Positions 1-64,000 of a stretch of 64,000 bases of DNA are shown here, piece after piece (the first letter of the stretch is position 1; each line of letters opens with the position of its first letter). The notes under the pieces were generated by a model, which was given only the letters and a program-made list of their open reading frames with translations, made no database searches and was not told where the DNA came from. The position numbers and the translations under genes were made by a program. The DNA comes from Nitrospiraceae bacterium. Lineage in GTDB: Bacteria > Nitrospirota > Thermodesulfovibrionia > UBA6902. Location: positions 6,556-70,555 of the forward strand of contig QZJG01000057.1 of the NCBI GenBank assembly GCA_003599275.1. The letters run 5' to 3'.

Positions 1-1678
1 CATAAGAGAGCAGGGCAATAAGAAAAGAACAGCGGTCAATGAAATCACTTTTGGCATTAAGGTATTTTCAAACTGGGACTTTGCCAGGGCCGCGGGTCTC
101 GCCATTGAGTTAAAGGGATTGGAGAAGCGCCGCACTTCCTTTGTTGTCCGCAGGCTGGATGACAGCGGCAAACCCGATACCGCTTATCTGAAGACCGAAC
201 CCGTTGATCTTGCGAAGGCCGCGCCAATGCCGCCATCGCCGCTTGGGTTCAGGGCCGAAGCTGAAAAGAGCGGAATAGAACTCTACTGGCGACTTGCGCG
301 TAATCCTTTGCCGGTGTTCGCCTACGTAGTGGAGCGGGAGTATAAAGGAGAGCTTCGCACTCTTACAGATAGTCCCCTGGTCCTCGGCAGCAACTGGCCG
401 GAGAAGTCTCCGGCATTTGTCGATAAACAGCCTCCGCTGGAGAGCGACGTGGTCTATATTGTCCGGGCCGTGGATGCTCTGGGCCGTCGTTCCAATCCTG
501 TTGCGACGGGTATCTTTTCTCCTGATCTCTTCGCCCTGGACGCACCCATGGACGTGAAGGCAGATGCAGTGAAAACGAATACAGCGGAAGTATCCTGGAA
601 GGCAAACAGCAGTTCCAATACAGCCGGATATCTGGTAGAGCGTTCCTATCAGCTCTCCGGTCCCTTCGAGATTTTGACGCCGGAAGGGGTGACCCCCGGC
701 ACAACGAGTTATAAGGACAAAGGGCTCCGTCCGGGTACTACCTACTTTTACCGTGTGCGGGCCATTGGAGCAAGGGGTGATACAGGACCTCCAGGTCCTG
801 CAGTAATGGCCGTAGTCCGGGGTGAACCGGTACCCGCGCCGGAAAATCTCACAGCGGAAGCAGGGCAGACACGTGTTCGTCTGACCTGGGAAGCAGTGGC
901 TGCTGCGTCCGGCTACCACGTGGAACGGCGCACCGGGAATGAGCGCCCGTGGAGCCGCTTGACCGGTATGCCCGTGCCTGATATGCTTTATGACGACCAT
1001 ACAGGCTATAGCCCTGGCGGCCGTTTCGAGTATCGTGTGCTTGCAGCAGGCTATGATGGTCAGGATGGAAAGCCATCCCGGCCGGTTGAGGTAATGCTGC
1101 AGGACACTGTATCTCCTGCACCGCCTCGTTTTATCGAAGCCAGCGGGGAGGGAGGAAAGGTATGGCTTACGTTTGCCCCCGCTGCTCCTGAAGAAGACAC
1201 GAGTCAGGTACTGGTATTGCGGGCTGATCAGCCTGATCAGCAGGGGCTGGTAATCGGTGACCCCCTGTCCGGACGGGGAAGACAGTTTGAGGACAGATGG
1301 GTGGAGCCGGGACGTCGCTACTATTACCGTCTTGTTGCGGTGGATGCGAGCGGCAACCGCAGCGACCCCGGCGAAGCGGTGGGTGTACTGGTGGGGCATG
1401 AATCTCTGCCGAGACCTGATGCGCCCGAGGCTGTCTATGCGGGCAGTCCATTCCCGCACGTGCGCCTGAGTTTTGATGAACCGCCCAAAGGGCTCCGGGT
1501 ACTCGTAGAGGCACAGACCGGGACAGGGGCATGGCTCTACGTAGCGGGGCCGGTCACAGGCAGAGAGGCGATAGACCTCAATCCCGGCAAAGAGGCAAAA
1601 CGTTATCGCCTGCGTTACCAGGATGCAGGAGGCGCCGCAGGCCCGGCCTCTAAAGAGGCTGTTTTTTCCGGGCATTGA
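1..1678 (+). CDS. Fibronectin type III repeat protein; 5' end lies outside the window
   Basis: The reading frame is open from base 2 to the TGA at 1676-1678, with no stop upstream of the track's TTG at 119. It contains repeated ~90-aa modules ending in Fn3-like strands (VYIVRAVDALGRRS, YFYRVRAIGARGD, FEYRVLAAGYDGQDG, YYYRLVAVDASGNRS). Confidence 0.7.
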   Translation, partial: IREQGNKKRTAVNEITFGIKVFSNWDFARAAGLAIELKGLEKRRTSFVVRRLDDSGKPDTAYLKTEPVDLAKAAPMPPSPLGFRAEAEKSGIELYWRLARNPLPVFAYVVEREYKGELRTLTDSPLVLGSNWPEKSPAFVDKQPPLESDVVYIVRAVDALGRRSNPVATGIFSPDLFALDAPMDVKADAVKTNTAEVSWKANSSSNTAGYLVERSYQLSGPFEILTPEGVTPGTTSYKDKGLRPGTTYFYRVRAIGARGDTGPPGPAVMAVVRGEPVPAPENLTAEAGQTRVRLTWEAVAAASGYHVERRTGNERPWSRLTGMPVPDMLYDDHTGYSPGGRFEYRVLAAGYDGQDGKPSRPVEVMLQDTVSPAPPRFIEASGEGGKVWLTFAPAAPEEDTSQVLVLRADQPDQQGLVIGDPLSGRGRQFEDRWVEPGRRYYYRLVAVDASGNRSDPGEAVGVLVGHESLPRPDAPEAVYAGSPFPHVRLSFDEPPKGLRVLVEAQTGTGAWLYVAGPVTGREAIDLNPGKEAKRYRLRYQDAGGAAGPASKEAVFSGH

Positions 1679-1710
1679 ACTTATAATTTATTCCGGATCA
1701 GGGAGATAAA

Positions 1711-3723
1711 ATGAGAAATTATTTTTTGGCTGTTGTTCTTTGTCTTGCTGTAGCTGTTTCTGCTTTTGGCGGTGAGTTGTCTCAGAATGAGGTTATCCGT
1801 GTAGTCACACCACAAAATGCCTCTGAAGTGATCGGGAAAAAGCCTGAGATCAGGATCGAGTTCACTGTTCCTGTTGACCCGTCGAGTATTGTCTTGCTCC
1901 TCGACGGCACGGACCTGACCCAATTGGGGACAAAAGATGAGAAATCTTTTACCTGCACATCGTTTGGCATATTACCCTCAGGCCCTCACAGCCTGACTGT
2001 TATTGCGAAGGACCCGGACGGAAATTCTTATCAGGTAAATAGTTCGTTCACAAGCCGCCACACTGCTGCTTTCGAGGAAGCATACAGTAATAACGAAGCT
2101 GCGGCGATTTACGAATCGGCCCTTGCGAAACCGGAGCGGGCGGTCAGCACCCCCTACTCAAAATTCGAAGGGAACATCAATACTGATTCGAAACTCAAGA
2201 ACAGGGAATATGAGGCGGGATTCACGGCAAATCTGAGATATTTCGATCAGAGCCTTCCAGTGCTCTCTACGGTGCTCTCCTCCGGGATAGATACTTCCGT
2301 TCAGGACCTGTCCCTTCTCGAAAAGGGTTTCAGCCTCGCCAATTTTCTCTTCACCGGCAGGTATATTAAAGATCCTTTTATGATGACGGCTGAAATAGGC
2401 GATGTCCTGGTAAGCGAGACGCAAAACACCGTTTCCGGCCTTGCACGACGCGGAGGCAAGTTGATGTTCGAATACGAAGACGCAACATTGAACACCTTTC
2501 TCGTGAAGGGCGAGCGAGTTTTCGGGTTCAACGGAGGCCTCGGTATTAATGGGTCGGGCGATGACCATATATTCGGCGCTTCGGCCGGGTTGAAGCTGCC
2601 GGACAGGAAGATGGAGTTAAAAACAGTCTACGTCAGAGGCGGTGAACCGCCCTCTTCCGTTGGTACGGCAACTTCGGCAAACATCCCTGAATCCACCCCG
2701 GGCCTTGTTAAGGACGGCGCTCACACAAAAGGCGACGTAATCGGACTGCAGCTTGTTACGGACTTCTTCGAGAACCGCTTCAGGACCGAGATGGAATTTG
2801 ACTCGTCGAGGTTCGACTTTGACCTGGATGACGATGAGGGCAAGGAAAGCGATGTTTCCTATCGAGCAAAGGGAGGCGGCGCTCTCGGCCGGTACATTTA
2901 CGAGGCGGGATATGAGTTTTACGGCAGGGATTATGCAGTGATCGGAAACCAGGGAGCGATGAAGGACGCCGAGATATTCAGTTTTATGAACGGGCTGACA
3001 CTCGAAGGGCACAGCATGACGCTCGCACTTTCACGGACGAACGATAATGTGCGGAAAGAAAAAGCACTCCCCCGGATTGTGAAGCATGACGGGACGGTCA
3101 CATACAGTTTCATGAAAATCCCTCAACTGCCTGTCACTTTTATTTACCAAAAAAGCCTGCAGGACAGCACGCGTGAGCCGGATGGCATGAACGAGATCGA
3201 GATCGATACAGATACCGCGACAGGTTCGGTAAGCTATGTGGACGGAGGCTTCAGCACTTCATTCACGGCGGTATACTCCTTTTTGAATGACAGGACTTCA
3301 ACGGGCGCAGACACCAGGACGGTCACTTATGTGCTTGTCCCGTCATATGCTGCGCCTGTCTTCTCGATATTACCCATGGCGTCCTGGAACAGGACAAAGG
3401 ACACTCTCAGCGATATCAAAACGGATACCTATACCGGCGGACTGAATTTTTACAGCAAGTTCTTTGACGACCGGATGGCCTTTGACGCAGGTGGGACATA
3501 TACGGCAGTCCGGAACAGCGACGATACGGTGAAAACGAATGACTTCAACAGCACCGTGCGTGTCGGTTACAATATGAGGCATCTTGTGAATTGGCTTGTT
3601 GATCCGACGATCTCTCTGAAGGGCCAATATGTGCGGCATAAGGACGATGTTGACGATTCAAACGACTCGGATGAGTTCCTGCTCTTTCTGGTGCTCTCAA
3701 CTATAATGCCGGTTTCTTTATAG
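1711..3723 (+). CDS. Secreted beta-rich protein with an N-terminal Ig-like domain; possibly outer membrane; function unknown
   Basis: It has a signal peptide (MRNYFLAVVLCLAVAVSAFG). An Ig-like/SbsA-type segment follows (IRIEFTVPVDPSSIVLLLDG...HSLTVIAKDPDGN). The rest is a long region of alternating polar and hydrophobic residues. The gene starts 32 nt after the Fn3 gene. The C-terminus (MPVSL) is not a canonical OMP signature, so a barrel assignment is tentative. Confidence 0.6.
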   Translation: MRNYFLAVVLCLAVAVSAFGGELSQNEVIRVVTPQNASEVIGKKPEIRIEFTVPVDPSSIVLLLDGTDLTQLGTKDEKSFTCTSFGILPSGPHSLTVIAKDPDGNSYQVNSSFTSRHTAAFEEAYSNNEAAAIYESALAKPERAVSTPYSKFEGNINTDSKLKNREYEAGFTANLRYFDQSLPVLSTVLSSGIDTSVQDLSLLEKGFSLANFLFTGRYIKDPFMMTAEIGDVLVSETQNTVSGLARRGGKLMFEYEDATLNTFLVKGERVFGFNGGLGINGSGDDHIFGASAGLKLPDRKMELKTVYVRGGEPPSSVGTATSANIPESTPGLVKDGAHTKGDVIGLQLVTDFFENRFRTEMEFDSSRFDFDLDDDEGKESDVSYRAKGGGALGRYIYEAGYEFYGRDYAVIGNQGAMKDAEIFSFMNGLTLEGHSMTLALSRTNDNVRKEKALPRIVKHDGTVTYSFMKIPQLPVTFIYQKSLQDSTREPDGMNEIEIDTDTATGSVSYVDGGFSTSFTAVYSFLNDRTSTGADTRTVTYVLVPSYAAPVFSILPMASWNRTKDTLSDIKTDTYTGGLNFYSKFFDDRMAFDAGGTYTAVRNSDDTVKTNDFNSTVRVGYNMRHLVNWLVDPTISLKGQYVRHKDDVDDSNDSDEFLLFLVLSTIMPVSL

Positions 3724-3727
3724 GAGG

Positions 3728-4798
3728 ATGAAAATGAAAAAGATATACGCACTCATACTGACACTCATATTGTTCAGCACAGGATATTCGGAGGCCGCGG
3801 TGGGCACGGTTTCCCCTCCATCGATTTCAGTAACGAAGGGCGTCCCGTCAACAGCGACTCTGGTCTACCGGCTGAGCGACGTTGCAGCTACCAATTGCGA
3901 ATACAGGTCGAGCAAGGGCAGCTTCATCGGGGGAACGAGTCCGCTGCTCGAAGAAAATCCGGTTGCGCTCACGGTTGTCATCCCTTCCACGATCAACAGC
4001 GGCTCGGCAACCGAAACGCTCAGGGTCTCTGCAGGCCTTATCGAGAAGGCACTGCGCCGGGATATCCGCACGTTTACGTACACGCGTGTATTTGAGTCTG
4101 TTACTTGTGATGATATTGCAGTAACGATGAATGTGACGATCACGGTCAAGGGTGAGGCATCCGCGGAATTCGGAATAACCCGCATGGAGCTCTACTTCGA
4201 AAACCGGAGGCCCGAAATCACAATCGGGAGAAACACGCCGGACCTGAAGGCCTTTGCCGACGTCCGTTTTGCAGGTTCGGGTCTTCTGGAGGGATACTGG
4301 GAGGTTGATGGAAGGCTCATCAGCCGTGAGTTCCGCCATCTCATATACGGACGGAGCGTTACGCTCCAGTCGCCGCAGGTCCCCGGCCTGCCGACTTTTG
4401 ATGAAGGCTCTCATGTCGTTCGTTTTGTGATTACCAAACCTGTTTCGGACATTGCCACGCCTTTCATCGTCTATTTCGTCACACCGAAGGAGATGAAGGT
4501 CCGGCAGGCCCCGCTTCTGCTTCTCGTTCCTGTCGAAGGGGGAAGCGCCAAAGCGGAGACGAAATTCTCCTGGGAGAAGCCTGAGGGAGCAAACATTTTC
4601 CTCATTTCCTTTTATGAGGACCGCGGGGGAACGCCTATCTTCTCGGCATATACGCGGGAGCCGTTCTATTCGCTTCCCGGACCTGTGGCAAGCAGGGTCT
4701 TTACGGCTGAAAGGCAGTATTTCTGGAAGGTGGTCGGATTCGATGCAGAGAATCAGGAGACGAGCGAGAGCGACAAGAGGGCTTTCATTATTAATTGA
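3728..4798 (+). CDS. Secreted hypothetical protein, third gene of the Fn3 cluster
   Basis: It has a signal peptide (KKIYALILTLILFSTGYSEA). The gene starts 4 nt after the previous stop and ends 3 nt before uvrB. I recognise no motifs. Confidence 0.6.
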   Translation: MKMKKIYALILTLILFSTGYSEAAVGTVSPPSISVTKGVPSTATLVYRLSDVAATNCEYRSSKGSFIGGTSPLLEENPVALTVVIPSTINSGSATETLRVSAGLIEKALRRDIRTFTYTRVFESVTCDDIAVTMNVTITVKGEASAEFGITRMELYFENRRPEITIGRNTPDLKAFADVRFAGSGLLEGYWEVDGRLISREFRHLIYGRSVTLQSPQVPGLPTFDEGSHVVRFVITKPVSDIATPFIVYFVTPKEMKVRQAPLLLLVPVEGGSAKAETKFSWEKPEGANIFLISFYEDRGGTPIFSAYTREPFYSLPGPVASRVFTAERQYFWKVVGFDAENQETSESDKRAFIIN

Positions 4799-4801
4799 AC
4801 A

Positions 4802-6811
4802 ATGAAAAGGGACAATAAGGCCACGGGCGCATTCAAATTGATCTCCGGCTTCAGGCCAACCGGCGATCAGCCGAAGGCCATTGAACGGCTTACGGAAGGT
4901 GTTCTAAATAAAACGGGGCATCAGGTCCTCTTGGGCGTTACCGGCTCCGGCAAGACCTTTACCATTGCCAATGTCATAGCGAATATAAATAAACCGGCGC
5001 TTGTCATTGCGCACAACAAGACCCTTGCGGCACAATTATACGGCGAATTCAAGTCCTTCTTCCCTGAGAACGCGGTGGAATATTTTGTGAGTTTCTACGA
5101 CTACTATCAGCCTGAAGCGTACCTCCCGTCCACCGACACGTATATTGAAAAAGACTCCATGATAAACGAAGACATTGACAGGCTGAGGCACGCGGCGACA
5201 CGCTCTGTGCTTGAAAGAAACGATACCGTTATCGTGGCCTCGGTCTCGTGCATCTACGGCATCGGATCGCCTGAGGATTATTCAGACATGCATCTGAGTA
5301 TAGAGAAAGGGATGCGGACGGAGAGGGACGCATTCCTGAGAAAGCTTGTTGATATGCTTTATGAGCGCACGGAAGACTTCAAAAGGGGCACGTTCAGGGT
5401 GAGGGGCGATATCGTGGAGATATTCCCTTCTTTTTCAGGCGACAACGCGATAAGGGTTGAATTCTTCGGAGATGACATAGACGGGCTGTATGAGTTTGAT
5501 TCTCTCTCCGGCAAGGTAATCAGGCGTATTGAAAAAATCGATCTTTATCCCAACAGCCACTGGATCACGCCGAGGCCGAGGATCGAAAGGGCGCTCTCTA
5601 CTATTAATGAAGAGCTCGGAGAGAGGTTGAATTTTTTCCTGAGGCAGGGCAGGGAGCTTGAGGCAAAGAGACTTGAGCAGAGGACGCGCTTCGATATGGA
5701 GATGCTCAAAGAATTCGGATACTGCCACGGTATAGAAAACTACTCGAGGCATTTAAACGGCAGGATGCCGGGAGAGCCGCCGTACTGCCTCATAGATTAT
5801 TTCCCGGAGGATTTTCTCGTTATCATCGACGAGTCCCACGCAACGGTCCCGCAGATAGGGGGCATGTACGAGGGAGACCGGTCGAGAAAACAGACGCTCA
5901 TTGACTTCGGCTTCAGGCTTCCGTCCGCGCTCGATAACCGCCCGCTCAGGTTTAATGAGTTTGAGCACAGGGTGCGGGAGGCGATTTATGTCTCCGCGAC
6001 ACCCTCGGAATATGAGCTTAACAAATCCGGCCGCCGCATTGTGGAGCAGATTGTCCGGCCCACGGGGCTGATGGACCCGGTTATTGAAGTGCGGCCTGTT
6101 GCCGGGCAGCTTGATGATCTCCTCGGAGAGATCAGGAAGAGGGCAGAAGGCGGGGAAAGGGTGCTGGTTACGACCCTTACAAAAAAAATGGCGGAGGATA
6201 TCACGGAGTACTATACGGAATTGGGGACCAGGGCACGGTATCTGCACTCCGATATCGATACCCTTGAGAGGATCGAGATCCTGCGCGACCTGAGACTCGG
6301 CAAATTCGACGCGCTCATCGGAGTGAACCTGTTGAGGGAAGGGCTGGACCTTCCGGAGGTGTCGCTTGTTGCGATATTCGATGCCGACAAAGAGGGCTTC
6401 CTGCGATCGGGCCGCTCCCTTATCCAGACCTCGGGAAGGGCCGCGAGGAATGTGAACGGCATTGTCATATTCTATGCCGACAAAATAACCGGCTCGATGA
6501 AGACCGCCATCGATGAGACAACCAGGAGACGGAAGATCCAGGAAGCTTACAATAAAAAGCACAAGATAACCCCGACATCGATCAAAAAGGAGATAACGAA
6601 TATCCTCAGCTCCATTTATGAAGCGGACTACTGGACGGTGCAGGCGGTGGCTGAGGAAAAGGTCGAATACGGCGACGAGTCCGTAATCATAAAACTCGAA
6701 GAGGAAATGAAAGAAGCCGCCAAGCGACTCGATTTTGAAAAGGCCGCGGAGATAAGAGACCGCATCAGGGCGATAAAGAATAAACAGATCGAGGTAGGGA
6801 TCAAGGTGTAG
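4802..6811 (+). CDS. uvrB: Excinuclease ABC subunit B
   Basis: Walker [10 protein letters not shown] is present, along with the YDYYQPEAY beta-hairpin region and helicase motifs. The C-terminal UVR domain is present ([24 protein letters not shown]). Confidence 0.97.
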
Positions 6812-6902
6812 AAGACTGCACAAATCAATGCCCCGGCTATATCTCTTCTCAGCATTCTTGCTCCGGTTTTATGATATGCGGGTTAATGCTTCACAAGGAG
6901 AT

Positions 6903-8297
6903 TCAACTATCCCCGGGAAGTTTTTGTAGGAGCCTCTTTCTGTCAGCACGAACCCCTTTTGTATTTATAAGCACATATGTTGTGCCGTTGTCCACAGCCA
7001 ATTGCACCCTGTACCAGGAACCAAAACTTATAACAAAGAGCCCTATAACAATGAACCCGCACGCAAAACTTATAAATACGAACCCAGGGTCTTTTTTGAA
7101 CCCGAACAAACACGTCCGGTTGTATTCCAGGAGCCTGACAGGGGCCCCTTTAAACAGGACTGCCTCGCCAAGGCGGATATCCCCGATCTTTTCTTTCTTT
7201 TGAGGCAGGGCCGGAGGGATATAATACAATGACATCGGAGGCAACAAACCTTTATTGTTTTCAATTATCGTGTTATCTTTTCTAAAAACTATCTCAGGGT
7301 GTTTAGGGTAGTCGACAACAAATTTTCCTTCAAAGTTCTTCACCTGAAACAATTCGCCTGATTTAATATTGACAGTTTCGTCAGCTACATTGAACTTTAA
7401 AGAAGCGGAGGGTTCTATTAAATAGACACTTATGTCATCTATTTCGAGAGGCTCATTGGGTTGCATTACTACATCCAGTATATCGTCATTTTTATTGTTC
7501 GTAATTTCAAGTCTCGCAAGCCACCTTTTCTGGACATAAGAAAAATTATCCTTCAGATATTCTATTTTTTGCAGCCCTGTGCCAAGAAGGAATCTTTTGA
7601 TCTTGTCATCCGGGAACTTGATTAACGGCACCTTATAAGTTTCCTTGGTGATCTCCTTGAGTTTTATCGTGTACCTGGCGTCTTCTTTACCGGCATGATT
7701 GAACCCTATTTTCCCCAGGAAATCCTCGAATTTTGTTTTTTTGGTTTCGAAGCTTACAATCTCCGGTTTTCCTTCGTAAAGGAAAGGGAAAACTTCTTTC
7801 GTAAATAACCCGGCTGCCAAAAACCCAAGGATAGCCAGGATGACCCCTATATGGTAAAACCATGAGACCCAAGATAAGGAAACACCTTTCTCATATGTTT
7901 TTATAATTGAATTGTCTTTTTGTTTATTAGGGGTGAACCCTTCTTCTTTGAGCAGCTGATCGACTTTATCGCTTTTAAGGGCAATGACCCCCTGATAATT
8001 CCTGAATTCTTCAAAAGAAATTTCTCCTTTCTTTCTGAATGCCTTATACCGGTTAAAGCTGCATACGGTCAGGCTCACAATCAGGAGAATGATAACAACA
8101 ATAAAAAGAAAAAAAACAACGGAATCAAAAATATTGAAAACCGGCATCACGCTGTCGCTTCCTGAAAACAGCCTTTTAACCGTGTTTTCCTTATTGTTGT
8201 GTTCCTGAAAGAAAATCGTGCCCAGTACCAATATTATTACCAGGGAAAAAAGAAGAAAAACGGCTGTCTTTACTGATGAGAACAATTTATTTATCAT
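6903..8297 (-). CDS. ccsB: Cytochrome c biogenesis protein, system II, ResB/Ccs1 family
   Basis: The N-terminus has TM helices, followed by a large soluble loop and a C-terminal KKDPGFVFISFACGFIVIGL segment typical of ResB. It lies immediately downstream of ccsA. Confidence 0.8.
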   Translation of the reverse strand: MINKLFSSVKTAVFLLFSLVIILVLGTIFFQEHNNKENTVKRLFSGSDSVMPVFNIFDSVVFFLFIVVIILLIVSLTVCSFNRYKAFRKKGEISFEEFRNYQGVIALKSDKVDQLLKEEGFTPNKQKDNSIIKTYEKGVSLSWVSWFYHIGVILAILGFLAAGLFTKEVFPFLYEGKPEIVSFETKKTKFEDFLGKIGFNHAGKEDARYTIKLKEITKETYKVPLIKFPDDKIKRFLLGTGLQKIEYLKDNFSYVQKRWLARLEITNNKNDDILDVVMQPNEPLEIDDISVYLIEPSASLKFNVADETVNIKSGELFQVKNFEGKFVVDYPKHPEIVFRKDNTIIENNKGLLPPMSLYYIPPALPQKKEKIGDIRLGEAVLFKGAPVRLLEYNRTCLFGFKKDPGFVFISFACGFIVIGLFVISFGSWYRVQLAVDNGTTYVLINTKGVRADRKRLLQKLPGDS

Positions 8298-8336
8298 AAT
8301 TTTTCTTTACGGAGAACTTAATAGCTCCCCGCCCTC

Positions 8337-9203
8337 CTATAGTGATAGATGACATTTTTTAATAGTGCCCAATAAAACGACCAGCCATTCAGCTCCCAAA
8401 AAGGCCATGAGCATCGAGCTGAACCCTAAAAAATTAAACGCCGAGGCCGGCCTTTCCTTCCATTTTCCAATGGAACGGGCGTGTAAATAAATTGCATAGG
8501 TTATCCACATTATCAATGTCCATATCAGCTTAGGTTCCCAAATCCAGTATAGTCCCCATAACTCATGTGCCCACAACATTCCCACATAAATAGAGAACGT
8601 CAGGGAACTAAAACCGATTACTATAAGCCTGTGCCGCAACTCATAAAACTGTTTGTCAGCGGTGACGAGAACTTTGCTTAGATGCTTACTGCCGGATGCA
8701 ATATAACAAAGTTCTATTGCAAAACTGACGGTAAACAGGGCGTACGACAGAAAGGCTGTGCAGGTATGAAGTTCGAACCATTTGCTTTGGAATTTCAAAA
8801 AGGCAGTAAACGCAATCGGATTACGGTCCAGTAAATTATACAAAGAAAAGAGAAAGGCAATTCCGGATATTGCGACCCCGGGCAGATGTACTTTGTCCCA
8901 CTTTTTTTGAATATAGAGGCAGATAAAAACGGTCAACAGCACATATAATGAGATGGCTTCATAAATTGTCTGAAGCGGCAGTCTCCGGACCTCGTACGCC
9001 CTGAAAATTACGAGGAAGACATGCATCACGGCGGTAATCTTCAAACCGAGAGTTAACGCCTTGCCGGTCCTCTCTTTTAAAGACAAAATATATGCGATGC
9101 CTGCAAAAAAACACGCCCCGTAAAACAATGCAACTGTCCAGTAAAGCCTGATATCAACTCCCAGCAAAAACACATCTCTTGAAAACATCTCTTCCGTTGT
9201 CAT
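8337..9203 (-). CDS. ccsA: Cytochrome c assembly protein CcsA/ResC (haem exporter/lyase)
   Basis: It is a polytopic membrane protein with the Trp-rich WAHELWGLYWIWEPKLIWTLIMW...YLHAR motif (WGxxWxW[DE]xK type). The AGGAGGAATA Shine-Dalgarno sequence sits upstream. Confidence 0.85.
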   Translation of the reverse strand: MTTEEMFSRDVFLLGVDIRLYWTVALFYGACFFAGIAYILSLKERTGKALTLGLKITAVMHVFLVIFRAYEVRRLPLQTIYEAISLYVLLTVFICLYIQKKWDKVHLPGVAISGIAFLFSLYNLLDRNPIAFTAFLKFQSKWFELHTCTAFLSYALFTVSFAIELCYIASGSKHLSKVLVTADKQFYELRHRLIVIGFSSLTFSIYVGMLWAHELWGLYWIWEPKLIWTLIMWITYAIYLHARSIGKWKERPASAFNFLGFSSMLMAFLGAEWLVVLLGTIKKCHLSL

Positions 9204-9276
9204 TATTCCTCCTGTCCTGTCCGGTTTGCGGACGAAGTATCACTTGAAATTAAAACTAAACAGACATTATTCTTTC

Positions 9277-10338
9277 TCATAAAAAGTAATGCCATGTCAT
9301 AGGATTGAAAATGAGGTTGCATATCATGGAACACTCAAATGTACATGAACAGCTTCTCGCTATTTCTCGGCGAAAATGATCTGCGGCTTTGCTGTTGCAA
9401 ATATCAATCAGCCGTTCCGTGTTCCCGACAAATCCGATTGTCGACTTCCCTGTCACTTTTGCCATTTCACACCCGATGACCGGACCGTCGGGAAGTATCT
9501 CAACCAGCCGCCCCCCGGCATGGCAGGATGATGACTGCCGGCCACCTTTAATGCTGTTCAATATGCTGTTGTAAAGGGCATGAAACATCCTGCCTTCGGG
9601 AGAATTCCTGATTTGCTGCCTGCCCGCTATTTTCCCGTATGCATCAATAAGGGAAGCATATGAAATGCTATGTCCGTTATCGATGTCACGAGGGAAGATT
9701 ATCTCGTGAAAATCTACCGGCAGGGCTTCAGAGTCGTTAAAGAACGACATCAGTATCCCGGCATTCTCCGGCACAAGCAGGGACTGGATTCTTACTTTTA
9801 GATTGGAAAAATTCTTTTTGAGAAGGCTTAATCCGGTAATTGTATCAAAGGCCGCAGATGCGGCGCCTCTTTTATTCCTTAGCATGTCATGTATTTCCGG
9901 AGGACCGTCAAGTGATATTGCAATGGTCAAATGAATGCCGGGTAATGCGGTCAAAATATTTTCTGCCGTTTCGCAAATTCGTCCGGTGAAATAACCGTTT
10001 GTATTTATGCTTACATCTGGGACGCCCGAAGATTGGACCATAGCCAATATCAGTTCATCAATATCCTGCCGCATGAAAGGTTCGCCGCCGGTAATCGTCA
10101 GATGAATTAATGCCCCGGTATTTCTTACAGCATCTGCCCATTTATATGGGGCCATTTCTTCGGATTCTTTAATTGATCGGGCGATATTACAACAATAAGT
10201 ACAGTCCATATTGCAACGCCCGGTAACAAAAGCTATCAAATAGTTCGGCATCTGATTAAAAAGCATGGCCCGCCCTAATCGGGCGCAGACCGCATGTTTT
10301 CGTGATATGAATTGTCCGGTTTTTTGAAGTGTCAGCAT
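9277..10338 (-). CDS. Radical SAM protein with a Cys-rich C-terminal (SPASM/twitch-like) region
   Basis: The CNMDCTYCC (CxxxCxxC) cluster and the GGEPF SAM motif are present. The C-terminus carries CHAGG...GCE...CSCTFECSMIC cysteines. It is the first gene of an apparent rSAM-ccsA-ccsB operon. Confidence 0.8.
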   Translation of the reverse strand: MLTLQKTGQFISRKHAVCARLGRAMLFNQMPNYLIAFVTGRCNMDCTYCCNIARSIKESEEMAPYKWADAVRNTGALIHLTITGGEPFMRQDIDELILAMVQSSGVPDVSINTNGYFTGRICETAENILTALPGIHLTIAISLDGPPEIHDMLRNKRGAASAAFDTITGLSLLKKNFSNLKVRIQSLLVPENAGILMSFFNDSEALPVDFHEIIFPRDIDNGHSISYASLIDAYGKIAGRQQIRNSPEGRMFHALYNSILNSIKGGRQSSSCHAGGRLVEILPDGPVIGCEMAKVTGKSTIGFVGNTERLIDICNSKAADHFRREIARSCSCTFECSMICNLIFNPMTWHYFL

Positions 10339-10476
10339 ATAGCTATGGATGCAACAGAAAATGTCTCCCTTACAGATAAAAGGGACAGCAAACTTTACGC
10401 CAGGCGAGAGTGAATTTATTTTTATACTTAAAGATCAACAGGTTGGTTGCTTTATTAAGACTATGGGGGCTCCCCC

Positions 10477-10594
10477 AAAGGGGTGCAACTTTTGATGACA
10501 TGAAATTGCGTGAATTAAACTAATCTCCCTGATTGTTCAGGGAAAAAAACTGGTGCAACTTTTGTCTCAAAGTAAACAAATGTCGCACCCCTTT
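10477..10594. repeat. 118-bp element with imperfect terminal inverted repeats AAAGGGGTGC(A/G)AC
   Basis: AAAGGGGTGCAAC (10477-10489) pairs with GTCGCACCCCTTT (10582-10594). Inside are two direct copies of GGTGCAACTTTTG (10482-10494 and 10552-10564) and a perfect hairpin TCCCTGA-ttgt-TCAGGGA (10526-10543). It lies between the QC gene stop and the rSAM gene start. Confidence 0.4.
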
Positions 10595-11396
10595 AATCCG
10601 GATTGCTGCTTTCAGCGGGGACAGGTTTTATTTCATAAATATACGGCCATAATTTACCGGTGACGAAGAGCCGGTCGCCCTTTTCATCATAGGCTATACC
10701 GTTGAGGGCCTTTCTGTTGTCGTAGTCATTGACAGGCGGGAGACCGTCGAGATTTATCCATTCCGTTACACGCCCGGTTTTGGGATCAATCTTTGCTATC
10801 CTGTTTGTCGGCCATACATTGGCATAAATTTCGCCCCGGACATATTCAAGTTCATTGAGCCTGATTACAAATCCCCTCTCATCAAAAACCCGGACCCGTC
10901 TGATTTCCTTAAAGGTTTCGGGATCGAGAAAATAGAGATTTTCGGTGCCGTCGCTCATTACGAGATGCCTTCCGGTATAAGTGACGCCCCACCCTTCCGT
11001 GGGATAGTCGAATTTATCCAGCAGCCTGAAGCTGTCTTTGTCGTAGACAAAAGCGGTATGCGAGCGCCACGTCAGTTGTATTATCCTGTTCCCCAGAGCG
11101 GTTATGCCTTCTCCGAAAAACTCCTGGGGCAGCTTCACGGTCTTCAGGACGGCGCCGCTTTCCAGTTTTATTTTGCGCAGTGCGGACTCTCCGTGGAGGC
11201 CTGTTCCTTCATAAAGGATGCCGTCTTCAAAAAACAGTCCCTGCGTGAACGCCTTACGGTCATGAGGATAGACGCTGACGACCCTGTATGAAAAGACGGG
11301 GACGGAGGATGGACCCTGTCCCAATGCGTCAGGCCGGATGAAACAAAAGACAATCAGTCCCGCGGTCAGCCCCTTTATAAAATTTTTGCTGCGCAT
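10593..11396 (-). CDS. Glutaminyl-peptide cyclotransferase (beta-propeller, plant/bacterial type)
   Basis: I recognise the family from HDRKAFTQGL..EGTGL.GES.L..., GEGIT...TW, GWG(VT) and GEIYANVW...I.KIDP.TG.V. I chose the start at MRSKNF (ATG at 11396) because it gives an N-terminal hydrophobic anchor. The longer track ORF (to 11573) would run through the argG start. Confidence 0.8.
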   Translation of the reverse strand: MRSKNFIKGLTAGLIVFCFIRPDALGQGPSSVPVFSYRVVSVYPHDRKAFTQGLFFEDGILYEGTGLHGESALRKIKLESGAVLKTVKLPQEFFGEGITALGNRIIQLTWRSHTAFVYDKDSFRLLDKFDYPTEGWGVTYTGRHLVMSDGTENLYFLDPETFKEIRRVRVFDERGFVIRLNELEYVRGEIYANVWPTNRIAKIDPKTGRVTEWINLDGLPPVNDYDNRKALNGIAYDEKGDRLFVTGKLWPYIYEIKPVPAESSNPD

Positions 11397-11511
11397 ATGA
11401 TTAATAATTGTAACCCGATGTTCCCGCAGATTACTACTTTTCTTTTGAAGGTCCATTTTACATTTTTCATGGGCTTGTGATATGGTTATAAAATTTGAAG
11501 GAGAAAAATAA

Positions 11512-12699
11512 ATGAAGGTGAAAAAAGTAATACTCGCATACTCCGGCGGACTCGACACGTCCGTTATCATCAAGTGGCTGAAAGAGAATTATCATTGCGA
11601 GGTCATCGCATTTTGTGCCGACCTGGGGCAGGGAGAAGATCTCAAGGCCGTTAAGAACAAGGCCCTGAAGACAGGGGCCTCAAAGGCATACGTCGTGGAT
11701 TTACGGGAAGAGTTTGTAAGGGATTATGTCTTCCCGATGCTGCGGGCGAATGCGGTCTATGAAGGGGCCTACCTCATGGGCACATCCATAGCCCGTCCTC
11801 TCATTGCCAAAAAACAGATAGAGATAGCCAGGAAGGAAAGGGCGGATGCGGTCGCACACGGCGCAACCGGTAAGGGCAATGATCAGGTCCGGTTTGAATT
11901 GACGTATTATGCCCTGAAGCCCGATATCAAGGTTATCGCCCCGTGGAGGGAGTGGATTTTTAATTCACGGGAGTCATTGATAAATTACGCAAGGAAAAAC
12001 GGCATCCCCGTTCCGGTGACGAAAAAGAAACCATACAGCTCCGACATGAACCTCTTTCACATAAGTTATGAAGGGGGGATTTTGGAAGACCCGTGGGCCG
12101 AGCCTCCCGCTGACATGTTTACAATGAGTGTATCTCCGGAGAAGGCCCCGGCAAAACCCCAGTATATCGAGATCGGATATGTGGATGGAAACCCCGTCTT
12201 TGTTGACGGGAAAAAACACTCGCCCGCAAACCTTCTGAAAAAACTCAATGACATCGCAGGAAGACACGGAATCGGAAGGCTCGACATGGTTGAAAACAGA
12301 TATGTAGGGATAAAATCCAGGGGCGTCTATGAGACACCGGGCGGGACAGTGCTTCACATCGCCCATCGCGCAATGGAATCAATCACACTCGACCGGGAGG
12401 TCATGCATTTGAAGGACGCCCTGATGCCGAAATATGCGGAGCTTATCTACAATGGCTTCTGGTTTTCTCCTGAAAGACTTGCATTACAGAGTCTCATGGA
12501 TGAGGCGCAGAAGGGAGTTACCGGCACCGTGAGATTGAAACTCTACAAAGGCAATTGCATCGTAGCCGGAAGAAAATCTCCTGTATCATTATACAATCCG
12601 CAGCTTGCGACATTCGAGGCCGAGACTGTTTACAACCAGCAGGATGCGGAAGGGTTTATAAAACTGAATGCGCTGCGGCTGAAGATGCAGAGTTTATAA
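11512..12699 (+). CDS. argG: Argininosuccinate synthase
   Basis: The [11 protein letters not shown]-loop is present, as are the [13 protein letters not shown] and YSSDMNL..IS.EGG motifs. Confidence 0.97.
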
Positions 12700-12702
12700 A
12701 CT

Positions 12703-13800
12703 ATGTCCGACCTGAAATATTATCTTGCCCTGAATTTCATTCCCGACGTCGGTCCTGTGACCGCGGGACGGCTGCTTGCCGCGTTCGGAAAGCCCGGGAA
12801 CATCTTTCAGGCATCAGCGCACGAGCTGAAACAGGTTGAAGACATAGGCGAAAACAGGGCGGGGAATATCACCGGTTTTAACCAGTGGGACATAGTGCAG
12901 AAGGAAATTGAAAAAGCGGAAAAGAACAAAGTACGGTTGATTGCGAGAAATGACCCTGCATACCCCGAAACGCTTAAACGCATTCACGGCGCGCCGATGG
13001 TCTTATATGTAAAAGGCGGGTTGAAAGACGACGACAGGTATGCTATAGCAATGGTAGGGTCGAGGACTTCGACCCATTACGGGATGCAGATGGCGGAGAA
13101 GATGAGTCATAAACTTGCGTCGTCCGGGCTGACCGTTGTTAGCGGTATGGCAAGGGGAATAGACAGCGCTTCACACAGGGGAGCGCTGAAGGCAGGCGGA
13201 AGGACCGTGGCGGTTTTAGGCTCGGGAATTGACGTTCCGTATCCGCCGGAGAATAAAAAACTTGTGGATGACATTGCATCTTCCGGAGCGGTTGTAAGTG
13301 AATTCCCGTTAGGCGCCTTGCCCAACAGGGAAAATTTTCCCCGGAGGAACAGGATCATCAGCGGGTTGTCGCTGGGGGTCATTGTCATCGAGGCCACGCT
13401 TGACAGCGGCTCTCTCATTACAGTAGCCTATGCCCTCGAACAGGGGAAGGACGTCTTCGCGGTCCCGGGGAATGTTACTTCGAGGACTTCAAAAGGGACG
13501 AATGACCTTATTAAAAAGGGCGCAAAGCTTGTCGAGAGCGCTGAAGAGGTCCTGGACGAACTCCGGCCCCAGATAAAAGGTTTTCTCCGGGAAGAAAAAA
13601 TAAACACTGCAAAACCTCTGCCTGCAATGAGCGCCGAGGAGCAGACGGTTTATCATTCTTTAAGCAATGAACCGAAACACATAGATTCGATTATAAGAGA
13701 AATAAACATACCTACAAACAGGGCGTTGTCGGTCCTGTTGGGTCTTGAGCTGAAGGGAGTAGTAAGACAGTTGCAGGGGAAGAACTTTTCACTGAATTAA
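12703..13800 (+). CDS. dprA: DNA-processing protein DprA (Smf)
   Basis: An N-terminal SAM-like region is followed by a Rossmann core (VVSGMARGIDSASHRGAL...TVAVLGSGID) and a C-terminal winged-helix region. Confidence 0.93.
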   Translation: MSDLKYYLALNFIPDVGPVTAGRLLAAFGKPGNIFQASAHELKQVEDIGENRAGNITGFNQWDIVQKEIEKAEKNKVRLIARNDPAYPETLKRIHGAPMVLYVKGGLKDDDRYAIAMVGSRTSTHYGMQMAEKMSHKLASSGLTVVSGMARGIDSASHRGALKAGGRTVAVLGSGIDVPYPPENKKLVDDIASSGAVVSEFPLGALPNRENFPRRNRIISGLSLGVIVIEATLDSGSLITVAYALEQGKDVFAVPGNVTSRTSKGTNDLIKKGAKLVESAEEVLDELRPQIKGFLREEKINTAKPLPAMSAEEQTVYHSLSNEPKHIDSIIREINIPTNRALSVLLGLELKGVVRQLQGKNFSLN

Positions 13801-13817
13801 TGCGGTATTAAGAGGAT

Positions 13818-13898
13818 GTCATTGCGAGGAGTGAAACGACGAAGCAATCTCGCAGTCATAAATAGATTGCCACGCTCCCGTTGGTCGCTCGCAATGAC
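13818..13898. repeat. Palindromic repeat, GTCATTGCGAG family, copy 1
   Basis: The sequence is GTCATTGCGAGGAGTGAAACGACGAAGCAATCTCG...AGATTGCCACGCTCCCGTTGGTCGCTCGCAATGAC. It lies between dprA and topA. Confidence 0.9.
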
Positions 13899-14077
13899 AA
13901 GAAAGCCGCAGTAAAGGTTTCCCTTGAACTGCCGATTAAATGAACAGCGAGCGAATCTAATAAAAAGAATTCCTTACATTAGATTTCCTGACGGTTTCTG
14001 CCGCAGGAAAGATCAAATAGGCGGCACAGGCATCGCGGTCAGCGTGCGGTATTTTTGACAGACAGAGGTATTATTAA

Positions 14078-16342
14078 ATGAAATCACTTTTAATCGTAGA
14101 ATCTCCGGCCAAGGTGAAGACACTGAGCAAGTTCTTAGGCAAGGACTTTACCATCAAGGCGTCAATCGGTCATGTCAAAGACCTTCCCAAAAAAGATATA
14201 GGCGTTGATGTTGAGAACAACTTTGCCCCCACATATGTCGTGATAGAGGGGAAAGAGAAGGTAATGAAGGATTTGAAGAAGGCGGCAAAGGCGGCCGATC
14301 AAATTTTTCTCGGTCCCGACCCTGACAGAGAGGGAGAGGCCATAGCATGGCACATTGCCGAAGAGCTGAACGGCGATTCCGGGAAACTCTTCAGGGTAGA
14401 GTTCAATGAAATAACTGAGAAGGCCGTTACCGAGGCCATCAGGCATCCGAGGAAAATCAACTCGAATCTTTTTGATGCCCAACAGGCCCGAAGGGTCCTT
14501 GACAGGCTCGTCGGTTACAAACTTTCACCGCTTTTGTGGCGCAAGGTGCGCCGGGGTCTCAGCGCCGGGAGGGTCCAGTCCGTTGCGGTCAGGCTTGTCG
14601 TTGACAGAGAGCGTGAGATAGAGGCGTTCAAGTCGCAGGAATACTGGAGCATCACTGCGACATTGGAAGGCAAAGAGCCGCCTCAGTTTGACGCAAGACT
14701 CTTTCAGATATCCGGGCAGAAGGCGGACATTAATAATGAAGAGCAGGCAAAGGGGATTGTTGAAGATCTACAGGGCAGGAGTTTTATTGTCACCGGGACA
14801 GAAAAGAAAAAGAGAAAACGCTCGCCCTCACCTCCTTTTATCACAAGCACACTTCAGCAGGATGCCGCAAGGAAGTTCAGGTTTACCGCCAAAAAGACGA
14901 TGCTTATCGCACAAAAGCTCTATGAGGGAATCGAACTCGGTGAAGAAGGGCCGACCGGCCTTATAACATACATGAGGACCGATTCAGTGCGGGTCGCATC
15001 AGAAGCGCAGCACGAGGCAAGGGAATTCATCGTAAAAAAATACGGCACGGATTATGCTCCGCCAAAACCTCCGGTTTACAAAAGCAAGAAATCAGCGCAG
15101 GAGGCGCATGAGGCAATCAGGCCTACATCCGTTTACAGGGACCCCGCCGACATTAAGAAGTTCCTGGAACCGGACCAGCACAAACTCTATAAACTTGTCT
15201 GGGAGCGGTTCGTCGCAAGCCAGATGGAGTCGGCGCAGCTTGAGCAGACCTCAATTGATATAGGCGCGGACAAATACACTTTCAGGGCGACCGGCACGGT
15301 CGTGACATTCCCCGGATTTATGACGCTGTATATTGAAAGCACGGACAACGGAAAAGAAGAAGAAGGACTTCTGCCTTCATTATCGGAGAATGAGGTCCTG
15401 AAGTCTCTCGGCATTGACCCAAAACAGCATTTCACCCAGCCTCCTCCAAGATACACGGAGGCTTCGCTTGTAAAAGAGCTCGAGGCCAAGGGTATCGGAA
15501 GGCCGAGCACATACGCCTCCATACTTTCTACTATCCAGGACAGGAAATACGCGGAAAAGGCCGAAGGCAAATTCAAGCCGACGGAACTCGGGGTTGTTGT
15601 AAGCGACCTGCTTGTTGAAAGGTTCGCTGATATCATGGACTATAACTTTACTGCGAACATGGAGGACAATCTCGACAAGATAGAAGAAGGCGGCTTTAAG
15701 TGGGTCGATGTTGTGAATGATTTTTACAAGCCTTTTGACAAGGACCTCGCAGAGGCGATGTCGAGCCTCGGCAGGGTAAAGCCCCAGGACATCCCTACTG
15801 ACGAGACCTGTGAAAAATGCGGCGGGCCCATGGTAATAAAATGGGGCCGGTTCGGCAGGTTCATGGCCTGCTCAAAATACCCGGAATGCAAGACCACAAA
15901 GCAGTTGATCAACGCGCAGGGGGGCGAACAAAAACCCCAGCCGCCTGACGATCCCACGGATGAGGTATGCGGCAAATGCGGCTCCCCTATGGTGATTAAA
16001 TCAGGCCGGTTCGGCAGGTTCATAGCCTGTTCAAAATATCCCGAATGCAAGACTACAAAGGCCATCGGCACGGGCGTCAAGTGCCCCGAAGACGGCGGAG
16101 AGATCGTTGAGAGAAGGACGAAAAAGGGCAAGGTGTTCTTCAGCTGCGGCAATTATCCCAAATGCAAATTCGCAACGTGGTATAAGCCAGTGGACAAACC
16201 GTGCCCCAAATGCGGCGCAAGTATTTTAATAGAGAAAAAGACGAAGAAAGAAGAAGTCCTTGCCTGCCTGAAAAAAGAGTGCGGGTATAAGGAAGAGCTT
16301 GAAAAAACCCCGGAAGAAGCAACCAACGACGTACGGGAATAA
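14078..16342 (+). CDS. topA: DNA topoisomerase I
   Basis: It has a Toprim N-terminus (LLIVESPAKVKTL, DPDREGE), the type IA core, and C-terminal C4 zinc ribbons (CEKCGGPM...CSKYPEC and CGKCGSPM...CSKYPEC). Confidence 0.97.
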   Translation: MKSLLIVESPAKVKTLSKFLGKDFTIKASIGHVKDLPKKDIGVDVENNFAPTYVVIEGKEKVMKDLKKAAKAADQIFLGPDPDREGEAIAWHIAEELNGDSGKLFRVEFNEITEKAVTEAIRHPRKINSNLFDAQQARRVLDRLVGYKLSPLLWRKVRRGLSAGRVQSVAVRLVVDREREIEAFKSQEYWSITATLEGKEPPQFDARLFQISGQKADINNEEQAKGIVEDLQGRSFIVTGTEKKKRKRSPSPPFITSTLQQDAARKFRFTAKKTMLIAQKLYEGIELGEEGPTGLITYMRTDSVRVASEAQHEAREFIVKKYGTDYAPPKPPVYKSKKSAQEAHEAIRPTSVYRDPADIKKFLEPDQHKLYKLVWERFVASQMESAQLEQTSIDIGADKYTFRATGTVVTFPGFMTLYIESTDNGKEEEGLLPSLSENEVLKSLGIDPKQHFTQPPPRYTEASLVKELEAKGIGRPSTYASILSTIQDRKYAEKAEGKFKPTELGVVVSDLLVERFADIMDYNFTANMEDNLDKIEEGGFKWVDVVNDFYKPFDKDLAEAMSSLGRVKPQDIPTDETCEKCGGPMVIKWGRFGRFMACSKYPECKTTKQLINAQGGEQKPQPPDDPTDEVCGKCGSPMVIKSGRFGRFIACSKYPECKTTKAIGTGVKCPEDGGEIVERRTKKGKVFFSCGNYPKCKFATWYKPVDKPCPKCGASILIEKKTKKEEVLACLKKECGYKEELEKTPEEATNDVRE

Positions 16343-16373
16343 TTTATTTATTGCTTAAAGACGTCATAGCTCC

Positions 16374-17399
16374 TCATGACGGGTATAAAGTTATCTTCCC
16401 TGCCGAATTCAGGTTGCCCTCAAGCTGATATCGCATCTTCAAAAACTTTTCGATCACCCACAGGTTTGTGACCAGATGCTGTGTTATGCGTGTTGTGAAG
16501 GTTGATTCCTCCCGGGAAAGGCTGAGGTAAATAACCATCTGATCGGCAAGATGCGGGTCCAGACATATTGGGGCATCATGAAAGTCTTTGAACAGCGCTG
16601 CCGCCTCTCTGCCGACTTCCTCGGCGGGTTTCCCCCTTGCACCGAGGGCAGAAAAACCGGTCAGGGAGTTTTCATACTCTCCCCTGAGAAAGACAAAGGT
16701 CCCCTGTCCCGGAGAAGGGACGTCGATGACATCGATATCTGCATGCAGGGGAGAAAGACTTTGCATTACAGCGCTTTTTTGCCTCTCCGCTATATGCCGC
16801 GGAAGGTTTGAGACAGCGGAATATCCGGCAATGGAAAGCAGCCTGCCTTTTGAAACCGCGTTCACCCCTTTGATCTTCCCTATGGGATGGATATTGAAAC
16901 GGACCTCTCCTCCCCCTTTGGGATAAAAACCGTAGATGCTTATGGAAGGCCCGATTTTCACACCGAGCCGGTCGAGCATGGGAACAAAAATTTCCGCTAT
17001 ATAATGGTAGGACGGACTTAAGGGCACATGGGTGCCTCCCCTGATCGTGACATGAGAAGGCTGGTCGGCGAAGAGAAGCGGCGGAAGGACCGTCTGAAAT
17101 ACGAGGGAGCTTGAGCCTGCGGTTTTGATATCAAAGAAGAAACTGCCGTGCCTTACCCTCCCCGGAACAAAACTGAGCTCTGTCGAGCCGGTCCCGTTTC
17201 CCGAAACACGGGCATTGCAGATCCCGGAGGCCGCGTTTACGCAGGTCATGTGCTGCGGCATGAGCCCCGGTTTTTTCCTTTCCTTTCTGATATTGAAAAT
17301 CCTGAACTCTTTTCCTGTAACGCAGCTCAGTCCCAGGGCGGTCCTCAAAATCTGCCCCCCGCCTTCGCCGAAGCTGCCGTCAATCTCAACGGTCTCCAT
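16374..17399 (-). CDS. rtcA: RNA 3'-terminal phosphate cyclase
   Basis: It has the IDGSFGEGGGQILRTALGLS N-terminal signature and the typical length of about 340 aa. No rtcB lies nearby. Confidence 0.9.
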   Translation of the reverse strand: METVEIDGSFGEGGGQILRTALGLSCVTGKEFRIFNIRKERKKPGLMPQHMTCVNAASGICNARVSGNGTGSTELSFVPGRVRHGSFFFDIKTAGSSSLVFQTVLPPLLFADQPSHVTIRGGTHVPLSPSYHYIAEIFVPMLDRLGVKIGPSISIYGFYPKGGGEVRFNIHPIGKIKGVNAVSKGRLLSIAGYSAVSNLPRHIAERQKSAVMQSLSPLHADIDVIDVPSPGQGTFVFLRGEYENSLTGFSALGARGKPAEEVGREAAALFKDFHDAPICLDPHLADQMVIYLSLSREESTFTTRITQHLVTNLWVIEKFLKMRYQLEGNLNSAGKITLYPS

Positions 17400-17430
17400 C
17401 GCGGCCTCTCTTATTTTTTATTCTAATAAA

Positions 17431-17586
17431 AGTACTTGTCCACAGATTACGCAGATTATCACAGATTTTTTAAAAAGGTAACTAATTTTTGCTGTTCACC
17501 TTTTGGGTGAATATACAATATATGTCCATCTCATTATATCATTGTCTTTATCTGTGGAATCTGTGGATATAACTGCCGTTTTCAGG
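17431..17586. repeat. Hairpin repeat, CACAGAT 9-mer family
   Basis: The left arm is AGTACTTGTCCACAGATTACGCAGATTATCACAGATT. The right arm is ATCTGTGGAATCTGTGGATATAACTGCCGTTTTCAGG. The left arm recurs almost identically at 46278-46315. Confidence 0.8.
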
Positions 17587-17692
17587 ATTATCATTTCCGC
17601 AAAAAATCCGCCATCCCCTGACTCGATCAATTCATATCTCCCAACCCTTGACCATCAACAGGGCTTTAATATACCTTATTCAGGAGGCCTGA

Positions 17693-19189
17693 ATGAAACA
17701 TACCCTGAGAATCTTTTCACTCTTATTAGGACTGGCAATCGTTCTATGCTGGGCCATCCCCCGGCAACCTGAAGAAGGCGGCATCGCGAAGATAAAGGAG
17801 AGAGGTTTTCTGTTGTGGGGTTCGGATGCGGAGGGCGGCGCGCCTTATGTATTTCCCTCTCCGGACGATCCTTCAAAACTCATCGGCTTTGAAGTGGACC
17901 TCGCCGGGGCGATCGCAAGGGAGCTGGGCGTTAAGGCGAGGCAGTCGCAAAACGCATGGGACAGCCTGGTCCCCGCTCTGCAGCGGGGAGACTTTGACTT
18001 CGCGATGAACGGCATCGAGATAACCCCTCAGAGAAAACAGGAGATACTGTTTTCGGCGCCTTATTACATTTATACGGAACAGCTTACCGTCAGAAAAGAT
18101 GAAGGCGTCATACAGAGCATTGAAGACCTTAAAGGCAAAAAGGTAGGGACGCTTTCAGGCGCTGCTGCCCAGGATATCCTCGAAGATATCGGCGGGGTGG
18201 ATATAAAGATCTACTCCGGACAGGTAGAGCCTTATGAAGACCTCGCATTGGGCAGGCTTGATGCGGTGCTGCTGGACCTCCCTATAGCTGCTTATTATGC
18301 AAAGCCCAATCCAATGTTGAAATATGCGGGGCCTCCTGCCGGTGAAGGCTTCTACGGCATTGCCATAAGAAAAGGGGACGATGAGCTCAAGAGGGCTGTC
18401 GATGAAATCCTGCTGAGACTACTGAAATCCGGGGAGTTAAAAAGCATATATCAAAAATGGGACCTGTGGAACGAGAAACAGGAAGGACTCCTTTTAAATC
18501 TTGGCGGCCCCGCCGGGGGCGCAAGGCTCGAAGAAAGCAGGAATGCGCCCTTGCACACCTTCTTCCCCATGCTCCTGAAGGGCGCGGGTATAACAATATT
18601 CATATCCACTGCGTCTATGGCGCTTGCGATTTCGCTCGGACTGGCGCTGACGGTCCTGAGACTCTACGGCAGGCCGCCGTTAAGCTCTCTTGCCACAGCA
18701 TACATAGAACTTTACAGGGGCACGCCCCTGCTGATACAACTTTATATTCTCTATTACGGCCTCCCGAATATCGGTATCTCTTTAAGTCCCGTGGTGGCCG
18801 CCTTTCTGGGATTGGGGATGAACTATGCCGCGTATGAGGCCGAGATTTACAGGGCAGGGATCATGTCGGTCCCAAAGGGCCAGACAGAGGCCGCCTTTTC
18901 CCTCGGGATGACGCAGACCGTCGCGCTCAGGAGGGTCGTCCTTCCGCAGGCCCTGAGGATAGCCACACCCGGAATAACCAATGACTTCATCGCCCTGTTT
19001 AAGGACTCATCTCTTGTATCGGTCATCGCGATGGTGGAGCTTACAAAGACCTACGGCATACTCGCGGCCTCCACGCTGCGGTTTTTTGAGTTAGGGCTTA
19101 TCGTGGCGCTCCTCTATCTTGCGATGAGCTACCCGCTGTCTGTTTTTGCAAGGAGACTGGAAGACAGGCTGAAAGGGGTAAAGGGATGA
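17693..19189 (+). CDS. Amino-acid ABC transporter, fused periplasmic binding domain and permease
   Basis: A signal peptide is followed by a family-3 solute-binding domain ([15 protein letters not shown]...). A GlnP/HisM-type permease follows with an EAA-like loop ([22 protein letters not shown]). An AGGAGG Shine-Dalgarno sequence is present. Confidence 0.9.
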
Positions 19190-19941
19190 TACGGATAAGC
19201 GGCCTGCATAAATACTTCGGCGACCAGGTCCTTTTCAGTGGCGTGGACCTCGATATTCAAAAGGGAGAAGTCGTTGTACTCATTGGCCCGTCGGGAAGCG
19301 GCAAGAGCACTTTTTTGAGATGCATCAACGGCCTTGAATATTTTCAGAAAGGCGAGATCCATGTCGATGGCATTGAGTTGCATTCCATAAACAGGACAAG
19401 ACCGGGGAAAAAAGACCTTGAAGCCATAAGAAACGTCAGGCTGAAAGTCGGTATGGTCTTTCAGCAATTCAATCTGTTTCCTCACATGACTGCGCTGGGA
19501 AATATTATCGAAGGCCCCGTGACGGTGCTCGGCATTGATAAGGCCTCGGCAGTTGACAATGCGGTAGCATTGCTGAAACGAATAAATCTGGAAGGGAAAG
19601 TGGACTGCCGTCCGGAAGAGCTTTCAGGGGGCGAGCAGCAGCGGGTCGCAATCGCGAGGGCCCTCGCAATGAAACCGGGGACGATGCTTTTTGACGAACC
19701 GACATCTTCGCTGGACCCCGAGATGGTCGGAGAGGTCCTGTCGGTAATAAAAGACCTTGTCAACGATGGAATGACCACGATCATCGCCACTCATGAGATG
19801 GCCTTTGCAAGGGAGGTCGCCCACAGGGTGATCGTCTTTGACAAAGGGGAGATAATAGAGACAGGTCCGCCTGAGGAGATATTTACAAATCCGAAGGCAG
19901 AGCGGACCAGGACCTTCCTGCGCAGGATACTGAAAGACTGA
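19186..19941 (+). CDS. Amino-acid ABC transporter ATP-binding protein
   Basis: Walker [10 protein letters not shown], the signature [15 protein letters not shown] and Walker [12 protein letters not shown] are present. The start overlaps the permease stop by 4 nt. Confidence 0.95.
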
Positions 19942-19992
19942 CTGGAATGAGGGTGGATTGAATTTCTCAACCCACCCTCACAAACGCATTGA

Positions 19993-20118
19993 TTATTTCT
20001 TCTTCGTGAGCAGACTACAACCGCAGTCGCAGCCGCAGGAGCTTTTTGAACCGCTCTTGATTTCAGCGTTCTTTTCTGCAGGATCTGTTTTCGACTCTTT
20101 TTTAATGTCTTTTGCCAT
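19993..20118 (-). CDS. 41-aa Lys- and Cys-rich peptide (MAKDIKKESKTDPAEKNAEIKSGSKSSCGCDCGCSLLTKKK), not in the ORF track
   Basis: The Shine-Dalgarno context is strong (GAAAGGAGGTGATCAAGG-ATG). It lies 68 nt downstream of arsR on the same strand. The SCGCDCGCS cluster looks metallothionein-like. Confidence 0.45.
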   Translation of the reverse strand: MAKDIKKESKTDPAEKNAEIKSGSKSSCGCDCGCSLLTKKK

Positions 20119-20154
20119 CCTTGATCACCTCCTTTCAATTTAAGTTTATGCTCA

Positions 20155-20176
20155 TTTACTTATTTAAATAAGTAAA
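20155..20176. promoter_or_regulatory. Perfect 22-bp palindrome TTTACTTATTT|AAATAAGTAAA between arsR and the Cys-rich peptide gene
   Basis: The palindrome is seen directly in the sequence. It is composed only of A and T, so it is more likely a protein operator than a terminator. Confidence 0.4.
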
Positions 20177-20186
20177 AAAATATCCC

Positions 20187-20519
20187 CTATTTTGGCTTGG
20201 CAATTCCTTTATGCATTTGTTTTATCTTCACGTGCCCCCCTAAACAGCCACAAGTACAAATACGGTTAAGTCTTTCCCTGCATTTTTCGAGGGTGTCTCG
20301 ATTTAGAGAATAATAAATCCAGTAACCCTTCCTCTCGTCCTTCACAAGTCCCGCGCTTTTAAGAACTCTAAGATGCTGGGATACCGCTGACTGTGTTATT
20401 CCCAATGCATCAGCTAACGCATTGACACTCATGGGATCTTTTTTCAGTAATTCTATAATTTCTATTCGCTTATCAACTGAAAGGAGTTTAAATAATTCCG
20501 CGGATTCTTTCATAATCAT
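20187..20519 (-). CDS. ArsR/SmtB family metal-responsive transcriptional repressor
   Basis: It has a winged HTH (MSVNALADALGITQSAVSQHLRVLKSAGLV...G.W.YY.L) and a C-terminal CTCGC cysteine cluster. Confidence 0.9.
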   Translation of the reverse strand: MIMKESAELFKLLSVDKRIEIIELLKKDPMSVNALADALGITQSAVSQHLRVLKSAGLVKDERKGYWIYYSLNRDTLEKCRERLNRICTCGCLGGHVKIKQMHKGIAKPK

Positions 20520-20534
20520 CTCTCGGCTATAAGT

Positions 20535-20554
20535 ATATTAGTATGAACTAATAT
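20535..20554. promoter_or_regulatory. 8-4-8 inverted repeat ATATTAGT-atga-ACTAATAT, candidate ArsR operator
   Basis: The site lies 16-35 nt upstream of the arsR ATG. Its half-site ACTAAT resembles the ACTTAT half-site of the 20155-20176 palindrome. Confidence 0.45.
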
Positions 20555-20575
20555 TAACCCGGTGGGATTATATTG

Positions 20576-21016
20576 TCAAGCAATTTCTTTGAAGAAGTTC
20601 CGGTAGTAAACCAGGCTCGACAGGAGCATTGCGCCGCCGAATCCGATGTAGACAACGGCAAGCCAGGGTTTCGGCACGGGCGAATGTCTCAGGCCTGCTC
20701 CCATTCCGATCATAATCAGAATAGTCAGATAACTCTTCCACGGCTGAAAGGCAAAGATACAGACTTTTCCCTCTTTCGAGAGGATACGCCCGATATTTTT
20801 GTGGACCAGTTTTGTAAAACCGAAATGGTATATAAGAAACGCAAGGACCAGGCCTGTTGCACCCGGGCCGACGGCATTTTGCCCGTTCACCTGAGACAGC
20901 CAGTGAACAGCGAGCCTGCAAAGCATAATCCCGACAACACTCCACAATATTCCTGAAAGTAAAATTAAAAACTTCCTGTCTACCGCCGGATCAAACTTCC
21001 TGAAAGTTGTGCGCAT
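20576..21016 (-). CDS. Small integral membrane protein of unknown function (about 4 TM helices)
   Basis: The hydrophobic helices are clear (FLILLSGILWSVVGIML, LVLAFLIYHFGF, YLTILIMIGMGAGL, LAVVYIGFGGAMLLSSLVY). The two competing ORFs on this span look like shadow frames. Confidence 0.6.
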   Translation of the reverse strand: MRTTFRKFDPAVDRKFLILLSGILWSVVGIMLCRLAVHWLSQVNGQNAVGPGATGLVLAFLIYHFGFTKLVHKNIGRILSKEGKVCIFAFQPWKSYLTILIMIGMGAGLRHSPVPKPWLAVVYIGFGGAMLLSSLVYYRNFFKEIA

Positions 21017-21025
21017 GGCTTTCCT

Positions 21026-21724
21026 TTATAAAAATACCTTAAAGAGCAGAAAGGTCACTATCGCGCCGAGCAGCCCGCCTAAAATCACTTCAATAGGCCT
21101 GTGGATGCCCGTGCTTATCCTGCTCTGTGCTATCAGGACAGCCATAAGCACGGCGAGCACGGACGCCATAAAACTTTCGCTGATAAAGGTCACGGCGACC
21201 CACATCGAAAAGGCGACCGCTGAATGGCCGCTCGGCATCCCGCCTCTCAGTGGCTGCCCTTTCCCGAAAAAGGATTTCGACAATACAACGAGTATCAGCA
21301 CAACGATCAGCGCAACGACTGCCACATCGGAGCCGTTGTGTTTCGCGATCCTCAACCCGCTGTAAAAGAAATTTTTTAAGGGCTCGTAAAGAATGATATA
21401 ACCTATAATCGCCGCGCCCAGCGCCGTTATGAGGACCGCCCCTGCGGCCATGTCCTTTATCTGTTTGGCCCTCAGGTCATATTCCTTAAAGAGTATGTCC
21501 GTAATCGACTCGACCGCGCTGTTTAGCATCTCTACCGACAGGACGATGATGGAGAGAGTAATAAGTATTACAAATTCAAACCAGCTTACGCCGATGGTGA
21601 AACTGATGACGAACAGCAATATCGCCGCGTAAAAATGATACCGCATATGCCGCTCCGTTTTTGCGGCATGAAGCACGCCCTCGATGGCGTGGTTGGCGCT
21701 TTCAATCCATTTCCTTAACGGCAT
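21026..21724 (-). CDS. Diacylglycerol/undecaprenol kinase (DgkA) fused to a PAP2 lipid phosphatase
   Basis: The N-terminus is DgkA-like (SANHAIEGVLHAAKTERHMRYHF...EMLNSAVE). The C-terminus carries PAP2 motifs (PSGHS and SRISTGIHRPIEV). Confidence 0.8.
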   Translation of the reverse strand: MPLRKWIESANHAIEGVLHAAKTERHMRYHFYAAILLFVISFTIGVSWFEFVILITLSIIVLSVEMLNSAVESITDILFKEYDLRAKQIKDMAAGAVLITALGAAIIGYIILYEPLKNFFYSGLRIAKHNGSDVAVVALIVVLILVVLSKSFFGKGQPLRGGMPSGHSAVAFSMWVAVTFISESFMASVLAVLMAVLIAQSRISTGIHRPIEVILGGLLGAIVTFLLFKVFL

Positions 21725-22154
21725 TGAATATCTCCCTCTCCTTTTTTATCATCACCTTCGCCCGATGTGCCGACCCCTCATGGTCGTGTCCCAGCAGATG
21801 CAGTATGCCGTGGGCCAGGAGGCGGCAGATTTCGTCGTAAAAGCCCAGACCGTACAGCTTTGCCTGTGATTCCGCCCTGGAAACATTTATGACGATGTCG
21901 CCCAACACATGGTTTGCAGCACATTTTACAGGTATTGCGGCTTCAAATGAAAGTACGTCGGTGGTTTTATTTATCCCCCTGTAAGCGGCGTTGAGCTGCT
22001 TCATCCTTATGTCCCCGACAAAAAAGAGGCTTACCTCCGCCTCCGGCTGCTTTAAAATGGAAAGTATTTTGCGGCCTGCTTTATTGACCCTGGCCTTATT
22101 TAAGGATCTGTGCCTTTGACGGTCTCTTATAAGTATCTTCATCGTCCATTTCAA
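21702..22154 (-). CDS. ybeY: rRNA maturation endoribonuclease YbeY
   Basis: The HGILHLLGHDH zinc motif is present. The start may be the MKILIRD methionine at 22142. The gene overlaps both of its neighbours. Confidence 0.9.
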   Translation of the reverse strand: MKWTMKILIRDRQRHRSLNKARVNKAGRKILSILKQPEAEVSLFFVGDIRMKQLNAAYRGINKTTDVLSFEAAIPVKCAANHVLGDIVINVSRAESQAKLYGLGFYDEICRLLAHGILHLLGHDHEGSAHRAKVMIKKEREIFNAVKEMD

Positions 22155-23589
22155 AGCCGGGATAATTTATTCGCTTGTGGTACATGCTGCTCAGGAGATA
22201 GACAAAGTGGGTCTTGATCTCACGGATATCTTTAAATGTCAATTCGCAATTGTCCAATTGGCCGTCTATGAAACAGTGATTGATGATCCTGTCGACAAGC
22301 ATGGATACACGCGCAGGCGACGTGTCCGAAAGCACCCTTGAGGCCGCTTCAACCGCATCGGCCATGAGCACCAGGGCCGCGACGCGGTTCTGCGGTTTCG
22401 GGCCGGGATACCTGAAATCCTCCTCTGTGACAGGCGTAAGACTGTCGTGCTGCTCCCTCGCTTTCTGGTAAAAAAATGTCTGCACGGAAGTGCCGTGGTG
22501 CTGCTGAATGATATCGACCACCTCCGGAGGGAGTTTATGTTTTTTTGCTAATTCGACCCCTTCCTTCACATGGGACAGCAGTACCAGACTGCTCATGCGG
22601 GGTGTAAGCTTGTCATGCTTGCTCAAAGAGGCTATCTGATTTTCGATAAAATATTCCGGCATCTTGATCTTGCCGATGTCATGGTAGTAGGCGCTCACCC
22701 TCGCAAGCAGCGGGTTTACCCCTACGGTCTCTGCTGCTGCCTCGGCCAGACTCCCCACTATAATGCTGTGGTGATATGTGCCGGGGGCCTCCACCAGGAG
22801 CTCGCGCATAAGCGGCTGGTTGAGATCAAGGAGTTCGAGAAGACTGATATCGGTCGTCAGTTTAAACAGATACTCGAAAAGTGGAAGGAGCGCCGAGACC
22901 AGTATAGCGACTATGAAGCCGTTGGAAAAAGCAGAACCGGCGACCGTCAGACTGCCTGCATCAAACAACTGCTCCCTGAAAAGAGATATGACCAGCGCGG
23001 TAGACAGGCTGACCAGGCTGACATATAAACCTGCCCGCCAGATGGCAGAGCGTTTTTTACACCGTATCACCCCGAAAGCGCCGGCGAGACCCGAGGCAAA
23101 TACAAAGATGGAATAAAGAGGGTCGTTCAGCCACAACCCGGAAAGAAGGCTCGTTATGACCGTAAAGACGATTGCGGTATGGATATCTATCAGCAGCGCG
23201 GCAAGCATCGAGCCCGTAGCAAAAGGCACCGCATAAGCCGCAAACAAAGGGTCAACCGTGCCGACAAATTTAATAAAACCCTGGATAAAGTAGAAGAAGG
23301 TGCGGCAAATTATAATGTTGCCGGACAAAAGTGTCCCGATGAGGAGCAGCAGTTTGTAGTCATGTTTTATCTGGGGCTTGTATCTGATGAAATCCTTATA
23401 GAGTATGAGAAGGAGAAGGGCGCTGATTAAAAAGGTGCCGGTTATCGTCTCAGCAGGCACGGGATTTCCGAGCACCAAAGCGGCGCCAAGGACGGCTGAA
23501 AACGCGACGAGCAATAAAACCTTAAGCAGGACCTCTTTGTCCAGGAACTGTTTTTTCCCGATAGCGAGTTTGTCCTTATCCGCTTTCAT
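22096..23589 (-). CDS. Membrane HD-domain phosphohydrolase (7TM-HD, PgpH-like)
   Basis: Multiple TM helices are followed by an HD domain (HHSIIVGSLAEAAA...YYHDIGK...HH). Its position in a phoH-HD-ybeY-dgkA cluster is typical. Confidence 0.85.
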   Translation of the reverse strand: MKADKDKLAIGKKQFLDKEVLLKVLLLVAFSAVLGAALVLGNPVPAETITGTFLISALLLLILYKDFIRYKPQIKHDYKLLLLIGTLLSGNIIICRTFFYFIQGFIKFVGTVDPLFAAYAVPFATGSMLAALLIDIHTAIVFTVITSLLSGLWLNDPLYSIFVFASGLAGAFGVIRCKKRSAIWRAGLYVSLVSLSTALVISLFREQLFDAGSLTVAGSAFSNGFIVAILVSALLPLFEYLFKLTTDISLLELLDLNQPLMRELLVEAPGTYHHSIIVGSLAEAAAETVGVNPLLARVSAYYHDIGKIKMPEYFIENQIASLSKHDKLTPRMSSLVLLSHVKEGVELAKKHKLPPEVVDIIQQHHGTSVQTFFYQKAREQHDSLTPVTEEDFRYPGPKPQNRVAALVLMADAVEAASRVLSDTSPARVSMLVDRIINHCFIDGQLDNCELTFKDIREIKTHFVYLLSSMYHKRINYPGFEMDDEDTYKRPSKAQILK

Positions 23590-24533
23590 TGCCTATCAAT
23601 ACGGCTTTTTCCAAATTTTTCATAAGCCCTTATGATCTCCTGGACCAGCCTGTGCCTCACCACGTCCTTTTCGGAAAAATAGACGATACTCAGGCCCGTT
23701 ATGTCCTTGAGTATCTTTTCAGCTTCGACAAGACCCGATACCTTTCCAAAAGGAAGATCGATCTGCGTGATGTCCCCGGTAATGACTGTCTTTGAGTTGA
23801 AACCCAGTCTTGTGAGGTACATCTTCATCTGCTCCGAGGTCGTATTCTGCGCCTCATCGAGGATAATGAATGAGTCATTTAGCGTTCTGCCCCTCATGAA
23901 GGCCAGAGGCGCTATCTCAATGACCCCTTTCTCGATCAGCCGGGAGGCCTTTTCAGTCTCCATCATATCAAACAGCGCGTCGTAGAGAGGCCGGAGGTAG
24001 GGATTAATCTTCTCATATAAATCGCCCGGCAGGAAACCAAGTTTCTCCCCGGCCTCGACCGCGGGCCTTGCGAGGATTATCCTGCTTACCTGTTTGTTAA
24101 GCAGCGCGTTTATCGCCATGGCCATGGCCAGATATGTCTTGCCCGTGCCGGCAGGGCCGATGCCGATGACCATATCATACTGTTTTATCGCCTCGATATA
24201 TTTTTTCTGGGCCTCAGATCTCGGTACGATGAATTTCTTTTTCGACGCCACGGGAATGTTGTGTGCAAAAAAATCCTTGAGGGACGACTCGGGTTGGTCC
24301 TTCAGGTCTTTACCGGGGCCGTTCTTCCGGGGTGCAGGAGGAGCGCCCAAATCCGTATCTTCGAGGGCTTTCAGGGCAAATTTAATGTCTTCACGGCTTA
24401 TGCTGTAGCCGCCGGAATTTATCAGGTAAAATTCCCTGATAAACTTTTCAGCCTTGCCGACAGCCCCCGCGTCACCATGCAGAAATATCCTGTTTCCCCT
24501 GATCGAGGCCTTAATGCCAAGCTCCTCTTCCAT
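23586..24533 (-). CDS. phoH: PhoH-like ATPase
   Basis: Walker [14 protein letters not shown] and the ILDEAQN and [11 protein letters not shown] motifs are present. Confidence 0.93.
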
Positions 24534-24704
24534 GAGTTTCAGGGTACTCTCAAGACTTCCATATATGGATGAAAGATCTTTTTCTTCGCCAAGATCCAGT
24601 TCGTGCTTTACCGTAAGCTCTCTCCTTGTTGCGTTATTCCATAGATATTATAGATGAAAATATCCAGAAATCAAATGGCTGTACAAAACAGGTACAAAGT
24701 TCCT

Positions 24705-24813
24705 GTCATTGCGAGCCAAAGGCGAAGCAATCTCTTTTTATCGCTCGGGATAAACTCCACAAGCTCAAGCTGTTACAAGGAGATTGCCACGGTCGTATCG
24801 ACCTCGCAATGAC
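24705..24813. repeat. Palindromic repeat, GTCATTGCGAG family, copy 2
   Basis: The sequence is GTCATTGCGAGCCAAAGGCGAAGCAATC...GAGATTGCCACGGTCGTATCGACCTCGCAATGAC. Its loop (CTCTTTTTATCGCTCGGGATAAACTCC..) is shared with copy 5. Confidence 0.9.
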
Positions 24814-24913
24814 ATCAAAGAATCGCGCAATTTAGGTAATATAAATTCTTTTATCTCTGTGTTCTCGGTGTACTCTGTGGTTAATTGCCGTTTTTAGGTT
24901 GGACCTTTGCGCA

Positions 24914-25993
24914 TTATAAAATCAGCATAGCATCGCCGTATGAAAAAAACCTGTACCCGGTGCTCTGTGCCCCGGTATAGACGTCTTTCAGAAGCTCAAG
25001 CCCGGCAAAGGCGGAGGCGAGCATCACCGGTGTCGACATAGGCTGGTGAAAGTTTGTGACGAGGGCGTCAATGATTTTAAATCTGTAACCGGGGTAGATG
25101 AATATCGATGCTGTCCCGGGACCGGAGGTAACCCCATTTTTCGTAGGGGCAACCCTCTGTGGTTGCCCTTGTATTGGGCGGGTACAGGGACCTGCCCCTG
25201 CCGCCGACTCAAGCGCCCGTGTGGCGGTAGTGCCGACTGCGATCACCCTTCTCCCTTCGGCCTTCGCACGATTGACCGCATAGGCCGCGGCTTCGGGTAT
25301 CTCAAAGAATTCTTCGTCCATCCTGTGCTCACTTATGTCCGTGACAGTCACGGGCTTAAACGTGCCGTAACCTACGTAAAGGGTGATCGTCTTGATCTCC
25401 ACTTCTTTGTCCCTTATGAGACTCAGGAGTCCCTCCGTAAAGTGCAGGCCCGCCGTGGGCGCTGCAACAGCCCCTTCTTTTTTTGAATAGACTGTCTGGT
25501 AATGTTCGCGGTCTGCCCGGGTGGATTCTCTTTTTATATAAGGAGGCAGGGGCATTACGCCGATTCGGTTTATTACATCTTTGATATTGGTGTTAAGCGT
25601 ACCTGGAGAGTTAATGTCAAATACTACCTTTGCCATGGTCCCGCTCAACCGGGACACCTTTGCAGTGATATCTCTTTCAATGATGACCTCGCCCTCATGT
25701 ATTCCCTTGACGAGCGCCTCATAGGTGTTTTTCCCAAGCTCTTTCAGGAGCGTTATCTCAGCCTTGCCCCCGGAAGGTTTAATGCCGTAAAGCCGGACCG
25801 GCGTCACCCTGACGTCATTGAGGATGAGCACGTCTCCGGGCCTGAAATAGTCGATGATGTCTCTGAAAAACCTGTGCTCAAGCTTTCCTGCTTGCCTGTC
25901 GAGTATAAGCAGTCTTGAGGAATCTCTCTCCGGCAGGGGGTGCTGCGCTATATTTTCTTGTGACAACTGATAATCGAAATCGGAAAGCTTCAT
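24914..25993 (-). CDS. queA: S-adenosylmethionine:tRNA ribosyltransferase-isomerase
   Basis: I recognise MKLSDFDY.L....IAQ.P...RD.SRLL, GLHFT, VGTT..R.LES, IFIYPGY.F...DAL.TNFH.P.S and the FSYGDAM end. Confidence 0.93.
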   Translation of the reverse strand: MKLSDFDYQLSQENIAQHPLPERDSSRLLILDRQAGKLEHRFFRDIIDYFRPGDVLILNDVRVTPVRLYGIKPSGGKAEITLLKELGKNTYEALVKGIHEGEVIIERDITAKVSRLSGTMAKVVFDINSPGTLNTNIKDVINRIGVMPLPPYIKRESTRADREHYQTVYSKKEGAVAAPTAGLHFTEGLLSLIRDKEVEIKTITLYVGYGTFKPVTVTDISEHRMDEEFFEIPEAAAYAVNRAKAEGRRVIAVGTTATRALESAAGAGPCTRPIQGQPQRVAPTKNGVTSGPGTASIFIYPGYRFKIIDALVTNFHQPMSTPVMLASAFAGLELLKDVYTGAQSTGYRFFSYGDAMLIL

Positions 25994-25997
25994 AACC

Positions 25998-27125
25998 TTA
26001 TGGTATATTGCGGGAACTTAACTCCTCAGTATTCTTTATCGTTGTGCCGGGGTAAAAGTGTTCGAGTATTTCCCTGTAATTTCTCCCCTCTTTTGCCATT
26101 TCAAGCGCGCCCCACTGGCTAAGTCCAACGCCGTGGCCATAACCTTTCCCGTCAAAGATAATCTCCGTATCGGTCTTTTTGATTGAAAAGTCGGTGCTGG
26201 GCAATTCCTTGTATCCAAGCGCTCTCCGGAGCTCCGTCGCGATCACTTCCTTCACTTCATTGGTTTCGGTAAGGAGCTTGAGCGTCCGTGCGCGGCCAGT
26301 TGCCGTATAAGAGGCAATATATATGTCCTTAAGTCCGGTTATGCCGAGGGCCCTGCTGATTTCCTCAGGCGAAAAACGCCTCTGCCAGCTCTCGTAAGGG
26401 GCGTTCTTGCAATTGCACTCCACTGACTTGAGATAAGGGAAACTTTCCTTCCAGACCTCTTCGGGAAGCTCTGTCCTGCCTTCACACGTCGCGTGATAAA
26501 AGGCCTTTACCGGGTCCCTTCCGTACATCAGTATCTCTCCTTTTGTAGCGTTCACCGCCCTTTTAACCGCAGGCTCGACATCCTCGCCCTCCTTATAAAG
26601 CTGATGAAGCACGCTTGACGTCAGATGGAACCGGTCCCCTGAATTGATGTTTTTGTAAAGCAAAGCATAAGTCCTCGATATGACTGCCTGCGCCTTCATG
26701 GCCTCTATCTCCCAATCCTTGCCCAGCTCCGAGGCAACAACCCCCTCGATATACTTCTCAAAGGGCAGGTTATTAATGACATGAAGTCCGTTTTTGTCCC
26801 GCAGGATTTCAAACGAGCCCGAATAAGATTGACCGCTAAAAAAAATCTTGCCCGTTAACCCTTCGACTTTCTCCGCATCTGCCGAAGGTAATGGTTGGCC
26901 GGGGGATTCGAGCATGAGGACCTTGATGGTGTCGTCGGCAAAAGTTACAACTGCGGAAAGGGAAGACAGGACCAGCGTTGCAGTCATTGCGAGGACCCGA
27001 AGGGTCCGTGGCAATCTGGCACGGACCGCCATGTTACACAAAGCAATGAATCTTGCGAGATTGCTTCGGTCGTATCGACCTCGCAATGACAGCTCTCCGG
27101 CAAAGGGATTGCAATAATTTGTCAT
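25998..27125 (-). CDS. SpoIID/LytB domain protein; start uncertain (27125 or 26987)
   Basis: The SpoIID core is present (AQAVISRTYAL, FYHATCEGRTE, GHGVGLSQWGA). Residues 13-48 of the track ORF are a translated GTCATTGCGAG-family repeat. MTATLVLSSLSAVVTFA (ATG at 26987) would be a normal signal peptide. Confidence 0.85.
   Translation of the reverse strand: MTNYCNPFAGELSLRGRYDRSNLARFIALCNMAVRARLPRTLRVLAMTATLVLSSLSAVVTFADDTIKVLMLESPGQPLPSADAEKVEGLTGKIFFSGQSYSGSFEILRDKNGLHVINNLPFEKYIEGVVASELGKDWEIEAMKAQAVISRTYALLYKNINSGDRFHLTSSVLHQLYKEGEDVEPAVKRAVNATKGEILMYGRDPVKAFYHATCEGRTELPEEVWKESFPYLKSVECNCKNAPYESWQRRFSPEEISRALGITGLKDIYIASYTATGRARTLKLLTETNEVKEVIATELRRALGYKELPSTDFSIKKTDTEIIFDGKGYGHGVGLSQWGALEMAKEGRNYREILEHFYPGTTIKNTEELSSRNIP
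26983..27090. repeat. Palindromic repeat, GTCATTGCGAG family, copy 3, inside the 5' end of the spoIID ORF
   Basis: The sequence is GTCATTGCGAGGACCCGAAGGGTCCGTGGCAATC...GAGATTGCTTCGGTCGTATCGACCTCGCAATGAC. Confidence 0.9.
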
Positions 27126-27128
27126 ATG

Positions 27129-27344
27129 TTACTTCCTTCCCAAAAAATAAAATATCAGACTCAGGATTATGCTCAGTAGAATACTCGTCGCCAGGGGAAA
27201 ATAGAAGGTAAAGTTCTTTCTCTGGATAACGATATCACCAGGAAGCTTTCCCCCAAAAGGAATGTTCCTGAACAAAAGCAGAAAAGCGCCGATGGCAGCG
27301 ATTATGAGACCCGTTACAAGTAGAAATTTTCCTATATCCGACAT
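27129..27344 (-). CDS. DUF2905-like small membrane protein
   Basis: The sequence MSDIGKFLLVTGLIIAAIGAFLLLF...GKLPGDI..... has two TM helices. I chose the ATG at 27344, just after the queH stop. Confidence 0.7.
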   Translation of the reverse strand: MSDIGKFLLVTGLIIAAIGAFLLLFRNIPFGGKLPGDIVIQRKNFTFYFPLATSILLSIILSLIFYFLGRK

Positions 27345-27352
27345 AGTCTCAT

Positions 27353-27997
27353 TTACTCCCTTGTTCTCCTGCTCAGTTCTTTGGCCTTTACCTCCTCCTC
27401 TCTTTCCTGTCTGCTGTAAACGCACCCGCAATACTTTTGTCTGTAAAGGCCGAGTTCTTTCGAAAGGGCTATCGCGTCCCTGAAATGCGGCCTGAAGTCC
27501 TTCTCGTAGAAAGCGACCTTATGCTTTTCAGAGAGCTCCTTACCGGTAGTTACAATCCGGTCATAGTCCTGATAAGGGCTGATGAGCAGCGTTGTAGAAA
27601 AGGCATCAAAGCCCTCATCACTTGCCGACCTGGCGGTCTTTTCAAGTCTGAGCCGGTAGCATGATTTACACCGTTCGGGGAAAGGAGGTGCATTGTCATT
27701 GCGAGCCGTAGGCGAAGCAATCACATTCTCAGGAGATTGCTTCGTCGTTTCACTCCTCGCAATGACATATCGGACATGTTCAAAATATTCTTCCGGCTTG
27801 TATTCATTCTCATAAATCATTTCAACATGCCATATGTCAGACAGTTTTTTCAGAGAGTTAAGCCTCAATTGATACTCTTCATGCGGGTGAATATTGGGGT
27901 TATACCAAAAGCCGGTGAAGTCGTGCCCGTCTGAACGCGACAGTTTAATGGGGTAAAGGGCACAATTGCCGCAACATATGTGGAAAAGGATTTTCAT
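27353..27997 (-). CDS. queH: Epoxyqueuosine reductase QueH (DUF208), carrying a 24-codon in-frame repeat insertion
   Basis: It has the N-terminal HICCGNC motif, NIHP..EY, and ERC.SCY.LRLE.TA. Codons VIARSETTKQSPENVIASPTARND correspond exactly to repeat copy 4. Confidence 0.85.
   Translation of the reverse strand: MKILFHICCGNCALYPIKLSRSDGHDFTGFWYNPNIHPHEEYQLRLNSLKKLSDIWHVEMIYENEYKPEEYFEHVRYVIARSETTKQSPENVIASPTARNDNAPPFPERCKSCYRLRLEKTARSASDEGFDAFSTTLLISPYQDYDRIVTTGKELSEKHKVAFYEKDFRPHFRDAIALSKELGLYRQKYCGCVYSRQEREEEVKAKELSRRTRE
27695..27766. repeat. Palindromic repeat, GTCATTGCGAG family, copy 4 (72 bp, inside queH)
   Basis: The sequence is GTCATTGCGAGCCGTAGGCGAAGCAATCACATTCTCAGGAGATTGCTTCGTCGTTTCACTCCTCGCAATGAC. 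Its length is a multiple of 3 and it has no stop codon in the queH frame. Confidence 0.9.
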
Positions 27998-28021
27998 GGT
28001 TGATTACATATACATGGTACT

Positions 28022-28158
28022 GTCATTGCGAGCAGGTCCCTCGCTTCGTCATTGCGGGCCAAAGGCGAATCAAGCTCTTTTTATTGCTCGGGATAAACTC
28101 CGCAATCTCAACCTGCTTTCAAAGATTGCTTCGGGGACTTTTGTCCCCTCGCAATGAC
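28022..28158. repeat. Palindromic repeat, GTCATTGCGAG family, copy 5 (composite, two left arms)
   Basis: GTCATTGCGAG sits at 28022, GTCATTGCGGG at 28048, and the right arm ends in CCCCTCGCAATGAC at 28158. It lies between queH and ruvB. Confidence 0.9.
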
Positions 28159-28183
28159 ATTTGCAAGCAGCCTTCTTTTAAAC

Positions 28184-29200
28184 TCAAAACAAATCTTCGC
28201 CTTTCTTTAACCCGAAATGCTCATACGCCCGTTTCGTTGCGACCCTGCCCCTCGGCGTCCTTTCGAGGAACCCTTCCTGCAAAAGGAACGGCTCATACAC
28301 GTCCTCGATCGTGTCCCTTTCTTCCCTTATCGAAGCGGCAAGCGTCTCAAGCCCGACCGGGCCGCCGCTGTATTTTTCTATAATCGCGAGAAGGAGTTTC
28401 CTGTCCATCTCATCGAAACCCATAATATCGACGTCCATTGCGTGAAGGGCTTCCTTTGTAATTCCCAGTTCAATCACCCCCGTGCCTTTTACCTGCGCAA
28501 AATCCCTTGTGCGCCGGAGAAGGCGGTTTGCTATCCTCGGCGTCCCCCTTGACCTTCCGGCGATCTCGGCTGCCGCATCGCCTTTGATCTCCGAATTCAG
28601 AATTATTGCAGAACGAAGAAGTATCCGCTCGAGGTCTTTGGGCACATAAAAATCCAGTCGGTTAATTATTCCAAACCGGTCTCTCAACGGTGAGGTCAGC
28701 AGGCCGGTCCTCGTTGTAGCGCCGATTAACGTAAATCGGGGCAGGTTCAATTTAAGAGACCGGGCGCTCGGTCCCTGTCCTATAATGATATCAAGCTGAT
28801 AATCCTCCATTGCGGGGTAGAGGATTTCTTCCGCCATCCTCGGGAGCCTGTGGATCTCATCAATGAAGAGGATGTCTTTTTCGCCAAGGTTCGTGAGTAT
28901 GGCCGCGAGGTCCCCCGGCCTCTCAAGCACCGGACCGGAAGTCACCTTAATCTCCGCCCCGATTTCAAGAGCGATTATGTGGGCCAGTGTTGTCTTGCCA
29001 AGACCCGGAGGCCCGCAGAACAGAACGTGATCAAGCGCCTCGTTCCGCTGCTTCGCAGCCTGAATGAAGACTTTGAGGTTCTCTTTAATCTTGTCCTGTC
29101 CGACAAAGTCATCAAATGTCCTCGGTCTTACGCTCAGCTCAAAGTTTATGTCGTCCGGGATGACTTCGGGTGCAATGCTTCTTTGCGGTATGTCTTTCAT
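28184..29200 (-). CDS. ruvB: Holliday junction branch migration helicase RuvB
   Basis: Walker [12 protein letters not shown] and the [14 protein letters not shown] and RFG motifs are present. The ATG is only 5 nt from the repeat arm at 29206. Confidence 0.97.
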
Positions 29201-29205
29201 GGATT

Positions 29206-29565
29206 GTCATTGCGAGGGGACGAAGTCACCGAAGCAATCTCATAAGGTTTCATACAAATCATTCCACTCAGGATTTAATTTATTAATTATTGCAATCTTT
29301 TTAGCCCTTGATCCAGCCTTGATTTGTTTTTCTCTAACAATAGCATTCTCAACATCTCTACAAATTTCATAGAAAACCAATTTATTAATATTGTATCTTT
29401 TGGTAAAGCCTTCAACTATTTTTTCTTTATGCTCACAAGCCCTTCTCTTTAAGTCGTTGGTTATGCCGGTGTATATTACGTTATGATCCTTATTTGTCAT
29501 TAAATAAATATAGTATTGTTTTTCTCTCATTGAGATTGCTTCGTCGCTTCGCTCCTCGCAATGAC
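29206..29565. mobile_element. GTCATTGCGAG-family element (copy 6) with a GIY-YIG nuclease ORF between its arms
   Basis: The left arm is GTCATTGCGAGGGGACGAAGTCACCGAAGCAATCTCA (29206-29242). The right arm is TGAGATTGCTTCGTCGCTTCGCTCCTCGCAATGAC (29531-29565). The outer 12 nt and inner 12 nt are perfectly complementary. The ORF fills the loop. Confidence 0.7.
29240..29530 (-). CDS. Small stand-alone GIY-YIG (URI-domain) nuclease family protein
   Basis: The sequence is KQYYIYLMTNKDHNVIYTGITNDLKRRACEHK...GFTKRYNINKLVFYE...A..REKQIK......K...I...NPEW.DL. This is the GIY...YIG pattern with conserved R and E residues and resembles COG2827/UPF0213. Confidence 0.85.
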   Translation of the reverse strand: MREKQYYIYLMTNKDHNVIYTGITNDLKRRACEHKEKIVEGFTKRYNINKLVFYEICRDVENAIVREKQIKAGSRAKKIAIINKLNPEWNDLYETL

Positions 29566-29571
29566 AGCTAT

Positions 29572-30159
29572 TTACTTATCCGTCAGATATTTTAATGCTT
29601 CCCGAATTATAACTTCAATAGTGGTTACGCCGTTTTTAACGGCTTTCTCGACTGCCTTTTCAGATGGCGGTTTTTTATAACCGAGATTAATAAGGGCTGA
29701 TACAGCGTCTTCGGCAGCGCTTTTCTCTCGTGAAGAAAACGCACCCACGGCATTCAGGGCAGGCAGTTTACCTTTGAGCTCGAGGACGAGCCTTGCCGAG
29801 GTCTTCTGTCCGAGCCCGGGGATGGTAGAGAGAAGTGAAACGTCTCCGCTGTCTATCGCCTCAATAAATCTCTGCACATGCATCCCGGACAGGATAGCGA
29901 GGCCGAGCTTGGGCCCTACGCCGTTGATCCCGAGAAGGACAGTGAATACCTTCCGTTCTTCTTCCGTTAAGAACCCGAAAAGCTGAAGCGCGTCTTCTCT
30001 TACGTGCGTGTAGGTGTGAAGGAATACGGTTTCGCCCTGTTCGGGGATATCACAAAGGCTGCACAGAGGGACGCATACATGATACCCGACACCGTTGACG
30101 TCTACGATTACGCCCTCGGGTTTTTTGCTGAGGATTATGCCTTTAAGAGATGCAATCAT
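29572..30159 (-). CDS. ruvA: Holliday junction DNA-binding protein RuvA
   Basis: The MIASLKG N-terminus is followed by HhH motifs (LLGINGVGPKLGLAILS and IPGLGQKTSARLVLELK) and a C-terminal domain III. Confidence 0.93.
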   Translation of the reverse strand: MIASLKGIILSKKPEGVIVDVNGVGYHVCVPLCSLCDIPEQGETVFLHTYTHVREDALQLFGFLTEEERKVFTVLLGINGVGPKLGLAILSGMHVQRFIEAIDSGDVSLLSTIPGLGQKTSARLVLELKGKLPALNAVGAFSSREKSAAEDAVSALINLGYKKPPSEKAVEKAVKNGVTTIEVIIREALKYLTDK

Positions 30160-30170
30160 ATTTTTTGTTC

Positions 30171-30233
30171 AGGCACAAAGATTCAAAGGCACAGAGGCAC
30201 TAATTCCTTTTTTCACTCTGTGCCTTTGTGCCT
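30171..30233. repeat. Hairpin repeat, CACAGAG family (short form), between ruvC and ruvA
   Basis: The sequence is AGGCACAAAGATTCAAAGGCACAGAGGCAC...CACTCTGTGCCTTTGTGCCT. Confidence 0.8.
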
Positions 30234-30244
30234 CATTTTGCAAT

Positions 30245-30769
30245 CTATTTTACCCTAACTGATGAATTTATGTGGCATATGCACAGCGCCAGCGCATCCG
30301 TGCTGTCTTCGCTGCGGGCCGCAGAACCAAGGTTGAGAATGACCTTCACCATCTGCTGTACCTGGCTTTTTTCGGCCCTTCCGTAGCCTGTGAGCGCCAT
30401 TTTCAACTCGGTCGAATTGTATTCAAAAACGGGAAGATCGTTTTGAGCGGCAAGGAGCAGGACGACTCCGCGAGTGCAACCGAGAACAAGGGCCGAACGG
30501 ATGCTTTTGTGGTAGAAGATCTTCTCAATACAGAGCTGGGACGGCCTGTATTCATTAATGATTGTCTTGAGAGAGTCGTACAAAAGGTTCAGACGTTCAG
30601 GCAGTGGGTCTTTTTGCTTCATCCTGACCTCGCCTGAGGCAACGTGATAGAGTTTTGAATTATGAGTTATGACTTTAGAATTAGCATGTTGCGCTAAACT
30701 CTTAACCCCTGACTCAACAATTCCGTAGCCGCAGCAGATAGTCCCCGGATCAATGCCGATGATGCGCAT
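30245..30769 (-). CDS. ruvC: Crossover junction endodeoxyribonuclease RuvC
   Basis: It starts MRIIGIDPG....GYGI and carries the later catalytic E and D/H motifs (EKIF, SEDSTDALALCICH). The beta-hairpin after GYGIVE is about 10 aa longer than I expect and resembles a repeat fragment. Confidence 0.9.
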   Translation of the reverse strand: MRIIGIDPGTICCGYGIVESGVKSLAQHANSKVITHNSKLYHVASGEVRMKQKDPLPERLNLLYDSLKTIINEYRPSQLCIEKIFYHKSIRSALVLGCTRGVVLLLAAQNDLPVFEYNSTELKMALTGYGRAEKSQVQQMVKVILNLGSAARSEDSTDALALCICHINSSVRVK

Positions 30770-31521
30770 CAGCTTATCTTTGCCATTATCTCATCGGGGA
30801 TATCAAAGTTTGCGTAGACATTCTGTATGTCGTCGTGTTCTTCAAGCGCTTCCATTAATTTAAGCATCTTCTCGGCGTCGCGGGCATCGAGTTTTACATA
30901 ATTTTTGGGAACTAAAGTGACCTCGGACAGGCCGAGCCGGATATTCTTTTTCACAAGGAATTCCTTGACCTTATTTAAATCTTCCGGCGCTGTTATGACT
31001 TCATAATTCTCTTCATCGGGATCGTTCTTGAAGTCCTCCGCGCCTGCATCAAGCGCATTTGACATTATGGTGTCTTCATCAAGGGTCTTCTTGTCCACAA
31101 GGATATAACCCTTCTTGTCGAACACCCATGCAACACTGCCTGTCTCACCCATATTCCCGCCGTGCTTGGAGAGGATGTGCCTGATCTCGGCGACAGTCCT
31201 TGTTCTATTGTCCGTCATGACTTCCATCATTAACGCTACCCCTCCTGGGCCGTAGCCCTCATACAATATCTCTTCGTAATGAACGCCGGGGAGTTCTCCG
31301 GTGCCTTTCTTTACCGCCCTTTTGATATTGTCTGCAGGCATATTTACTTCACGCGCCTTTTCTATTACAAGCCTGAGGCGCGCATTCATGTCCGGGTTCC
31401 CGCCGCCAAGCCTTGCGGCAACGCTTATTTCTTTTGAAAGCTTTGAAAAGGTCTTTCCCTTTCTTGCGTCGACAATTGCTTTTTTATGCTTGATTCCCGC
31501 CCACTTCGAATGTCCTGACAT
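30769..31521 (-). CDS. yebC: YebC/PmpR family DNA-binding regulator
   Basis: It starts [25 protein letters not shown], and the family match runs the full length. Confidence 0.95.
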
Positions 31522-31554
31522 AGTGTGTGTAAGTCTCCTTGTTTAATTTGTGTT

Positions 31555-31654
31555 GTCATTGCGGAGCCTGTTCCGAGCCTATCCTGAGATTGCTTCGTCC
31601 CGATGTTTCGGGACTCGCAATGACAGGAGAGGAATCTCTGCTCCTTGCAATGAC
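31555..31654. repeat. Palindromic repeat, GTCATTGCGAG family, copy 7 (one left arm, two right arms)
   Basis: The sequence is GTCATTGCGGAG...GAGATTGCTTCGTCCCGATGTTTCGGGACTCGCAATGAC, followed by GAGGAATCTCTGCTCCTTGCAATGAC. The second arm matches copy 8. Confidence 0.85.
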
Positions 31655-31866
31655 ATTTATAGTTCAGCCTAAAAATTATAAGTAATGGATTTACTGAAAG
31701 GCAATAGCGAGAAGAAATTTAGTTGGGATTTGTTCATTTATTTTAATGATGATGCGTATGTTTTTTTTCTGAAAGGTAAAAGTACAAGCCGGCTCCAAGC
31801 CCTATTAAAACTACTGCTATAAAAACAATACGAGGCTCTTGCAAAAGTCCCTGCAAAATGACTTGT

Positions 31867-31950
31867 GTCGTCATACCCGTGAAAACGGGTATCCAGAAGG
31901 CTTTGTTTTTCAACGAAACTGGATTCCCGATTACTACCTCGGGAATGACG
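31867..31950. repeat. Palindromic repeat, GTCGTCATACCCG...GGGAATGACG family, copy 1
   Basis: The sequence is GTCGTCATACCCGTGAAAACGGGTATCCAG...CTGGATTCCCGATTACTACCTCGGGAATGACG. It is near-identical to the copy at 60763-60838. Confidence 0.85.
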
Positions 31951-32010
31951 AATAAATACTTTTGCAAGAGCCTCATATGAAAAGATATTTCTGTTAAAAA
32001 GATATTGCAA

Positions 32011-32050
32011 AACAAAAGAGGCGCTCCGGAAAACCCGGAACGCCTCTTTG
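32011..32050 (-). terminator. Rho-independent terminator of the porin gene
   Basis: The minus-strand sequence is AAAGAGGCGTTCCGG-gtttt-CCGGAGCGCCTCTTT followed by TGTTTT. It begins about 40 nt after the porin stop. Confidence 0.75.
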
Positions 32051-32089
32051 AAGAGCATCAGCTCGCTGTCAAAGTGAGCCAGTCGAACT

Positions 32090-33508
32090 TTAGAACTTTA
32101 AGAGCAGGCCGTGTCTGACGCCATAAGCATTGTCAGGATCTTCGTTGCCTGCAGTTACATTCTTGTAGAAATCGCCGGCGAAGAGATAACCGCCCTCAAC
32201 ATAATAGGCCAGATTGGTGTCGATCTGGTACTCGACTTTTCCGTCAAGCTCGAAACCTATTGCCTTTGAATCCAGGTCATTTGTATCGCTTACTTTCTTG
32301 GAGGCCCTGAGATAGTAGGCATCTGCCGAAACCTTCAGGTCTGTTGCCGGCTTTGCAGTGACTCCGGCATTGATGTACCAGGTGTTGTTAAGACCGGTGC
32401 CTGTTGCTCCCGCATATGCGCCGCCTGTAAGCGATGTCTGGGCTGCTGTAGGCGCCCTGTATTCATAAATATATGTGTAGCGCTGGTCCGCTCCGAGAGA
32501 GGTCACAAAACCTTCGTATTTTTCTCCGGTGTCGGTCTTGTCGCCGCTTCCGTATGCAACGTTGCCTCTTACTGTTACAGGGCCGGCATCAGCTTCTACG
32601 CCTGCCATAACTGCCAGGCCTCTGAATTTCAGGTCGTCTCCATTGCTTGCGCCACTTTTCTGTTTACCTGTCTGAAGCTCTACATCTCCTTTTACCCTTA
32701 CGACCTTCAGGTCTGCATTGGCCCTTAAGCCTAAGTTGTAAAGGTTGAGCTCCTTATGAGCGGTACCATTGTCATCTACCCAAGTCAGGTCGCCGCTTAC
32801 GCTGATGTCGCCAATAGCCGATTCGGCAGCGAGAACAAAGGCATTCTGATCATCGTGTATGACGTTGCTGTTTTCAGTGAGTTTTAAGGCCGAAAGAGAT
32901 ATCTCGGTCTTGTCGGCAGGCGATATCCAGAACACGATCGCATCATCGCCGAATTTGGAATGGTCATAGAACATGTTGTTGCCGAGAGCCATCAGCATAT
33001 GGCCTGCCTTGATCCCGGAAAGTACGCCGAGGCCTTTGCCCTGATGTGCGATGTATAACTGACGAACTCGCAGATCGCCGCGTTTGCTGTTGCTTTCCTG
33101 ATAAATCCCGGTTGCCCCTTCGGTAGTGGATCCCCAAGCTGGTCCGTCAGCAGTGTCCCCAGCAGTAGTGTCAAGATCGTTGCCGTTTTCAAGCTCTACA
33201 AAGCCCATTGTGTTCGGAGACACTGTTGCTTTGAGGTTTAATCTTACCCTCTGGTCATAAAATGCCTGACGGTCCCTTGGATTCGCAGCGCCGTCTGTAC
33301 CATCTTCGTCTGTATTTTCGAAGTCTGTGGTGTTATTTCTGAATTCACCTCTTACTCTCAACTCTCCGCCGAGAGTTATCTGTGCTTTAGCCGCCTTCAC
33401 TACTGAAGGGGTATATTCTGTTGCTGTTACCTGATGAAGTGCGAAGGCTGCGGTTGTAAAAACCATCAGGACAATCACACTCAGTAATGCTATTAACGAC
33501 TTTTTCAT
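32090..33508 (-). CDS. Major outer-membrane beta-barrel porin
   Basis: It has a signal peptide (ALLSVIVLMVFTTAAFA), amphipathic beta-strand periodicity, Asp/Gly/Thr-rich loops, and a terminal ...GLLLKF (aromatic C-terminus). It has a strong Shine-Dalgarno sequence (AAAGGAGGAATTGA), its own promoter and its own terminator. Confidence 0.75.
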   Translation of the reverse strand: MKKSLIALLSVIVLMVFTTAAFALHQVTATEYTPSVVKAAKAQITLGGELRVRGEFRNNTTDFENTDEDGTDGAANPRDRQAFYDQRVRLNLKATVSPNTMGFVELENGNDLDTTAGDTADGPAWGSTTEGATGIYQESNSKRGDLRVRQLYIAHQGKGLGVLSGIKAGHMLMALGNNMFYDHSKFGDDAIVFWISPADKTEISLSALKLTENSNVIHDDQNAFVLAAESAIGDISVSGDLTWVDDNGTAHKELNLYNLGLRANADLKVVRVKGDVELQTGKQKSGASNGDDLKFRGLAVMAGVEADAGPVTVRGNVAYGSGDKTDTGEKYEGFVTSLGADQRYTYIYEYRAPTAAQTSLTGGAYAGATGTGLNNTWYINAGVTAKPATDLKVSADAYYLRASKKVSDTNDLDSKAIGFELDGKVEYQIDTNLAYYVEGGYLFAGDFYKNVTAGNEDPDNAYGVRHGLLLKF

Positions 33509-33711
33509 TCAATTCCTCCTTTTTTGGGTTTGTTCTGCAGGGCTTGCTTATTCAGGCTCCTGCATTTTTAATATTTGTATACAATAAAATCCTTGTCCCG
33601 GTTTTACGGGATAAAGACGCTTGTTTTTCCCCTTCAATCACCCCCTTTAATTTTTATAGTCCAAGCTTGCGCAAGGATGTTAATTATAAGGTCTCCCGTT
33701 TGATGAGAATG

Positions 33712-33741
33712 TTTATATCATTCATACCAAATCTTTGTCAA
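33712..33741 (-). promoter_or_regulatory. Sigma-70-type promoter of the porin gene
   Basis: On the minus strand I read TTGACA (33741-33736), an 18-nt spacer, then TATAAA (33717-33712). This predicts a 5' UTR of about 195 nt containing several hairpins. Confidence 0.55.
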
Positions 33742-33800
33742 GCAAAAAACTCATGAGAAAGAACAATGACTATATTAATAGCAAATCTCATGCTAAAGAA

Positions 33801-33878
33801 GGGAGTAGCGTGTAGCGTGTAGCGTGTAGCGTGTAAAAACAAAGAGTTATGCTATCTTACCCCCTACTCCCTACTCCA
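33801..33878. repeat. Tandem-heptamer hairpin element (GTAGCGT x3 ... CTACTCC x2)
   Basis: The sequence is GGGAGTAGCGTGTAGCGTGTAGCGTGTA-loop-CCCCCTACTCCCTACTCCATACCCC. GGGAGTAG is complementary to CTACTCCC. Confidence 0.8.
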
Positions 33879-34020
33879 TACCCCCTGTCTTTAATTGTGG
33901 TGTTAGTGCAATTGGCATGATGTAAAAAGGACACGGAAAGGCTGGAAAACCACAGTATCCACAGATTTCACAGATGTCACAGATTTTTTTAATTTTATCT
34001 AAATTGAGTGATTTCTGGTT

Positions 34021-34054
34021 GTCATTGCGAGCAGCAGAGATTCCTCGCAATGAC
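34021..34054. repeat. Palindromic repeat, GTCATTGCGAG family, copy 8 (minimal 34-bp form)
   Basis: The sequence is GTCATTGCGAG-cagcagagattc-CTCGCAATGAC, with perfect 11-bp arms. Confidence 0.9.
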
Positions 34055-34177
34055 AGAGAGAATAAGTGGTTATGTGTAACATAGCTCAATTTAACTTTTA
34101 TTTTCTTTAATCTGTGTAATCTGCGGATTAATCATTTTTTCTCCATGCCTCTGTGTCTCTGTGTTTTATTTTCCATT

Positions 34178-34699
34178 TTATATTTTTTCAACGTCTGAAG
34201 CATTGATCGTCAGCGCTACTCCCTGACGCAGGACGTCCACGGAAAGCACGAGGATGTGTTTGTCGAGCTTCTCCACGAGAATTCCCTCTACGCCGCTTAG
34301 AGGACCTTTGACGATTCTCACCCTTTGTCCTTCATTTAAATATGGATAGGGATCGAGAAGCTCTTTGTTTTCCATAAGACGCTGCAAGGACACTATCTGT
34401 TCGTCCGGTATCGGTGTAGGCTCTCCCGGTATTGTGCATAACATCCTGACTACGCCTTTAACTTTCAGGACGCTTAACAGGCTGTTGGAATCTTTTGCGA
34501 TATGCACAAAGATATAACCCGGGAACAGAGGGAAGGCGACCAGTTTTTTCCTGTCCTTCCATTTCCTGAGCCGTTCAACTGCGGGGAGAAAGGCCTCCAC
34601 GCCTTTAAGTTTCAGTCTGTCATGGACCTGAAATTCATGGCGCGAGCGGGTGTTTACGGCGTACCAGTTTGTCTGTAACTTATCGTTTGTCGATTGCAT
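34178..34699 (-). CDS. NusG paralogue (UpxY/LoaP-like specialised antiterminator family)
   Basis: The NGN domain is present (WYAVNTRSRHEFQV...LFPGYIFV), as is the KOW motif (GQRVRIVKGPLSGVEGILVE). The protein is 173 aa and is not next to secE or rplK. Confidence 0.8.
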   Translation of the reverse strand: MQSTNDKLQTNWYAVNTRSRHEFQVHDRLKLKGVEAFLPAVERLRKWKDRKKLVAFPLFPGYIFVHIAKDSNSLLSVLKVKGVVRMLCTIPGEPTPIPDEQIVSLQRLMENKELLDPYPYLNEGQRVRIVKGPLSGVEGILVEKLDKHILVLSVDVLRQGVALTINASDVEKI

Positions 34700-34713
34700 A
34701 TTGAATAAAAATT

Positions 34714-34860
34714 AACCACTGAGGCACAGAGTCACAGAGATTAGGATTAAGAGTCAAGAATATTGGATTTAAATAGTCTGTAAATATCTTTAAACATAAT
34801 TCATGACTCAAAACTCTATACTCTTTATTGTCTTCCTCCGTACCCCTGTGTCTCTGTGTT
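34714..34860. repeat. CACAGAG-family element, long form, copy A (empty site)
   Basis: The sequence is AACCACTGAGGCACAGAGTCACAGAG...TAGTCTGTAAATATCTTTAAAC...CCCCTGTGTCTCTGTGTT. Apart from a 144-bp insertion, it is collinear with copy B. Confidence 0.85.
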
Positions 34861-34873
34861 TTAAAATTTTCTT

Positions 34874-35026
34874 TTACGCATTCGCCTGCGGAGCTTGCGC
34901 GGCCTCTTCGCCTTTGTCTTTGTAAATCTCCGTAATGCTCGTGACTTTTATCCCGGCGGCCTGTAATGCCTTTTGAATGTCTACAGCCTTTGCATCCTGG
35001 ACCTTAAGCATATAATTGATATCCAT
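34874..35026 (-). CDS. 50-aa hypothetical protein (MDINYMLKVQDAKAVDIQKALQAAGIKVTSITEIYKDKGEEAAQAPQANA), not in the ORF track
   Basis: The Shine-Dalgarno sequence is strong (AAAGGGAGGTCAT-ATG). The gene is flanked by repeat copies A and B. I recognise no family. Confidence 0.4.
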   Translation of the reverse strand: MDINYMLKVQDAKAVDIQKALQAAGIKVTSITEIYKDKGEEAAQAPQANA

Positions 35027-35068
35027 ATGACCTCCCTTTTAATAAATTCGAATAATTTTTTTGTGTAT

Positions 35069-35344
35069 TACCACAGAGGCACAGAGATTTAGAATTAAGA
35101 GTCAAGCATATTGGATTTAAATAGTCTGTAATTCCACTTTGCAATCAAGATGACGCCTTTGTTATTCCGGTCAGAGATTCGTACCGAACTTGTCCGGAAT
35201 CTTTCTTTGTTTTCAGAAGGATTCCCGACGCGCTCCGCTTGCGGGAATGACAACTTAAACACTTAATGGAATAAGATCTTTAAACATATCTCATAACTCT
35301 ATACTCTTTATTGTCTTCCTCCGTGCCTCTGTGTCTCAGTGGTT
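35069..35344. repeat. CACAGAG-family element, long form, copy B (carries a nested insertion)
   Basis: The sequence is TACCACAGAGGCACAGAG...TAGTCTGTAA[144 bp]ATCTTTAAAC...CCGTGCCTCTGTGTCTCAGTGGTT. Confidence 0.85.
35132..35275. mobile_element. 144-bp nested insertion in copy B, containing a GTTATTCCGG...GCGGGAATGAC palindromic element (35161-35251)
   Basis: The segment is absent from the otherwise collinear copy A. In copy A, TCTGTAA is followed after 2 nt by ATCTTTAAAC. Confidence 0.7.
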
Positions 35345-35359
35345 TTAATTATAACCCAA

Positions 35360-36178
35360 TCATTTTGATTCGGCAATTAATTCCGAGACCGGCACTACCG
35401 CAACTTCTTTATTGTCTTTCAGCTTCTTCCGTAAGAACTGAAGAGTATTTTTTCTTGGATGGGCCAACAGAATCGCATGACCTTTTTCATTTGCAATTTG
35501 AAGAAGCCTCTTCCACTCCGCCTCTATTGCCACCAAGTCGTCTTTGTCATCAAGAAATACGTCGCGGCTCAACGCCCTTACACCCAGCGTCTTTGCCGAC
35601 TTTTCGCCGACTGATTTTGACGATGTACGGCTGTCGAGAAAGAAAAGTTTCCTTTTTTTCAATTCTGAAATCAGTACGCGCATAGCCCTTTCATCCTGAG
35701 TAAAGGCGGAACCCATATGATTACTGATTCCCTGAGCGTGTGGCACTGTGCGAAGGTCGGCATCAAGCGTATCGAGAATTTCCTCATCGGTCATCCACGT
35801 ATATAATCCGCCCTTTCCCGGCCCATGGGCCTTTTCAGCCTCCATCGGGATATGGGCCATAATGTCATGCCCAAGCCTGTGACCTTCTCCCGCTATCCAT
35901 GAACTGTAAGGCTGTTGGGGAAGGATGGAGAGGACCAGTGGCGCTTTTATGTCAAGGACCGCAGTTGCGGTTGTTTTGTTTGGTCCCAGGTCGTCTATTA
36001 TAATTGCCACTGTCGGTTTTGAAGGAGAAGCTTTGGGTTTTTCTACGGGTGTCGTTGTCCGTGAGGGCGCCTTCGGCTTTTTTTCTTTCCCGAATTCTTC
36101 GTACAGGGAAAAGAGCGCGATGATGATAAAAAAAAGGATGAGAATGTAGTGGTGCTTTTTGTTTTTTGACTTTGCCAA
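35360..36178 (-). CDS. Divergent polysaccharide deacetylase family protein (YibQ-like)
   Basis: An N-terminal TM anchor is followed by VAIIIDDLG and HMP.E... and GISNHMGS motifs. Confidence 0.8.
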   Translation of the reverse strand: MAKSKNKKHHYILILFFIIIALFSLYEEFGKEKKPKAPSRTTTPVEKPKASPSKPTVAIIIDDLGPNKTTATAVLDIKAPLVLSILPQQPYSSWIAGEGHRLGHDIMAHIPMEAEKAHGPGKGGLYTWMTDEEILDTLDADLRTVPHAQGISNHMGSAFTQDERAMRVLISELKKRKLFFLDSRTSSKSVGEKSAKTLGVRALSRDVFLDDKDDLVAIEAEWKRLLQIANEKGHAILLAHPRKNTLQFLRKKLKDNKEVAVVPVSELIAESK

Positions 36179-36214
36179 GTTGTTTAACGTGTATAATTAA
36201 AACTTTGTTTTGAT

Positions 36215-36272
36215 GTCATTCCGGCTTGTCCGGAATCCTTATAAAAGAAGATTCCGGACAAGCCGGAATGAC
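36215..36272. repeat. Palindromic repeat, GTCATTCCGGC family (perfect 23-nt arms)
   Basis: The sequence is GTCATTCCGGCTTGTCCGGAATC-cttataaaagaa-GATTCCGGACAAGCCGGAATGAC. Confidence 0.9.
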
Positions 36273-36331
36273 GTAACCAGCGTTCCTTATTAATCCTGTC
36301 TTTTCTGCGTTCATCCGCATCCAATTCATTT

Positions 36332-36994
36332 TTACCGGTTCATGTCAAATACCTCAACTCCCGGAGGAGGCGCGAACTGAAAAAGCGCATCATCGAGTTT
36401 GGGATTAACTTCCACTCCGGCAAGTTCGATGGTAATTATATTGCCGTACATGTCAAATACCTTCAGTGTTTTCACCGGAAAACCTTTTGCGCCTGCCTTG
36501 AGAATTATTTCCTGAATGAAACCGAGCCGGTGTTTCGGCCTGAGCCTGAGAACATCTTTTTCTGCAAGAGCAATATCAAAATCGGTCCTGATATTTTCGA
36601 GGCTGTTCAGCAATGCAATCGGCACCTGACTGTACGCCTCTTTGCTGAATCCCGTCTTGATCGCCTGTTTTTCGGACTTTTTATAAACCCATGTCTCTGT
36701 CCCGTTTATAATGACCTTTTCATCCCGGGGGGTCTTGTATTCCCACATCAACTGCGAGGGTTTTTTGATAAAAAATGCGCCTGAATATTTTTCTTCCCTT
36801 TCAAGGTCTTTAAGATAGCTTGTCTGTGAAAAGGTCCCCTTGACCGATTGAATGCCAGAAAGCCTCGTCCGCAAGTCATTGACGACGTCATCAAGAGTAG
36901 CGGCGTGTAAAACAGTGACAAGTGACAAGTGACAAGTGAATAGTAAAAATATCCATAAAATTCGTAATTCGTAATCCGTAATTCGTAGTTTCAT
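36332..36994 (-). CDS. lolA: LolA-like outer-membrane lipoprotein carrier protein
   Basis: I recognise the family from F.Q..........G.F..KKP...W.Y..P and its length. The ATG at 36994 overlaps the ftsK stop (ATGA) and is preceded by GGAGGAAGAAGGG. The signal peptide is MKLRITDYELRILWIFLLFTCHLSLVTVLHA-A. Confidence 0.75.
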   Translation of the reverse strand: MKLRITDYELRILWIFLLFTCHLSLVTVLHAATLDDVVNDLRTRLSGIQSVKGTFSQTSYLKDLEREEKYSGAFFIKKPSQLMWEYKTPRDEKVIINGTETWVYKKSEKQAIKTGFSKEAYSQVPIALLNSLENIRTDFDIALAEKDVLRLRPKHRLGFIQEIILKAGAKGFPVKTLKVFDMYGNIITIELAGVEVNPKLDDALFQFAPPPGVEVFDMNR

Positions 36995-39177
36995 CCCTTC
37001 TTCCTCCACAATATTTCCCTCGGTTTTCCGGCCTCGCCGGGCGGGCCGACAATGCCTTCTTCCTCAAGTTTTTCCATTATCCTGGCAGCACGGTTATAGC
37101 CTATCTTCATCCTGCGCTGGATGTACGAAATAGAGGCCTGACCCGCGGAGATCACTATCTCTCTTGCCTGCAAATACAGTTCATCCGTGTCATCGGCAGA
37201 CATTGCCTCCGCCCGTTGTGATATGACTGTTATATCCTCGAACAGTGTATAGTCGGGGCCTGCCTGCGCCTTTATAAAATCTACGACATCCTTTATCTCT
37301 TCTTCGCTCACATACGCGCCGTGTATCCTTCTTATCTTCCTGCCCGGGCTGACAAACAGCATATCGCCCTTGCCCAACAACTGGTCTGCGCCGTATGTGT
37401 CGAGTATTATCCTCGAGTCCAGTTTCGACGAGACCTGAAAGGATATCCTCGACGGGAAGTTCGCCTTGATTATTCCGGTAATGACGTCAACCGAGGGTCT
37501 TTGCGTTGCGAGTATTAAATGTATCCCGGCGGCGCGCGCCATCTGCGCAAGCCGTGCGATGGAGTCCTCCGCCTCGTGGCCTGTTGCGAACATTAAATCT
37601 GCAAGCTCGTCAATGAATATAACGATATACGGCAGGGTGTCCCGCTGCACCGCGGAGCGCTCCGACCTGATTTTATGGTTGTAGGCCTCAATGTTTCTTG
37701 CGCCTGTTTCCGCAAGCATCCTGTACCTGCGCTCCATTTCAAACACCAGCATCTTGAGCGCGTTTGCAGCCTCTTTTGTCAGTGTGATGACCGGCATGAG
37801 CAGATGCGGAATGTCCTGGTATGCGGAGAGCTCCAGCATCTTGGGGTCTATCATGAGCATCTTCACTTCTTTGGGAGACGCCCTGAACAGGAGGCTGAGC
37901 ACAATGCTGTTCATGCCGACACTTTTTCCGGAGCCGGTCGCCCCCGCGATAAGTAGGTGCGGCATCTTGCTCAGATCGGCCGTGACCGGTGTGCCGAATA
38001 TGTCCTTGCCAAGGGCGATGGTGAGTTTGGAAGGGTGCTTCTGGAATGCGTCCGACAGGATAAGGTCTTTCAGATAGACATCTTCTCTCTCCTGATTAGG
38101 GACCTCTATTCCAAGCGTGGACCTGCCGTGAATCGGTGAAATGCGGATACTGCTGGCCTTCATCGCCATCGCAAGATCGTCTGAAAGTGACATTACCTTA
38201 TTTATCTTGATGCCGGGAGCAGGCTCGAATTCAAACATCGTAACAATAGGCCCCGGTGAAACATACGTTACCTTGCCCTCGATGGAATAATCCTGGAGCT
38301 TTTTTTCTAACAGCTCCGACTGCTGGAGCAGCTCGTCTTTTGTCGGCCTGTATTTGGATGGAGTGATGTCTTGCAGGAGATCGGCGCCGGGAAGCACGTA
38401 GTCGCCGCCGGCCTTTGATTTTTTAGCGGGTCTCTCCGACGTAACTGCTTCTGCGTCGAATTGTTCGAGAGGGAGCGCTTCCTGAATAGCCGGCATTACC
38501 TCTATCTCCGGTGTTTCCGCATCCTCTTCGGGAAGATTCAATATCTCCGGCTGACTCACTATCTCAGGCGCAACCGCCTCTTCTTTTATCTGCGGCTGTT
38601 CTTTGTCCTGATCTTTATCTTTCTTCCTCTCCTTCATCGCTGAGAGCGCCTGCCTGCCGAAAATTATCCTGCTCCTGGCGTTTCTTGCAAGATCCGCAAC
38701 CGAGAATTGGATAGTATACATGAGGGTAACAAGAGTCAATGTTCCGAAGAGAAGCAGGGAACCGATTGTTGAAATTATCCTGTTAGTAAATTCCGTAATC
38801 AAAACCCCGGCGGCCCCGCCGGAAGGCCCGCCTGAGAACATTGTCAAAAGGGAGGAGGTTGACACCATCAGAAGGACGCCCATGCCGATAAAGACAAAAG
38901 ACCTCCGGTTTATGGCCCGGCCCAAAACTTTTCTTGTACCGTAAAGCAGCAGGATTGCCGGGACAATATAAGATGAATACCCGACTGTCTGCAGAAGGAT
39001 GTCTGAAAGATTTGCCCCGAAGCGGCCGAGCCAGTTTTTCAATTCGAAAGAGTTATGCGTGAAAACAGACTGGTCCCAGGGGTTGTGACTTAAAAGACTG
39101 ATGATGACAATGAGACCGGCGACAATGGTCAGGATGCCGGCGATCTCCTCTTTTATCCTCCCGCTCTTTTCTTCCAT
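36991..39177 (-). CDS. ftsK: DNA translocase FtsK
   Basis: Four N-terminal TM helices and a linker precede the motor domain (Walker A GATGSGKSVGMN and DELADL). The gamma domain is present (ASISYIQRRMKIGYNRAARIMEKLEEEGIV). Confidence 0.95.
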   Translation of the reverse strand: MEEKSGRIKEEIAGILTIVAGLIVIISLLSHNPWDQSVFTHNSFELKNWLGRFGANLSDILLQTVGYSSYIVPAILLLYGTRKVLGRAINRRSFVFIGMGVLLMVSTSSLLTMFSGGPSGGAAGVLITEFTNRIISTIGSLLLFGTLTLVTLMYTIQFSVADLARNARSRIIFGRQALSAMKERKKDKDQDKEQPQIKEEAVAPEIVSQPEILNLPEEDAETPEIEVMPAIQEALPLEQFDAEAVTSERPAKKSKAGGDYVLPGADLLQDITPSKYRPTKDELLQQSELLEKKLQDYSIEGKVTYVSPGPIVTMFEFEPAPGIKINKVMSLSDDLAMAMKASSIRISPIHGRSTLGIEVPNQEREDVYLKDLILSDAFQKHPSKLTIALGKDIFGTPVTADLSKMPHLLIAGATGSGKSVGMNSIVLSLLFRASPKEVKMLMIDPKMLELSAYQDIPHLLMPVITLTKEAANALKMLVFEMERRYRMLAETGARNIEAYNHKIRSERSAVQRDTLPYIVIFIDELADLMFATGHEAEDSIARLAQMARAAGIHLILATQRPSVDVITGIIKANFPSRISFQVSSKLDSRIILDTYGADQLLGKGDMLFVSPGRKIRRIHGAYVSEEEIKDVVDFIKAQAGPDYTLFEDITVISQRAEAMSADDTDELYLQAREIVISAGQASISYIQRRMKIGYNRAARIMEKLEEEGIVGPPGEAGKPREILWRKKG

Positions 39178-39313
39178 GCTGACAATTTTAACATTTTGCC
39201 TACCTGTTTCGGTAAGGGGCCGGGCTTATGACATAAGTCATGGCTTCCTAGGTCATAACGATATAGACTTCAATGAGAAGACGGTAAATATTTTATAAAC
39301 AACAGGAGGAATT

Positions 39314-39628
39314 ATGGAGATACTGGACCTGAAGAAGCTGATTAAATATTATCCGGACAAAATATCCAGGGAAATGATTTCCGACAAGCCCGAAATGAGG
39401 ATTGCCCTCATGTGCCTTGAGCCGGGACAGAAACTGGACCCGCACAAAGCCCCGCTCAGGCTGCTTATGTATGTTGTGGAGGGCAAAGGGACTATTACTG
39501 TGGGTGACGAGTCCATCGAGGCCGATGAGAAGACATGCATCCCGTGCGACCCTATGGTGCCTCATGGCTTTAAAGCCGACAAAGGTGAAAGGCTCGTGGT
39601 CCTGGCAATTGTAACGCCGGTAGAGTGA
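39314..39628 (+). CDS. Cupin domain protein
   Basis: The 104-aa protein has the G.....H.H......Y...G.......P..PH pattern (PGQKLDPHKA...YVVEGKG...IPCDPMVPHGF). An AGGAGGAATT Shine-Dalgarno sequence is present. Confidence 0.7.
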   Translation: MEILDLKKLIKYYPDKISREMISDKPEMRIALMCLEPGQKLDPHKAPLRLLMYVVEGKGTITVGDESIEADEKTCIPCDPMVPHGFKADKGERLVVLAIVTPVE

Positions 39629-39712
39629 TTTTGAACAATACATGACCTTGAATCTTATCGGGGAATCCTGTATTCTTTCCTGAATATTCTTTTCTGCCTT
39701 TTGTTCGCGAAC

Positions 39713-40924
39713 ATGTTAAGACCTGAAGAACAGCTCAAAGTAATCAAAAGGGGAGCGGTCGAGATTCTGATCGAGAAGGAACTGATCGGAAAGCTTGAAC
39801 GTTCCTTTCAGACCGGCGTGTCCCTGAAGGTAAAGGCCGGGTTTGACCCTACTGCGCCCGATATTCACCTCGGACACACCGTGCTTCTCGAAAAGATGCG
39901 GCAGTTTCAGGACCTGGGGCATGAGGTCATTTTTATCATCGGTGATTTCACCGGGATGATAGGCGACCCCACAGGAAGGTCTGAAATCAGAAAGCCTCTG
40001 ACACGGGACGAAGTGCTGAAAAATGCCGAGAGCTACAAGGAGCAGGCCTTCAAAATCCTTGATCCCGGAAAGACCCGGATAAGCTTCAATAGTGAATGGC
40101 TGGGCACAATGAATACCATCGAATTTGCAAGGCTCGGCTCCATGCAGACTGTTGCGCGCATGCTTGAACGGGAAGACTTTAAAAAGAGATTCGAGAGCCG
40201 GCATGACATCAGCATACTCGAATTTTATTACCCCCTGCTTCAGGCATATGATTCTGTTTTCCTGAAGGCAGACGTGGAGCTTGGGGGGACCGACCAGAAG
40301 TTCAATCTGCTTATGGGACGCACCCTGCAAAAGAGAATGGGTGTCGAGGAACAGGTCGTTCTTACAATGCCCTTGCTTGAGGGGACCGACGGGGTAAATA
40401 AAATGAGTAAGAGCCTCGGGAATTATATCGGCATAACCGAAGAGCCCAAAGACATGTTCGGGAAAATAATGTCGATCAGCGATGAATTAATGCTCAGATA
40501 TTATGAGCTTCTCAGTCATGTTTCGATCGATGAATTGACCGCGATAAAAACGGGGACAAAGGATGGCAGCGTCCATCCGAAGAAGGCCAAGGAAGGTCTT
40601 GCGCTTGAGCTTGTCGAAAGATACCGGGGAAAAGACGCTTCGGTAAACGCGAAGGAAGAATTCGAGCATGTATTTAAGGACAAAGGATTGCCGGAAGATG
40701 TCCCTGTTTTTAAAACCCCGCATGACGAATCTGAAATCTGGCTCCCGAAAGTGATGAAGCTCTCAGGAATTGTGAAGAGCACCGGCGAAGGGATAAGGCT
40801 CATTAAACAGGGCGGCGTCACCGTTAATAATGAGAAGTGGAGCGACCCGGACAAAAAACTCCCGCAGGGAGAATATCTCCTCAAAGCCGGGAAGAGAAGG
40901 TTTCTGAAAATTGTCCCTGAATGA
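39713..40924 (+). CDS. tyrS: Tyrosine--tRNA ligase
   Basis: The HIGH-type motif (PDIHLGHTV), KMSKS, and a C-terminal S4 domain are present. I prefer the ATG at 39713 to the track's TTG at 39701. Confidence 0.95.
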
Positions 40925-40931
40925 AAGTGCG

Positions 40932-40948
40932 GCCGGCAGCCTGCCGGC
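40932..40948 (-). promoter_or_regulatory. SECIS-like hairpin 2 (GCCGGC-AGGCU-GCCGGC); could also serve as a tyrS/grx terminator
   Basis: This perfect 6-7-bp stem has the loop AGGCU, which starts 17 nt after UGA 2. It lies just beyond the TAA stop. Confidence 0.45.
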
Positions 40949-40950
40949 AA

Positions 40951-41166
40951 TTACACCCCTCAGGAGCCTTCGTAGCCTATTGTGACCTCACCGTCTCTGA
41001 CAATTACAGGTACCTTTCTCTGTCCCCCGGAAAGCCTTAGCATCTCATCCAGTTTTATTCTGTCTGCCTTGACATCATAATATTCCGCACCCCAGCCATA
41101 AGCCGACCTGGCCTTTTCCGTAAAGGGTCAGCCTGCCTTTCCAAAGATAATTACCCTGTCTGCCAT
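40951..41166 (-). CDS. Glutaredoxin-like protein with two in-frame UGA codons (probable selenoprotein), not in the ORF track
   Basis: The Shine-Dalgarno context is AAAGGAGGCGCTGTT-ATG. The translation is MADRVIIFGKAG-U-PFTEKARSAYGWGAEYYDVKADRIKLDEMLRLSGGQRKVPVIVRDGEVTIGYEGS-U-GV-stop. UGA 1 (41130-41128) replaces the first Cys of the Grx CPxC motif. UGA 2 (40962-40960) lies 3 codons before the TAA. The Grx core RKVPVIV.DG...IGY is present. Confidence 0.6.
41100..41114 (-). promoter_or_regulatory. SECIS-like hairpin 1 (AGGCC-AGGUC-GGCUU)
   Basis: This 5-bp stem (one G-U pair) has the loop AGGUC, which starts 18 nt after UGA 1. As I recall it, the E. coli fdhF SECIS apical region reads GCAGGUCUGC. 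Confidence 0.45.
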
Positions 41167-41472
41167 AACAGCGCCTCCTTTGTATAAGTTTATACGGCCC
41201 CCCCCATTCTGCACCTATCCGGCAACAAGATGCTCCTGTTGCCGCGAAGCATTGTAACTGTAAGCAGGGAGATTTTTAAAATATTATTTCATTATAACCA
41301 TAATGCCGGACGCGAACAAGCGCAAATACAAAATTTGCGGTTTTGACTTTTGAAGAACCCGACAATTACGCAAACCGGTTGCCGTTGACAAAAAAAGGGC
41401 AATTACGTACATTTGATGAGGATGATAAGCCATCATCTGTATAACTCTACAAATCAAGTATAAGGAGAGACT

Positions 41473-41892
41473 ATGCCGGACGCTAAGGTTGTTTTCGTCG
41501 AGGGGATGCAATTTATCGGCACTGCGGATTCAGGACATGCAGTGGTCATGGATGGACCGTCTTCAGTTGGCGGCAATAATACCGGTTCAAAGCCATCGGA
41601 GCTGCTGCTGATGGCATTTGGAGGTTGCTCAGGGATGGACGTGATTTCAATCTTGAGAAAGAAGAAGCTGGCTGTGACCAGATTTGAAATGAACGTAAAA
41701 GGCGAGATGGCCAAAGAGCATCCGCATATGTATACGTCGATGCATATAGAATATGTAGTCACGGGGAAGGACATCCCTGAGGACGCAGTGAAGCGGGCGA
41801 TTGATCTCTCGCTTGAAAAATACTGCTCGGTCGGCGCAACCCTGGGCAAGGCGGCAAAGATAACGCACTCGTATAAGATTGTTCAGGAATGA
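41473..41892 (+). CDS. OsmC/Ohr family peroxiredoxin-like protein
   Basis: The two conserved Cys contexts are present (AFGGCSGMDV and EKYCSVGATL). The protein is 139 aa. It is transcribed divergently from the Grx-like gene. Confidence 0.85.
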   Translation: MPDAKVVFVEGMQFIGTADSGHAVVMDGPSSVGGNNTGSKPSELLLMAFGGCSGMDVISILRKKKLAVTRFEMNVKGEMAKEHPHMYTSMHIEYVVTGKDIPEDAVKRAIDLSLEKYCSVGATLGKAAKITHSYKIVQE

Positions 41893-42395
41893 AAAAAATA
41901 GGGTCAAGGGTCAAGGGTCAAGGTGAAAACAAAATCCGGAATCCTGGCCCCTGGCTCCTTCTATCTAAATACATAGCAACCCTCGGCTTCATAGGATTTA
42001 TTCCATATGCACCGGGCACGTTTGGCTCGGCGGCCGGTCTTTTATTCGTAATATCAATCAAACCCGATGACGCACAGCTTCTTATCTTTTCTGCAGCTAC
42101 GTTTTTTATTGGATTGTTGACCTCGCATCAGGCTGAAAAACTTCTTGGCAAAGACAGCGGTCATATTGTCATAGACGAATTATGCGGATATCTGATATCT
42201 GTTATATTTATTCCCAGGTCCGCCGGTTACTTCATCGCGGCATTTGTCCTGTTCAGGATTTTCGATATCCTAAAGCCGCCGCCGGTCAGAAATGTGGAAA
42301 GGGCTGTTCCGGGTGGCGCGGGGGTCATGCTGGATGACGTATTGGCCGGGGTTTATACAAACGTTTGTTTGCAGTTATGGAGATATTCCCTGTAA
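41889..42395 (+). CDS. pgpA: Phosphatidylglycerophosphatase A
   Basis: The GFIGFIPYAPGTFGSAAG, VIDE and FRIFDILKP motifs are present. The start overlaps the osmC stop (ATGA). The first ~22 codons are tandem heptamers. Confidence 0.8.
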   Translation: MKKIGSRVKGQGENKIRNPGPWLLLSKYIATLGFIGFIPYAPGTFGSAAGLLFVISIKPDDAQLLIFSAATFFIGLLTSHQAEKLLGKDSGHIVIDELCGYLISVIFIPRSAGYFIAAFVLFRIFDILKPPPVRNVERAVPGGAGVMLDDVLAGVYTNVCLQLWRYSL

Positions 42396-42465
42396 TCAGG
42401 ACCGCTGCACATTTTTATTATCATATGGTAAGCTAAGTTGCGCAGAGGGGAACATCTTTAGAACC

Positions 42466-43023
42466 TTGAGAAGTTTTATTGCAATAGAGCTGCCTGAAAC
42501 AGTTAAATCCGCACTGTTGGAATTCCAGCAGGGACTTAAGAAGTGCGGAGCGGATGTAAGATGGGTAAGGCCCGACAGTATCCACCTGACATTAAAATTC
42601 CTTGGCGATATTAAGGAAAACGACGTTGACGGGATAGTAAAAATAATTGAGGGGGCATGCAGGAAGTATTCAGCTTTTGATGTCGAAGTCGGAGAGGCAG
42701 GTGCTTTTCCAAATAAAAAATCCCCCCGTGTTCTGTGGGTCGGCGTTCATGGTAACGAAGCTTTAATAAAATTGCAGGGTGAAATTGAAGACGGCATGGC
42801 TTTTCTCGGGTTCGAAAAAGAAGAAAGAAAATTCTCCCCTCATCTTACACTTGGCAGATTCAGGTCATTACGGGAAAAAGACGCCTTGATGGAAGAAATC
42901 GAATCATACAAAGACAACAGCTTCGGCTTAATGGAAGTTAAGTCAATATCTTTAATGAAAAGTGAATTAAGCCCGGCAGGGGCAAAGTATACGAGGGTGG
43001 CCGAGGTTGCGCTGGGAGGATGA
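42466..43023 (+). CDS. thpR: RNA 2',3'-cyclic phosphodiesterase (ThpR/LigT, 2H family)
   Basis: Two HxT/S motifs are present (IHLTLKFLG and PHLTLGRF). I chose the TTG at 42466, which gives MRSFIAIELP. The longer track ORF overlaps pgpA. Confidence 0.8.
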   Translation: MRSFIAIELPETVKSALLEFQQGLKKCGADVRWVRPDSIHLTLKFLGDIKENDVDGIVKIIEGACRKYSAFDVEVGEAGAFPNKKSPRVLWVGVHGNEALIKLQGEIEDGMAFLGFEKEERKFSPHLTLGRFRSLREKDALMEEIESYKDNSFGLMEVKSISLMKSELSPAGAKYTRVAEVALGG

Positions 43024-43030
43024 AAGGGAT

Positions 43031-43141
43031 GTCAGTGCGAGGTCGATACGACCGAAGCAATCTTTTTTTAGCTATTAATAAGAGCCGTAAGCTTTCAGCC
43101 AGAGACGAGATTGCTTCGTTGCTGAAGCTCCTTGCAATGAC
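43031..43141. repeat. Palindromic repeat, GTCATTGCGAG family, copy 9 (degenerate termini GTCAGTGCGAG / CCTTGCAATGAC)
   Basis: The sequence is GTCAGTGCGAGGTCGATACGACCGAAGCAATC...GAGATTGCTTCGTTGCTGAAGCTCCTTGCAATGAC. It lies between thpR and recA. Confidence 0.85.
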
Positions 43142-43197
43142 GTCAGCCCAAATATTTTCTAAAAACCAATAACGTTAAATTACAAGGAGGATTTATC

Positions 43198-44193
43198 ATG
43201 TCAGACAAGGACCGCTCAAAGGCGCTTGAGGTAGCCATATCGCAGATAGAAAAACAGTTCGGCAAGGGAGCGATAATGCGTCTCGGCTCCGACGGGATTA
43301 CGGAAATACAGGTCATCCCCTCAGGGTCAATAGGTTTGGACGCGGCGCTCGGTGTAGGCGGATATCCGAGGGGGCGGGTCATCGAGATTTACGGCCCTGA
43401 ATCATCGGGCAAAACGACCCTCGCGCTAAATGCAGTGGCGCAGGCCCAAAAGGCTGGCGGCAATGCCGCGTTTATCGACGCCGAACATGCGCTGGATGTC
43501 GCGTATGCTCAAAAACTCGGGGTCAATATTGACGACCTCCTTATAAGCCAGCCTGACACGGGCGAGCAGGCGCTTGAAGTTACGGAAACACTTGTGCGCA
43601 GCGGCGCTCTCGATATAATTGTAATCGACTCTGTCGCTGCACTCGTTCCACGCGCGGAGATTGAAGGCGAGATGGGGGACAGTCTTCCGGGGCTTCAGGC
43701 GAGGCTCATGAGCCAGGCGTTGAGGAAGCTGACTGCGGCGATAGCAAAAGGCCAGGCGACCGTCGTATTCATAAACCAGATAAGGATGAAGATCGGCGTC
43801 ATGTTCGGGAACCCCGAGACCACTACAGGCGGTAATGCGCTCAAGTTTTATGCGTCCGTCAGACTCGATATCAGGAAGATAGAAAACCTCAAGGACGCGC
43901 AGGAATCAGTCGGCAGCAGGGTGAGGGTGAAGGTGGTGAAAAACAAGGTCGCCCCGCCTTTCAAACAGGCGGAATTCGACATATATTTTAATGAAGGGAT
44001 TTCGAGGACCGGCGAGATCATAGATCTCGGCGTAGATAAAAACATTATCGAGAAATCAGGTGCATGGTATTCCTACGGCGGCAGTCGCATAGGACAGGGC
44101 AGGGAGAACTCCAGGCAATATCTTCTGTCTAATCCGCAAGTGGCCCAGGAGATTGAATCTAAGATATTAGAGGTTTATAATTTCAAGAAATAA
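43198..44193 (+). CDS. recA: Recombinase RecA
   Basis: [12 protein letters not shown], the L1/L2 loops, and [15 protein letters not shown] are present. Confidence 0.98.
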
Positions 44194-44264
44194 GAAGAGA
44201 AAACCGAATAATACTGCATATGATAAATCTTGAATCGGTATTACAGGCAGCTTAGAGACAGGCT

Positions 44265-45425
44265 ATGTCGATAGATATTAACGTTCTTCTCAAGAGGGCC
44301 GTCCAGATGAAGGCCTCCGACTTGCATATAAAGGCAGGCAACCAGCCGATTGTGCGCGTGGACGGAAAGATTTTACCCTTACAGGATGAAAAAAGACTGA
44401 CGGCGGAAGATACCGCACATTTAGCACGCTCGATTATGAGTGAAGTCCAGAGAGAACAGTTTGAAAAGACCTGTGACATAGACATAGGTTATGGAGTCCC
44501 CGGACTGGCAAGGTTCAGATGCAACTGTTTTGTGCAGAGAGGCACAGTGGGTATTGTATTCAGGATTGTATCCATGGATATTCTGGATATAGAAGAACTG
44601 ATGCTGCCGGTTGTCTTGAAGAAGATCGCTCTCGAACCAAGAGGTCTTGTCCTTGTCACAGGGACCACGGGAAGCGGGAAATCGACTGCGCTGGCATCCA
44701 TGATCGAACATATTAATATCAACAAGACACTTAATATTATAACAATCGAAGATCCGATTGAATTTGCATACAGAGACAAGAAGAGCATCATAAGCCAGAG
44801 GGAAATCGGCAATGATACAGAGTCGTTCAGCAAGGCGTTAAGGGCCGCGTTAAGACAGGATCCCGATGTCATCCTTGTCGGCGAGATGCGCGATTTTGAA
44901 ACCATCCAGACGGCGTTGGTTGCTGCGGAAACCGGGCATTTGGTTTTGAGCACCCTGCATACCACCGACGCCGCTGAGACGATAAACCGGATCATCTCGG
45001 TTTTCCCGCCATATCAGCATAAACAAGTGAGGAGGCAGCTCGCATCTGTTCTCAAGGCAATCATTTCGATGAGACTTGTTCCGAGGGCCGATGAAAAAGG
45101 GAGGGTGCCGGCTATCGAGGTGCTTGTGGCTACTACCACTATAAAGGGTTGCATAGAAGACCCTGACAAGACCAGGCTCATCTCCGATTATATAGCGGAA
45201 GGTTTCAGCCAGTACGGCATGCAGACATTCGATCAGGCCCTTATGATTCTTTACCAGCGCGGGATTATAACTTATGATGACGCAGCAAGCAGGGCCACCA
45301 ACCGTGATGACTTTGCACTCAAGGTCAAAGGCATCATGACCACAAAGGACGTGTGGGACGCGGGCGAAGCGGCGCCTAAAACTAAGCCGAAAAAAGGACC
45401 TGACATTGAGAGGTTCTCGCGCTGA
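44265..45425 (+). CDS. pilT: Type IV pilus retraction ATPase, PilT family
   Basis: ASDLHI, Walker A GTTGSGKST, the Asp box, Walker B ILVGEMRD, and the His box TGHLVLSTLHT are present. The C-terminal tail is Lys-rich. Confidence 0.9.
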   Translation: MSIDINVLLKRAVQMKASDLHIKAGNQPIVRVDGKILPLQDEKRLTAEDTAHLARSIMSEVQREQFEKTCDIDIGYGVPGLARFRCNCFVQRGTVGIVFRIVSMDILDIEELMLPVVLKKIALEPRGLVLVTGTTGSGKSTALASMIEHININKTLNIITIEDPIEFAYRDKKSIISQREIGNDTESFSKALRAALRQDPDVILVGEMRDFETIQTALVAAETGHLVLSTLHTTDAAETINRIISVFPPYQHKQVRRQLASVLKAIISMRLVPRADEKGRVPAIEVLVATTTIKGCIEDPDKTRLISDYIAEGFSQYGMQTFDQALMILYQRGIITYDDAASRATNRDDFALKVKGIMTTKDVWDAGEAAPKTKPKKGPDIERFSR

Positions 45426-45873
45426 CGCCAAAACCTGCGCCCTGAAGCTTCTCGGTTACCGCTCCAGAAGCAAAAAGGAAATGCTCGAGCGCCTGAAGAG
45501 AAAAGGCTTCAGCAGCGAGCAGATAAACGATACCATCCGTTTTCTTGAGAAATCCGGCTTAATCAGTGACGAAAGCCTCGCATCTGAACTCTTAAGATAT
45601 TCAACAGAAAGAAAGCCTCTTGGGAAAAAAGGTATTGAGGCGTTTCTTGCCAGACGCGGCATTGATAAGGAGCTTATCGGCAGGACGCTGTCAACCCACA
45701 CAAAAGATATGGAAGAAGAATCCGCCAGGATATTGCTGGAAAAGAAAGCGAAAAGCCTGAGAAACTGTCCTGAGGACATTGCCAAACGCAGACTATGGGG
45801 AATACTCCGGCGACGGGGATTTTCAATGGATGTGATCAATAGAGCAGTTAAGTCAGTTATGTATTCAGAATGA
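45406..45873 (+). CDS. recX: Recombination regulator RecX
   Basis: Three repeated helical modules are present (ALKLLGYRSRSKKEMLERLKRKGF...). The gene overlaps the pilT 3' end by 20 nt. Confidence 0.85.
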   Translation: MRGSRADAKTCALKLLGYRSRSKKEMLERLKRKGFSSEQINDTIRFLEKSGLISDESLASELLRYSTERKPLGKKGIEAFLARRGIDKELIGRTLSTHTKDMEEESARILLEKKAKSLRNCPEDIAKRRLWGILRRRGFSMDVINRAVKSVMYSE

Positions 45874-45900
45874 GCTATCTCCTCCAACCTTAAAAAAGCA

Positions 45901-46046
45901 GTTAACCACCGGAGACACGGAGGCACCGAGTTGAAAAATAGAAGCAAAAGACCAAAACTTATCCTTCACCAACATGGGTGACACAACATTTTCCCGGAAT
46001 CCCTTTGTTTTCTCTGTGGCTCTGCGGTAAATGAACGTGCTTTTCA
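45901..46046. repeat. ~146-bp element, copy C (GTTAACCACCGGAGACACGGAGGCACCGAG...CTCTGTGGCTCTGCGGTAAATGAACGTGCTTTTCAG)
   Basis: By eye it is about 85% identical to copy D, which lies 433 bp downstream in the same orientation. Confidence 0.85.
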
Positions 46047-46333
46047 GTAAAAATACATTAAATCAATAAGTTACACATGCGGTAAATTCATATAACGTTC
46101 CTCGTGGAACATTTATTGGATTGGTCACTGGAAATAAACAATGCCTGCGCGTGCCAATGATTGACAAATTCTCGTTGACATTATTAAGACATTATTAACA
46201 CCTGTGGATATCTTTTCTCGTTGCCGCCTACGTGGGGAAGTGGGCTCCCGCTGTCCCTTGTTAATCAACCTGAACAAAGTACTTGTCCACAGATTGCGCA
46301 GATTATTACAGATTTATTAACCTAAAAAAAACA

Positions 46334-46478
46334 GTTAACCACGGAGATGCTGAGGCGCCGAGTTGAAAATAGTAAAAGACCAAAACTTATCCTTCGCCAC
46401 GGGGGGGTGACACAGCACTTTCCAGTACCCCCTTGTTTTCTCCGTGTCTCTGTGGTAAATGAATTGCCGTTTTTAGGT
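46334..46478. repeat. ~145-bp element, copy D, preceded by a CACAGAT-family arm (46278-46315)
   Basis: The sequence is GTTAACCACGGAGATGCTGAGGCGCCGAG...CTCCGTGTCTCTGTGGTAAATGAATTGCCGTTTTTAGGT. The right end also matches 24848-24897. Confidence 0.85.
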
Positions 46479-46643
46479 ATATTGGTTAACAGGCTCGCTA
46501 AGTGCGTCCCTCGCGATGTTCCACGGGGAACACTTATCTCAATGCCACCATTGAGATAAGTGAGAAAATTCACGGGTATTGATTGACTATATCTGTCTTG
46601 TTATACTACAACTGTCTTTATTAAGTTTCTCATTGAGGATAAG

Positions 46644-47645
46644 ATGCTGATTTTAGGAATAGATACGTCTTGTGATGATACTGCTGCCTCCGTTGTTGAG
46701 GATGGAAGCCGAATAATTTCGAATGTGGTCTCAAGCCAAAATGAAATCCACAAGAAACACGGGGGGATAGTCCCAGAACTGGCTTCAAGGAGACATCTTG
46801 AGATGATATTGCCTGTAGTTGATGAAGCACTTGCGAGGACAGGGATGCAGCTTGGTGATATTTCAGCCATTGCAGTGACTCGCGGTCCGGGACTTATAGG
46901 CTCTCTCCTCGTCGGGGTCTGTTTTGCCAAGGCCTTGTCTTTTATACATAGAATCCCGCTTGTGTCAGTCAACCACATCGAAGGCCATATATTTTCCATA
47001 TTTCTTGAGTCAGGGCCGGAATTCCCCTTTCTTGCACTTGTTGTATCCGGCGGGCATACAAGTATTTATAGAATAGACGGATTTCGGGAATACGTTGAGA
47101 TAGGCAGGACGAGAGATGACGCAGCAGGAGAAGCATATGATAAAGTTGCGAAGCTCCTCGGTTTTGGGTATCCGGGAGGTCCTGTCATTGATGCCTTGGC
47201 AGCGGATGGTAATCCGGGTGCTATCGCTTTCCCAAGAAAGGTTATACAGGGGAGTTTCGATTTCAGTTTTAGCGGATTAAAAACATCGGTATTGACTCAC
47301 CTTAAAAAATATCCTCATTCAAAAAAAGAAGATGTTGCGGCAAGCTTTCAATCTGCAGTGGTTGAAATTCTGTCAAAAAGGTTGATGGAAGTTGCCAAAG
47401 CGGAGGGGATAAAAAGGATAGTTCTCTCAGGCGGTGTGTCTGCAAACAGCAGCTTGAGAAGTTATGTAAAACAGAAGGCTTTGGACGAAGGAATCGAGGT
47501 TTATTTGCCATCGCTGAACTTGTGCACCGATAATGCAGCTATGATAGCGGCAGCGGGTTATGTTCACTTCATAAATGGGGACATGGCAGATTTCACTTTA
47601 AATCCGCAAGCATATATGCCACTTGGTGGGTCAGCCCACGGCTGA
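46644..47645 (+). CDS. tsaD: tRNA N6-adenosine threonylcarbamoyltransferase TsaD
   Basis: MLILGIDTSCDDTAA, the metal site VNHIEGH, SGGHT, and GGVSAN are present. Confidence 0.95.
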   Translation: MLILGIDTSCDDTAASVVEDGSRIISNVVSSQNEIHKKHGGIVPELASRRHLEMILPVVDEALARTGMQLGDISAIAVTRGPGLIGSLLVGVCFAKALSFIHRIPLVSVNHIEGHIFSIFLESGPEFPFLALVVSGGHTSIYRIDGFREYVEIGRTRDDAAGEAYDKVAKLLGFGYPGGPVIDALAADGNPGAIAFPRKVIQGSFDFSFSGLKTSVLTHLKKYPHSKKEDVAASFQSAVVEILSKRLMEVAKAEGIKRIVLSGGVSANSSLRSYVKQKALDEGIEVYLPSLNLCTDNAAMIAAAGYVHFINGDMADFTLNPQAYMPLGGSAHG

Positions 47646-47656
47646 TCTCGTAACTA

Positions 47657-47839
47657 TCACGTGCAATGCTTTTTAAAATGGGAACTGAGTTTAGCCACCC
47701 CCCGAAAGACTTCCCTGCATAAAGGACATATTAATTGTTTTTCTCTCAATTTGTTAGCATGTTTCTTAAAAAAGCATTTAAGCTTTGACGTCCCCTCTGT
47801 TTGTTGTTGGTCAGTGACTGTGTTATGTGCGCTTTTCAT
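47657..47839 (-). CDS. 60-aa protein with a classical C2H2 zinc-finger pattern
   Basis: CPLCREVFRGVAKLSSHFKKH fits C-X2-C-X3-F-X5-L-X2-H-X3-H exactly. The AAGGA Shine-Dalgarno sequence lies 7 nt upstream. The gene is 61 nt downstream of lspA on the same strand. Confidence 0.4.
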   Translation of the reverse strand: MKSAHNTVTDQQQTEGTSKLKCFFKKHANKLREKQLICPLCREVFRGVAKLSSHFKKHCT

Positions 47840-47900
47840 TTCTTATCCTTAAAAATAAATTTATTCATTAGTTATTAATCGGAACATTGCCTATTTTTCT

Positions 47901-48386
47901 TTAGGCTTTGCGGATATTAAAATTAGACCAAATGAATATTGCTATCCCGACTGTCAAGGCGGAATCAGCAACGTTGAAAGAAGGCCAATGCCACTTGCCT
48001 ATATAAAAATCTATAAAATCTATAACCTTACCTGAAATGAACCTGTCTATCAGATTTCCGGTTGCCCCGCCCAAAATAAGTGATAACGCATAAATCTCGG
48101 TTCCTTTTGCAGCTTTGTATGCATAAATCAGAATAGTCGTTATAGCGATAATTGAGATCGCTATGAAAAATCTGTTGTCAAGATTAGACATAATACCAAA
48201 GGCCGCGCCTTTATTCTCAACATGCACGATTCTCAAAAAAGGCAATACATCAATGTGTTCAAAGGGCGTTACGTTACTGACAATAAGCCTCTTTGTAATG
48301 TAATCGAAGAACACTACTGCCAAAGAGATAAAAGGTGTGATTATGTTTTTTTTCAATCGGTTAGCACGCTGCAACATTTTTTGCAC
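47901..48386 (-). CDS. lspA: Signal peptidase II (lipoprotein signal peptidase)
   Basis: There are four TM helices. The motifs N.GAAFG (NKGAAFG), GGA.GNL.DR and VVDFI-type (VIDFIDF), and FN.AD, are present. Confidence 0.9.
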   Translation of the reverse strand: MQKMLQRANRLKKNIITPFISLAVVFFDYITKRLIVSNVTPFEHIDVLPFLRIVHVENKGAAFGIMSNLDNRFFIAISIIAITTILIYAYKAAKGTEIYALSLILGGATGNLIDRFISGKVIDFIDFYIGKWHWPSFNVADSALTVGIAIFIWSNFNIRKA

Positions 48387-51160
48387 AACTCAGGGAACTG
48401 TTCAAATCTTCCAACACTGACATCCCAATTCCAGCATCTCTGACATTTGCTGCCCTCTGCCTTCTCTACAAAAATCGCAACTCCTTCAAGCTCCGCACTT
48501 CTAAATGCGGATTCGGGGACATCCGGACTTTTTGAGATATTTGCGGAAGAAACTATCAATAGTGTCGATAAAAAATCAATATATTTTTCAAGCAGATTAT
48601 AGGTTTCACCGCCAGTGAAAATGGTCACTTTGGACTCAAGTGCATTTCCGATAAATTTTTCCCGGCGTTTTATCTCCAGTGCCCTGTTCACCTCTTCGCG
48701 AATCTTTGCCAAATCTCCCCATCTTTTTTCCAGGTCCTTATCAATTAAATCTGAATTGGCCTCCGGAAAGCTGGACAGGAATATGCTTTCCTCTGACTTG
48801 CCGGGGATATGCCTCCATATCTCTTCCGCAGTAAAAGAAAGGATAGGCGCTACCATTTTCGTCAATGATATCAAAATATTATGTAAAACAAGCTGTGCGG
48901 CCCTTCTTTCTTTTGAATCGGGCTTAAATGTATAAAGCCGGTCCTTGAGAATGTCAAGATAAAAGGCGCTCATATCTGTCACGCAAAATCTATATACGGA
49001 ATGGAAGACATCATGAAATGCAAATGTTTCATATGCAATGCTGACCCTTTCAATCAGCCCTTGCAATATGCTGAGGGCATATCGGTCTATCTCGAGAAGG
49101 TCTTCATGCCTTAACTTGCCGGATCTTTCAATTCCGGGATCAAAATCATTTATATTGCCAAGCATAAATCTGCATGTGTTTCGTATCTTGCGATATGCCT
49201 CAACAAGACGATCCATGATTTCACCGGAAATTCGCATATCCTCCCTGTAGTCAGCAGATGAGGACCATAACCTCAGGATTTCAGCTCCATGTTTTTTCGT
49301 TATTTCCTGGGGAGATATGACATTTCCCAGGGATTTGGACATTTTTTTGCCCTGGCCGTCAACAACAAAGCCATGAGTAAGGACAGCTTTGTACGGTGCC
49401 CTGTCTCTGGTCCCAACTGAAGCAAGGAGAGAGCTCTGAAACCACCCTCTGTGTTGATCGCTGCCTTCAAGATAAAGGTCTGCAGGACTTGATAACCTTT
49501 GATCTGCCTCTAAAACCGCCGCAAAACTTACCCCGGAATCAAACCATACGTCTAATATGTCAATTTCTTTTTCAAACTCATTAGAACCGCACTTGGGACA
49601 TTTAAAATTTTCCGGGAGCAGTTCTGCCACCGTTTTCTCAAACCAGACATCGGCACCGGATGTAGCAACCTCATATTCTATCTTCTCCATTGCAGCCTTA
49701 TCAGTTACAAAGTCATTACACTTCGTGCATTTAAACAACGCTATGGGCACACCCCAGGAACGCTGTCTCGAAATACACCAGTCAGGCCTGTTCTCGACCA
49801 TGCCGTAAATCCTGTCCAGCCCCCATTTAGGGACCCATACTGTTTTTTTGATCTCTTCCAGAGCATTGCGTCTGAGATCATTTTTTTCCATCGAGATAAA
49901 CCATTGTTCCGTGGCCCTGAAGATCACTGGTTTTTTGCATCTCCAACAGTGAGGATAGGAATGGGTAATATTTTCAGGAGAGCCGAGTAGAGCGTTTAAC
50001 CCTTTGAGTTTATTGATTATTTCTATGTTTGCCTTAAATACATATTGTCCTGCAAATCCCGCGACATCTTCCGTAAAAATGCCCCGTTTATCAACAGGCG
50101 CATAGACCTCGATCCCATATTTCAAGCCAATTTCATAATCTTCTTCGCCATGCCCCGGCGCAGTATGAACTATTCCGGTTCCCTGCTCTAATGTTACGTG
50201 TTCGCCAAGAATGGTCCTGGATTCGCGATCGATCCATGGATGGACGCAGATAATGCCTTCAAGCTCAGAGCCTGACCATGCGTTTTCGGTAATTTTATAA
50301 TCGCCTTCGTTATAACCCATTTTTTCCATACAGGCCTTAATTAAATCCTGTGCAAGAACCAAATCTCCAACCGGTGTCTGAACAAGCCTGTAAATATATT
50401 GCGGATGTAATGCTAATGCCATATTGGCAGGTAGCGTCCAGGGAGTTGTTGTCCAGATGACGAAGTACGTGCCCGAAACGGCATTAAGCGTAAATTTCCC
50501 TCTCGGATCTTTGACCCTGAATTTCACATAAATCGAAGGAGATTCTTTATCGGCATATTCGACCTCTGCCTCAGCAAGGGCCGTAATACAGCTTGGACAC
50601 CAATGCACGGGCTTTTTACCTTTATAAACATAGCCTTTCCTTACAAAATTGTTGAATTCCCTGACGATAGATGCCTCATACGGAAAAGCCATTGTAATAT
50701 AAGGATTGTCCCAGTCGCCAAAGACCCCGAGGCGCTTAAATTCCTCGCGCTGAATATCCACAAATTTTGCAGCATATTCCCTGCATAACTTTCTCTTCTC
50801 GATTGTGGATGTTGTCTCTTTCTTTGAGCCGAGGTTTTTATCGACCTGATGCTCTATCGGCAACCCGTGGCAATCCCAACCGGGTACAAATGGCGAATAG
50901 GACCCTTTCATCGCTTTATATTTGATGATCATGTCCTTGAGAATTTTATTTAGCGCATGTCCCAGGTGGATATTGCCGTTAGCATATGGCGGCCCGTCAT
51001 GAAGGATGTAACTCTTTGTTTTATTTATATTTTGCATCTTGGGATAAATTTCATTTTTATCCCAAAAGGCAAGAAGCTCCAGCTCTTTTTGTGCCAGATT
51101 TGCCTTCATGGGGAAAGCGGTATCAGGGAGATTTAAAGTTGTCTTGTAATCGGTTGCCAT
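48353..51160 (-). CDS. ileS: Isoleucine--tRNA ligase
   Basis: I chose the start at MATDYKTTLNLPDTAFPMKANL (ATG at 51160). The HIGH motif (PYANGNIHLGH), KMSKS, and C-terminal zinc-binding cysteines (CQRCWNW...CKKC) are present. Confidence 0.97.
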   Translation of the reverse strand: MATDYKTTLNLPDTAFPMKANLAQKELELLAFWDKNEIYPKMQNINKTKSYILHDGPPYANGNIHLGHALNKILKDMIIKYKAMKGSYSPFVPGWDCHGLPIEHQVDKNLGSKKETTSTIEKRKLCREYAAKFVDIQREEFKRLGVFGDWDNPYITMAFPYEASIVREFNNFVRKGYVYKGKKPVHWCPSCITALAEAEVEYADKESPSIYVKFRVKDPRGKFTLNAVSGTYFVIWTTTPWTLPANMALALHPQYIYRLVQTPVGDLVLAQDLIKACMEKMGYNEGDYKITENAWSGSELEGIICVHPWIDRESRTILGEHVTLEQGTGIVHTAPGHGEEDYEIGLKYGIEVYAPVDKRGIFTEDVAGFAGQYVFKANIEIINKLKGLNALLGSPENITHSYPHCWRCKKPVIFRATEQWFISMEKNDLRRNALEEIKKTVWVPKWGLDRIYGMVENRPDWCISRQRSWGVPIALFKCTKCNDFVTDKAAMEKIEYEVATSGADVWFEKTVAELLPENFKCPKCGSNEFEKEIDILDVWFDSGVSFAAVLEADQRLSSPADLYLEGSDQHRGWFQSSLLASVGTRDRAPYKAVLTHGFVVDGQGKKMSKSLGNVISPQEITKKHGAEILRLWSSSADYREDMRISGEIMDRLVEAYRKIRNTCRFMLGNINDFDPGIERSGKLRHEDLLEIDRYALSILQGLIERVSIAYETFAFHDVFHSVYRFCVTDMSAFYLDILKDRLYTFKPDSKERRAAQLVLHNILISLTKMVAPILSFTAEEIWRHIPGKSEESIFLSSFPEANSDLIDKDLEKRWGDLAKIREEVNRALEIKRREKFIGNALESKVTIFTGGETYNLLEKYIDFLSTLLIVSSANISKSPDVPESAFRSAELEGVAIFVEKAEGSKCQRCWNWDVSVGRFEQFPELCKKCCSVLTD

Positions 51161-51486
51161 TTTATTTTTATCCAAAAGAAGAAATTTAATTATACCATTA
51201 TTATTTTTTAACGATATCGATAATTCCTTGAGCCTCCGGATCGTTCTAAATTGTATCATTGAAAAGAGAGATTCTGTTAACGGACTCAAAATTTAACATC
51301 ATTACTGCGTATGTGTCAAGAATTCGCTTAGCAATGCAAGACGACAACGCAAAGACTCCATTGATTTTTCATTTCATTTGGCTTACTCTTATATACGGAA
51401 TAAATTCCGGCTACACCGGATTATTTAATCGGAGCAGACATGGTCCAAAGACATCATATTATTGTGAACCGTGACCGGGTAACTAA

Positions 51487-52776
<1,290 letters not shown>

Positions 52777-52831
52777 GTTTAAAGAGTTATTGTGGTTGCG
52801 AGTAAACAGTTAATTCGTAAAACTTAAATTT

Positions 52832-52917
52832 GGAGGGGTGGCCGAGTGGTCGATGGCGGCGGTCTTGAAAACCGCAGGATGAAAGTCCCGTGGGTTCGAA
52901 TCCTACCCCCTCCGCCA
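52832..52917 (+). tRNA. tRNA-Ser (anticodon UGA), with encoded CCA
   Basis: The sequence is GGAGGGGTGGCCGAGTGGTCGATGGCGGCGGTCTTGAAAACCGCAGGATGAAAGTCCCGTGGGTTCGAATCCTACCCCCTCCGCCA. The acceptor stem GGAGGGG/CCCCTCC, the long variable arm, the T-loop GGTTCGAATCC, and the anticodon loop CT-TGA-AA are all present. Confidence 0.92.
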
Positions 52918-52934
52918 CTAAACTCTGTTTCGTA

Positions 52935-53252
52935 TCAGGCGTAGGAATTTACGTGAGATCCCTTTTCAAGGGTGTACTGGACTATCTCCCCTTTATGGTC
53001 ATATGTTTTTTCCACTCCGGACGGAGCAGGAAGATAGGTCTCCTTGCGAAGATCCGGAAGCTGAAATGACGGGCGTTTATTTTCAGACAAGGCCCTGCTG
53101 TATGGGGTCACATCAATGATCTCTTCCTGTTTTTGGGCATAATCCGGTCTTCCGTTGTCGGAATATTGGGCGTATGACCGAATATTATACGCTGTATGGC
53201 TGTTGCTCAGTTTGAAGAAATTTAAAAAATTAAAGTTGATTACTGTGGTCAT
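52935..53252 (-). CDS. Hypothetical protein (105 aa); weak call
   Basis: This is the only sizeable ORF in the 580-bp gap after tRNA-Ser. It has no convincing Shine-Dalgarno sequence and no motif I recognise. Confidence 0.3.
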   Translation of the reverse strand: MTTVINFNFLNFFKLSNSHTAYNIRSYAQYSDNGRPDYAQKQEEIIDVTPYSRALSENKRPSFQLPDLRKETYLPAPSGVEKTYDHKGEIVQYTLEKGSHVNSYA

Positions 53253-53500
53253 AATTTCTCAACTATGGCGTCAAACCAAGAGCCTATTAATGTGTCGTGA
53301 CCGGACACGAGAGGATGCAGCAAAGGTAATCTTTCTTTTAGCGAATTGCCGGAATGTAAATATCGTTTTCTCAGAGGTCATTTTTTCGTGTCCCGTTTTA
53401 ATGTCCTCCAGCCGAATACCAAAATAGTATACCAAGTTGCGGTAAAGAAATGAAACAGGAGAACGCCAAAATTGCATTTGAACAATTTTCTGTGGGATAA

Positions 53501-55993
53501 TTGAAAATGTCTTTAAACCTTGCTCGTTTTAAGAAACCCGCCAGATATGCAGGCAATGAAATCAATATAGTCAGAAAAGAAGACGCTTCTTCAGGAATTA
53601 AAGTGGCCCTTTGTTTTCCCGACGCGTATGAGATCGGGATGTCACACCTGGGGCTTAAGATACTTTATTCAATTATAAACAGCGTCCCTCAGGCCTCTGC
53701 CGAGCGTGTCTATGCGCCATGGGCGGACCTTGAAGCTTATCTCAGGAAAAATAACTTGCCGCTTACATCTCTTGAAAATAAGAGGCCGTTAAAGGACTTC
53801 GATATCGTCGGTTTCACACTTCAGTACGAACTATCGTATACCAATATCCTTAATATGCTTGATATGGGCGGCATTCCCTTAAAGGCCCGGGACCGTGGAG
53901 ACACTCATCCCCTTGTTATAGCGGGAGGCCCCTGCTCGGTAAACCCGCTTGCCCTCGAGCCTTTTATCGACGCGTTTGTTATAGGCGACGGAGAAGAAGT
54001 CATGTTAGAGATTATTGAAGCGGTCGGCGCTGAACGGTCGGCGATCGGGAAAAGGGAGGACCTGTTACAGGGTCTTTCAAAAATTGAAGGCGTTTATGTC
54101 CCCTTAGTCCACGGCGCCGGCAGGCAGAAAATAAAAAGAAGAATTGTTGAAGACCTCGACAAGGCCCCATATCCGGACGCGCCGGTTGTCCCCTTTGCCT
54201 CAATCGTGCATGACCGCGCGGCGATTGAGATAGCGAGAGGATGCACGAGGGGATGCCGTTTTTGCCAGGCCGGAATGATCTACAGACCCCGGCGAGAGAG
54301 GTCCCTCCAAAATGTCCTGTCATTGGCCGGGAGGTCCATCTCAAATACCGGCTATGAAGAAGTCTCTTTTACATCTCTGAGCACAGGTGATTACAGCGGT
54401 CTTTTGCCTCTAATCAGGGATTTCAACCGGATGTGCTCGGGCTCCCGCATTTCTGTTTCTCTTCCTTCGTTACGCGTAGGCTCGATAAACTCGGATGTGC
54501 TGAAAGAAATAAAAAGCGTCAGGAAGACCGGTTTCACCATTGCGCCGGAGGCAGGGACGGAAAGGCTCCGCTCCGTAATAAACAAAGATTTTACGGACGG
54601 AGAGTACGAAGAGACCTTGAAAAAGCTTTTTACCGCAGGGTGGAGGAATATAAAACTCTACTTTATGATCGGGCTTCCATCGGAGACCCTGGCAGACCTT
54701 GACGGAATCATCGATATGGCTGTAAGGGCGTCAAGAAGAGGCAGGGAAATCACCGGACGGGTCGTGAACGTCAATGTAGGGATCTCGGCCTTTGTGCCGA
54801 AACCGCATACCCCTTTTCAGTGGACCGGACAGTGCCGGACGGAAGAACTGCGGGAAAAGCAGGATTACCTTAAGAAGGCCTTCAAAAAAAGAAGGATCAA
54901 TTTCAAGGGGCAGCACGTCGAGCACAGCCTCCTTGAGGCGGTATTTTCGAGGGCAGGCATGGAATGCTCGCGGCTGTTAGAGGAGGCATGGAGGACAGGG
55001 TGTATTTTTGACGGGTGGTCCGAGATGTTTGATTTCGGGAAATGGCTTGCCGCTGCGGAAAAAACCGGCATCGATCTTTATGAATATGCATCCCGAAGTT
55101 TTTCCCTTGAAGAAGACCTGCCGTGGGATTTTATAGACACGGGCATAACAAGAGACTTTTTGAAACTGGAATATCAAAGGGCGTTAGATCAGAAGATCAC
55201 ATCTGACTGCCACAATGTCTGTCACGGCTGCGGACTGGAATGCAGAGATAGGGCAGAGGGCAGAGGGCAGAGGGCAGAAGGGGCCAGGGATGTGTCTCCC
55301 CCTTTGAAAAAAGGGGATGAAGGGGGATTTTTTCACAAAATCAATGTCCCCTCCAGCATGAGGGTCAGGTTTTCAAAGACGGGCGGGATGCGCTACCTTT
55401 CTCATCAGGAGCTGATGACAGCCATTTTACGGGCATTGAGACGGGCAGGGGCCCCCCTTGCCTACTCAGAGGGATTCCACCCTCACCCCAAAATCTCATT
55501 CGGCCCTGCCCTTGCCGCGGGCATTGAGGGCCTGAGCGAATATTTTGATATTGAGATGACCGTCCTGATGGATTCAACGGATTTCCTGGAAAGGTTAAAT
55601 TTCAAACTGCCTGAAGGGATAACGGCGCTGAATGCCGTCTTAATTTCCCCTAAGGAGCGGTCTTTAAATGACCTTGTTTCGCGCTATGAATATGAGATAA
55701 ATATTGACGGGGAATCCGGCGGCCCGATAGATTCATTTATGAAGCAGGAGAATTGCCTTGTACAGAGAGACGAGGCTGCAGTGGACATTCGGCCGATGGT
55801 GGAAAAGGCCGTTATCAGAAACAACGTCCTGCACCTTCAGCTTGTCGATACGGACAAGGTAAAGGTGAGATTGTATGAGATATTGAAGGGGATGCTTCAG
55901 AAGCCCGTTGAAGAAATACAGGAGTGCATGATAAAAAGGGTCGGCCTTTATGGTTATAATAGAGGTGCATGGACTGAACCGATTGAAAAATAG
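53501..55993 (+). CDS. B12-binding-domain radical SAM protein fused to a DUF2344-type radical-SAM-linked domain
   Basis: The N-terminal portion resembles what I recall as the TIGR03960 type (CTRGCRFCQAG cluster). The C-terminal ~210 aa starts at MRVRFSKTGGMRYLSHQELM...GFHPHPKISF, which resembles the TIGR03936/DUF2344 type. The two parts are joined by a 38-aa repeat-derived linker. The ATG at 53507 is a possible true start. Confidence 0.85.
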   Translation: MKMSLNLARFKKPARYAGNEINIVRKEDASSGIKVALCFPDAYEIGMSHLGLKILYSIINSVPQASAERVYAPWADLEAYLRKNNLPLTSLENKRPLKDFDIVGFTLQYELSYTNILNMLDMGGIPLKARDRGDTHPLVIAGGPCSVNPLALEPFIDAFVIGDGEEVMLEIIEAVGAERSAIGKREDLLQGLSKIEGVYVPLVHGAGRQKIKRRIVEDLDKAPYPDAPVVPFASIVHDRAAIEIARGCTRGCRFCQAGMIYRPRRERSLQNVLSLAGRSISNTGYEEVSFTSLSTGDYSGLLPLIRDFNRMCSGSRISVSLPSLRVGSINSDVLKEIKSVRKTGFTIAPEAGTERLRSVINKDFTDGEYEETLKKLFTAGWRNIKLYFMIGLPSETLADLDGIIDMAVRASRRGREITGRVVNVNVGISAFVPKPHTPFQWTGQCRTEELREKQDYLKKAFKKRRINFKGQHVEHSLLEAVFSRAGMECSRLLEEAWRTGCIFDGWSEMFDFGKWLAAAEKTGIDLYEYASRSFSLEEDLPWDFIDTGITRDFLKLEYQRALDQKITSDCHNVCHGCGLECRDRAEGRGQRAEGARDVSPPLKKGDEGGFFHKINVPSSMRVRFSKTGGMRYLSHQELMTAILRALRRAGAPLAYSEGFHPHPKISFGPALAAGIEGLSEYFDIEMTVLMDSTDFLERLNFKLPEGITALNAVLISPKERSLNDLVSRYEYEINIDGESGGPIDSFMKQENCLVQRDEAAVDIRPMVEKAVIRNNVLHLQLVDTDKVKVRLYEILKGMLQKPVEEIQECMIKRVGLYGYNRGAWTEPIEK

Positions 55994-56000
55994 AACGCAT

Positions 56001-56102
56001 TACCACAGAGGTCACAGAGAGAAAAGAACAGGGAGTGAGAAGTCGGGAATCATCAAGCTTTTTATTTTTCACTTCTTTTTACTCTGTGTTCTCTGTGGTT
56101 AA
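56001..56102. repeat. Hairpin repeat, CACAGAG family
   Basis: The sequence is TACCACAGAGGTCACAGAGAG...ACTCTGTGTTCTCTGTGGTTAA. It lies between the rSAM fusion gene and rng. Confidence 0.85.
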
Positions 56103-56119
56103 ATAAAGAAAAGTACATA

Positions 56120-57601
56120 ATGGCTGGAAAGATAATAATCAACACAACTCCGGAGCAGACGCGCGTAGCACTGCTTGAAAACAGTACGCAGCTTTCAGAG
56201 CTTTACATCGAGAGGAAAAAAGACCTCAGCCTTGTGGGCAATGTTTATAAGGGGAAGGTGGTCAAGATACTTCCCGGCATGCAGTCCGCTTTTGTGGATA
56301 TAGGGCTCGAAAAGGCGGCCTTTTTGCATGCAGCCGACGTAGTGTCCGGCTTTGACTATTCCATTTTTGGCGAAGACATAGAGGACACGGTGCCTCTGCA
56401 TCTGCCGATTGAAGACCTGCTCAGGGAGGGAGAGGAGGTCTTTGTCCAGGTTTCGAAGGATTCCATAGGCTCCAAAGGCGCAAGGATCACATCTTATATA
56501 ACCCTTCCCGGCAGATACCTCGTTTTCATGCCTGGGGTTGACCATATCGGAATTTCCAGAAAGATAGTTGACGAAGGAGAAAGGACGAGGCTGAAAAACC
56601 TCATTACCGAGCTTAAACCCAAAAACGTCGGCTTTATCATCAGAACGGCAAGCGAGGGATGCACGGAGGAGGAGCTGAAAAAAGATGTAGATTACCTTAT
56701 GCTGCTTTGGGAGAACATCCGGAAGAAAAAGGAAAAGGTAAATCCGCCACAGCTCCTTTACAGCGATCTGAACCTTGCGTTGAGGAGCGTGCGTGACCTC
56801 CTCAGTCATGAAATCGACGAGGTACTCATCGATTCAAAGGAAGAGCATAAGAAACTGACGGATTTTGTGAACACCTATTTCCCGAAATTAATATCCAAAA
56901 TAAAGCTGTATGAGGGGACGGAGCCGATCTTCGACGCCTATGGCATCGAGCTTGAAATACCGAAGGCATTGGGGAAGAGGGTATGGCTCAAGTCTGGCGG
57001 CTACATCGTAATAGACCAGACAGAGGCATTGACATCGATAGATGTCAATACAGGAAAATTCGTGGGCAAAGCCTCGCTTGAAGACACTATCTTTAAGACA
57101 AACATTGAGGCCGTCAAGGAGATCGCCTACCAGATCAGGCTCAGAAATCTCGGCGGCATTATTATTATCGATTTTATAGACATGGAAAAAGAGGAAAACA
57201 GACAAAAGCTTTTTTCCGTCTTCCAGGAGGCGATGAGCAAAGACAGGGCGAAGTGCACAATCCTGGAGGTCTCGGAGCTCGGCCTCATACAGATGACGAG
57301 AAAACGGGTGAGGGAAAGCCTCGAGCAGGTATTGTGTGAACCATGCCATTACTGTGACGGGAAGGGGTTTGTAAAGTCTCCCACGACGGTGTGCTATGAA
57401 ATATTTATGGAGCTGAGAAGGATTGCCTTAAAGAAGAAAAACTGCAAGATAATGGTCACGACGCATCCTTATGTGGCAGACCTTATATTCGAAGACGAAC
57501 GGGAGGGGCTGGAGTCTCTTGAAAAGGAAAACGGGTTCAAGATAATACTTAAAGCCGACAACACCTTCCATCAGGAATTCTACGAAGTTGCGACGCTGTA
57601 G
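56120..57601 (+). CDS. rng: Rne/Rng family ribonuclease (RNase G-like)
   Basis: The S1 domain (GNVYKGKVVKILPGMQSAFVDIG), the catalytic core (IDVNTGKF and GGIIIIDFIDM), and a CPxCxGxG-type zinc link (CEPCHYCDGKG) are present. Confidence 0.9.
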   Translation: MAGKIIINTTPEQTRVALLENSTQLSELYIERKKDLSLVGNVYKGKVVKILPGMQSAFVDIGLEKAAFLHAADVVSGFDYSIFGEDIEDTVPLHLPIEDLLREGEEVFVQVSKDSIGSKGARITSYITLPGRYLVFMPGVDHIGISRKIVDEGERTRLKNLITELKPKNVGFIIRTASEGCTEEELKKDVDYLMLLWENIRKKKEKVNPPQLLYSDLNLALRSVRDLLSHEIDEVLIDSKEEHKKLTDFVNTYFPKLISKIKLYEGTEPIFDAYGIELEIPKALGKRVWLKSGGYIVIDQTEALTSIDVNTGKFVGKASLEDTIFKTNIEAVKEIAYQIRLRNLGGIIIIDFIDMEKEENRQKLFSVFQEAMSKDRAKCTILEVSELGLIQMTRKRVRESLEQVLCEPCHYCDGKGFVKSPTTVCYEIFMELRRIALKKKNCKIMVTTHPYVADLIFEDEREGLESLEKENGFKIILKADNTFHQEFYEVATL

Positions 57602-57639
57602 GAAGTGAGAGTAGTGAATTATTTATAAATTGCTGATTC

Positions 57640-57670
57640 GTCATTCCGGCTTAAAGATTGCCGGAATGAC
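57640..57670. repeat. Palindromic repeat, GTCATTCCGGC family (minimal form)
   Basis: The sequence is GTCATTCCGGC-ttaaagatt-GCCGGAATGAC. Confidence 0.85.
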
Positions 57671-57703
57671 AAAAAAAGAATTTCTTACTTCCCACTTTAC
57701 GAT

Positions 57704-58516
57704 ATGACACTCAACGACAAATTCACCACCCTTAAAGAGACACTGAAGGCGATGGACAGGGTGATCATCGCATATTCGGGCGGCGTTGACAGCGCCTTTC
57801 TTCTGAAGGCTGCCTCCTTGTCCGGACTCGGCGAGGTCCTCGCGGTAACGGGAATATCCGGAAGCCTCCCGCAGGAGGAACTGTCTTCTGCGAAGGACAT
57901 CGCATTGTCGCTCGATGTAAAACACAGGACAATAATAACGGAAGAGCTTGCAGATGAAAATTATGCGAACAATCCTCCCGACAGGTGCTATTTCTGCAAG
58001 AAAGACCTCTTCGGGAGGCTCAGGAAAATAGCAGATGCGGAGAAAATTCCGTTCATCCTCGACGGCACCAATGCGGATGACGCAAAGGAGTGGCGGCCCG
58101 GCAGACGCGCAGCCGCTGAAGAAGGGGTCCACAGTCCCCTGTTAGACGCCGGCCTGAGTAAAAATGAGATCAGGGAGCTTTCGCGGACCCTCGGTTTGCC
58201 TACCTGGGACAAGCCTGCGACCCCCTGCCTTTCTTCACGCTTCCCTTATGGGCAGAGGATCACGGCAGAGGCCCTTGCGAGGGTAAGCCGCGCAGAGAGT
58301 TTTATAAAAAAATTCGGGACAAGAGAACTGCGGGTCAGGGACCATGCGGAGATGGCGCGAATTGAGGTCCGTCCCGAAGATTTCTCCATATTGACCAACG
58401 ATGATGCAAGAAATAAAATTGTAGAATTTCTGAAATCCCTCGGTTATAAATACGTCACCCTGGACCTTCAGGGCTTCAGGAGTGGAAGCTTGAATGAACG
58501 AAACCACATATCATAA
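57704..58516 (+). CDS. larE: PP-loop ATP-utilising enzyme, LarE-like sulfur transferase family
   Basis: The SGGVDS PP-loop is present. A conserved Cys context (PATPCLSSRFPYG) resembles the LarE sacrificial-Cys motif. I saw no larB or larC in the window. Confidence 0.7.
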   Translation: MTLNDKFTTLKETLKAMDRVIIAYSGGVDSAFLLKAASLSGLGEVLAVTGISGSLPQEELSSAKDIALSLDVKHRTIITEELADENYANNPPDRCYFCKKDLFGRLRKIADAEKIPFILDGTNADDAKEWRPGRRAAAEEGVHSPLLDAGLSKNEIRELSRTLGLPTWDKPATPCLSSRFPYGQRITAEALARVSRAESFIKKFGTRELRVRDHAEMARIEVRPEDFSILTNDDARNKIVEFLKSLGYKYVTLDLQGFRSGSLNERNHIS

Positions 58517-59684
58517 AGAACTTTCAAAATGCGTCCGGTGCGGCGCATGCAAATCATTATGCCCGACGTATTTAACGACACTGAATGAAACGATGGGGGC
58601 CAGGGGCAGGGTGGCCATGCTGGGTGAGCTCGAAGAGGACCGCCTTTCGCCTACAAAGGGGCTTGCCGAAAAGATATTCAGTTGCATGCTCTGCGGGGCC
58701 TGCAAGAACCTCTGCCCTACCGGGATCGATATCCAGGAGGTCATATATCAGGGAAGGGCCAGGCTGAAAAAATCCTTCGGGCGCGGCCTCCTGCTGCGGA
58801 CCGCCCTGAAATACTCGGCATCGAGGATGGACCCGGCTTTTTCCATATTACGTGGATTGCAGTCGGTATTTTACGGGCCGCTCTTCAACGCGGGCCTTCT
58901 GCCTTACATTCCGGAGATAGCCGCGCGGCCTTTTAACAACAGCAGCCAGGTTTATAAAAATATAAAAAAGATCGGCAGGATGGCGATCTTTGCCGGATGC
59001 AGCGTGAATTATTTTTATCCGTATCTGGGGAAAGCCCTGTCGAACATATTGCTCAAAAAGGGATACGAAGTCGTCGTGTTTAAAGGTGAGTCCTGCTGCG
59101 GTGCGCCATTGAGGTCTGCGGGACTTGAACAGGAGGCATTATCTCTCGCAAAAAAAAATACAGAGCACTTCAGGAAGGTGCGGGCCGAGGCGATAATCAG
59201 CATGTGCCCTACGTGCACCTCGGTAATACGCGGGCAATATCCGCTTCTGACCGGAGACACGATCCCTAATTTCCTGGACGTAAATGAATTCATCGTCAAA
59301 TACGGCATCGCGGAAGGTCTTGAAACGGGCCCGGAGGTCGTTACCTACCACGATCCCTGCCATCTCAACTACGGACTTGGGACCAGGAAAGAACCCCGTC
59401 AGATCCTCAAAGGCATCCGGGGCGTTGAATTTGTGGAGATGCAGAACGCGGACGAATGCTGCGGGTTTGCGGGTTTCTTCAGCCTGTATTTTAAAGGCAT
59501 ATCAAAAAGTCTCGGAAGAAAAAAGATGGACAGCATAATCAACTCAAAAGCCGGTACGGTAGTCACTTCATGCCCCGGATGCATCATGCAGCTGGAGAGT
59601 CTGAAAATAGAGACTGACGCAAAAGTTGATGTCAGGCATATCGTTGAGATAATTGATGAAGCTATGGGCGCTGGGGTAAAATAA
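58494..59684 (+). CDS. (Fe-S)-binding protein with two ferredoxin-type clusters and two CCG domains (GlcF/HdrD-like)
   Basis: [24 protein letters not shown], and two Cys-rich CCG regions (ESCCGAP and ECCGFAG) are present. Confidence 0.85.
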
Positions 59685-59724
59685 ACGCGGTATCCGCGGA
59701 TTAATACAAAGGAGAGAGAACCTA

Positions 59725-60369
59725 ATGAAATTTTTTATTGACACGGCAAACACAAAGGAAATCAAAGAGGCGTATTCACTGGGAGTCATAGACGGCGTGA
59801 CTACTAATCCCTCTCTAATGGCAAAAGAGGGCAAAGAGCCGATGAAGCTGCTTAAGGAGATTTGCGCGATAGTTGACGGCCCGGTAAGCGCGGAGGTAAT
59901 CAGCCTCGAGGCTGAAGGGATGGTGAAAGAAGCAAAGAAGCTGGCAAAAATTCACAAGAACATCGTAATTAAGGTCCCGATGACCAAAGACGGGCTCAAG
60001 GCGACAAAGACACTCTCAGGGCTCAAGATAAAAACAAACGTCACACTGATGTTTTCACCGAACCAGGCATTGCTTGCCGCCAAGGCGGGCGCGACTTATG
60101 TAAGCCCGTTTGTGGGGAGGCTCGACGACATAACCCATTACGGCATGGAGCTTGTAAGCCAGATACTTGAAATCTATGACAACTACTCGTTTAACACGGA
60201 GGTCATCGTAGCGAGTATCCGCAACCCGCTTCATGTGCTTGATGCAGCAAGGATAGGCGCCCATGTCGCGACCATCCCCTTTTCGGTCATTGAACAGCTT
60301 TCAAGACATCCGCTTACGGACATCGGAATTGAAAAGTTTCTAAAGGACTGGGAAAAGGTACCGAAGTAA
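59725..60369 (+). CDS. tal: Transaldolase/fructose-6-phosphate aldolase (short, type 3B)
   Basis: [11 protein letters not shown]......G...GVTTNPSL, the Schiff-base Lys in IKVPMT, and [10 protein letters not shown] are present. It resembles the Bacillus-type 212-aa Tal over its full length. Confidence 0.9.
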
Positions 60370-60385
60370 ATTAAGATTGTGTGAT

Positions 60386-60474
60386 GTCATTGCGAGGAGC
60401 ATTAGCGACGAAGCAATCTCACTGGATATAACCGGGCCGAGATTGCCACGCACCCTTCGGGCGCTCGCAATGAC
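60386..60474. repeat. Palindromic repeat, GTCATTGCGAG family, copy 10
   Basis: The sequence is GTCATTGCGAGGAGCATTAGCGACGAAGCAATCTC...GAGATTGCCACGCACCCTTCGGGCGCTCGCAATGAC. Confidence 0.9.
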
Positions 60475-60502
60475 GGTTTGCATGACAATTGGAGGTCAAC
60501 AA

Positions 60503-60721
60503 ATGCCTGTTTACGAATATAAGTGCAATGACTGCAACGAGAACTTTGAAAAGCTTGTCTCCGGGGCAAACCCGGACGTTTCATGCCCGAAATGCAGCTC
60601 GAAAAATATCACGAAGAAGTTTTCCCTGTTCGGCATGAGCGGCGTTGAAAAGCCGGTCACCTCGGCAGGCGGCTCAGGGTGCTCTTCGTGCACCTCTTCC
60701 AAATGTAAAAGCTGCCATTAA
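60503..60721 (+). CDS. FmdB-family zinc-ribbon protein with a Cys-rich tail
   Basis: The sequence MPVYEYKCNDCNENFE...CPKCSS is preceded by GGAGG. The tail is GGSGCSSCTSSKCKSCH. The upstream part of the track's 114-aa ORF is repeat copy 10. Confidence 0.8.
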   Translation: MPVYEYKCNDCNENFEKLVSGANPDVSCPKCSSKNITKKFSLFGMSGVEKPVTSAGGSGCSSCTSSKCKSCH

Positions 60722-60762
60722 AGAGGCTAACAGGCTGCTGAAAAAGTCTGTTGCAATGCCAA

Positions 60763-60838
60763 GTCGTCATACCCGCGAAGGCGGGTATCCATGTCATAAC
60801 ATGGAAGTGGATTCCCGATTACTACCTCGGGAGTGACG
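60763..60838. repeat. Palindromic repeat, GTCGTCATACCCG...GGGAGTGACG family, copy 2
   Basis: The sequence is GTCGTCATACCCGCGAAGGCGGGTATCCATG...GTGGATTCCCGATTACTACCTCGGGAGTGACG. Confidence 0.85.
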
Positions 60839-60887
60839 AACTTCTCGAATTTCAGCAATGACGAATAAAAGGCATGTCCCCAACCCC

Positions 60888-62216
60888 TTAATACTGATAC
60901 TCCATCGCCATCTGGCTAAGGGAGTCTTTGCGAAGGAGGTACTGGACCTTGTCCTCGGCGATCATCCTGAATGCCTGTTTGATAATCTCTTTATAGAATT
61001 CGCAGAACGCCGCCTTTTGGTACATGTTGCCTCTTGCGTGCATTTCAGCCGGGCACGGCGAGCCGCAGATGTGTCTGAAGTCGCAGGTATCGCATTCCTC
61101 GATCTTCTCAACCATCCTCTCGCGGATCTGTTTGAACGGTTTTGACTTCATCGCTGTGTCAATCGACGTCTTGAAGATATTGCCTCCCGAGAATTCCTTG
61201 AATCCGATGAACTCCCCGCACGGGACCATCTCCCCGTCTGCCGTGACAGTGAGGAAGGTCCTTCCGCCGCCGCATGGGGAGATATCGCACATCATGCGTC
61301 TTGCAGTGGGCGCAATAATAGCCAGAATGACGTTTGCGAAATTGCCGATGACGATCTGGTGCTTTGTCTTTTGTGAAAGCTCCATTGCAGTCTCAACCGC
61401 CTTCATCATGTTTTTGGCAAATACCATGTCGTCCGGCTTCAGGCTCCAGGAGCGTTTCTGTGTGAGACGCACCGGGTTTAAAAGCATGCAGGGGACTTTC
61501 TTTTTGTGCAGGAATTTCACAAGCTCCGAGAGTTTATTTACATTGTATTTCGTGACCGTTGCGATAACATTCAGTCCCTCATAGCCCTTGAACCAGTCAA
61601 GCGCCTGCACGGCCTTTTTGAAATTGCCTTCGCCCTTTACAGACACGCGCGAGCGGTTGTTGACAGCAGCAGTAGCCGCGTCAAGGGAAATGCCGACGCC
61701 GACCCTGTATTTCATCATAAAGGCCGCGTCCTTTTTCTCAAGCAGAAGCGCATTGGTCTGGATGCCGAAGAGCATTTTATTGTGATATTTCTTTATCCCT
61801 TCAAAGATAATGTCTTTTGCAAGAAGCGGCTCGGCAGCGTGAAATACGATGACCGGTTTTTTCTTCATGCCGTTGAAATGCTCCGCGATTTTAGACAGTG
61901 TCATGTCCAACTGCTCCCATGTCATCTGTGTGCCGTGCCTTCTGATCTTTGCCGGGATGTAGCAGTAAGGGCAGTTTGCATTGCACCTGTCTGTGGGGTC
62001 AATGTAGACGCAGTTCAGCGGCTCATTGAACCTGAAGTTTTTCATCTCCGTGTCGAGGTGTTCGCGCTCTTTGTTGTAGAGCTTGATCAGATCATCGGGA
62101 AGCATGAATTCCCCGTTGTTACGAGGCAGCAGGCCCCAGAAGACATTCTCCGGATCCAGCGCCAACTTCCATTCTGTATCAATGTTTGAAAACGAAATTC
62201 CGCGTGTGTTGTTCAT
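60888..62216 (-). CDS. Radical SAM/SPASM peptide-maturase-like enzyme (CbpB-like)
   Basis: The CNANCPYC cluster is present. The C-terminal SPASM cysteines are CDISPCGGG...CGEF...CDTCDFRHICGSPCPAE...C. The protein is 442 aa. Confidence 0.85.
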   Translation of the reverse strand: MNNTRGISFSNIDTEWKLALDPENVFWGLLPRNNGEFMLPDDLIKLYNKEREHLDTEMKNFRFNEPLNCVYIDPTDRCNANCPYCYIPAKIRRHGTQMTWEQLDMTLSKIAEHFNGMKKKPVIVFHAAEPLLAKDIIFEGIKKYHNKMLFGIQTNALLLEKKDAAFMMKYRVGVGISLDAATAAVNNRSRVSVKGEGNFKKAVQALDWFKGYEGLNVIATVTKYNVNKLSELVKFLHKKKVPCMLLNPVRLTQKRSWSLKPDDMVFAKNMMKAVETAMELSQKTKHQIVIGNFANVILAIIAPTARRMMCDISPCGGGRTFLTVTADGEMVPCGEFIGFKEFSGGNIFKTSIDTAMKSKPFKQIRERMVEKIEECDTCDFRHICGSPCPAEMHARGNMYQKAAFCEFYKEIIKQAFRMIAEDKVQYLLRKDSLSQMAMEYQY

Positions 62217-62266
62217 TTTGTGTTGCTCTCCTTTTTCATGGTTATATCTGTTACGTAAATACAGCC

Positions 62267-62325
62267 GTCATTGCGGCTTGTCCGCAATCCTTCTTAAAGA
62301 AAGATTCCAGGCAAGCTGGAATGAC
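62267..62325. repeat. Palindromic repeat, hybrid GTCATTGCGGC...GCTGGAATGAC
   Basis: The sequence is GTCATTGCGGCTTGTCCGCAATCC-ttcttaaagaaa-GATTCCAGGCAAGCTGGAATGAC. It lies directly upstream of the rSAM gene. Confidence 0.85.
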
Positions 62326-62378
62326 AATAACAATATGAATACTACCTCGAAATTAAATGACGGACACGACAGTGAATG

Positions 62379-62441
62379 ACCACTGAGGCACTGAGACGCC
62401 GGGGTTTTATTTTTCCTCTGTGCCTCTGTGCCTCTGTGGTT
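62379..62441. repeat. Hairpin repeat, CACAGAG family, 14 nt downstream of the peptide ORF
   Basis: The sequence is ACCACTGAGGCACTGAGACGCCGGGGTTTTATTTTTCCTCTGTGCCTCTGTGCCTCTGTGGTT. Confidence 0.85.
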
Positions 62442-62454
62442 TGCTTATTTTCTG

Positions 62455-62589
62455 TTACAATGGCATCTTCTTCTTCGGCACGTCGCCGTACATTACGAAG
62501 TGCGTAAGGCCGTTTGCTGTCTTGGCGCATTTCATATGAAATGAAATTGCGGCCTTTGTCTTCTTCTCAGCCTTCTTTGCCTTGTTCAT
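62455..62589 (-). CDS. 44-aa candidate precursor peptide (MNKAKKAEKKTKAAISFHMKCAKTANGLTHFVMYGDVPKKKMPL), not in the ORF track (CbpA-like)
   Basis: The Shine-Dalgarno sequence is very strong (AAAGGAGGTGAGGAGTA-ATG). It lies on the same strand between cbiO and the rSAM/SPASM gene. The track's overlapping 62-aa ORF is in a different frame and has no Shine-Dalgarno sequence. Confidence 0.55.
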   Translation of the reverse strand: MNKAKKAEKKTKAAISFHMKCAKTANGLTHFVMYGDVPKKKMPL

Positions 62590-62640
62590 TACTCCTCACC
62601 TCCTTTCTGTCCTTAGCGGTTGCTCAAAAAGTTTGTAATT

Positions 62641-62722
62641 GTCATTGCGAGGAGCGGTTTCAGCGACGAAGCAATCTGTAATTTATTGAAAAGTGAGATT
62701 GCTTTGCTTCGCTCGCAAAGAC
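62641..62722. repeat. Palindromic repeat, GTCATTGCGAG family, copy 11
   Basis: The sequence is GTCATTGCGAGGAGCGGTTTCAGCGACGAAGCAATC...GAGATTGCTTTGCTTCGCTCGCAAAGAC. Confidence 0.85.
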
Positions 62723-62740
62723 GGCAAAAATACTTTTTCA

Positions 62741-63658
62741 TTAGTCTGTATTCTGTGCTCTGTGTTCTTTGTTCTCCATCGCCTTCAGTATCTCTCTTCT
62801 TGCCTCACCGATGGTGAGTGGAATGCGGTCAAAATTTATCTTGTCCTCGTGCTTTAATTTGTAAAGCAGCTCCGCTATATGCGGCAGCCTGAGCTTTATA
62901 TTCGCCATGTCTTCCGGCGCATCAAAGACCTCTTCCGGCGTGCCGCCTCTCGTGATTCTACCCTTGCTCAGGATATAAAGACTGTCAAGAAACACCGGCA
63001 CAAGGTCCACGCTGTGAGTTGCCATTATAACAGTCACGCCGCTTTCCTTGTTCAATTTCCGAAGCAGTTTCATCATCCTGTATTCGCCCATGGGATCGAG
63101 CCCGGCAGTGGGCTCATCAAGAAGGAGCGTTTCATGCCCCATTGCCAAAAGCCCGGCGATGCACGCGCGCTTTTTCTGCCCGAAGCTCAGGTTGTGCACG
63201 GACTTTTTCTCAAGCCCTGAAAGCTCAACCTCCTCCAATGCATTCAGCACACGCCTCTCAACTTCCTTTGCATTAAAGCCCATATTCATCGGGCCGAATG
63301 CCACGTCTTCAAAGAGCGTAGGCGCAAAGAGCTGATCATCCGGACTTTGAAATACAAGCCCGACCTTTTTATATATCTCCTTTGGCGACAGGGTGCTGAT
63401 ATCAATCCCGCTTAAATGGATATTGCCTTCAACCCCCCTTAGCAGCTTGTCCATGGCCCGAAGCAGGGTTGTCTTGCCGGAGCCATTGGCCCCCAGCAGT
63501 CCGACAAACGTACCCTTTTTCACCTCAAGATTTATATCTGAAAGCGCATGCGTTCCATCCGGATATTTGTAGGACACATTTATGACCGAATACATCAGAT
63601 CATTCGTTTCCGTCTGTGCTCTGTGCTCTTTGTTCTGTGTTCTTCTTAAATCATCCAT
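62741..63658 (-). CDS. cbiO: ECF/cobalt-type ABC transporter ATP-binding protein (CbiO/EcfA)
   Basis: Walker A GANGSGKTT, the signature LSFGQKKRACIAGLL, and Walker B LLLDEPTAGLD are present. The ATG at 63658 has GGAGGAGCGGT upstream. Both protein ends contain NKEHRAQ, which is encoded by a repeat. Confidence 0.9.
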   Translation of the reverse strand: MDDLRRTQNKEHRAQTETNDLMYSVINVSYKYPDGTHALSDINLEVKKGTFVGLLGANGSGKTTLLRAMDKLLRGVEGNIHLSGIDISTLSPKEIYKKVGLVFQSPDDQLFAPTLFEDVAFGPMNMGFNAKEVERRVLNALEEVELSGLEKKSVHNLSFGQKKRACIAGLLAMGHETLLLDEPTAGLDPMGEYRMMKLLRKLNKESGVTVIMATHSVDLVPVFLDSLYILSKGRITRGGTPEEVFDAPEDMANIKLRLPHIAELLYKLKHEDKINFDRIPLTIGEARREILKAMENKEHRAQNTD

Positions 63659-64000
63659 ACCGCTCCTCCGATAACTACTACTATAAAGGCAACGGCAAGC
63701 TCTGCGGCCTTTAAGGGCCGGCTCTTTAACAGAGGCATATCACCTGTGTAGCCCCTCTGGATCATCGCATCTGCTGTTTTCTGGCTCTGCTCAAAGCCGC
63801 GCAAGACCAGTGAGCCCGTCAGTACTCCGAATGAATTCAGGCCCCTTCGGAGCCCGGCGTATCCAAGCCGGTTCTTCTGGGCGCTGTAGATGGTAGAGGC
63901 GTCCTCAAGAAAGACAAACAAATACCTGTAGGCAAACATCATGATCTCAATAAAAGGCCGCGGCACGCGCAGCCATGAAAGCGCTGCAACAAACTCGATA
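63646..64000 (-). CDS. cbiQ: ECF transporter transmembrane component CbiQ/EcfT; 5' end lies outside the window
   Basis: The frame is open to the right window edge. The sequence AYRYLFVFLEDASTIYSAQKNR is typical of CbiQ. The gene overlaps the cbiO start by 13 nt. Confidence 0.8.
   Translation of the reverse strand, partial: IEFVAALSWLRVPRPFIEIMMFAYRYLFVFLEDASTIYSAQKNRLGYAGLRRGLNSFGVLTGSLVLRGFEQSQKTADAMIQRGYTGDMPLLKSRPLKAAELAVAFIVVVIGGAVWMI

What the first reader, a model, noticed from the sequence alone, without database searches (positions are those of the whole stretch)
13818..62722. Superfamily of hairpin repeats sharing (T)GTCAT...ATGAC(A) termini; the ruv-que gene string is a hot spot
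Eleven loci carry GTCATTGCGAG...GCAATC // GATTGC...CTCGCAATGAC. They start at 13818, 24705, 26983, 27695, 28022, 29206, 31555, 34021, 43031, 60386 and 62641.

The arms come in exchangeable sub-types:
- ...GGAGCGAAGCGACGAAGCAATC
- ...GCGACCAACGGGAGCGTGGCAATC
- ...GGTCGATACGACCGAAGCAATC

Two sister families keep the same outer bases but change the core. One is GTCATTCCGGC...GCCGGAATGAC, at 35161, 36215, 57640 and 62267 (35161 is a GTTATTCCGG variant; the last is a GTCATTGCGGC / GGAATGAC hybrid). The other is GTCGTCATACCCG...GGGA(A/G)TGACG, at 31867 and 60763. Conserved termini with variable interiors suggest one shared recognition or mobilisation machinery.

Between yebC and queA (about 24.7-31.7 kb) there is an element at almost every gene junction and inside two genes, so the distribution is not random. 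Flanks are usually T on the left and A on the right, and I see no obvious target-site duplication.
Basis: seen in the sequence. Interest (0 to 1): 0.6.

Follow-up and report, generated by a model that had tools for sequence, protein, structure and literature searches.

The report
Ssn nuclease hairpin repeats, Thermodesulfovibrionia
The GTCAT...ATGAC repeats are real; they are the DNA hairpins that small Ssn (GIY-YIG) single-strand nucleases recognise, a system described in 2025, and the nuclease gene sits inside one of them, so this is a new example rather than a new kind of element.

Summary
All 17 listed loci exist, far above chance, and the ruv-que string is the densest 7-kb repeat bin of the 3.05-Mb genome.

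Each arm is an oriented module: an unpaired TGTC tag, a basal stem (ATTGC/GCAAT, ATTCC/GGAAT or ATACC/GGTAT), a variable top, then C. Arms mostly occur as inverted pairs with the tags pointing outward.

The pair at 29206-29565 encloses a 96-aa single-domain GIY-YIG gene between ruvA and ruvB. Among its 80 best homologues, from more than 12 phyla, 52 carry the same arms on both sides. Other GIY-YIG clades carry other GTCAT-hairpin-ATC arms.

This matches the Ssn nuclease / Ssn-related motif (SRM, NTS) system of Chenal et al. 2025 (PMC11893778). There, Ssn binds the hairpin only as single-stranded DNA and cuts a few bases upstream.

Evidence for insertion:
- Orthologous gene junctions in relatives are empty.
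- Arm counts are very patchy within the genus.
- One 72-bp copy sits in frame inside queH.
- There is no target-site duplication.

How the repeats spread is not shown, here or in the paper.

Verdict: a new member of a known kind, of moderate to low interest. The main arm class (GCGAG core) is missed by the published search string.

The parts
29206..29565 (-). SRM-ssn-SRM cassette (360 bp) inserted between ruvA and ruvB
   Evidence: Two inverted GCGAG-class arms enclose the ORF. Relatives have 2-15 nt, or unrelated repeats, at this junction.
29240..29530 (-). ssn homologue: 96-aa single-domain GIY-YIG nuclease
   Evidence: Pfam PF01541 covers residues 5-78, E 2.6e-16. More than 8000 homologues exist at 61-76% identity. 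Y9, Y20 and E67 are invariant and have the same spacing as Y6, Y17 and E64 of Neisseria meningitidis (Nm) SsnA.
29534..29565 (-). Upstream arm of ssn: GTCATTGCGAGGAGCGAAGCGACGAAGCAATC, ending 3 nt before the ATG
29206..29239 (+). Downstream arm of ssn: GTCATTGCGAGGGGACGAAGTCACCGAAGCAATC; its inner end directly abuts the ssn TGA stop codon (29240-29242)
   Evidence: As DNA it folds at -5.5 kcal/mol with the ATTGC/GCAAT basal stem.
13818..13898 (.). GCGAG-class SRM pair (81 bp)
   Evidence: DNA fold -18.4 kcal/mol, z -4.1.
24705..24813 (.). GCGAG-class composite pair (109 bp) between phoH and queA, with an inner GCTCGGGATAAACTCC module
26983..27090 (.). GCGAG-class pair (108 bp) overlapping the 5' end of spoIID
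27695..27766 (.). GCGAG-class pair (72 bp, 24 codons) in frame inside queH, in its variable linker
   Evidence: The Pfam QueH match is split in two. The insert is absent from 19 relatives.
28022..28158 (.). Compound GCGAG-class element (137 bp) between queH and ruvB, with a second left tag at 28048
   Evidence: This junction is 2-6 nt long in five relatives.
31555..31654 (.). GCGAG-class pair with a variant left arm and an extra right tag, upstream of yebC
34021..34054 (.). 34-bp mini-palindrome made of the two tags only
43031..43141 (.). GCGAG-class pair (111 bp) with degenerate tags
60386..60474 (.). GCGAG-class pair (89 bp)
62641..62722 (.). GCGAG-class pair (82 bp)
   Evidence: A paralogue at 85.6% identity lies on contig C62.
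35161..35251 (.). ATTCC-class pair (91 bp; the left tag is GTTATT)
36215..36272 (.). ATTCC-class pair (58 bp), a near-perfect hairpin
   Evidence: DNA fold -29.4 kcal/mol, z -12.6. The same arm flanks a GIY-YIG gene in relative G001 (L120).
57640..57670 (.). ATTCC-class 31-bp mini-palindrome
62267..62325 (.). Hybrid pair: ATTGCGGC..CCGCAAT arm plus ATTCCAGC..CTGGAAT arm, with compensated stems
31867..31951 (.). NTS-like pair: a CGTCATACCCG..CGGGTATCCAG arm plus an ATTCCCG arm
   Evidence: It matches the published degenerate SRM string at 31869.
60763..60839 (.). NTS-like pair of the same type
   Evidence: It matches the published SRM string at 60765.

Best explanation
**What it is.** The repeats are Ssn-related motifs (SRMs). 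The gene inside the pair at 29206-29565 is their cognate Ssn, a 96-aa single-domain GIY-YIG endonuclease.

**Anatomy (shown here).** Each arm reads 5'-T-GTC, then a basal stem, a variable top, the complementary basal stem, then C-3'. The basal stem is ATTGC in the main class and ATTCC or ATACC in the sister classes. Arms usually sit as inverted pairs with the tags outward and a spacer of 11-49 nt.

**Biochemistry (shown for four homologues by Chenal et al. 2025; inferred for this protein).** When the DNA is single-stranded, the hairpin forms. Ssn binds it, needing the stem sequence and the C after it. Ssn then cuts that strand a few nucleotides 5' of the GTC tag. It does not cut double-stranded DNA, RNA or the complementary strand.

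**Consequence for a pair (inference).** In a tags-outward pair, each strand carries one cleavable arm at its own 5' boundary.

**Spread (inference).** The elements entered this lineage by horizontal transfer of the 360-bp arm-gene-arm cassette. They multiplied as gene-less pairs by a process that starts from a single-strand nick and leaves no duplication, either copy-repair or a peel-and-paste-like step. This is not cut-and-paste by a DDE-type (classical) transposase.

**Possible effect on the host (inference).** As in Neisseria, the sites may also let the cell cut incoming or exposed single-stranded DNA that carries them.
For: **Link between gene and arms**
- Of the 80 best loci encoding homologues, from more than 12 phyla, 58 have the tag upstream, 64 downstream and 52 both.
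- Miscalled N- and C-terminal extensions of homologues are translated arms.

**The positions that matter biochemically are the conserved ones**
- I located arms by the stem alone and then read the neighbouring bases. The unpaired TGTC is present in 119, 128, 132 and 130 of 132 arms. The C after the palindrome is present in 125 of 132.
- Chenal et al. found the three bases upstream critical for cleavage and that C critical for binding.

**Protein**
- It is a single GIY-YIG domain, with the catalytic Tyr/Tyr/Glu spacing of SsnA.
- It is 48-51% identical (E about 1e-33) to GIY-YIG proteins of relatives whose arms lie within 3 mismatches of the Neisseria NTS consensus.

**Co-variation**
- Arm class follows the Ssn clade: 6 label changes on the tree against a shuffled mean of 14.2, with 0 of 500 shuffles as low.
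- The basal stem covaries across arm classes: 85% of cells paired against 67% when shuffled, 0 of 500.

**Co-occurrence**
- Among 41 related genomes, all 5 with a cognate Ssn (155 bits or more) fall within the 9 arm-rich genomes. Fisher p is about 1.7e-4, computed.

**Insertion**
- The ssn cassette and the neighbouring pairs are absent from orthologous junctions of 13 relatives.
- The 24-codon queH insert is unique to this genome.
- There is no target-site duplication.
- The densest cluster in the genome contains ssn.
Against: - No biochemistry exists for this protein or for this arm class.
- Assignment to CDD family cd10448 could not be run.
- The published degenerate SRM string matches 0 of 123 GCGAG arms. 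It also misses arms within 3 mismatches of the NTS consensus, so it is a narrow heuristic.
- Single GCGAG arms fold weakly as DNA (-1.6 to -7.8 kcal/mol, z about -2 to +1). The whole pair instead prefers one long hairpin that pairs the two tags with each other.
- Mobility is inferred from presence and absence only.
  - The window's elements have no full-length paralogue above 92% identity, so none is a recent copy.
  - The only high-copy subfamily, about 30 copies elsewhere in the genome, is conserved about 30 nt beyond both tags. Its copied unit is therefore not bounded by the predicted Ssn cut sites.
- Four arm-rich relatives lack a cognate ssn; G006 has 80 arms and is 100% complete.
- The 82 ATTCC-class arms of this genome have no cognate gene in the assembly.
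Confidence: 0.85

Rival explanations
1. REP/REPIN-type elements moved by a Y1 (HUH) transposase of the RAYT / IS200-IS605 kind. Under this reading the GIY-YIG gene is a passenger.
For: The layout resembles REPINs: inverted pairs of tagged hairpins, no target-site duplication, and a single-copy gene flanked by the repeats. The genome does hold one Y1_Tnp gene.
Against: - That Y1 gene (C74:3259-3588) is flanked by its own, different inverted repeat, GGGGTCAGGCCTACACATTTTACAAA. No GTCATT arm lies near it.
- The gene flanked by the arms in more than 12 phyla is the GIY-YIG gene.
- The tag is TGTC, not the GTAG or CGTC of REPs (title and abstract of PMC3733652).
Confidence: 0.03
2. The gene is a homing-type selfish endonuclease that parasitises pre-existing hairpin pairs by inserting into their spacer. 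The pairs would then spread, or be kept, by some other route or for a host function.
For: The ORF sits exactly in the spacer of a pair, with 3 nt and 0 nt of slack. Arm-rich genomes without the gene exist: G006, G025 and G035. Related GIY-YIG enzymes are classical homing endonucleases (general knowledge).
Against: Characterised Ssn proteins do not cut double-stranded DNA, which classical homing needs. Arm class and protein clade co-vary, which fits recognition of the arms by the protein under either reading.
Confidence: 0.1
3. Host-domesticated recognition sites with no current mobility. Here Ssn and its sites act as a single-strand DNA restriction or recombination-modulating system, as shown for transformation in Neisseria. 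The copies would be old and kept by selection.
For: - The function is published for N. meningitidis.
- The window's elements are diverged, at most 92% identical as whole units, yet their tags are nearly invariant. That suggests selection on the tags.
- There is a single ssn copy.
Against: - The distribution is patchy within one genus, from 0 to 123 arms.
- Ssn proteins at 61-73% identity are scattered over more than 12 phyla.
- A subfamily of about 30 near-identical copies exists.
- These points indicate recent gain and amplification. This reading can also coexist with the main one.
Confidence: 0.25
4. RNA-level elements: terminators, processing sites or mRNA stabilisers at gene junctions of the ruv-que operon.
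For: Most copies sit between co-directional genes. Whole pairs fold well, with z from -3.5 to -12.6.
Against: - No Rfam family matches.
- No T-run follows the hairpins.
- One copy lies in frame inside queH and one overlaps the spoIID start.
- The conserved positions are unpaired, strand-specific tags tied to a DNA nuclease that does not bind RNA.
- Relatives lack the elements at the same junctions.
Confidence: 0.05

Closest known systems
Ssn nucleases with NTS / Ssn-related motifs (SsnA of Neisseria meningitidis; Chenal et al., Nat Commun 2025, PMC11893778)
   Same: - A gene of about 95 aa with a single GIY-YIG domain, bracketed by inverted hairpin repeats.
- An oriented repeat with a conserved (H)GTC tag 5' of the palindrome and a C after it.
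- Tens to hundreds of gene-less copies, clustered and mostly intergenic.
- Distinct protein and motif pairs that co-evolve.
- The window's ATACC arms match the published SRM string, and its ATTCC arms are NTS-like.
   Different: - The main class has a GCGAG/GAAGC internal loop above a 5-bp ATTGC/GCAAT stem. Its top varies in length from 26 to 43 nt. The published search string misses it (0 of 123).
- The host is an uncultivated Thermodesulfovibrionia (Nitrospirota) bacterium.
- Arms are organised almost entirely as tags-outward pairs with heterologous arms.
- One copy lies in frame in a gene.
- No activity has been measured.
REPIN / RAYT systems (Bertels and Rainey 2011, PMC3116915) and BIMEs
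   Same: Inverted pairs of short tagged palindromes. A single-copy gene flanked by the same repeats. No target-site duplication. The biology depends on single-stranded hairpins.
   Different: The enzyme is a hydrolytic GIY-YIG nuclease, not a Y1/HUH transposase. The tag is TGTC, not GTAG or CGTC. On each strand only one arm of a pair is in the cleavable orientation. No transposition has been shown.
Neisseria dRS3 repeats and the intergenic mosaic elements they flank (from my own knowledge, and as summarised in PMC11893778)
   Same: ATTCCC-N-GGGAAT-type palindromes that bracket short variable segments and cluster around particular genes.
   Different: Here the bracketed spacers are 11-49 nt, and the dominant stem is ATTGC rather than ATTCC.
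Rickettsia palindromic elements (from my own knowledge)
   Same: Hairpin repeats that insert in frame into protein-coding genes without destroying them, as in queH here.
   Different: There is no sequence relation that I tested. Rickettsia palindromic elements are longer and have no assigned enzyme. Chenal et al. do note SRM-rich Rickettsia genomes.

Membership tests
Ssn / SRM system (PMC11893778) | Small (about 94-100 aa) single-domain GIY-YIG protein | tested here: met
   96 aa. Pfam PF01541 covers residues 5-78 and no other domain is found.
Ssn / SRM system (PMC11893778) | [quoted passage not shown] | not testable with these tools
   No CDD search is available. NCBIfam gives only a weak, sub-threshold hit to a group I intron endonuclease model, and PDB gives none. 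Indirect link: 48-51% identity to proteins flanked by arms within 3 mismatches of the NTS consensus.
Ssn / SRM system (PMC11893778) | Catalytic Tyr, Tyr and Glu (Y6, Y17 and E64 in N. meningitidis (Nm) SsnA) | tested here: met
   Y9, Y20 and E67 are invariant in 25 homologues. The spacings of 11 and 47 residues are identical to those implied.
Ssn / SRM system (PMC11893778) | Gene flanked on both sides by inverted hairpin repeats (SRM-ssn-SRM) | tested here: met
   True in the window and in 52 of 80 homologous loci from more than 12 phyla.
Ssn / SRM system (PMC11893778) | Oriented motif: conserved unpaired bases 5' of the palindrome and a C immediately 3' of it | tested here: met
   TGTC is present in 90-100% of 132 arms located by the stem alone, and the following C in 95%.
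Ssn / SRM system (PMC11893778) | Match to the published degenerate search string HGTCWYN(0-2)YYVSBRHN(0-5)WNVSBRGN(0-2)RNCYNB (a search heuristic, not a definition) | tested here: not met
   0 of 123 GCGAG arms match; the two ATACC arms at 31869 and 60765 do. The string also misses arms within 3 mismatches of the NTS consensus. It was built from 29 genomes of 4 phyla.
Ssn / SRM system (PMC11893778) | Many gene-less copies, in genomes that hold the cognate gene | tested here: met
   240 arms in this genome. All 5 relatives with a cognate Ssn are among the 9 arm-rich genomes of 41 (Fisher p about 1.7e-4).
Ssn / SRM system (PMC11893778) | Cuts only single-stranded DNA, a few nucleotides upstream of the motif | not testable with these tools
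   This needs purified protein and oligonucleotides.
REP/REPIN-RAYT | A Y1/HUH transposase gene flanked by the repeats | tested here: not met
   The only Y1_Tnp gene has different flanking repeats.
REP/REPIN-RAYT | GTAG or CGTC tag next to the palindrome | tested here: not met
   The tag is TGTC.
MITE of a DDE-type (classical) transposon | Terminal inverted repeats plus a target-site duplication | tested here: not met
   No direct repeats of 2-5 nt above chance at offsets 0-3 in 62 pairs.

The most novel reading that the evidence does not exclude
Tags-outward SRM pairs may be REPIN-like non-autonomous replicators, and the 360-bp arm-ssn-arm cassette their autonomous form. They would be moved or copied by a hydrolytic GIY-YIG single-strand nickase rather than by any known transposase class. 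That would make a third type of hairpin-recognising single-strand element, beside IS200/IS605 and RAYT/REPIN. It would spread between phyla and occasionally donate in-frame linkers or start codons to host proteins (queH and spoIID here).
Probability: 0.3. Interest if true: 0.7.

Novelty: new member of a known kind. Interest (0 to 1): 0.3.

Why it matters
The finding extends the Ssn/SRM system in two ways. It adds an uncultivated anaerobe lineage (Thermodesulfovibrionia). It also adds a hairpin class (ATTGC stem, GCGAG loop) that the published search motif misses, even though this class flanks a very conserved Ssn clade in more than 12 phyla. Published SRM counts are therefore probably underestimates.

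The conserved yebC-ruvC-ruvA-ruvB-queH string gives clean filled-versus-empty comparisons. These support insertion, a point the original paper left as a hypothesis.

For annotation:
- Many short ORFs and N- or C-terminal extensions reading 'VIARSEATKQS', 'SLRGAKRRSNL', 'HCEERSDEAIS' or 'DCF..LAMT' are translated arms.
- Gene starts next to the arms, such as spoIID, need care.

For tool-building, each protein and arm pair is a candidate new specificity for cutting single-stranded DNA.

Tried and rejected
- **RAYT/IS200 as mobiliser.** Rejected. The single Y1_Tnp gene has its own, unrelated inverted repeats.
- **Other GIY-YIG genes of the genome.** These are UvrC and an RNase H-GIY-YIG fusion on C42, and neither is flanked by arms.
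- **Rfam.** The gathering-threshold scan gave only a tRNA.
- **PDB by sequence.** No hit.
- **Strain variants, to obtain an exact empty site.** The exact RuvA look-up found nothing. A 30-nt ruvA-end pattern found nothing in metagenome contigs.
- **Empty copies of the 145-bp composite family within the genome.** None; all 15 fully matched copies carry the pair.
- **A 'GTCGCGCCC...GGGCGCG' family seen in a generic tagged-hairpin scan.** It is a CRISPR array on contig C1 and is unrelated.
- **Pairs with long spacers, as possible cargo carriers.** Only the ssn cassette qualifies; the others are adjacent separate elements.
- **Supplementary tables of PMC11893778.** Not held.

Full report
**1. The observation**

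The termini are real and far above chance.
- GTCATTGCGAG with up to 1 mismatch occurs 25 times in the window against 1.2 expected.
- GTCATTCCGGC occurs 10 times against 1.2 expected.
- GTCGTCATACCCG is exact at 31867 and 60763.

Pairing left and right termini reproduces all eleven main loci and the six sister loci. Small corrections:
- 31555 has a variant left end and an extra right tag at 31654.
- 28022 holds a second left tag at 28048.
- 34021 and 57640 are mini-palindromes of 34 and 31 bp, made of the two tags only.
- 29206-29565 is not a plain repeat, because it contains an ORF.

The whole assembly has 3.05 Mb, 74 contigs and 47.6% G+C. The window is C5:6556-70555. The genome holds 136 exact and 219 one-mismatch copies of the 11-mer.

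**2. Anatomy**

Each arm is a module of 26-43 nt: GTCATTGCGAG, a variable top, then (C)GAAGCAATC or GTGGCAATC.
- ATTGC pairs with GCAAT in the minimum-energy DNA fold of 57 of 67 distinct arms.
- Many tops are small perfect stem-loops that differ between copies, such as GGTCG-ATA-CGACC, GAACCC-GAAG-GGTTC and GGGAC-AAA-GTCCC.

I then located arms by the stem alone (ATTGCGAG...GCAAT) and read the neighbouring bases.
- The unpaired bases before the stem are T, G, T and C in 119, 128, 132 and 130 of 132 arms.
- The base after the stem is C in 125 of 132.

The module is therefore oriented.

Genome-wide I count 240 arms of the three classes.
- 154 of them form 77 tags-outward pairs.
- 75 of these have spacers of 11-49 nt. 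The other two are the ssn cassette (294 nt) and a pair of adjacent separate elements (250 nt).
- Only 2 pairs have identical arms. This confirms the 'exchangeable sub-types'.

As single-stranded DNA, a whole pair prefers one long imperfect hairpin in which the two tags pair with each other. Energies run from -18 to -29 kcal/mol and z from -3.5 to -12.6. Isolated GCGAG arms fold only weakly, at -1.6 to -7.8 kcal/mol. Both conformations have to be kept in mind.

There is no target-site duplication. The T on the left and the A on the right are simply the first base of the motif on each strand.

**3. The gene**

Window 29240-29530 (minus strand) encodes 96 aa with a single GIY-YIG domain.
- The upstream arm ends 3 nt before the ATG.
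- The downstream arm begins directly after the stop codon.

The protein has more than 8000 database relatives at about 65-76% identity. Several of them carry miscalled extensions such as MSLRGAQRRSNL, MCHCEERSDEAIS, VIARSKATRSNL or ERDCFGCFRNLAMT. These are translated arms.

A scan of one genome per species found 512 loci. The best 80 come from the following groups, at 61-73% identity:
- Chloroflexota, Nitrospirota, Desulfobacterota, Atribacterota and Nitrospinota.
- Cyanobacteria, Planctomycetota, Patescibacteria/CPR2 and Elusimicrobia.
- Omnitrophica, Ignavibacteria, Actinomycetes and others.

Among these 80 loci, 58 have the tag within 90 nt upstream, 64 within 90 nt downstream, and 52 have both. 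Most of the rest have an arm in another orientation.

In relatives of the window's genome, lower-scoring GIY-YIG genes are flanked by other arms with the same plan:
- GTCATTCTGAGCGAAGCGAAGAATC
- GTCATTTCGACCAAAGGGAGAAATC
- GTCATCCTGAACTTGATTCAGGATC
- GTCATTCCTGCGAAAGCAGGAATCCAG
- GTCATTCCGGCTTGTCCGGAATC
- GTCACCCTGAACTTGTTTCAGGGTC

On a tree of 100 proteins, arm class is clustered. It needs 6 changes against a shuffled mean of 14.2, and 0 of 500 shuffles are as low. Across 16 arm types the basal stem keeps pairing through compensatory changes: 85% of cells are paired against 67% when shuffled, 0 of 500, and the signal collapses when the partner is slid. I set the arm ends by eye, so this test leans towards the structure.

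**4. What is known**

Searches that combined GIY-YIG with REP or MITE terms found nothing relevant. A broader search found Chenal et al., Nat Commun 2025 (PMC11893778). Their results:
- The Neisseria NTS repeat is CGTCATTCCCGCGMAVGCGGGAATCYRG, an oriented extension of dRS3.
- NTS-like 'Ssn-related motifs' flank a 94-aa single-domain GIY-YIG gene, ssnA (CDD cd10448), in many phyla.
- 71% of homologues have an SRM nearby and 42% have one on both sides.
- 81% of genomes with more than 200 SRMs have the gene.

They also showed the following about the enzyme:
- SsnA binds the hairpin only as single-stranded DNA and cuts a few nucleotides upstream.
- It does not act on duplex DNA, RNA or the reverse strand.
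- The three bases upstream of the palindrome govern cutting.
- The C right after the palindrome governs binding.
- Y6A, Y17A and E64A abolish cutting.
- Three further homologues cut their own motifs.
- The knockout raises transformation with NTS-bearing DNA five-fold.
- The authors note the IS-like NTS-ssnA-NTS layout and the analogy to REP/RAYT, but they do not show mobility.

The window fits this system on every feature I could test; see the membership table. The invariant Y9, Y20 and E67 have exactly the Y6, Y17 and E64 spacing. The conserved unpaired TGTC and the trailing C are the published critical positions.

The published degenerate search string matches the two ATACC arms (31869, 60765) but none of the 123 GCGAG arms. 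It also misses arms within 3 mismatches of the NTS consensus. I therefore treat it as a narrow heuristic, not as a definition. The window's protein is 48-51% identical (E about 1e-33) to relatives whose arms are near-canonical NTS.

**5. Insertion, distribution and the hot spot**

The order yebC-ruvC-ruvA-ruvB-queH is conserved in 13 relatives up to class level (gene names from Pfam).
- The ssn cassette is present only in this genome.
- The ruvA-ruvB spacer is 2-15 nt in four relatives. With the cassette removed, this genome would have 14 nt.
- The ruvB-queH spacer is 2-6 nt in five relatives, against 189 nt here.
- Where relatives have longer spacers, these hold unrelated palindromic families. 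Examples are GGCACAAAGGCACAGAGGCAC... and CCACAGATTACGCAGAT... .
- In G007 and G010 the spacers hold NTS-like SRMs. In G032, a different family in the same order, there is an independent GCGAG pair at ruvB-queH.

The 72-bp pair inside queH adds 24 codons (VIARSETTKQSPENVIASPTARND) to a variable linker. It is unique to this genome. Several relatives carry peptides derived from other repeats in the same linker.

Arm counts in 41 relatives are very patchy even within the genus: 123, 80, 19, 9, 7 and six zeros. A cognate Ssn, scoring 155 bits or more, is found only in five genomes, and all five are arm-rich. From those tables I compute Fisher p of about 1.7e-4.

That test is therefore negative, and the elements are insertions.

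The ruv-que string is the top 7-kb bin of the genome, with 10 arms against a mean of 0.55, and it contains ssn. Two non-exclusive causes fit:
- local accumulation next to the nuclease gene, as in the published clustering;
- a gene string whose junctions tolerate hairpin repeats of any family.

**6. Limits on the 'mobile' reading**

- The window's elements have no full-length paralogue above 92% identity. They are old copies whose tags have stayed nearly invariant.
- The only high-copy subfamily lies outside the window and has about 30 copies, often at contig ends. It is conserved about 30 nt beyond both tags and is enclosed by an outer inverted repeat, TAACAGGCTGCTGAAAAAGT. No copy lacks the inner pair. 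Its copied unit is therefore not set by the predicted Ssn cuts.
- Four arm-rich relatives lack a cognate gene.
- The 82 ATTCC-class arms here have no cognate gene in this assembly, which is 88.6% complete.
- Read data that could show excision joints were unavailable, and no strain variants were found.

**7. Mechanism, with its status**

- Shown here: the anatomy, the gene-arm association, the co-variation, and presence or absence at orthologous sites.
- Shown elsewhere for homologues: hairpin-dependent, strand-specific cutting of single-stranded DNA upstream of the tag.
- Inferred: this protein does the same on GCGAG arms.
- Inferred: in a tags-outward pair, each strand has one cleavable arm at its own 5' boundary.
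- Inferred: spread starts from such nicks, by copy-repair or a peel-and-paste-like step, without duplication of the target.
- Inferred: the cassette moves between phyla.

I put about 0.85 on membership of the Ssn/SRM system. I put about 0.3 on the stronger claim that Ssn itself mobilises the pairs.

**8. Host**

Contigs of G031, G032 and G040 are identical in length and protein to named records of Nitrospirae and Thermodesulfovibrionia metagenome-assembled genomes (L020, L005 and L071). The first two are in the same order as the window's genome and the third in the same class. The window's genome is therefore a Thermodesulfovibrionia (Nitrospirota) bacterium.

**9. Verdict**

- The system is already described, so this is a new member: a new arm class and a new host.
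- Earlier notes of this scan reach the same reading in other genomes. I found the paper independently and do not count those notes as evidence.

Noticed in passing
window 26983-27090 and spoIID ORF 25998-27125 (minus strand): The pair overlaps the 5' end of spoIID. Relatives start with a short signal peptide of the form MKK..., about 20-25 aa. Here the only in-frame starts are the ATG inside the tag (gcAATGAC, giving MTATLVLSSLSAVVTFA) or an ATG in the spacer. With the spacer ATG, the positively charged N-terminal stretch of the signal peptide (RARLPRTLR) would be encoded by the arm.
   Followed up: partly
window 30165-30245 (ruvC-ruvA spacer); also near 34723 and 62432: A second, unrelated palindromic repeat family (GGCACAAAGGCACAGAG...CTCTGTGCCTTTGTGCC) has 14 hits in the genome. 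It fills the same ruv-que junctions in relatives G001, G005, G008, G009 and G016.
   Followed up: partly
L082, L083, L085, L091, L099 (queH linker of relatives): The queH linker of several relatives holds other repeat-derived peptides, such as SPLTPLLQRGE..PPLTKGGEGGF and PFSKGGQRGI. This linker is a recurrent landing site for different hairpin repeats.
   Followed up: no
outside the window: G000 contigs C1:15906, C3:56911, C7:45049, C14:53450, C65:13946 and others: A composite family of about 145 bp has about 30 copies, often at contig ends. It is a GCGAG pair (GGAACGTTAGTGAC arm plus CGAAGTGAAGC arm) enclosed by an outer inverted repeat, TAACAGGCTGCTGAAAAAGT. No copy lacks the inner pair.
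   Followed up: partly
window 24735-24760 and 28085-28110; L033, L055, L058 downstream of ssn: A third conserved module (GCTCGGGATAAACTCCGCAATC, or its complement GATTGCGGAGTTTATCCCGAGC) recurs in the spacer of composite pairs and next to ssn genes in other phyla. It has an arm-like ...CCGCAATC end but no GTCATT tag.
   Followed up: no
outside the window: G000 C74:2655-3725 and C24:733-1739: The single Y1_Tnp (IS200-like) gene has a long C-terminal extension and is flanked by the inverted repeat GGGGTCAGGCCTACACATTTTACAAA. A second pair of that repeat lies on C24.
   Followed up: partly
outside the window: G000 C42:32400-33160: An ORF fuses an RNase H-like N-terminal part to a GIY-YIG domain. 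It is not flanked by arms. The RNase H reading comes from the sequence by eye and was not tested.
   Followed up: no
outside the window: G000 C1:97776-98540: A CRISPR array with repeat GTCGCGCCCCGTACGGGCGCGTGGATT..., about 66-nt period and at least 12 units listed (39 matches genome-wide), surfaced in a generic GTC-hairpin scan.
   Followed up: no

Follow-up and report, generated by a model that had tools for sequence, protein, structure and literature searches.

Gene-less inverted hairpin repeats in frame within queH of a Nitrospirota bacterium, close to a hairpin-flanked gene for an Ssn-like GIY-YIG nuclease

REPINs and their RAYT transposases, which are said to go back to work by Bertels and Rainey in 2011 and by Nunvar and colleagues in 2010 (a study that PMC11893778 cites), follow a common logic: two inverted hairpins bracket an enzyme gene, while inverted doublets devoid of a gene are dispersed over the genome. 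Another group of tagged hairpins, the superfamily of CGTC/TGTC-tagged REPs, includes dRS3 of Neisseria as well as RPE-4 and RPE-6 of R. conorii. Dimers of CGTC REPs are already known in frame within genes, often repair genes such as uvrA, where they encode 20-30 amino acids, while aberrant loops were noted in CGTC-1 of Bradyrhizobium (Di Nocera, De Gregorio & Rocco 2013, PMC3733652). In the Ssn system, a nuclease cuts single-stranded DNA beside its hairpin, on one strand only, and homology to SsnA of N. meningitidis was judged by cd10448 at E < 1e-10 (Chenal et al. 2025, PMC11893778). Finally, as far as the account of Ogata et al. (2000, Science 290:347) given in PMC10969869 goes, Rickettsia palindromic elements of the RPE-1 type are about 100-150 bp long, are limited to this genus and lie in frame in unrelated housekeeping genes, where the encoded peptides were judged to be compatible with the protein fold; in three RPE families nearly half of the copies are intragenic according to the same account. 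The tolerated insertion of hairpins in frame, be it as CGTC/TGTC-tagged REP dimers including RPE-4/6 or as Ssn/SRM repeats, is a published phenomenon, and the queH gene described here adds another example to it.

The DNA analyzed in this study (referred to as the window) comprises 64,000 nucleotides of one contig of a Nitrospirota genome of 3.05 Mb (74 contigs, 88.6% complete). The first-pass annotation had proposed that a complete 72-bp palindromic repeat occupies 24 codons of queH without breaking the open reading frame. Position, frame and the intact reading frame were all borne out (Table 1), while the palindrome turned out to be nested and imperfect rather than perfect. Its outer arms comprise 11 bp of perfect pairing, or 12 bp if the flanking T and A are counted, its inner arms comprise 10 bp (CGAAGCAATC/GATTGCTTCG), and the stuffers between outer and inner arms are unpaired. 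On the plus strand the element reads GTCATTGCGAGCCGTAGGCGAAGCAATC / ACATTCTCAGGA / GATTGCTTCGTCGTTTCACTCCTCGCAATGAC, corresponding to 28 + 12 + 32 = 72 nt. It is an inverted pair in which each unit has the form (T)GTCATTGCGAG..GAAGCAATC, the general form for both the element and its family being (T)GTC-ATTGC..GCAAT-C. Unit A fits a half-unit pattern that was counted 136 times genome-wide, and the 32-mer of unit B is 100% identical to two more units of the same contig (C5 20372 and, on the minus strand, C5 49664). The RNA fold of the element reaches -35.5 kcal/mol (z = -4.7), a value equalled by 0 of 200 shuffles. Neither an Rfam match within the 72 bp nor a terminator-like feature on their coding strand was found, and looking for the repeat sequence in the literature brought up nothing but primers without a relation to it. 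Two TGTC-tagged hairpin repeats in inverted orientation, with no gene between them, make up the 72 bp. The element is a miniature counterpart of the unit-ssn-unit module discussed below, in which ssn denotes the gene of an Ssn-like GIY-YIG nuclease. The flanking T and A belong either to the element, which then measures 74 bp, or to the target.

Table 1. Features of the queH region, in coordinates of the window.
Feature	Position	Strand	Remarks
queA	24917..25993	-	TIGR00113, 377 bits at C5:31472-32548; shares strand and gene string with queH
108-bp pair of the ATTGC hairpin family	26983..27090	.	5' end of the SpoIID-like gene downstream of queH
queH coding sequence, 214 aa	27353..27997	-	stop codon included; sole PF02677 gene in the genome
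72-bp inverted pair of hairpin units	27695..27766	.	QueH residues 78-101
Hairpin unit A, 28 nt	27695..27722	+	GTCATTGCGAG-CCGTAGG-CGAAGCAATC; preceded by T at 27694
12-nt spacer, loop of the pair	27723..27734	.	equivalent position is occupied by the nuclease gene in the ssn module
Hairpin unit B, 32 nt	27735..27766	-	GTCATTGCGAGGAGTGAAACGACGAAGCAATC
Cluster of ATTGC hairpin units	28022..28158	.	queH-ruvB spacer
Hairpin unit	29206..29239	+	against the stop codon of the GIY-YIG gene
Single-domain GIY-YIG nuclease gene (Ssn-like), 96 aa	29240..29530	-	PF01541, 60 bits, residues 5-78; between ruvA and ruvB
Inverted hairpin unit	29534..29565	-	3 nt past the ATG (29528-29530) of the GIY-YIG gene

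The sequence on both sides of the element is that of an ordinary QueH, as had been suggested before. Pfam PF02677 scores 191 bits (cut-off 23.5), with the insert separating the matched profile positions 1-81 from 82-175, and the phmmer alignment to QueH of T. maritima (7LC5), in which the corresponding loop comprises residues 68-84, breaks at the same position; NCBIfam delivered no family match for QueH. With T. maritima QueH (7LC7/7LC5) as top Foldseek matches, the AlphaFold2 model reaches a target-normalised TM of 0.80. The inserted peptide, VIARSETTKQSPENVIASPTARND, is located between ...EYFEHVRY and NAPPFPERCKSCY. It has a net charge of 0 and ends 9 residues ahead of the cluster-binding C110, which together with C113 constitutes the CxxC pair that the first-pass annotation had correctly placed just downstream of the insert. 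Residues 86-100 show pLDDT values below 50 in a model that is otherwise QueH-like, and the length of this loop is hypervariable among homologues; most of the 24 residues are predicted to be disordered. All 55 columns that are invariant among 30 QueH orthologues are kept, including C8, C9, C12, C110, C113, C190 and C192, and the conserved cysteine motifs CCxxC, CxxC and CGC are present. If translated as predicted, the insert would be covered by the tryptic peptides QSPENVIASPTAR and NDNAPPFPER.

The product of queA makes epoxyqueuosine, the substrate that QueH reduces. The oQ-to-Q reduction is not essential, and thus an intact queH frame is no proof of activity. In the 74 contigs of this 88.6% complete assembly, from which a gene could be missing, we found neither queG nor a second queH. 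Since the assembly lacks queG and has queA in one gene string with queH, and since none of the conserved QueH residues is lost, queH with its insert is probably functional. The earlier view of a selfish hairpin tolerated inside a bona fide and apparently functional gene, as in the Rickettsia case, fits these data.

Comparison with relatives supports an insertion over an ancestral segment. In same-genus orthologues (G001, G003, G006, G010) the loop at the insert position comprises 14-19 aa, and G006 reads EEFFEHV-SPSPERC where the QueH studied here reads EEYFEHVRY[24 aa]NAPPFPERC. Among 120 homologues, 49 to 137 aa separate the NPNI motif from the RC residues that directly precede the CxxC pair, and 15 of these homologues carry repeat-type peptides within this stretch; across orthologues the loop accommodates 14 to about 100 residues. 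A conserved loop sequence does not exist at the insert position: some relatives carry differing, unrelated families and many carry none. The CCCCTCTTT..AAAGAGGGG family fills the loop only where its hairpin core has 30-93 sites in the genome, whereas the checked genomes without this family in the QueH loop have 2-7 sites of the core. The ATTGC hairpin family is itself patchy among relatives (0 to 127 units). In the genome with 127 units (G026), it is found about 10 residues upstream of the insert position of the respective QueH, which is an independent event. We found no homologous segment at this position in QueH of genomes lacking the repeat family. The clean 24-residue insertion proposed earlier thus holds at the protein level, while the exact empty site in DNA was not found: a search of 5.8 billion proteins yielded nothing above about 66% identity, and the nearest QueH sequences are 63-70% identical, with orthologues reaching about 65% at most.

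Throughout the genome, we counted 219 termini, about 136 units of 26-37 nt and 65 pairs. As the pairs take up about 130 of the 136 units, the family consists mostly of inverted dimers. Copies are flanked by T at position -1 in 57 of 62 cases and by A at position +1 in 55 of 62, and the similarity between two independent copies of a 135-bp composite stops exactly at GTC and GAC+A. Within the window, the 11-mer terminus (at most one mismatch) was detected 25 times against 1.2 expected, and no shuffle reached this number. The density of termini on this contig is 4-fold that of the genome as a whole, units are concentrated around the ruvAB-queH-queA string, and 14 of the 26 termini of the contig fall within 5 kb of ssn (window excess p = 1e-11).

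Besides queH, five further real genes of this genome contain pairs in frame, encoding a P-type ATPase, PurL, PriA, a GT2 glycosyltransferase and CbiE/T. With six intragenic copies among the 65 pairs, the recurrence of tolerated insertions claimed before was confirmed. In Gammaproteobacteria MAGs, UvrA and GuaA likewise contain in-frame copies of this hairpin family. The length from GTC to GAC is a multiple of three in 5 of the 6 intragenic elements but only in 18 of 59 intergenic pairs (p = 0.018); the rule is broken by the PriA copy, which measures 88 bp, or 90 bp with T and A. There are four 72-bp copies, three of them within genes (p = 0.002), and all six intragenic copies share the frame of the ...ARND end. 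Long ORFs around copies in the high-GC genomes L047, L048, L097 and L144 were discarded as spurious, their translations being composition-biased.

The unit-ssn-unit module is found 1.4 kb upstream of the queH element, and no more than 2 kb lies between the module and its gene-less copies in this region. The nuclease gene is present in a single copy, is the sole small GIY-YIG nuclease gene of the genome and exactly fills the loop of a hairpin pair made of the same two units as the 72-bp element. The only PDB match of its product is weak (UPF0213 BH0048, E = 0.01), and NCBIfam delivered nothing more than a sub-threshold intron-endonuclease match. The same unit-gene-unit layout exists in three relatives (G026, G025 and G016). 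Ssn homologues of relatives are each bracketed by inverted GTCAT..AATC hairpins, the stem of which shifts with the protein clade: it is ATTGC/GCAAT at 64-72% Ssn protein identity, ATTCT/AGAAT at 56-57% and ATTCC/GGAAT at 49%. At least 32 exact units were counted in five genomes, and these include all four in which a close Ssn homologue occurs (hypergeometric p = 1.6e-4). An Ssn homologue is absent from G006 (83 units) and from G029 and G019 (23-30 units). Since these three genomes hold units nonetheless, the nuclease is not needed to keep the repeats.

Comparable to the REPIN/RAYT logic, the locus combines a bracketed enzyme gene with dispersed gene-less inverted doublets, but the partners differ: tag GTAG and an HUH/Y1 transposase there, GTC and a GIY-YIG nuclease here. 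A RAYT as mobiliser was rejected, as the sole PF01797 gene of the genome, a Y1 transposase homologue (C74:3259-3588), has no units within 1.5 kb and the tag is GTC, not GTAG. A classical MITE was rejected as well: inverted ends are present, but no direct repeat, i.e., target-site duplication, flanks any copy. With the Ssn/SRM system (PMC11893778), the locus shares a single-domain GIY-YIG gene of about 95 aa with inverted hairpins (GTCAT start, AATC end) on both sides. Furthermore, the hairpins are high-copy and locally clustered, and their sequence varies with the nuclease clade. A search of the genome with the Ssn/SRM string HGTCWYN(0-2)YYVSBRHN(0-5)WNVSBRGN(0-2)RNCYNB gave 39 matches, all of the GTCATTCCCGC type, and 0 ATTGC units.

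Likened to their published description, the CGTC REPs share with the repeats studied here the unpaired GTC-containing tag, a stem starting with AT, the organization as inverted dimers and the occurrence of intragenic dimers. The stem opens with complementary A-T and T-A pairs, and GTC-AT-TGC ... GCA-AT-C is found in every unit here. The tag is TGTC in 124 of 136 units of this genome and CGTC in 143 of 208 units (69%) of other phyla. Altogether, the ATTGC hairpin family spans many phyla and roughly 120+ species, with exact copies of its units in Bradyrhizobium, Micavibrio and sphingomonads, which are hosts listed for CGTC families (PMC3733652). The first-pass annotation had regarded the family as unrelated to the Rickettsia repeats. 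This view is not supported: the unit has the layout of CGTC/TGTC-tagged REPs, and their superfamily includes RPE-4 and RPE-6 (PMC3733652). Nevertheless, other aspects differ. While the CGTC REPs have an 8-9 bp stem and a 4-5 nt loop, the stem is interrupted here: its 5 bp (ATTGC) give way to an internal loop and then to a second, variable hairpin. The tail is CCA there, TCA/TCT here and CAG/CAT for units in other phyla, and Nitrospirota are outside the five phyla listed in PMC3733652. Measured against the account of the RPEs in PMC10969869, the family studied here is not limited to one genus and has a far smaller intragenic share.

We consider it highly probable that a gene-less hairpin pair was inserted in frame into a permissive loop of QueH and that the gene was kept by selection. 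Against this, one might argue that the insertion inactivated QueH and left a young pseudogene with a still open frame, the cell living with epoxyqueuosine-tRNA or salvaging queuosine precursors. Laboratory bacteria can do without queuosine, the insert approaches the cluster-binding C110 closely, and the complete identity of unit B to two other copies points to an insertion so recent that the gene had hardly any time to decay. However, all 55 invariant positions are intact, orthologue loops tolerate the wide range of lengths given above, queA is kept beside queH in an assembly devoid of queG, and such inserts also occur in essential genes, among them priA and purL. Loss of activity is thus unlikely in our view.

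Even less probable is that the element was co-opted, either because the 24-aa loop is useful, e.g., for binding of tRNA or a partner, or because the queH hairpin regulates or controls recombination or transformation via the nuclease. Such a role would fit the strength of the hairpin, the gathering of units around the ruvAB-queH-queA string and the finding that NTS/Ssn pairs of Neisseria modulate transformation of the genes they flank (PMC11893778). Yet the insert is uncharged on balance and predicted to be disordered, relatives fill the same loop with unrelated repeats or with none, and the coding strand lacks a terminator-like feature just as the element lacks an Rfam match. That a repeat copy was mis-joined into queH during assembly or binning is very hard to believe. 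The assembly is fragmented and rich in the ATTGC hairpin repeat, but 72 bp are shorter than ordinary reads, a mis-join is not expected to keep the frame and both QueH halves in order, and similar in-frame inserts were found in QueH, UvrA and GuaA of independent assemblies.

If a hairpin pair was indeed inserted and tolerated, the copy would have gone into the T^A step that separates codons 77 and 78 of queH, with no duplication of the target. Its 72 bp from GTC to GAC preserve the frame, and in codon phase 0 it reads in a stop-free, hydrophilic frame (VIAR...ARND). The site is a loop of naturally variable length, predicted to be disordered, which connects helix 68-82 to the helix bearing the CxxC iron-sulfur ligands. 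The gene may have survived because the length keeps the frame, because phase 0 gives a stop-free hydrophilic reading and because the site is in a variable loop. Purifying selection would act as the filter: among many insertions, only those in frame and within loops would last. Most likely, QueH thereby gained a 24-residue floppy loop and stayed active.

A wider scenario can be proposed tentatively, and we lean somewhat against it. The unit-ssn-unit modules might be autonomous mobile elements driven by the ~95-aa GIY-YIG single-strand nuclease. The gene-less pairs might be their miniature derivatives, which would go into T^A steps, by preference close to the master copy and with no duplication of the target. 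Time and again, they would create new, variable surface loops in housekeeping enzymes, at permissive sites that stay the same. At least three repeat families would then have invaded, independently of each other, the QueH loop that precedes the CxxC helix, and the 'missing transposase' of the CGTC-tagged REPs and of Rickettsia RPE-4/6 would be supplied.

For annotation, the 24 extra residues are to be regarded as repeat-derived and not as a feature of QueH. Beyond that, different repeat families have independently settled in a single enzyme loop, each to an extent that follows its abundance in the genome. The locus joins an autonomous-looking hairpin-nuclease-hairpin module with gene-less copies, and filled and empty sites can be compared across the genus. 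Taken together, it is a convenient natural test bed for whether Ssn-type nucleases spread their hairpins and for the share that such repeats have in the evolution of protein loop length.

The 72-bp element reported in queH lies in frame in an intact ORF, and this observation stands. It is a nested, imperfect palindrome with outer arms of 11 bp (12 bp including the flanking T and A), inner arms of 10 bp and unpaired intervening stuffers. Its plus strand consists of GTCATTGCGAGCCGTAGGCGAAGCAATC, ACATTCTCAGGA and GATTGCTTCGTCGTTTCACTCCTCGCAATGAC (28 + 12 + 32 = 72 nt), i.e., two units with their tags facing outward and 12 nt between them. As RNA the element folds with -35.5 kcal/mol (z = -4.7); the window contains 25 copies of its terminal 11-mer, where 1.2 would be expected. 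Three of its six reading frames are open. The one in use is hydrophilic (GRAVY -0.78) and gives residues 78-101, VIARSETTKQSPENVIASPTARND, between ...EYFEHVRY and NAPPFPERCKSCY; the open frame SLR...LAM of the opposite strand is hydrophobic (+1.24).

Features of the hairpin family and of its host genes (window coordinates unless a contig of this genome, C, or a genome of the one-per-species scan, L, is named)
Feature	Position	Strand	Description
queH ORF	27353-27997	minus	214 aa, contains the queH element
queH element	27695-27766		72 bp
GIY-YIG ORF (Ssn-like)	29240-29530	minus	96 aa, single domain, PF01541 60 bits
ATTGC unit	29206-29239		adjoins stop codon of GIY-YIG gene
Inverted ATTGC unit	29534-29565		3 nt past ATG of GIY-YIG gene
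ATTGC-family pair	26983-27090		108 bp, 5' end of SpoIID-like ORF
SpoIID-like ORF	25998-27125	minus	
Small membrane ORF	27129-27431	minus	
P-type ATPase	C2:74331-77213		72-bp insert
PurL	C19:13936-18111		72-bp insert
GT2 glycosyltransferase			135-bp composite
CbiE/CbiT (linker)			135-bp composite
PriA			88-bp insert
UvrA insert	L078:2835-2921		87-bp ATTGC pair, in frame
GuaA insert	L072:4466-4543		78-bp ATTGC pair, in frame
86-bp subfamily	C1:15928, C3:56933, C6:54989, C59:8486, C65:13968		and inverted copies
Second hairpin type, example	36215-36272		

Pfam PF02677 identifies the host protein as QueH (191 bits), with profile positions 1-81 and 82-175 on either side of the element; the alignment with T. 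maritima QueH is interrupted at the same place. Because even the best-matching QueH relatives share just 63-70% identity, proteins and codons were compared. Within the genus, G001, G003, G006 and G010 have 14-19 residues where this QueH has 41, e.g., EEFFEHV-SPSPERC in G006 versus EEYFEHVRY[24 aa]NAPPFPERC. Without the 24 residues the protein would have 190 aa, the length most common among the shortest orthologues. The repeat family itself is patchily distributed among the relatives (0 to 127 units), and in genomes lacking it no homologous segment is present in QueH. Judged from these alignments, the segment is to be regarded as an insertion rather than as ancestral sequence.

The first-pass annotation had also considered that queH might be a pseudogene backed up by a second intact copy, yet queH is the sole PF02677 gene of the genome. 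No queG (TIGR00276) was found in the genome either. QueH keeps all 55 columns that are invariant across 30 orthologues, including seven cysteines. Its AlphaFold2 model (mean pLDDT 77; TM 0.80 to 7LC7/7LC5) lengthens helix 68-82 by the first five insert residues, while residues 86-100 have a pLDDT below 50. Neither a terminator-like site on the coding strand of the element nor an Rfam match to it was found. The gene is probably functional; its activity and the translation of the insert are inferred.

In the 24917-30159 region, queA shares one minus-strand string with queH: ruvA, ssn (the GIY-YIG gene), ruvB, queH, the small membrane ORF, the SpoIID-like gene and queA. This resembles the ruvAB-queA-tgt neighborhood of Bacillus subtilis. 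Besides queH, hairpin units occupy the ruvA-ruvB and ruvB-queH spacers and the SpoIID-like 5' end. There, the other open frame of the 108-bp pair is used (LSLRG...RVLAMT), and an ATG within its spacer gives the signal-peptide-like MAVRARLPRTLRVLAMTATLVLSSLSAVVTFA. The repeat would thereby supply the start codon and the charged start of a signal-peptide-like sequence.

The genome searched (3.05 Mb, 74 contigs, 47.6% G+C) contains 219 termini, 136 units and approximately 65 inverted pairs of this ATTGC family. Each unit spans 26-37 nt, with the pattern GTCATTGCGAG-(variable small hairpin or stuffer)-CGAAGCAATC, and forms a hairpin of an unpaired GTC tag, the stem ATTGC/GCAAT, an internal loop and a variable inner stem-loop. 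No copy has a target-site duplication; the only conserved flanks are T before and A after. In two independent copies of the 135-bp composite, similarity ends exactly at GTC and just past GAC. Constant outer flanks (tcggttttcagt ... agcccaaatact) place the 86-bp subfamily within a larger repeated element; copies of a 76-77-bp subfamily likewise have common flanks, cttgaattacct ... aac(g/t)tt(t/c)(c/t)atgt. A second hairpin type, GTCATTCC[CG]G...GGAATC, closely resembles Neisseria NTS and is of similar abundance to the ATTGC type (144 versus 158 matches). No nuclease gene belonging to it is present in the assembly, which holds one Ssn-like gene in all.

The suspected recurrence of in-frame insertion was borne out: five further pairs lie deep in genes, and Pfam domains resume on both sides of each insert. 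From GTC to GAC, 5/6 intragenic elements are 0 mod 3 in length versus 18/59 intergenic pairs (p = 0.018), genes harbor three of the four 72-bp copies (p = 0.002), and all six intragenic copies end in frame as ...ARND. These length and frame figures show a selection filter. PurL also carries ...SPLSKGGDRGV... in frame, the peptide signature of a second palindromic family (CCCCC..GGGGG type), and the P-type ATPase has a stretch, GSRGKGQGARIKGQGSRGGEGG, that appears repeat-derived. Several repeat families supply protein segments in this genome. Beyond it, in the one-genome-per-species scan, the ATTGC pair turned up in no fewer than 120 species, which belong to Alphaproteobacteria (many Bradyrhizobium, sphingomonads, Micavibrio, one Rickettsiales MAG), Gammaproteobacteria, Chloroflexota, Patescibacteria, Planctomycetota, Bacteroidota and other lineages. 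UvrA of one low-GC gammaproteobacterial MAG and the GATase domain of GuaA (GMP synthase) of another contain copies in the same reading frame, VIA...PRND.

The only GIY-YIG gene of the genome fills the loop of an ATTGC pair exactly; the queH element is therefore a gene-less miniature of this unit-nuclease-unit module. The link extends to other genomes: among 30 relatives, the closest nuclease homologues (G026, G025, G016; 64-72% identity) are each flanked by ATTGC units. More distant ones have hairpins with the stems ATTCT/AGAAT (G004, G009; 56-57%) or ATTCC/GGAAT (G028, G011; 49%), in which the GTCAT...AATC frame is kept and the stem changes are compensating. Five genomes hold at least 32 exact units, and these include all four that have a close homologue (p = 1.6e-4). 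However, the association is not absolute: G006, with 83 exact units, has no detectable Ssn homologue, nor do G029 (30) and G019 (23). In these genomes the nuclease was either lost after expansion or is missing from the assemblies. On the contig studied, termini density is 4-fold the genome-wide value, and 14 of its 26 termini are no more than 5 kb away from the nuclease gene. A Y1 (RAYT-type) transposase was rejected as a candidate, the genome's only homologue having no ATTGC units nearby. The Ssn-like protein has 13 matches in G020, many of them cut off at contig ends or with stop codons, which suggests that nuclease modules recently proliferated and decayed in this genome.

The QueH loop is a permissive site that has been used repeatedly. 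Measured between the NPNI motif and the RC residues immediately ahead of the CxxC pair, its length varies between 49 and 137 residues across 120 homologues, 15 of which contain repeat-type peptides there. At the DNA level three kinds of occupants were seen. A strongly palindromic other family, AAAATCTCCCC...CCCCTCTTT..AAAGAGGGG...GGGGGGATTTT, translated as PLFQRGE..PPLTKGGxGGF, fills the loop in G004, G007, G008 and G009; its core hairpin has 30-93 sites in exactly these genomes and 2-7 in G000, G001, G003 and G006. G026 (127 ATTGC units) carries the ATTGC family about 10 residues further upstream, with additional repeats nested in the insert of its 271-aa QueH, while G016 and G029 have other short hairpins. 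The occupant thus tracks the repeat family abundant in the respective genome, as opportunistic insertion filtered by selection predicts.

Two published systems are comparable. CGTC-tagged REPs often have the tag TGTC, start their stems with AT and are mostly dimers, and no dedicated transposase was found for them; dimers lying within genes, frequently repair genes like uvrA, code for 20-30 aa (Di Nocera et al., 2013, PMC3733652). ATTGC units are tagged TGTC in 124/136 cases here and CGTC in 69% in other phyla, followed by a CAG/CAT tail. Their stem architecture differs from the 8-9 bp stem and 4-5 nt loop of these REPs. Ssn proteins are small GIY-YIG proteins flanked by NTS/SRM hairpins that cut single-stranded DNA beside the hairpin, and their hairpin-gene-hairpin layout resembles an insertion sequence (Chenal et al., 2025, PMC11893778); the literal SRM search string of that study does not match ATTGC units. 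In its working the queH case thus parallels both systems, and its layout places it among them. The likeness to Rickettsia palindromic elements drawn in the first-pass annotation is thus apt, but the family is not "unrelated," as CGTC-tagged REPs were equated with Neisseria dRS3 and R. conorii RPE-6 and RPE-4 (PMC3733652).

Taken together, the queH case is a real and well-documented instance of a known phenomenon, which in this phylum and enzyme is not described in the literature searched. Its added value is modest: one QueH loop is invaded recurrently by different repeat families, the hairpin stem co-varies with the nuclease clade, and copies cluster around the nuclease gene.

Follow-up and report, generated by a model that had tools for sequence, protein, structure and literature searches.

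A GIY-YIG nuclease gene flanked by oriented hairpin repeats between ruvA and ruvB of a Nitrospirota genome, very probably a member of the published Ssn-SRM systems

Why would a small nuclease gene stand between two hairpin repeats at the junction of ruvA and ruvB? The initial annotation of this DNA had placed a GIY-YIG open reading frame there, bounded by two arms with complementary outer and inner ends, and had offered two readings: that the nuclease acts on the repeats that flank it, much as in REP/RAYT systems, or that shorter copies of the repeat elsewhere are its internally deleted, MITE-like derivatives. The open reading frame and its arms are as described, and within the 64-kb stretch that was analysed (the window) they have the following layout.

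28184..29200, minus strand: ruvB, the downstream neighbour, 371 nt from the ruvA stop codon.
29201..29571, no strand: the whole inserted block from ruvB start to ruvA stop, made up of the 360-nt module and 5 and 6 flanking nt.
29206..29242, read on the plus strand: the downstream arm, GTCATTGCGAGGGGACGAAGTCACCGAAGCAATCTCA, with its GTC head distal and the ssn stop codon in its tail.
29240..29530 including the stop codon, minus strand: the ssn gene for a 96-aa single-domain GIY-YIG nuclease, assigned by Pfam and BLASTP to the Ssn family.
29531..29565, read on the minus strand: the upstream arm, GTCATTGCGAGGAGCGAAGCGACGAAGCAATCTCA, with its GTC head distal and its tail abutting the ssn ATG.
29572..30159, minus strand: ruvA, the upstream neighbour.

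The fine geometry agrees with that first description as well: the left arm holds the ssn stop codon (29240-29242) within its conserved 3' tail, the right arm is adjoined by the ssn ATG (29528-29530), and the gap between the ruvB ATG and the left arm is 5 nt (29201-29205).

What kind of enzyme does the gene encode? In Pfam, PF01541 (GIY-YIG) matches residues 5-78 of the product with E 2.6e-16, and no other domain is matched; the assignment of the fold is unambiguous. The protein aligns without gaps to the 94-aa SsnA orthologue of N. gonorrhoeae (BLASTP, 40% identity, 69% positives, E 6e-28), a sequence that we took from an N. gonorrhoeae chromosome mislabelled as a plasmid in PLSDB, and in a tblastn search of that chromosome it reaches E 4e-18, within the threshold of E < 1e-10 by which Chenal et al. 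(Nat Commun 2025) recognise SsnA homologues (PMC11893778). Its residues Y9, Y20 and E67 align, at the same spacing, with Y6, Y17 and E64 of SsnA (the GIY Tyr, the YIG Tyr and the metal-binding Glu). Nm SsnA mutated at these residues no longer cleaves (PMC11893778), and all three are present in the gonococcal orthologue, itself encoded within an array of 16 NTS copies in 3.2 kb. Among 79 homologues, Y9, Y20, G22, R30, H34, E67 and N86 are each conserved in at least 95%. Judged by its sequence, the window protein is thus an Ssn-family enzyme, a homologue of SsnA with the catalytic residues retained; in CDD the Ssn nucleases correspond to model cd10448 (GIY-YIG_unchar_3). The label "COG2827-type" that it had been given turned out imprecise: a PDB sequence search returned no solved Ssn structure, and the sole solved relative, the UPF0213 protein 1ZG2, was the best match at E 0.01. 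Profile searches of NCBIfam and PHROGs gave no informative family, and TIGR01453 scored 17.6 bits, far below its cutoff of 56. No fragments or paralogues of ssn were found elsewhere in the 64-kb window. Carriage of ssn by phages was considered and rejected, as viral contigs yielded distant partial relatives only and no close ones.

The hairpin repeats themselves follow one plan. Each arm is 28-37 nt long and runs, in order, through GTC, ATTGC, GAG, a variable inner hairpin, GAAG, GCAAT and C, with invariant ends (GTC at 5', C at 3'), an outer 5-bp stem formed by ATTGC/GCAAT and an internal loop of GAG/GAAG. The outer 13 nt and the inner 13 nt of 29206-29242 and 29531-29565 are 100% complementary, and the middle third is not shared between the two arms of one pair. 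Because the middle thirds differ, an arm pair is two different hairpin units in opposite orientation rather than one long palindrome; the earlier picture of a gene in a palindrome's loop is therefore right about the flanking arms and imprecise about the geometry, each arm being an independent oriented hairpin. DNA folds give identical outer stems and inner stems of differing sequence, the downstream arm folding into the outer 5-bp stem and an inner hairpin with a GAA loop at -5.5 kcal/mol. In a covariation test made without assuming head-tail pairing, head type predicted tail type (TTGC in 126 of 155 cases, TTCT in 10 of 11, off-diagonal counts of at most 2). A literature search with the arm sequence returned unrelated primer matches only. 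In NTS, the invariant GTC and C are positions critical for cleavage and for binding (PMC11893778).

Hairpins between genes can also act in RNA, and the arms might be terminators, processing sites or regulatory stems of a ruvA-ssn-ruvB transcript, unconnected with the nuclease; they could fold in RNA too, and MITEs such as Correia undergo RNase III processing (PMC10969869). This we regard as very unlikely. An Rfam scan of the whole window found one tRNA only and matched the arms to no RNA family; the arms lack a T-tract, terminator-like sites are not in excess, and a promoter and terminator scan around the module gave nothing exceeding the shuffled background. Arms also occur in both orientations relative to transcription, one of them inside a coding frame, and their inner loops belong to the d(C-GAA-G)/d(GCGAAGC) type, which forms very stable DNA mini-hairpins. 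Moreover, SsnA did not bind RNA in vitro (PMC11893778).

Is the pairing of arms and gene peculiar to this genome? We searched the 200-nt flanks of 80 homologous loci from many phyla with a strict arm motif and found arms on at least one side in 65, and outward-pointing arms on both sides in 43, the kind of flanking that the initial annotation had suggested testing in paralogues. Within 200 nt of the gene there are 6.2 arms per kb, and elsewhere in the same loci 0.18 per kb, a 35-fold difference; several of the 15 homologues without a strict arm within 200 nt have imperfect ones. Start and stop codons lie 0-20 nt from arm tails at the window module and at many homologue loci. The stem class of a module is the same in its nearest protein neighbour in 52 of 68 cases, where permutations average 32 and reach at most 45, and the ATTGC bipartite hairpin is the commonest class among relatives of the window protein. 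Homologues of ssn are systematically arm-flanked across phyla, and together with the binding and cutting of such hairpins, as ssDNA, by the SsnA family (PMC11893778), this supports the REP/RAYT-like reading of a nuclease flanked by the repeats on which it acts. Could two abundant solo repeats merely have landed beside a resident small gene? The genome is rich in repeats and relatives have an insertion hot spot where ruvA meets ruvB, but ssn itself is missing from those relatives, the enrichment of arms beside homologues extends over 80 genomes, and flanking on both sides in the same orientation at 43 loci compares with a strict-motif expectation, by our own arithmetic, of about 0.002 for each strand of each flank. 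Chance juxtaposition is effectively refuted.

How do these arms relate to published motifs? The degenerate pattern for the Ssn-related motif (SRM), HGTCWYN(0-2)YYVSBRHN(0-5)WNVSBRGN(0-2)RNCYNB (PMC11893778), and the strict NTS consensus match no long arm in the window, where the pattern finds three sites (17966 and, at 31869 and 60765, two copies of the short repeat class listed below), and the pattern matches the flanks of only 5 of the 80 relatives. The arms share with NTS the invariant HGTC head, a palindromic core and the 3' C. Since the published pattern misses the long arms, the motif link rests on this shared architecture and on homologues with canonical NTS, such as L073 (57% identical), which carries the literal Neisseria NTS consensus on its flanks. 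We consider it very probable that the window module is an Ssn-SRM module, its two arms being copies of the enzyme's cognate SRM, and a member of this already published system. The estimates of Ssn-repeat association reported so far, 71% and 42% (PMC11893778), may be too low, given that the commonest arm class escapes the published pattern.

The ruvA-ruvB junction records how the module arrived. In the relatives L081 (RuvA 82% identical) and L082 (79%), ruvA and ruvB overlap by 4 nt or are separated by 3 nt, and the junction has neither ssn nor arms, a presence/absence difference of the kind suspected at the outset. Because the genes nearly abut in close relatives and the ssn open reading frame has 29% GC (48% in the window, 50-53% in the neighbouring genes), the block is an insertion: arm, gene and arm entered a ruvA-ruvB junction that was ancestrally coupled, and did so as one discrete unit of foreign composition. 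No target-site duplication was visible at three insertion sites compared with empty sites. In at least one relative, L082, GGAG can be read in the 3' end of ruvA, roughly 10 nt 5' of the ruvB start, and it is plausible that ruvB lost its ribosome-binding context through the insertion. Elsewhere, the modules L028 and L032 of one MAG are 97% identical, with homology that begins 3 nt 5' of one head and stops just beyond the other; Ssn modules have been duplicated within one genome, the homology ending at the heads.

Did the whole module insert, or did the gene enter a pair of arms that was already there? SRM pairs might pre-exist as landing sites, with the product of the ssn ORF nicking arms and the ORF copied into empty pairs by recombination on roughly 35 nt of arm homology, and the classic homing nucleases include GIY-YIG enzymes. 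It is the ORF alone that makes up the low-GC segment, and the bounding arms resemble others in the window, the upstream arm (29531-29565) sharing 94% identity with those at 13818 (+) and 27766 (-) and the downstream arm (29206-29242) 92% with the one at 28158 (-); the closeness of start and stop codons to arm tails at many loci would fit as well. We nevertheless judge such homing unlikely. An empty ATTGC pair at ruvA-ruvB was sought in six relatives and found in none, two junctions being bare and four carrying other, unrelated insertions; arms are conserved across phyla anyway, which makes their likeness to local arms weak evidence for homing; and some 35 nt of arm is little homology for homing that depends on RecA.

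The same hairpins recur well beyond the module. With at most one mismatch allowed, the window contains 25 copies of GTCATTGCGAG, where 1.2 are expected and none of 100 shuffles gave more than 4. The repeat is found, as initially reported, at 10 further loci, most of them head-out pairs whose arms stand 10-80 nt apart. These loci, and the copies of a second, shorter repeat class, are listed here, with strands where a feature has one.

13818..13898: gene-less head-out pair of long ATTGC-class arms.
24705..24813: gene-less head-out pair, left arm and spacer sharing 91% identity with 28048-28111 across 64 nt.
26983..27090: gene-less head-out pair at the 5' end of spoIID.
27695..27766: head-out pair of 72 nt, inserted in frame within queH, where it lengthens a loop of the protein by about 24-28 aa.
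28022..28158: pair with an extra truncated head, between ruvB and queH.
31555..31654: degenerate left head, complete right arm (31588-31624, minus strand) and truncated extra head (31625-31654, minus strand).
34021..34054: collapsed pair, 12 nt joining two heads.
43031..43141: gene-less head-out pair with slightly degenerate heads.
60386..60474: gene-less head-out pair.
62641..62722: gene-less head-out pair, right arm shortened.
36215..36272: pair of short NTS-like motifs, GTCATTCCGGCTTGTCCGGAATC, the second repeat class.
31870-31893 (plus), 31922-31949 (minus) and 35220-35251 (minus): more short NTS-like copies.
60766-60789 (plus), 62267-62289 (plus) and 62303-62325 (minus): more short NTS-like copies.

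The insertions in queH and between ruvB and queH are absent in relatives (in L081, ruvB and queH are only 3 nt apart), which marks the gene-less pairs as insertion-polymorphic. Gene-less arm pairs have spread through this genome, including one in-frame insertion into queH. Empty and filled ruvA-ruvB junctions, the sharp-ended duplicate modules of a single genome and the truncated "stutter" heads outside complete arms are observations that bear on whether the modules are mobile elements.

Are the gene-less pairs then remnants of the module? Arm-ssn-arm could be an autonomous transposon and the pairs its internally deleted, MITE-like copies, mobilised in trans through terminal inverted repeats; Chenal et al. 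had already remarked on an IS-like layout (PMC11893778), the module is a discrete insertion known in two sharp-ended copies from one genome, the pairs are insertion-polymorphic, and the loci at 24705 and 28048 share an arm together with its spacer. Several features make this improbable. Nothing in the spacers between gene-less arms resembles the ends of the ssn ORF, and no target-site duplication is visible. Identical arms serve as the left arm in one pair and the right arm in another; this re-assortment and the differing middle thirds indicate that the copied unit looks like a single arm, not a fixed pair of terminal inverted repeats. Within the arms, inverted repetition is confined to the conserved thirds. 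The pairs in the window lack the usual marks of MITEs, and the proposal that the short copies are internally deleted derivatives is not borne out. To our knowledge, GIY-YIG enzymes hydrolyse DNA and have no strand-transfer chemistry, which counts against a transposase role; it follows that Ssn alone cannot explain insertion.

How, then, might the modules move? By analogy with its characterised relatives, the window enzyme would bind an arm hairpin solely in single-stranded DNA, such as the intermediates of replication, repair, conjugation or transformation, and would cut the motif-bearing strand a few nt 5' of GTC. Since both heads point outward, the predicted cuts fall just outside the module ends, the plus-strand cut near 29202 and the minus-strand cut near 29569; that the window protein cuts these particular arms, and at these positions, we infer from what is known of the family. 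Nicking by Ssn followed by host recombination or repair may be what spreads the arms and the module, and a role at the level of the host, such as the restriction of incoming ssDNA as in Neisseria, may exist in addition. We tentatively raise the possibility, no better than one among several, that Ssn-SRM modules are a hitherto unrecognised class of bacterial mobile elements in which a ssDNA-hairpin nuclease of about 95 aa is the only encoded function: nicks about 4 nt 5' of the outward GTC heads would set the ends, host replication and repair would complete the process, and arms and arm pairs would be non-autonomous progeny that add peptide loops to proteins across phyla.

Why does the locus matter? 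The Ssn-SRM kind was already published in 2025, and the window module adds to it the long ATTGC arms that the published search pattern misses. The comparison of filled and empty ruvA-ruvB junctions catches arm, gene and arm entering an essential recombination operon as a unit, and the queH pair indicates that arm pairs are able to insert in frame into enzymes, here QueH. If the modules are indeed mobile elements, they would generalise the phenomenon of Rickettsia palindromic elements (RPEs). A new pairing of enzyme and motif, with a long modular hairpin, is also of practical interest because work is under way to develop Ssn enzymes into programmable cutters of ssDNA.

Several known systems resemble the module in part. 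REP/BIME repeats with RAYT (TnpA-REP, an HUH Y1 enzyme) and IS200/IS605 elements likewise have a small enzyme gene flanked by the ssDNA hairpins that the enzyme recognises, with repeats amplified genome-wide, often as inverted, BIME-like pairs, and without target-site duplications. In the window, however, the flanked gene is GIY-YIG only and not an HUH Y1 transposase; strand transfer through a covalent intermediate is not available to a GIY-YIG hydrolase fold, and the predicted Ssn cuts fall on opposite strands at the two ends rather than on one strand. RPEs are palindromic repeats that enter protein-coding genes in frame at permissive loops (PMC10969869); the queH insertion behaves alike, whereas RPEs are about 150 bp long and were defined in Rickettsia, which is listed among the SRM-rich genera (PMC11893778). 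Correia and other bacterial MITEs are, like the gene-less pairs, short, bounded by inverted repeats and insertion-polymorphic between relatives, but the window arms have no target-site duplication and no DDE-transposase parent, re-assort independently and enclose unrelated spacers. GIY-YIG homing endonucleases of the I-TevI type share the catalytic fold and an association with mobile DNA; the window protein differs in its 96 aa without DNA-binding domain or linker and in its TIGR01453 score far under the cutoff, its gene lies outside any intron, intein or phage, and its family cuts ssDNA, not dsDNA (PMC11893778). UPF0213/YhbQ-type proteins (PDB 1ZG2) are also stand-alone GIY-YIG domains of about 100 aa, although the window protein, whose match to them is marginal, is not of the UPF0213 subfamily. 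We know of no repeat association in that family.

The closest counterpart remains the Ssn system, in which a single-domain GIY-YIG enzyme cuts ssDNA beside hairpin repeats that flank its own gene (Chenal et al.; PMC11893778); it is a described case, of which the initial annotation was not aware, of bacterial hairpin repeats linked to a small GIY-YIG protein that stands alone. Chenal et al. describe the NTS-ssnA-NTS layout and its analogy to REP/RAYT, raising IS-likeness as a hypothesis only, and cleavage is site-specific, restricted to ssDNA and placed a few nt 5' of the motif in four homologues (PMC11893778). The window module departs from it in several respects: its arms, at 28-37 nt, are of a longer and bipartite type with a variable inner hairpin; arm tails abut the ORF, whereas in Neisseria the heads of the nearest NTS face the gene; one window pair lies in frame inside a gene, while NTS in N. 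meningitidis are rarely intragenic (2%; PMC11893778); and, set against published Ssn hosts, its host is a Nitrospirota MAG. What the two share is a protein of about 94-96 aa with a single GIY-YIG domain and a catalytic spacing identical to that of SsnA, a gene bracketed by oriented hairpin repeats with invariant 5' GTC(AT) and 3' (AT)C, and repeats scattered in many genome copies and widely distributed across phyla.

The association of a GIY-YIG gene with the hairpin repeats around it is real, but the system, that of the Ssn nucleases and their Ssn-related motifs (SRM), has already been published (Chenal et al., Nat Commun 2025, PMC11893778); what appears to be new here is a Nitrospirota Ssn with a long SRM of the ATTGC class. 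On the minus strand the region 28184-30159 runs ruvA, a 96-aa ORF (ssn), ruvB, with ruvC and yebC upstream, and ssn is bounded by two oriented repeats, here called arms, each with a GTC end (head) and a 3' end (tail):

29572..30159, minus strand, ruvA
29531-29565, arm bounding ssn
29240..29530, minus strand, ssn ORF, 96 aa, sole Pfam match PF01541 (GIY-YIG), E 2.6e-16
29206-29242, arm bounding ssn
28184..29200, minus strand, ruvB

On re-examination of the window, everything that the initial annotation stated as fact about the ORF, the arms, their complementarity and the repeat loci was correct. The outer 13 nt and inner 13 nt of the two arms are perfect complements, and the ORF (29243-29530) has a GC content of 29%, against 50-53% in ruvA and ruvB and 48% in the window. 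The arms are GC-rich, and the compositional break falls at their tails. A promoter and terminator scan around the module (the 360-nt arm-ssn-arm block) gave no signal above background, and the idea that the arms act at the RNA level finds no support.

The window protein is a member of the Ssn family with an intact active site. In N. meningitidis, SsnA, which belongs to CDD family cd10448, consists of 94 aa with GIY-YIG as its single domain, and Y6A, Y17A and E64A abolish its cutting (PMC11893778). Searched by tblastn against PLSDB, window Ssn matched (E 4e-18) a 2.17-Mb N. gonorrhoeae chromosome recorded there as a plasmid (L091, NZ_CP119140.1:1880787-1884044); because the ORF has 94 aa, carries Y6, Y17 and E64 and lies among 16 NTS copies (the Neisseria repeat) in 3.2 kb, it is identified as the gonococcal SsnA orthologue. 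A second PLSDB 'plasmid', NZ_CP119142.1, is likewise a 2.17-Mb gonococcal chromosome, and ssnA is unannotated in both. BLASTP aligned window Ssn with gonococcal SsnA over 89 ungapped residues (40% identity, 69% positives, E 6e-28), setting Y9, Y20 and E67 on SsnA Y6, Y17 and E64, and across 79 aligned homologues Y9, Y20, G22, R30, H34, E67 and N86 each show conservation of at least 95%. Two other assignments were rejected: the UPF0213/YhbQ type is not close (E 0.01 to 1ZG2), and a group I intron endonuclease scored 17.6 bits against a cutoff of 56.

What, then, is the repeat? The 11-mer GTCATTGCGAG, allowing at most one mismatch, occurs 25 times in the window against 1.2 expected (shuffle maximum 4). 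The repeat is present at 10 further loci, nearly all of which consist of a plus-strand copy followed after 10-80 nt by a minus-strand copy. Read on its own strand, each copy is a single oriented unit of 28-37 nt: GTC, ATTGC, GAG, a variable segment, GAAG (or GTGG), GCAAT, C, then TC. The variable segment is unlike between copies, even between both arms of one pair, and in most copies forms its own small stem-loop (GTCG-ATA-CGAC, GACCC-GAA-GGGTC, GGGGAC-AAAA-GTCCCC, TCCCGA-AACA-TCGGGA). With DNA parameters, most copies fold into an inner hairpin that an internal loop separates from a 5-bp outer stem. A pair is therefore not one long palindrome: it consists of two distinct hairpin units, oppositely oriented, whose GTC heads point outward. 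Several copies have C-GAA-G or GCGAAGC loops, which form unusually stable DNA mini-hairpins. At 34021-34054 lies a collapsed element in which 12 nt link two complementary heads (GTCATTGCGAG-CAGCAGAGATTC-CTCGCAATGAC) and whose middle resembles a truncated head at 31625-31654(-). The latter, like 28022-28047(+), is a 'stutter' copy of the arm 5' half, a GTC head plus about 15-25 nt without a tail, of a kind that shares its strand with a complete arm and lies 15-45 nt beyond it, sometimes 2-3 in tandem (58 cases, from 23 of the 80 related loci, e.g. L013, L028, L053); repeated rounds of nicking and repair at the head may have left such copies as footprints. The window also holds a second, short class of motifs, about 23-32 nt (e.g. 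GTCATTCCGGCTTGTCCGGAATC, GTCATACCCGCGAAGGCGGGTATC) and close to the Neisseria NTS:

31870-31893(+), short NTS-like motif
31922-31949(-), short NTS-like motif
35220-35251(-), short NTS-like motif
36215-36272, short NTS-like motif
60766-60789(+), short NTS-like motif
62267-62325, short NTS-like motif

The window contains no second copy or fragment of ssn, so either a single Ssn serves both repeat classes or the genome has another ssn outside the window.

Ssn homologues number in the thousands, most of them flanked by SRM, described verbally as 20-50 nt hairpin repeats (PMC11893778). Scanning one genome per species, we collected 80 loci with 44-70% identity to window Ssn, including MAGs labelled Omnitrophota, Chloroflexi, Ignavibacteria, Patescibacteria, Bacteroidota, Acidobacteriota, Alphaproteobacteria and Actinomycetes, as well as a Nostoc isolate and clostridial families. 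With a strict, sequence-agnostic arm (GTC, a 5-nt stem whose first base is A, a loop of 3-50 nt, the exact complement of the stem, C), outward-pointing arms occur within 200 nt of the gene on both sides at 43/80 loci and on at least one side at 65/80, and the density of arms is 6.2 per kb beside the gene against 0.18 per kb in the remainder of the same loci. Such systematic co-location, with its 35-fold enrichment, excludes chance juxtaposition, runs counter to both outcomes named earlier as refuting the idea (paralogues that lack arms, arms that landed beside a resident gene by chance) and bears out the earlier REP/RAYT-like reading of a nuclease flanked by the repeats it acts on, although cutting of the arms by window Ssn itself is inferred from homology. 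The stem is lineage-dependent (ATTGC, ATCCC, ATTCC, ATCCT, ATTCT, ATCGC, ATTAC, ATTTC), and head type predicts tail type almost exclusively in a test that does not presuppose pairing, which is compensatory covariation of the outer stem. At one homologue (L073, 57% identical) the flanking motif is TGTCATTCCCGCGAAAGCGGGAATCCAG, which is the Neisseria consensus letter for letter, and L078 carries a doubly compensated version of it; protein nearest neighbours share a stem class in 52/68 cases (permuted labels: mean 32, maximum 45) in a sample biased to the ATTGC class. The published degenerate SRM pattern matches none of the window's long arms, hits only three sites there (17966 and the short motifs at 31869 and 60765) and falls within 300 nt of the homologue gene at only 5/80 loci. 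The operational pattern thus under-detects the ATTGC-class arm, a variant with an internal loop and a variable inner hairpin that is still inside the verbal description.

Comparison with relatives shows that the module has been inserted. Those closest by RuvA (79-82% identity) retain the order yebC-ruvC-ruvA-ruvB-queH-DUF2905-spoIID-queA; in L081 ruvA and ruvB overlap (GTGA), in L082 they lie 3 nt apart (TAA ATA ATG), and neither has ssn or arms. In the window the ruvA-ruvB junction measures 371 nt (TAA-ATAGCT-[360-nt module]-AATCC-ATG). Cuts about 4 nt 5' of each GTC head, following our interpretation of the Neisseria mapping, would give a 368-nt block and rebuild an empty site TAAAT|CATG with the 3-nt spacing of L082, a solution that fits the model without being the only one. 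In one Peribacteria MAG, two modules (L028, L032) are 97% identical, their homology starting 3 nt 5' of one head and ending just beyond the other. The ruvB ATG is now preceded, 39 nt upstream, by the ssn stop codon, and the insertion has parted ruvB from its coupling partner and, compared with L082, from a GGAG in the ruvA 3' end; the earlier remark that ruvB lacks a Shine-Dalgarno sequence was therefore fair. The junction resembles a hot spot for insertion: L081 and L082 have nothing there, and in other close relatives it holds unrelated palindromic elements of short length (from a GGCACAGAGG.. family and a CCCCTCTTTTTCAAAGAGGGG family, and a dRS3-like palindrome that lacks a head):

L083:4592-4682, palindromic element
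L085:2466-2570, palindromic element
L086:3092-3149, palindromic element
L087:3092-3189, palindromic element

That ssn homed into an empty arm pair would fit the sharpness of the compositional boundary at the arm tails, but none of the six relatives compared has an empty ATTGC pair at this junction, and these four carry the unrelated elements instead.

Like the module, gene-less pairs are mobile, for they too occur as insertions. The ruvB-queH gap holds a 137-nt arm cluster in the window against 3 nt in L081, and ATTGCGAG-type heads number 11 in the window's 7 kb against 0 in the relatives' syntenic regions. Within queH (27353..27997, minus strand) a 72-nt pair lies in frame at 27695-27766 (peptide ..RYVIARSETTKQSPENVIASPTARNDNA..), adding about 24-28 residues to a loop that is short in three relatives. 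In L087 (region 4298-4981) the same loop carries a different in-frame palindromic repeat (..PLFKRRELFPPLSKGDEGGF..), so one permissive QueH loop was struck independently by two repeat families, a behaviour like that of Rickettsia palindromic elements (RPEs). The spoIID ORF (25998..27125, minus strand; 375 aa at annotated length) starts inside the pair 26983-27090, and the repeat encodes roughly the first 45 of its residues (..ELSLRGRYDRSNLARF..RVLAMT..); its true start or signal peptide may therefore have been altered by insertion. The proposal that short copies are internally deleted, MITE-like derivatives of the gene-bearing element is weakened: pair spacers are mostly unrelated to one another and to the GIY-YIG gene, arms re-assort (13818(+) and 27766(-), left arm at one locus and right at the other, are 100% identical over 34 nt), and no target-site duplication is visible at any of three insertion sites compared with empty ones, ruvA-ruvB among them.

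By homology, window Ssn would recognise the arms when extruded or exposed as single strands and would place its nicks immediately beyond the heads, close to 29202 (plus strand) and 29569 (minus strand). With lower confidence, processing of these nicks by host replication or recombination might disperse arms and module; to our knowledge, a GIY-YIG hydrolase cannot by itself join DNA. A host-level role is possible by analogy with Neisseria, where SsnA restricts NTS-bearing transforming ssDNA (PMC11893778).

Useful additions to the published system are clean filled and empty ruvA-ruvB sites, the in-frame queH insertion and evidence that the published SRM motif pattern is too narrow. The NTS-ssnA-NTS layout has been likened to an insertion sequence and to the REP/RAYT system (PMC11893778), and the ruvA-ruvB locus sharpens, rather than answers, the question of whether Ssn modules should count as a new class of mobile element. 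For SsnA to bind it, the hairpin repeat NTS (CGTCATTCCCGCGMAVGCGGGAATCYRG) must be single-stranded DNA, and the cut falls a few nt upstream of the repeat; GTC, the three bases 5' of the palindrome, matters most for cleavage and the C directly 3' for binding (PMC11893778). The nearest NTS heads face ssnA in N. gonorrhoeae, the opposite of the window layout. NTS and window arm have exactly the same frame: GTC, an AT-initiated palindromic stem, a loop, a complementary stem ending in AT, and C.
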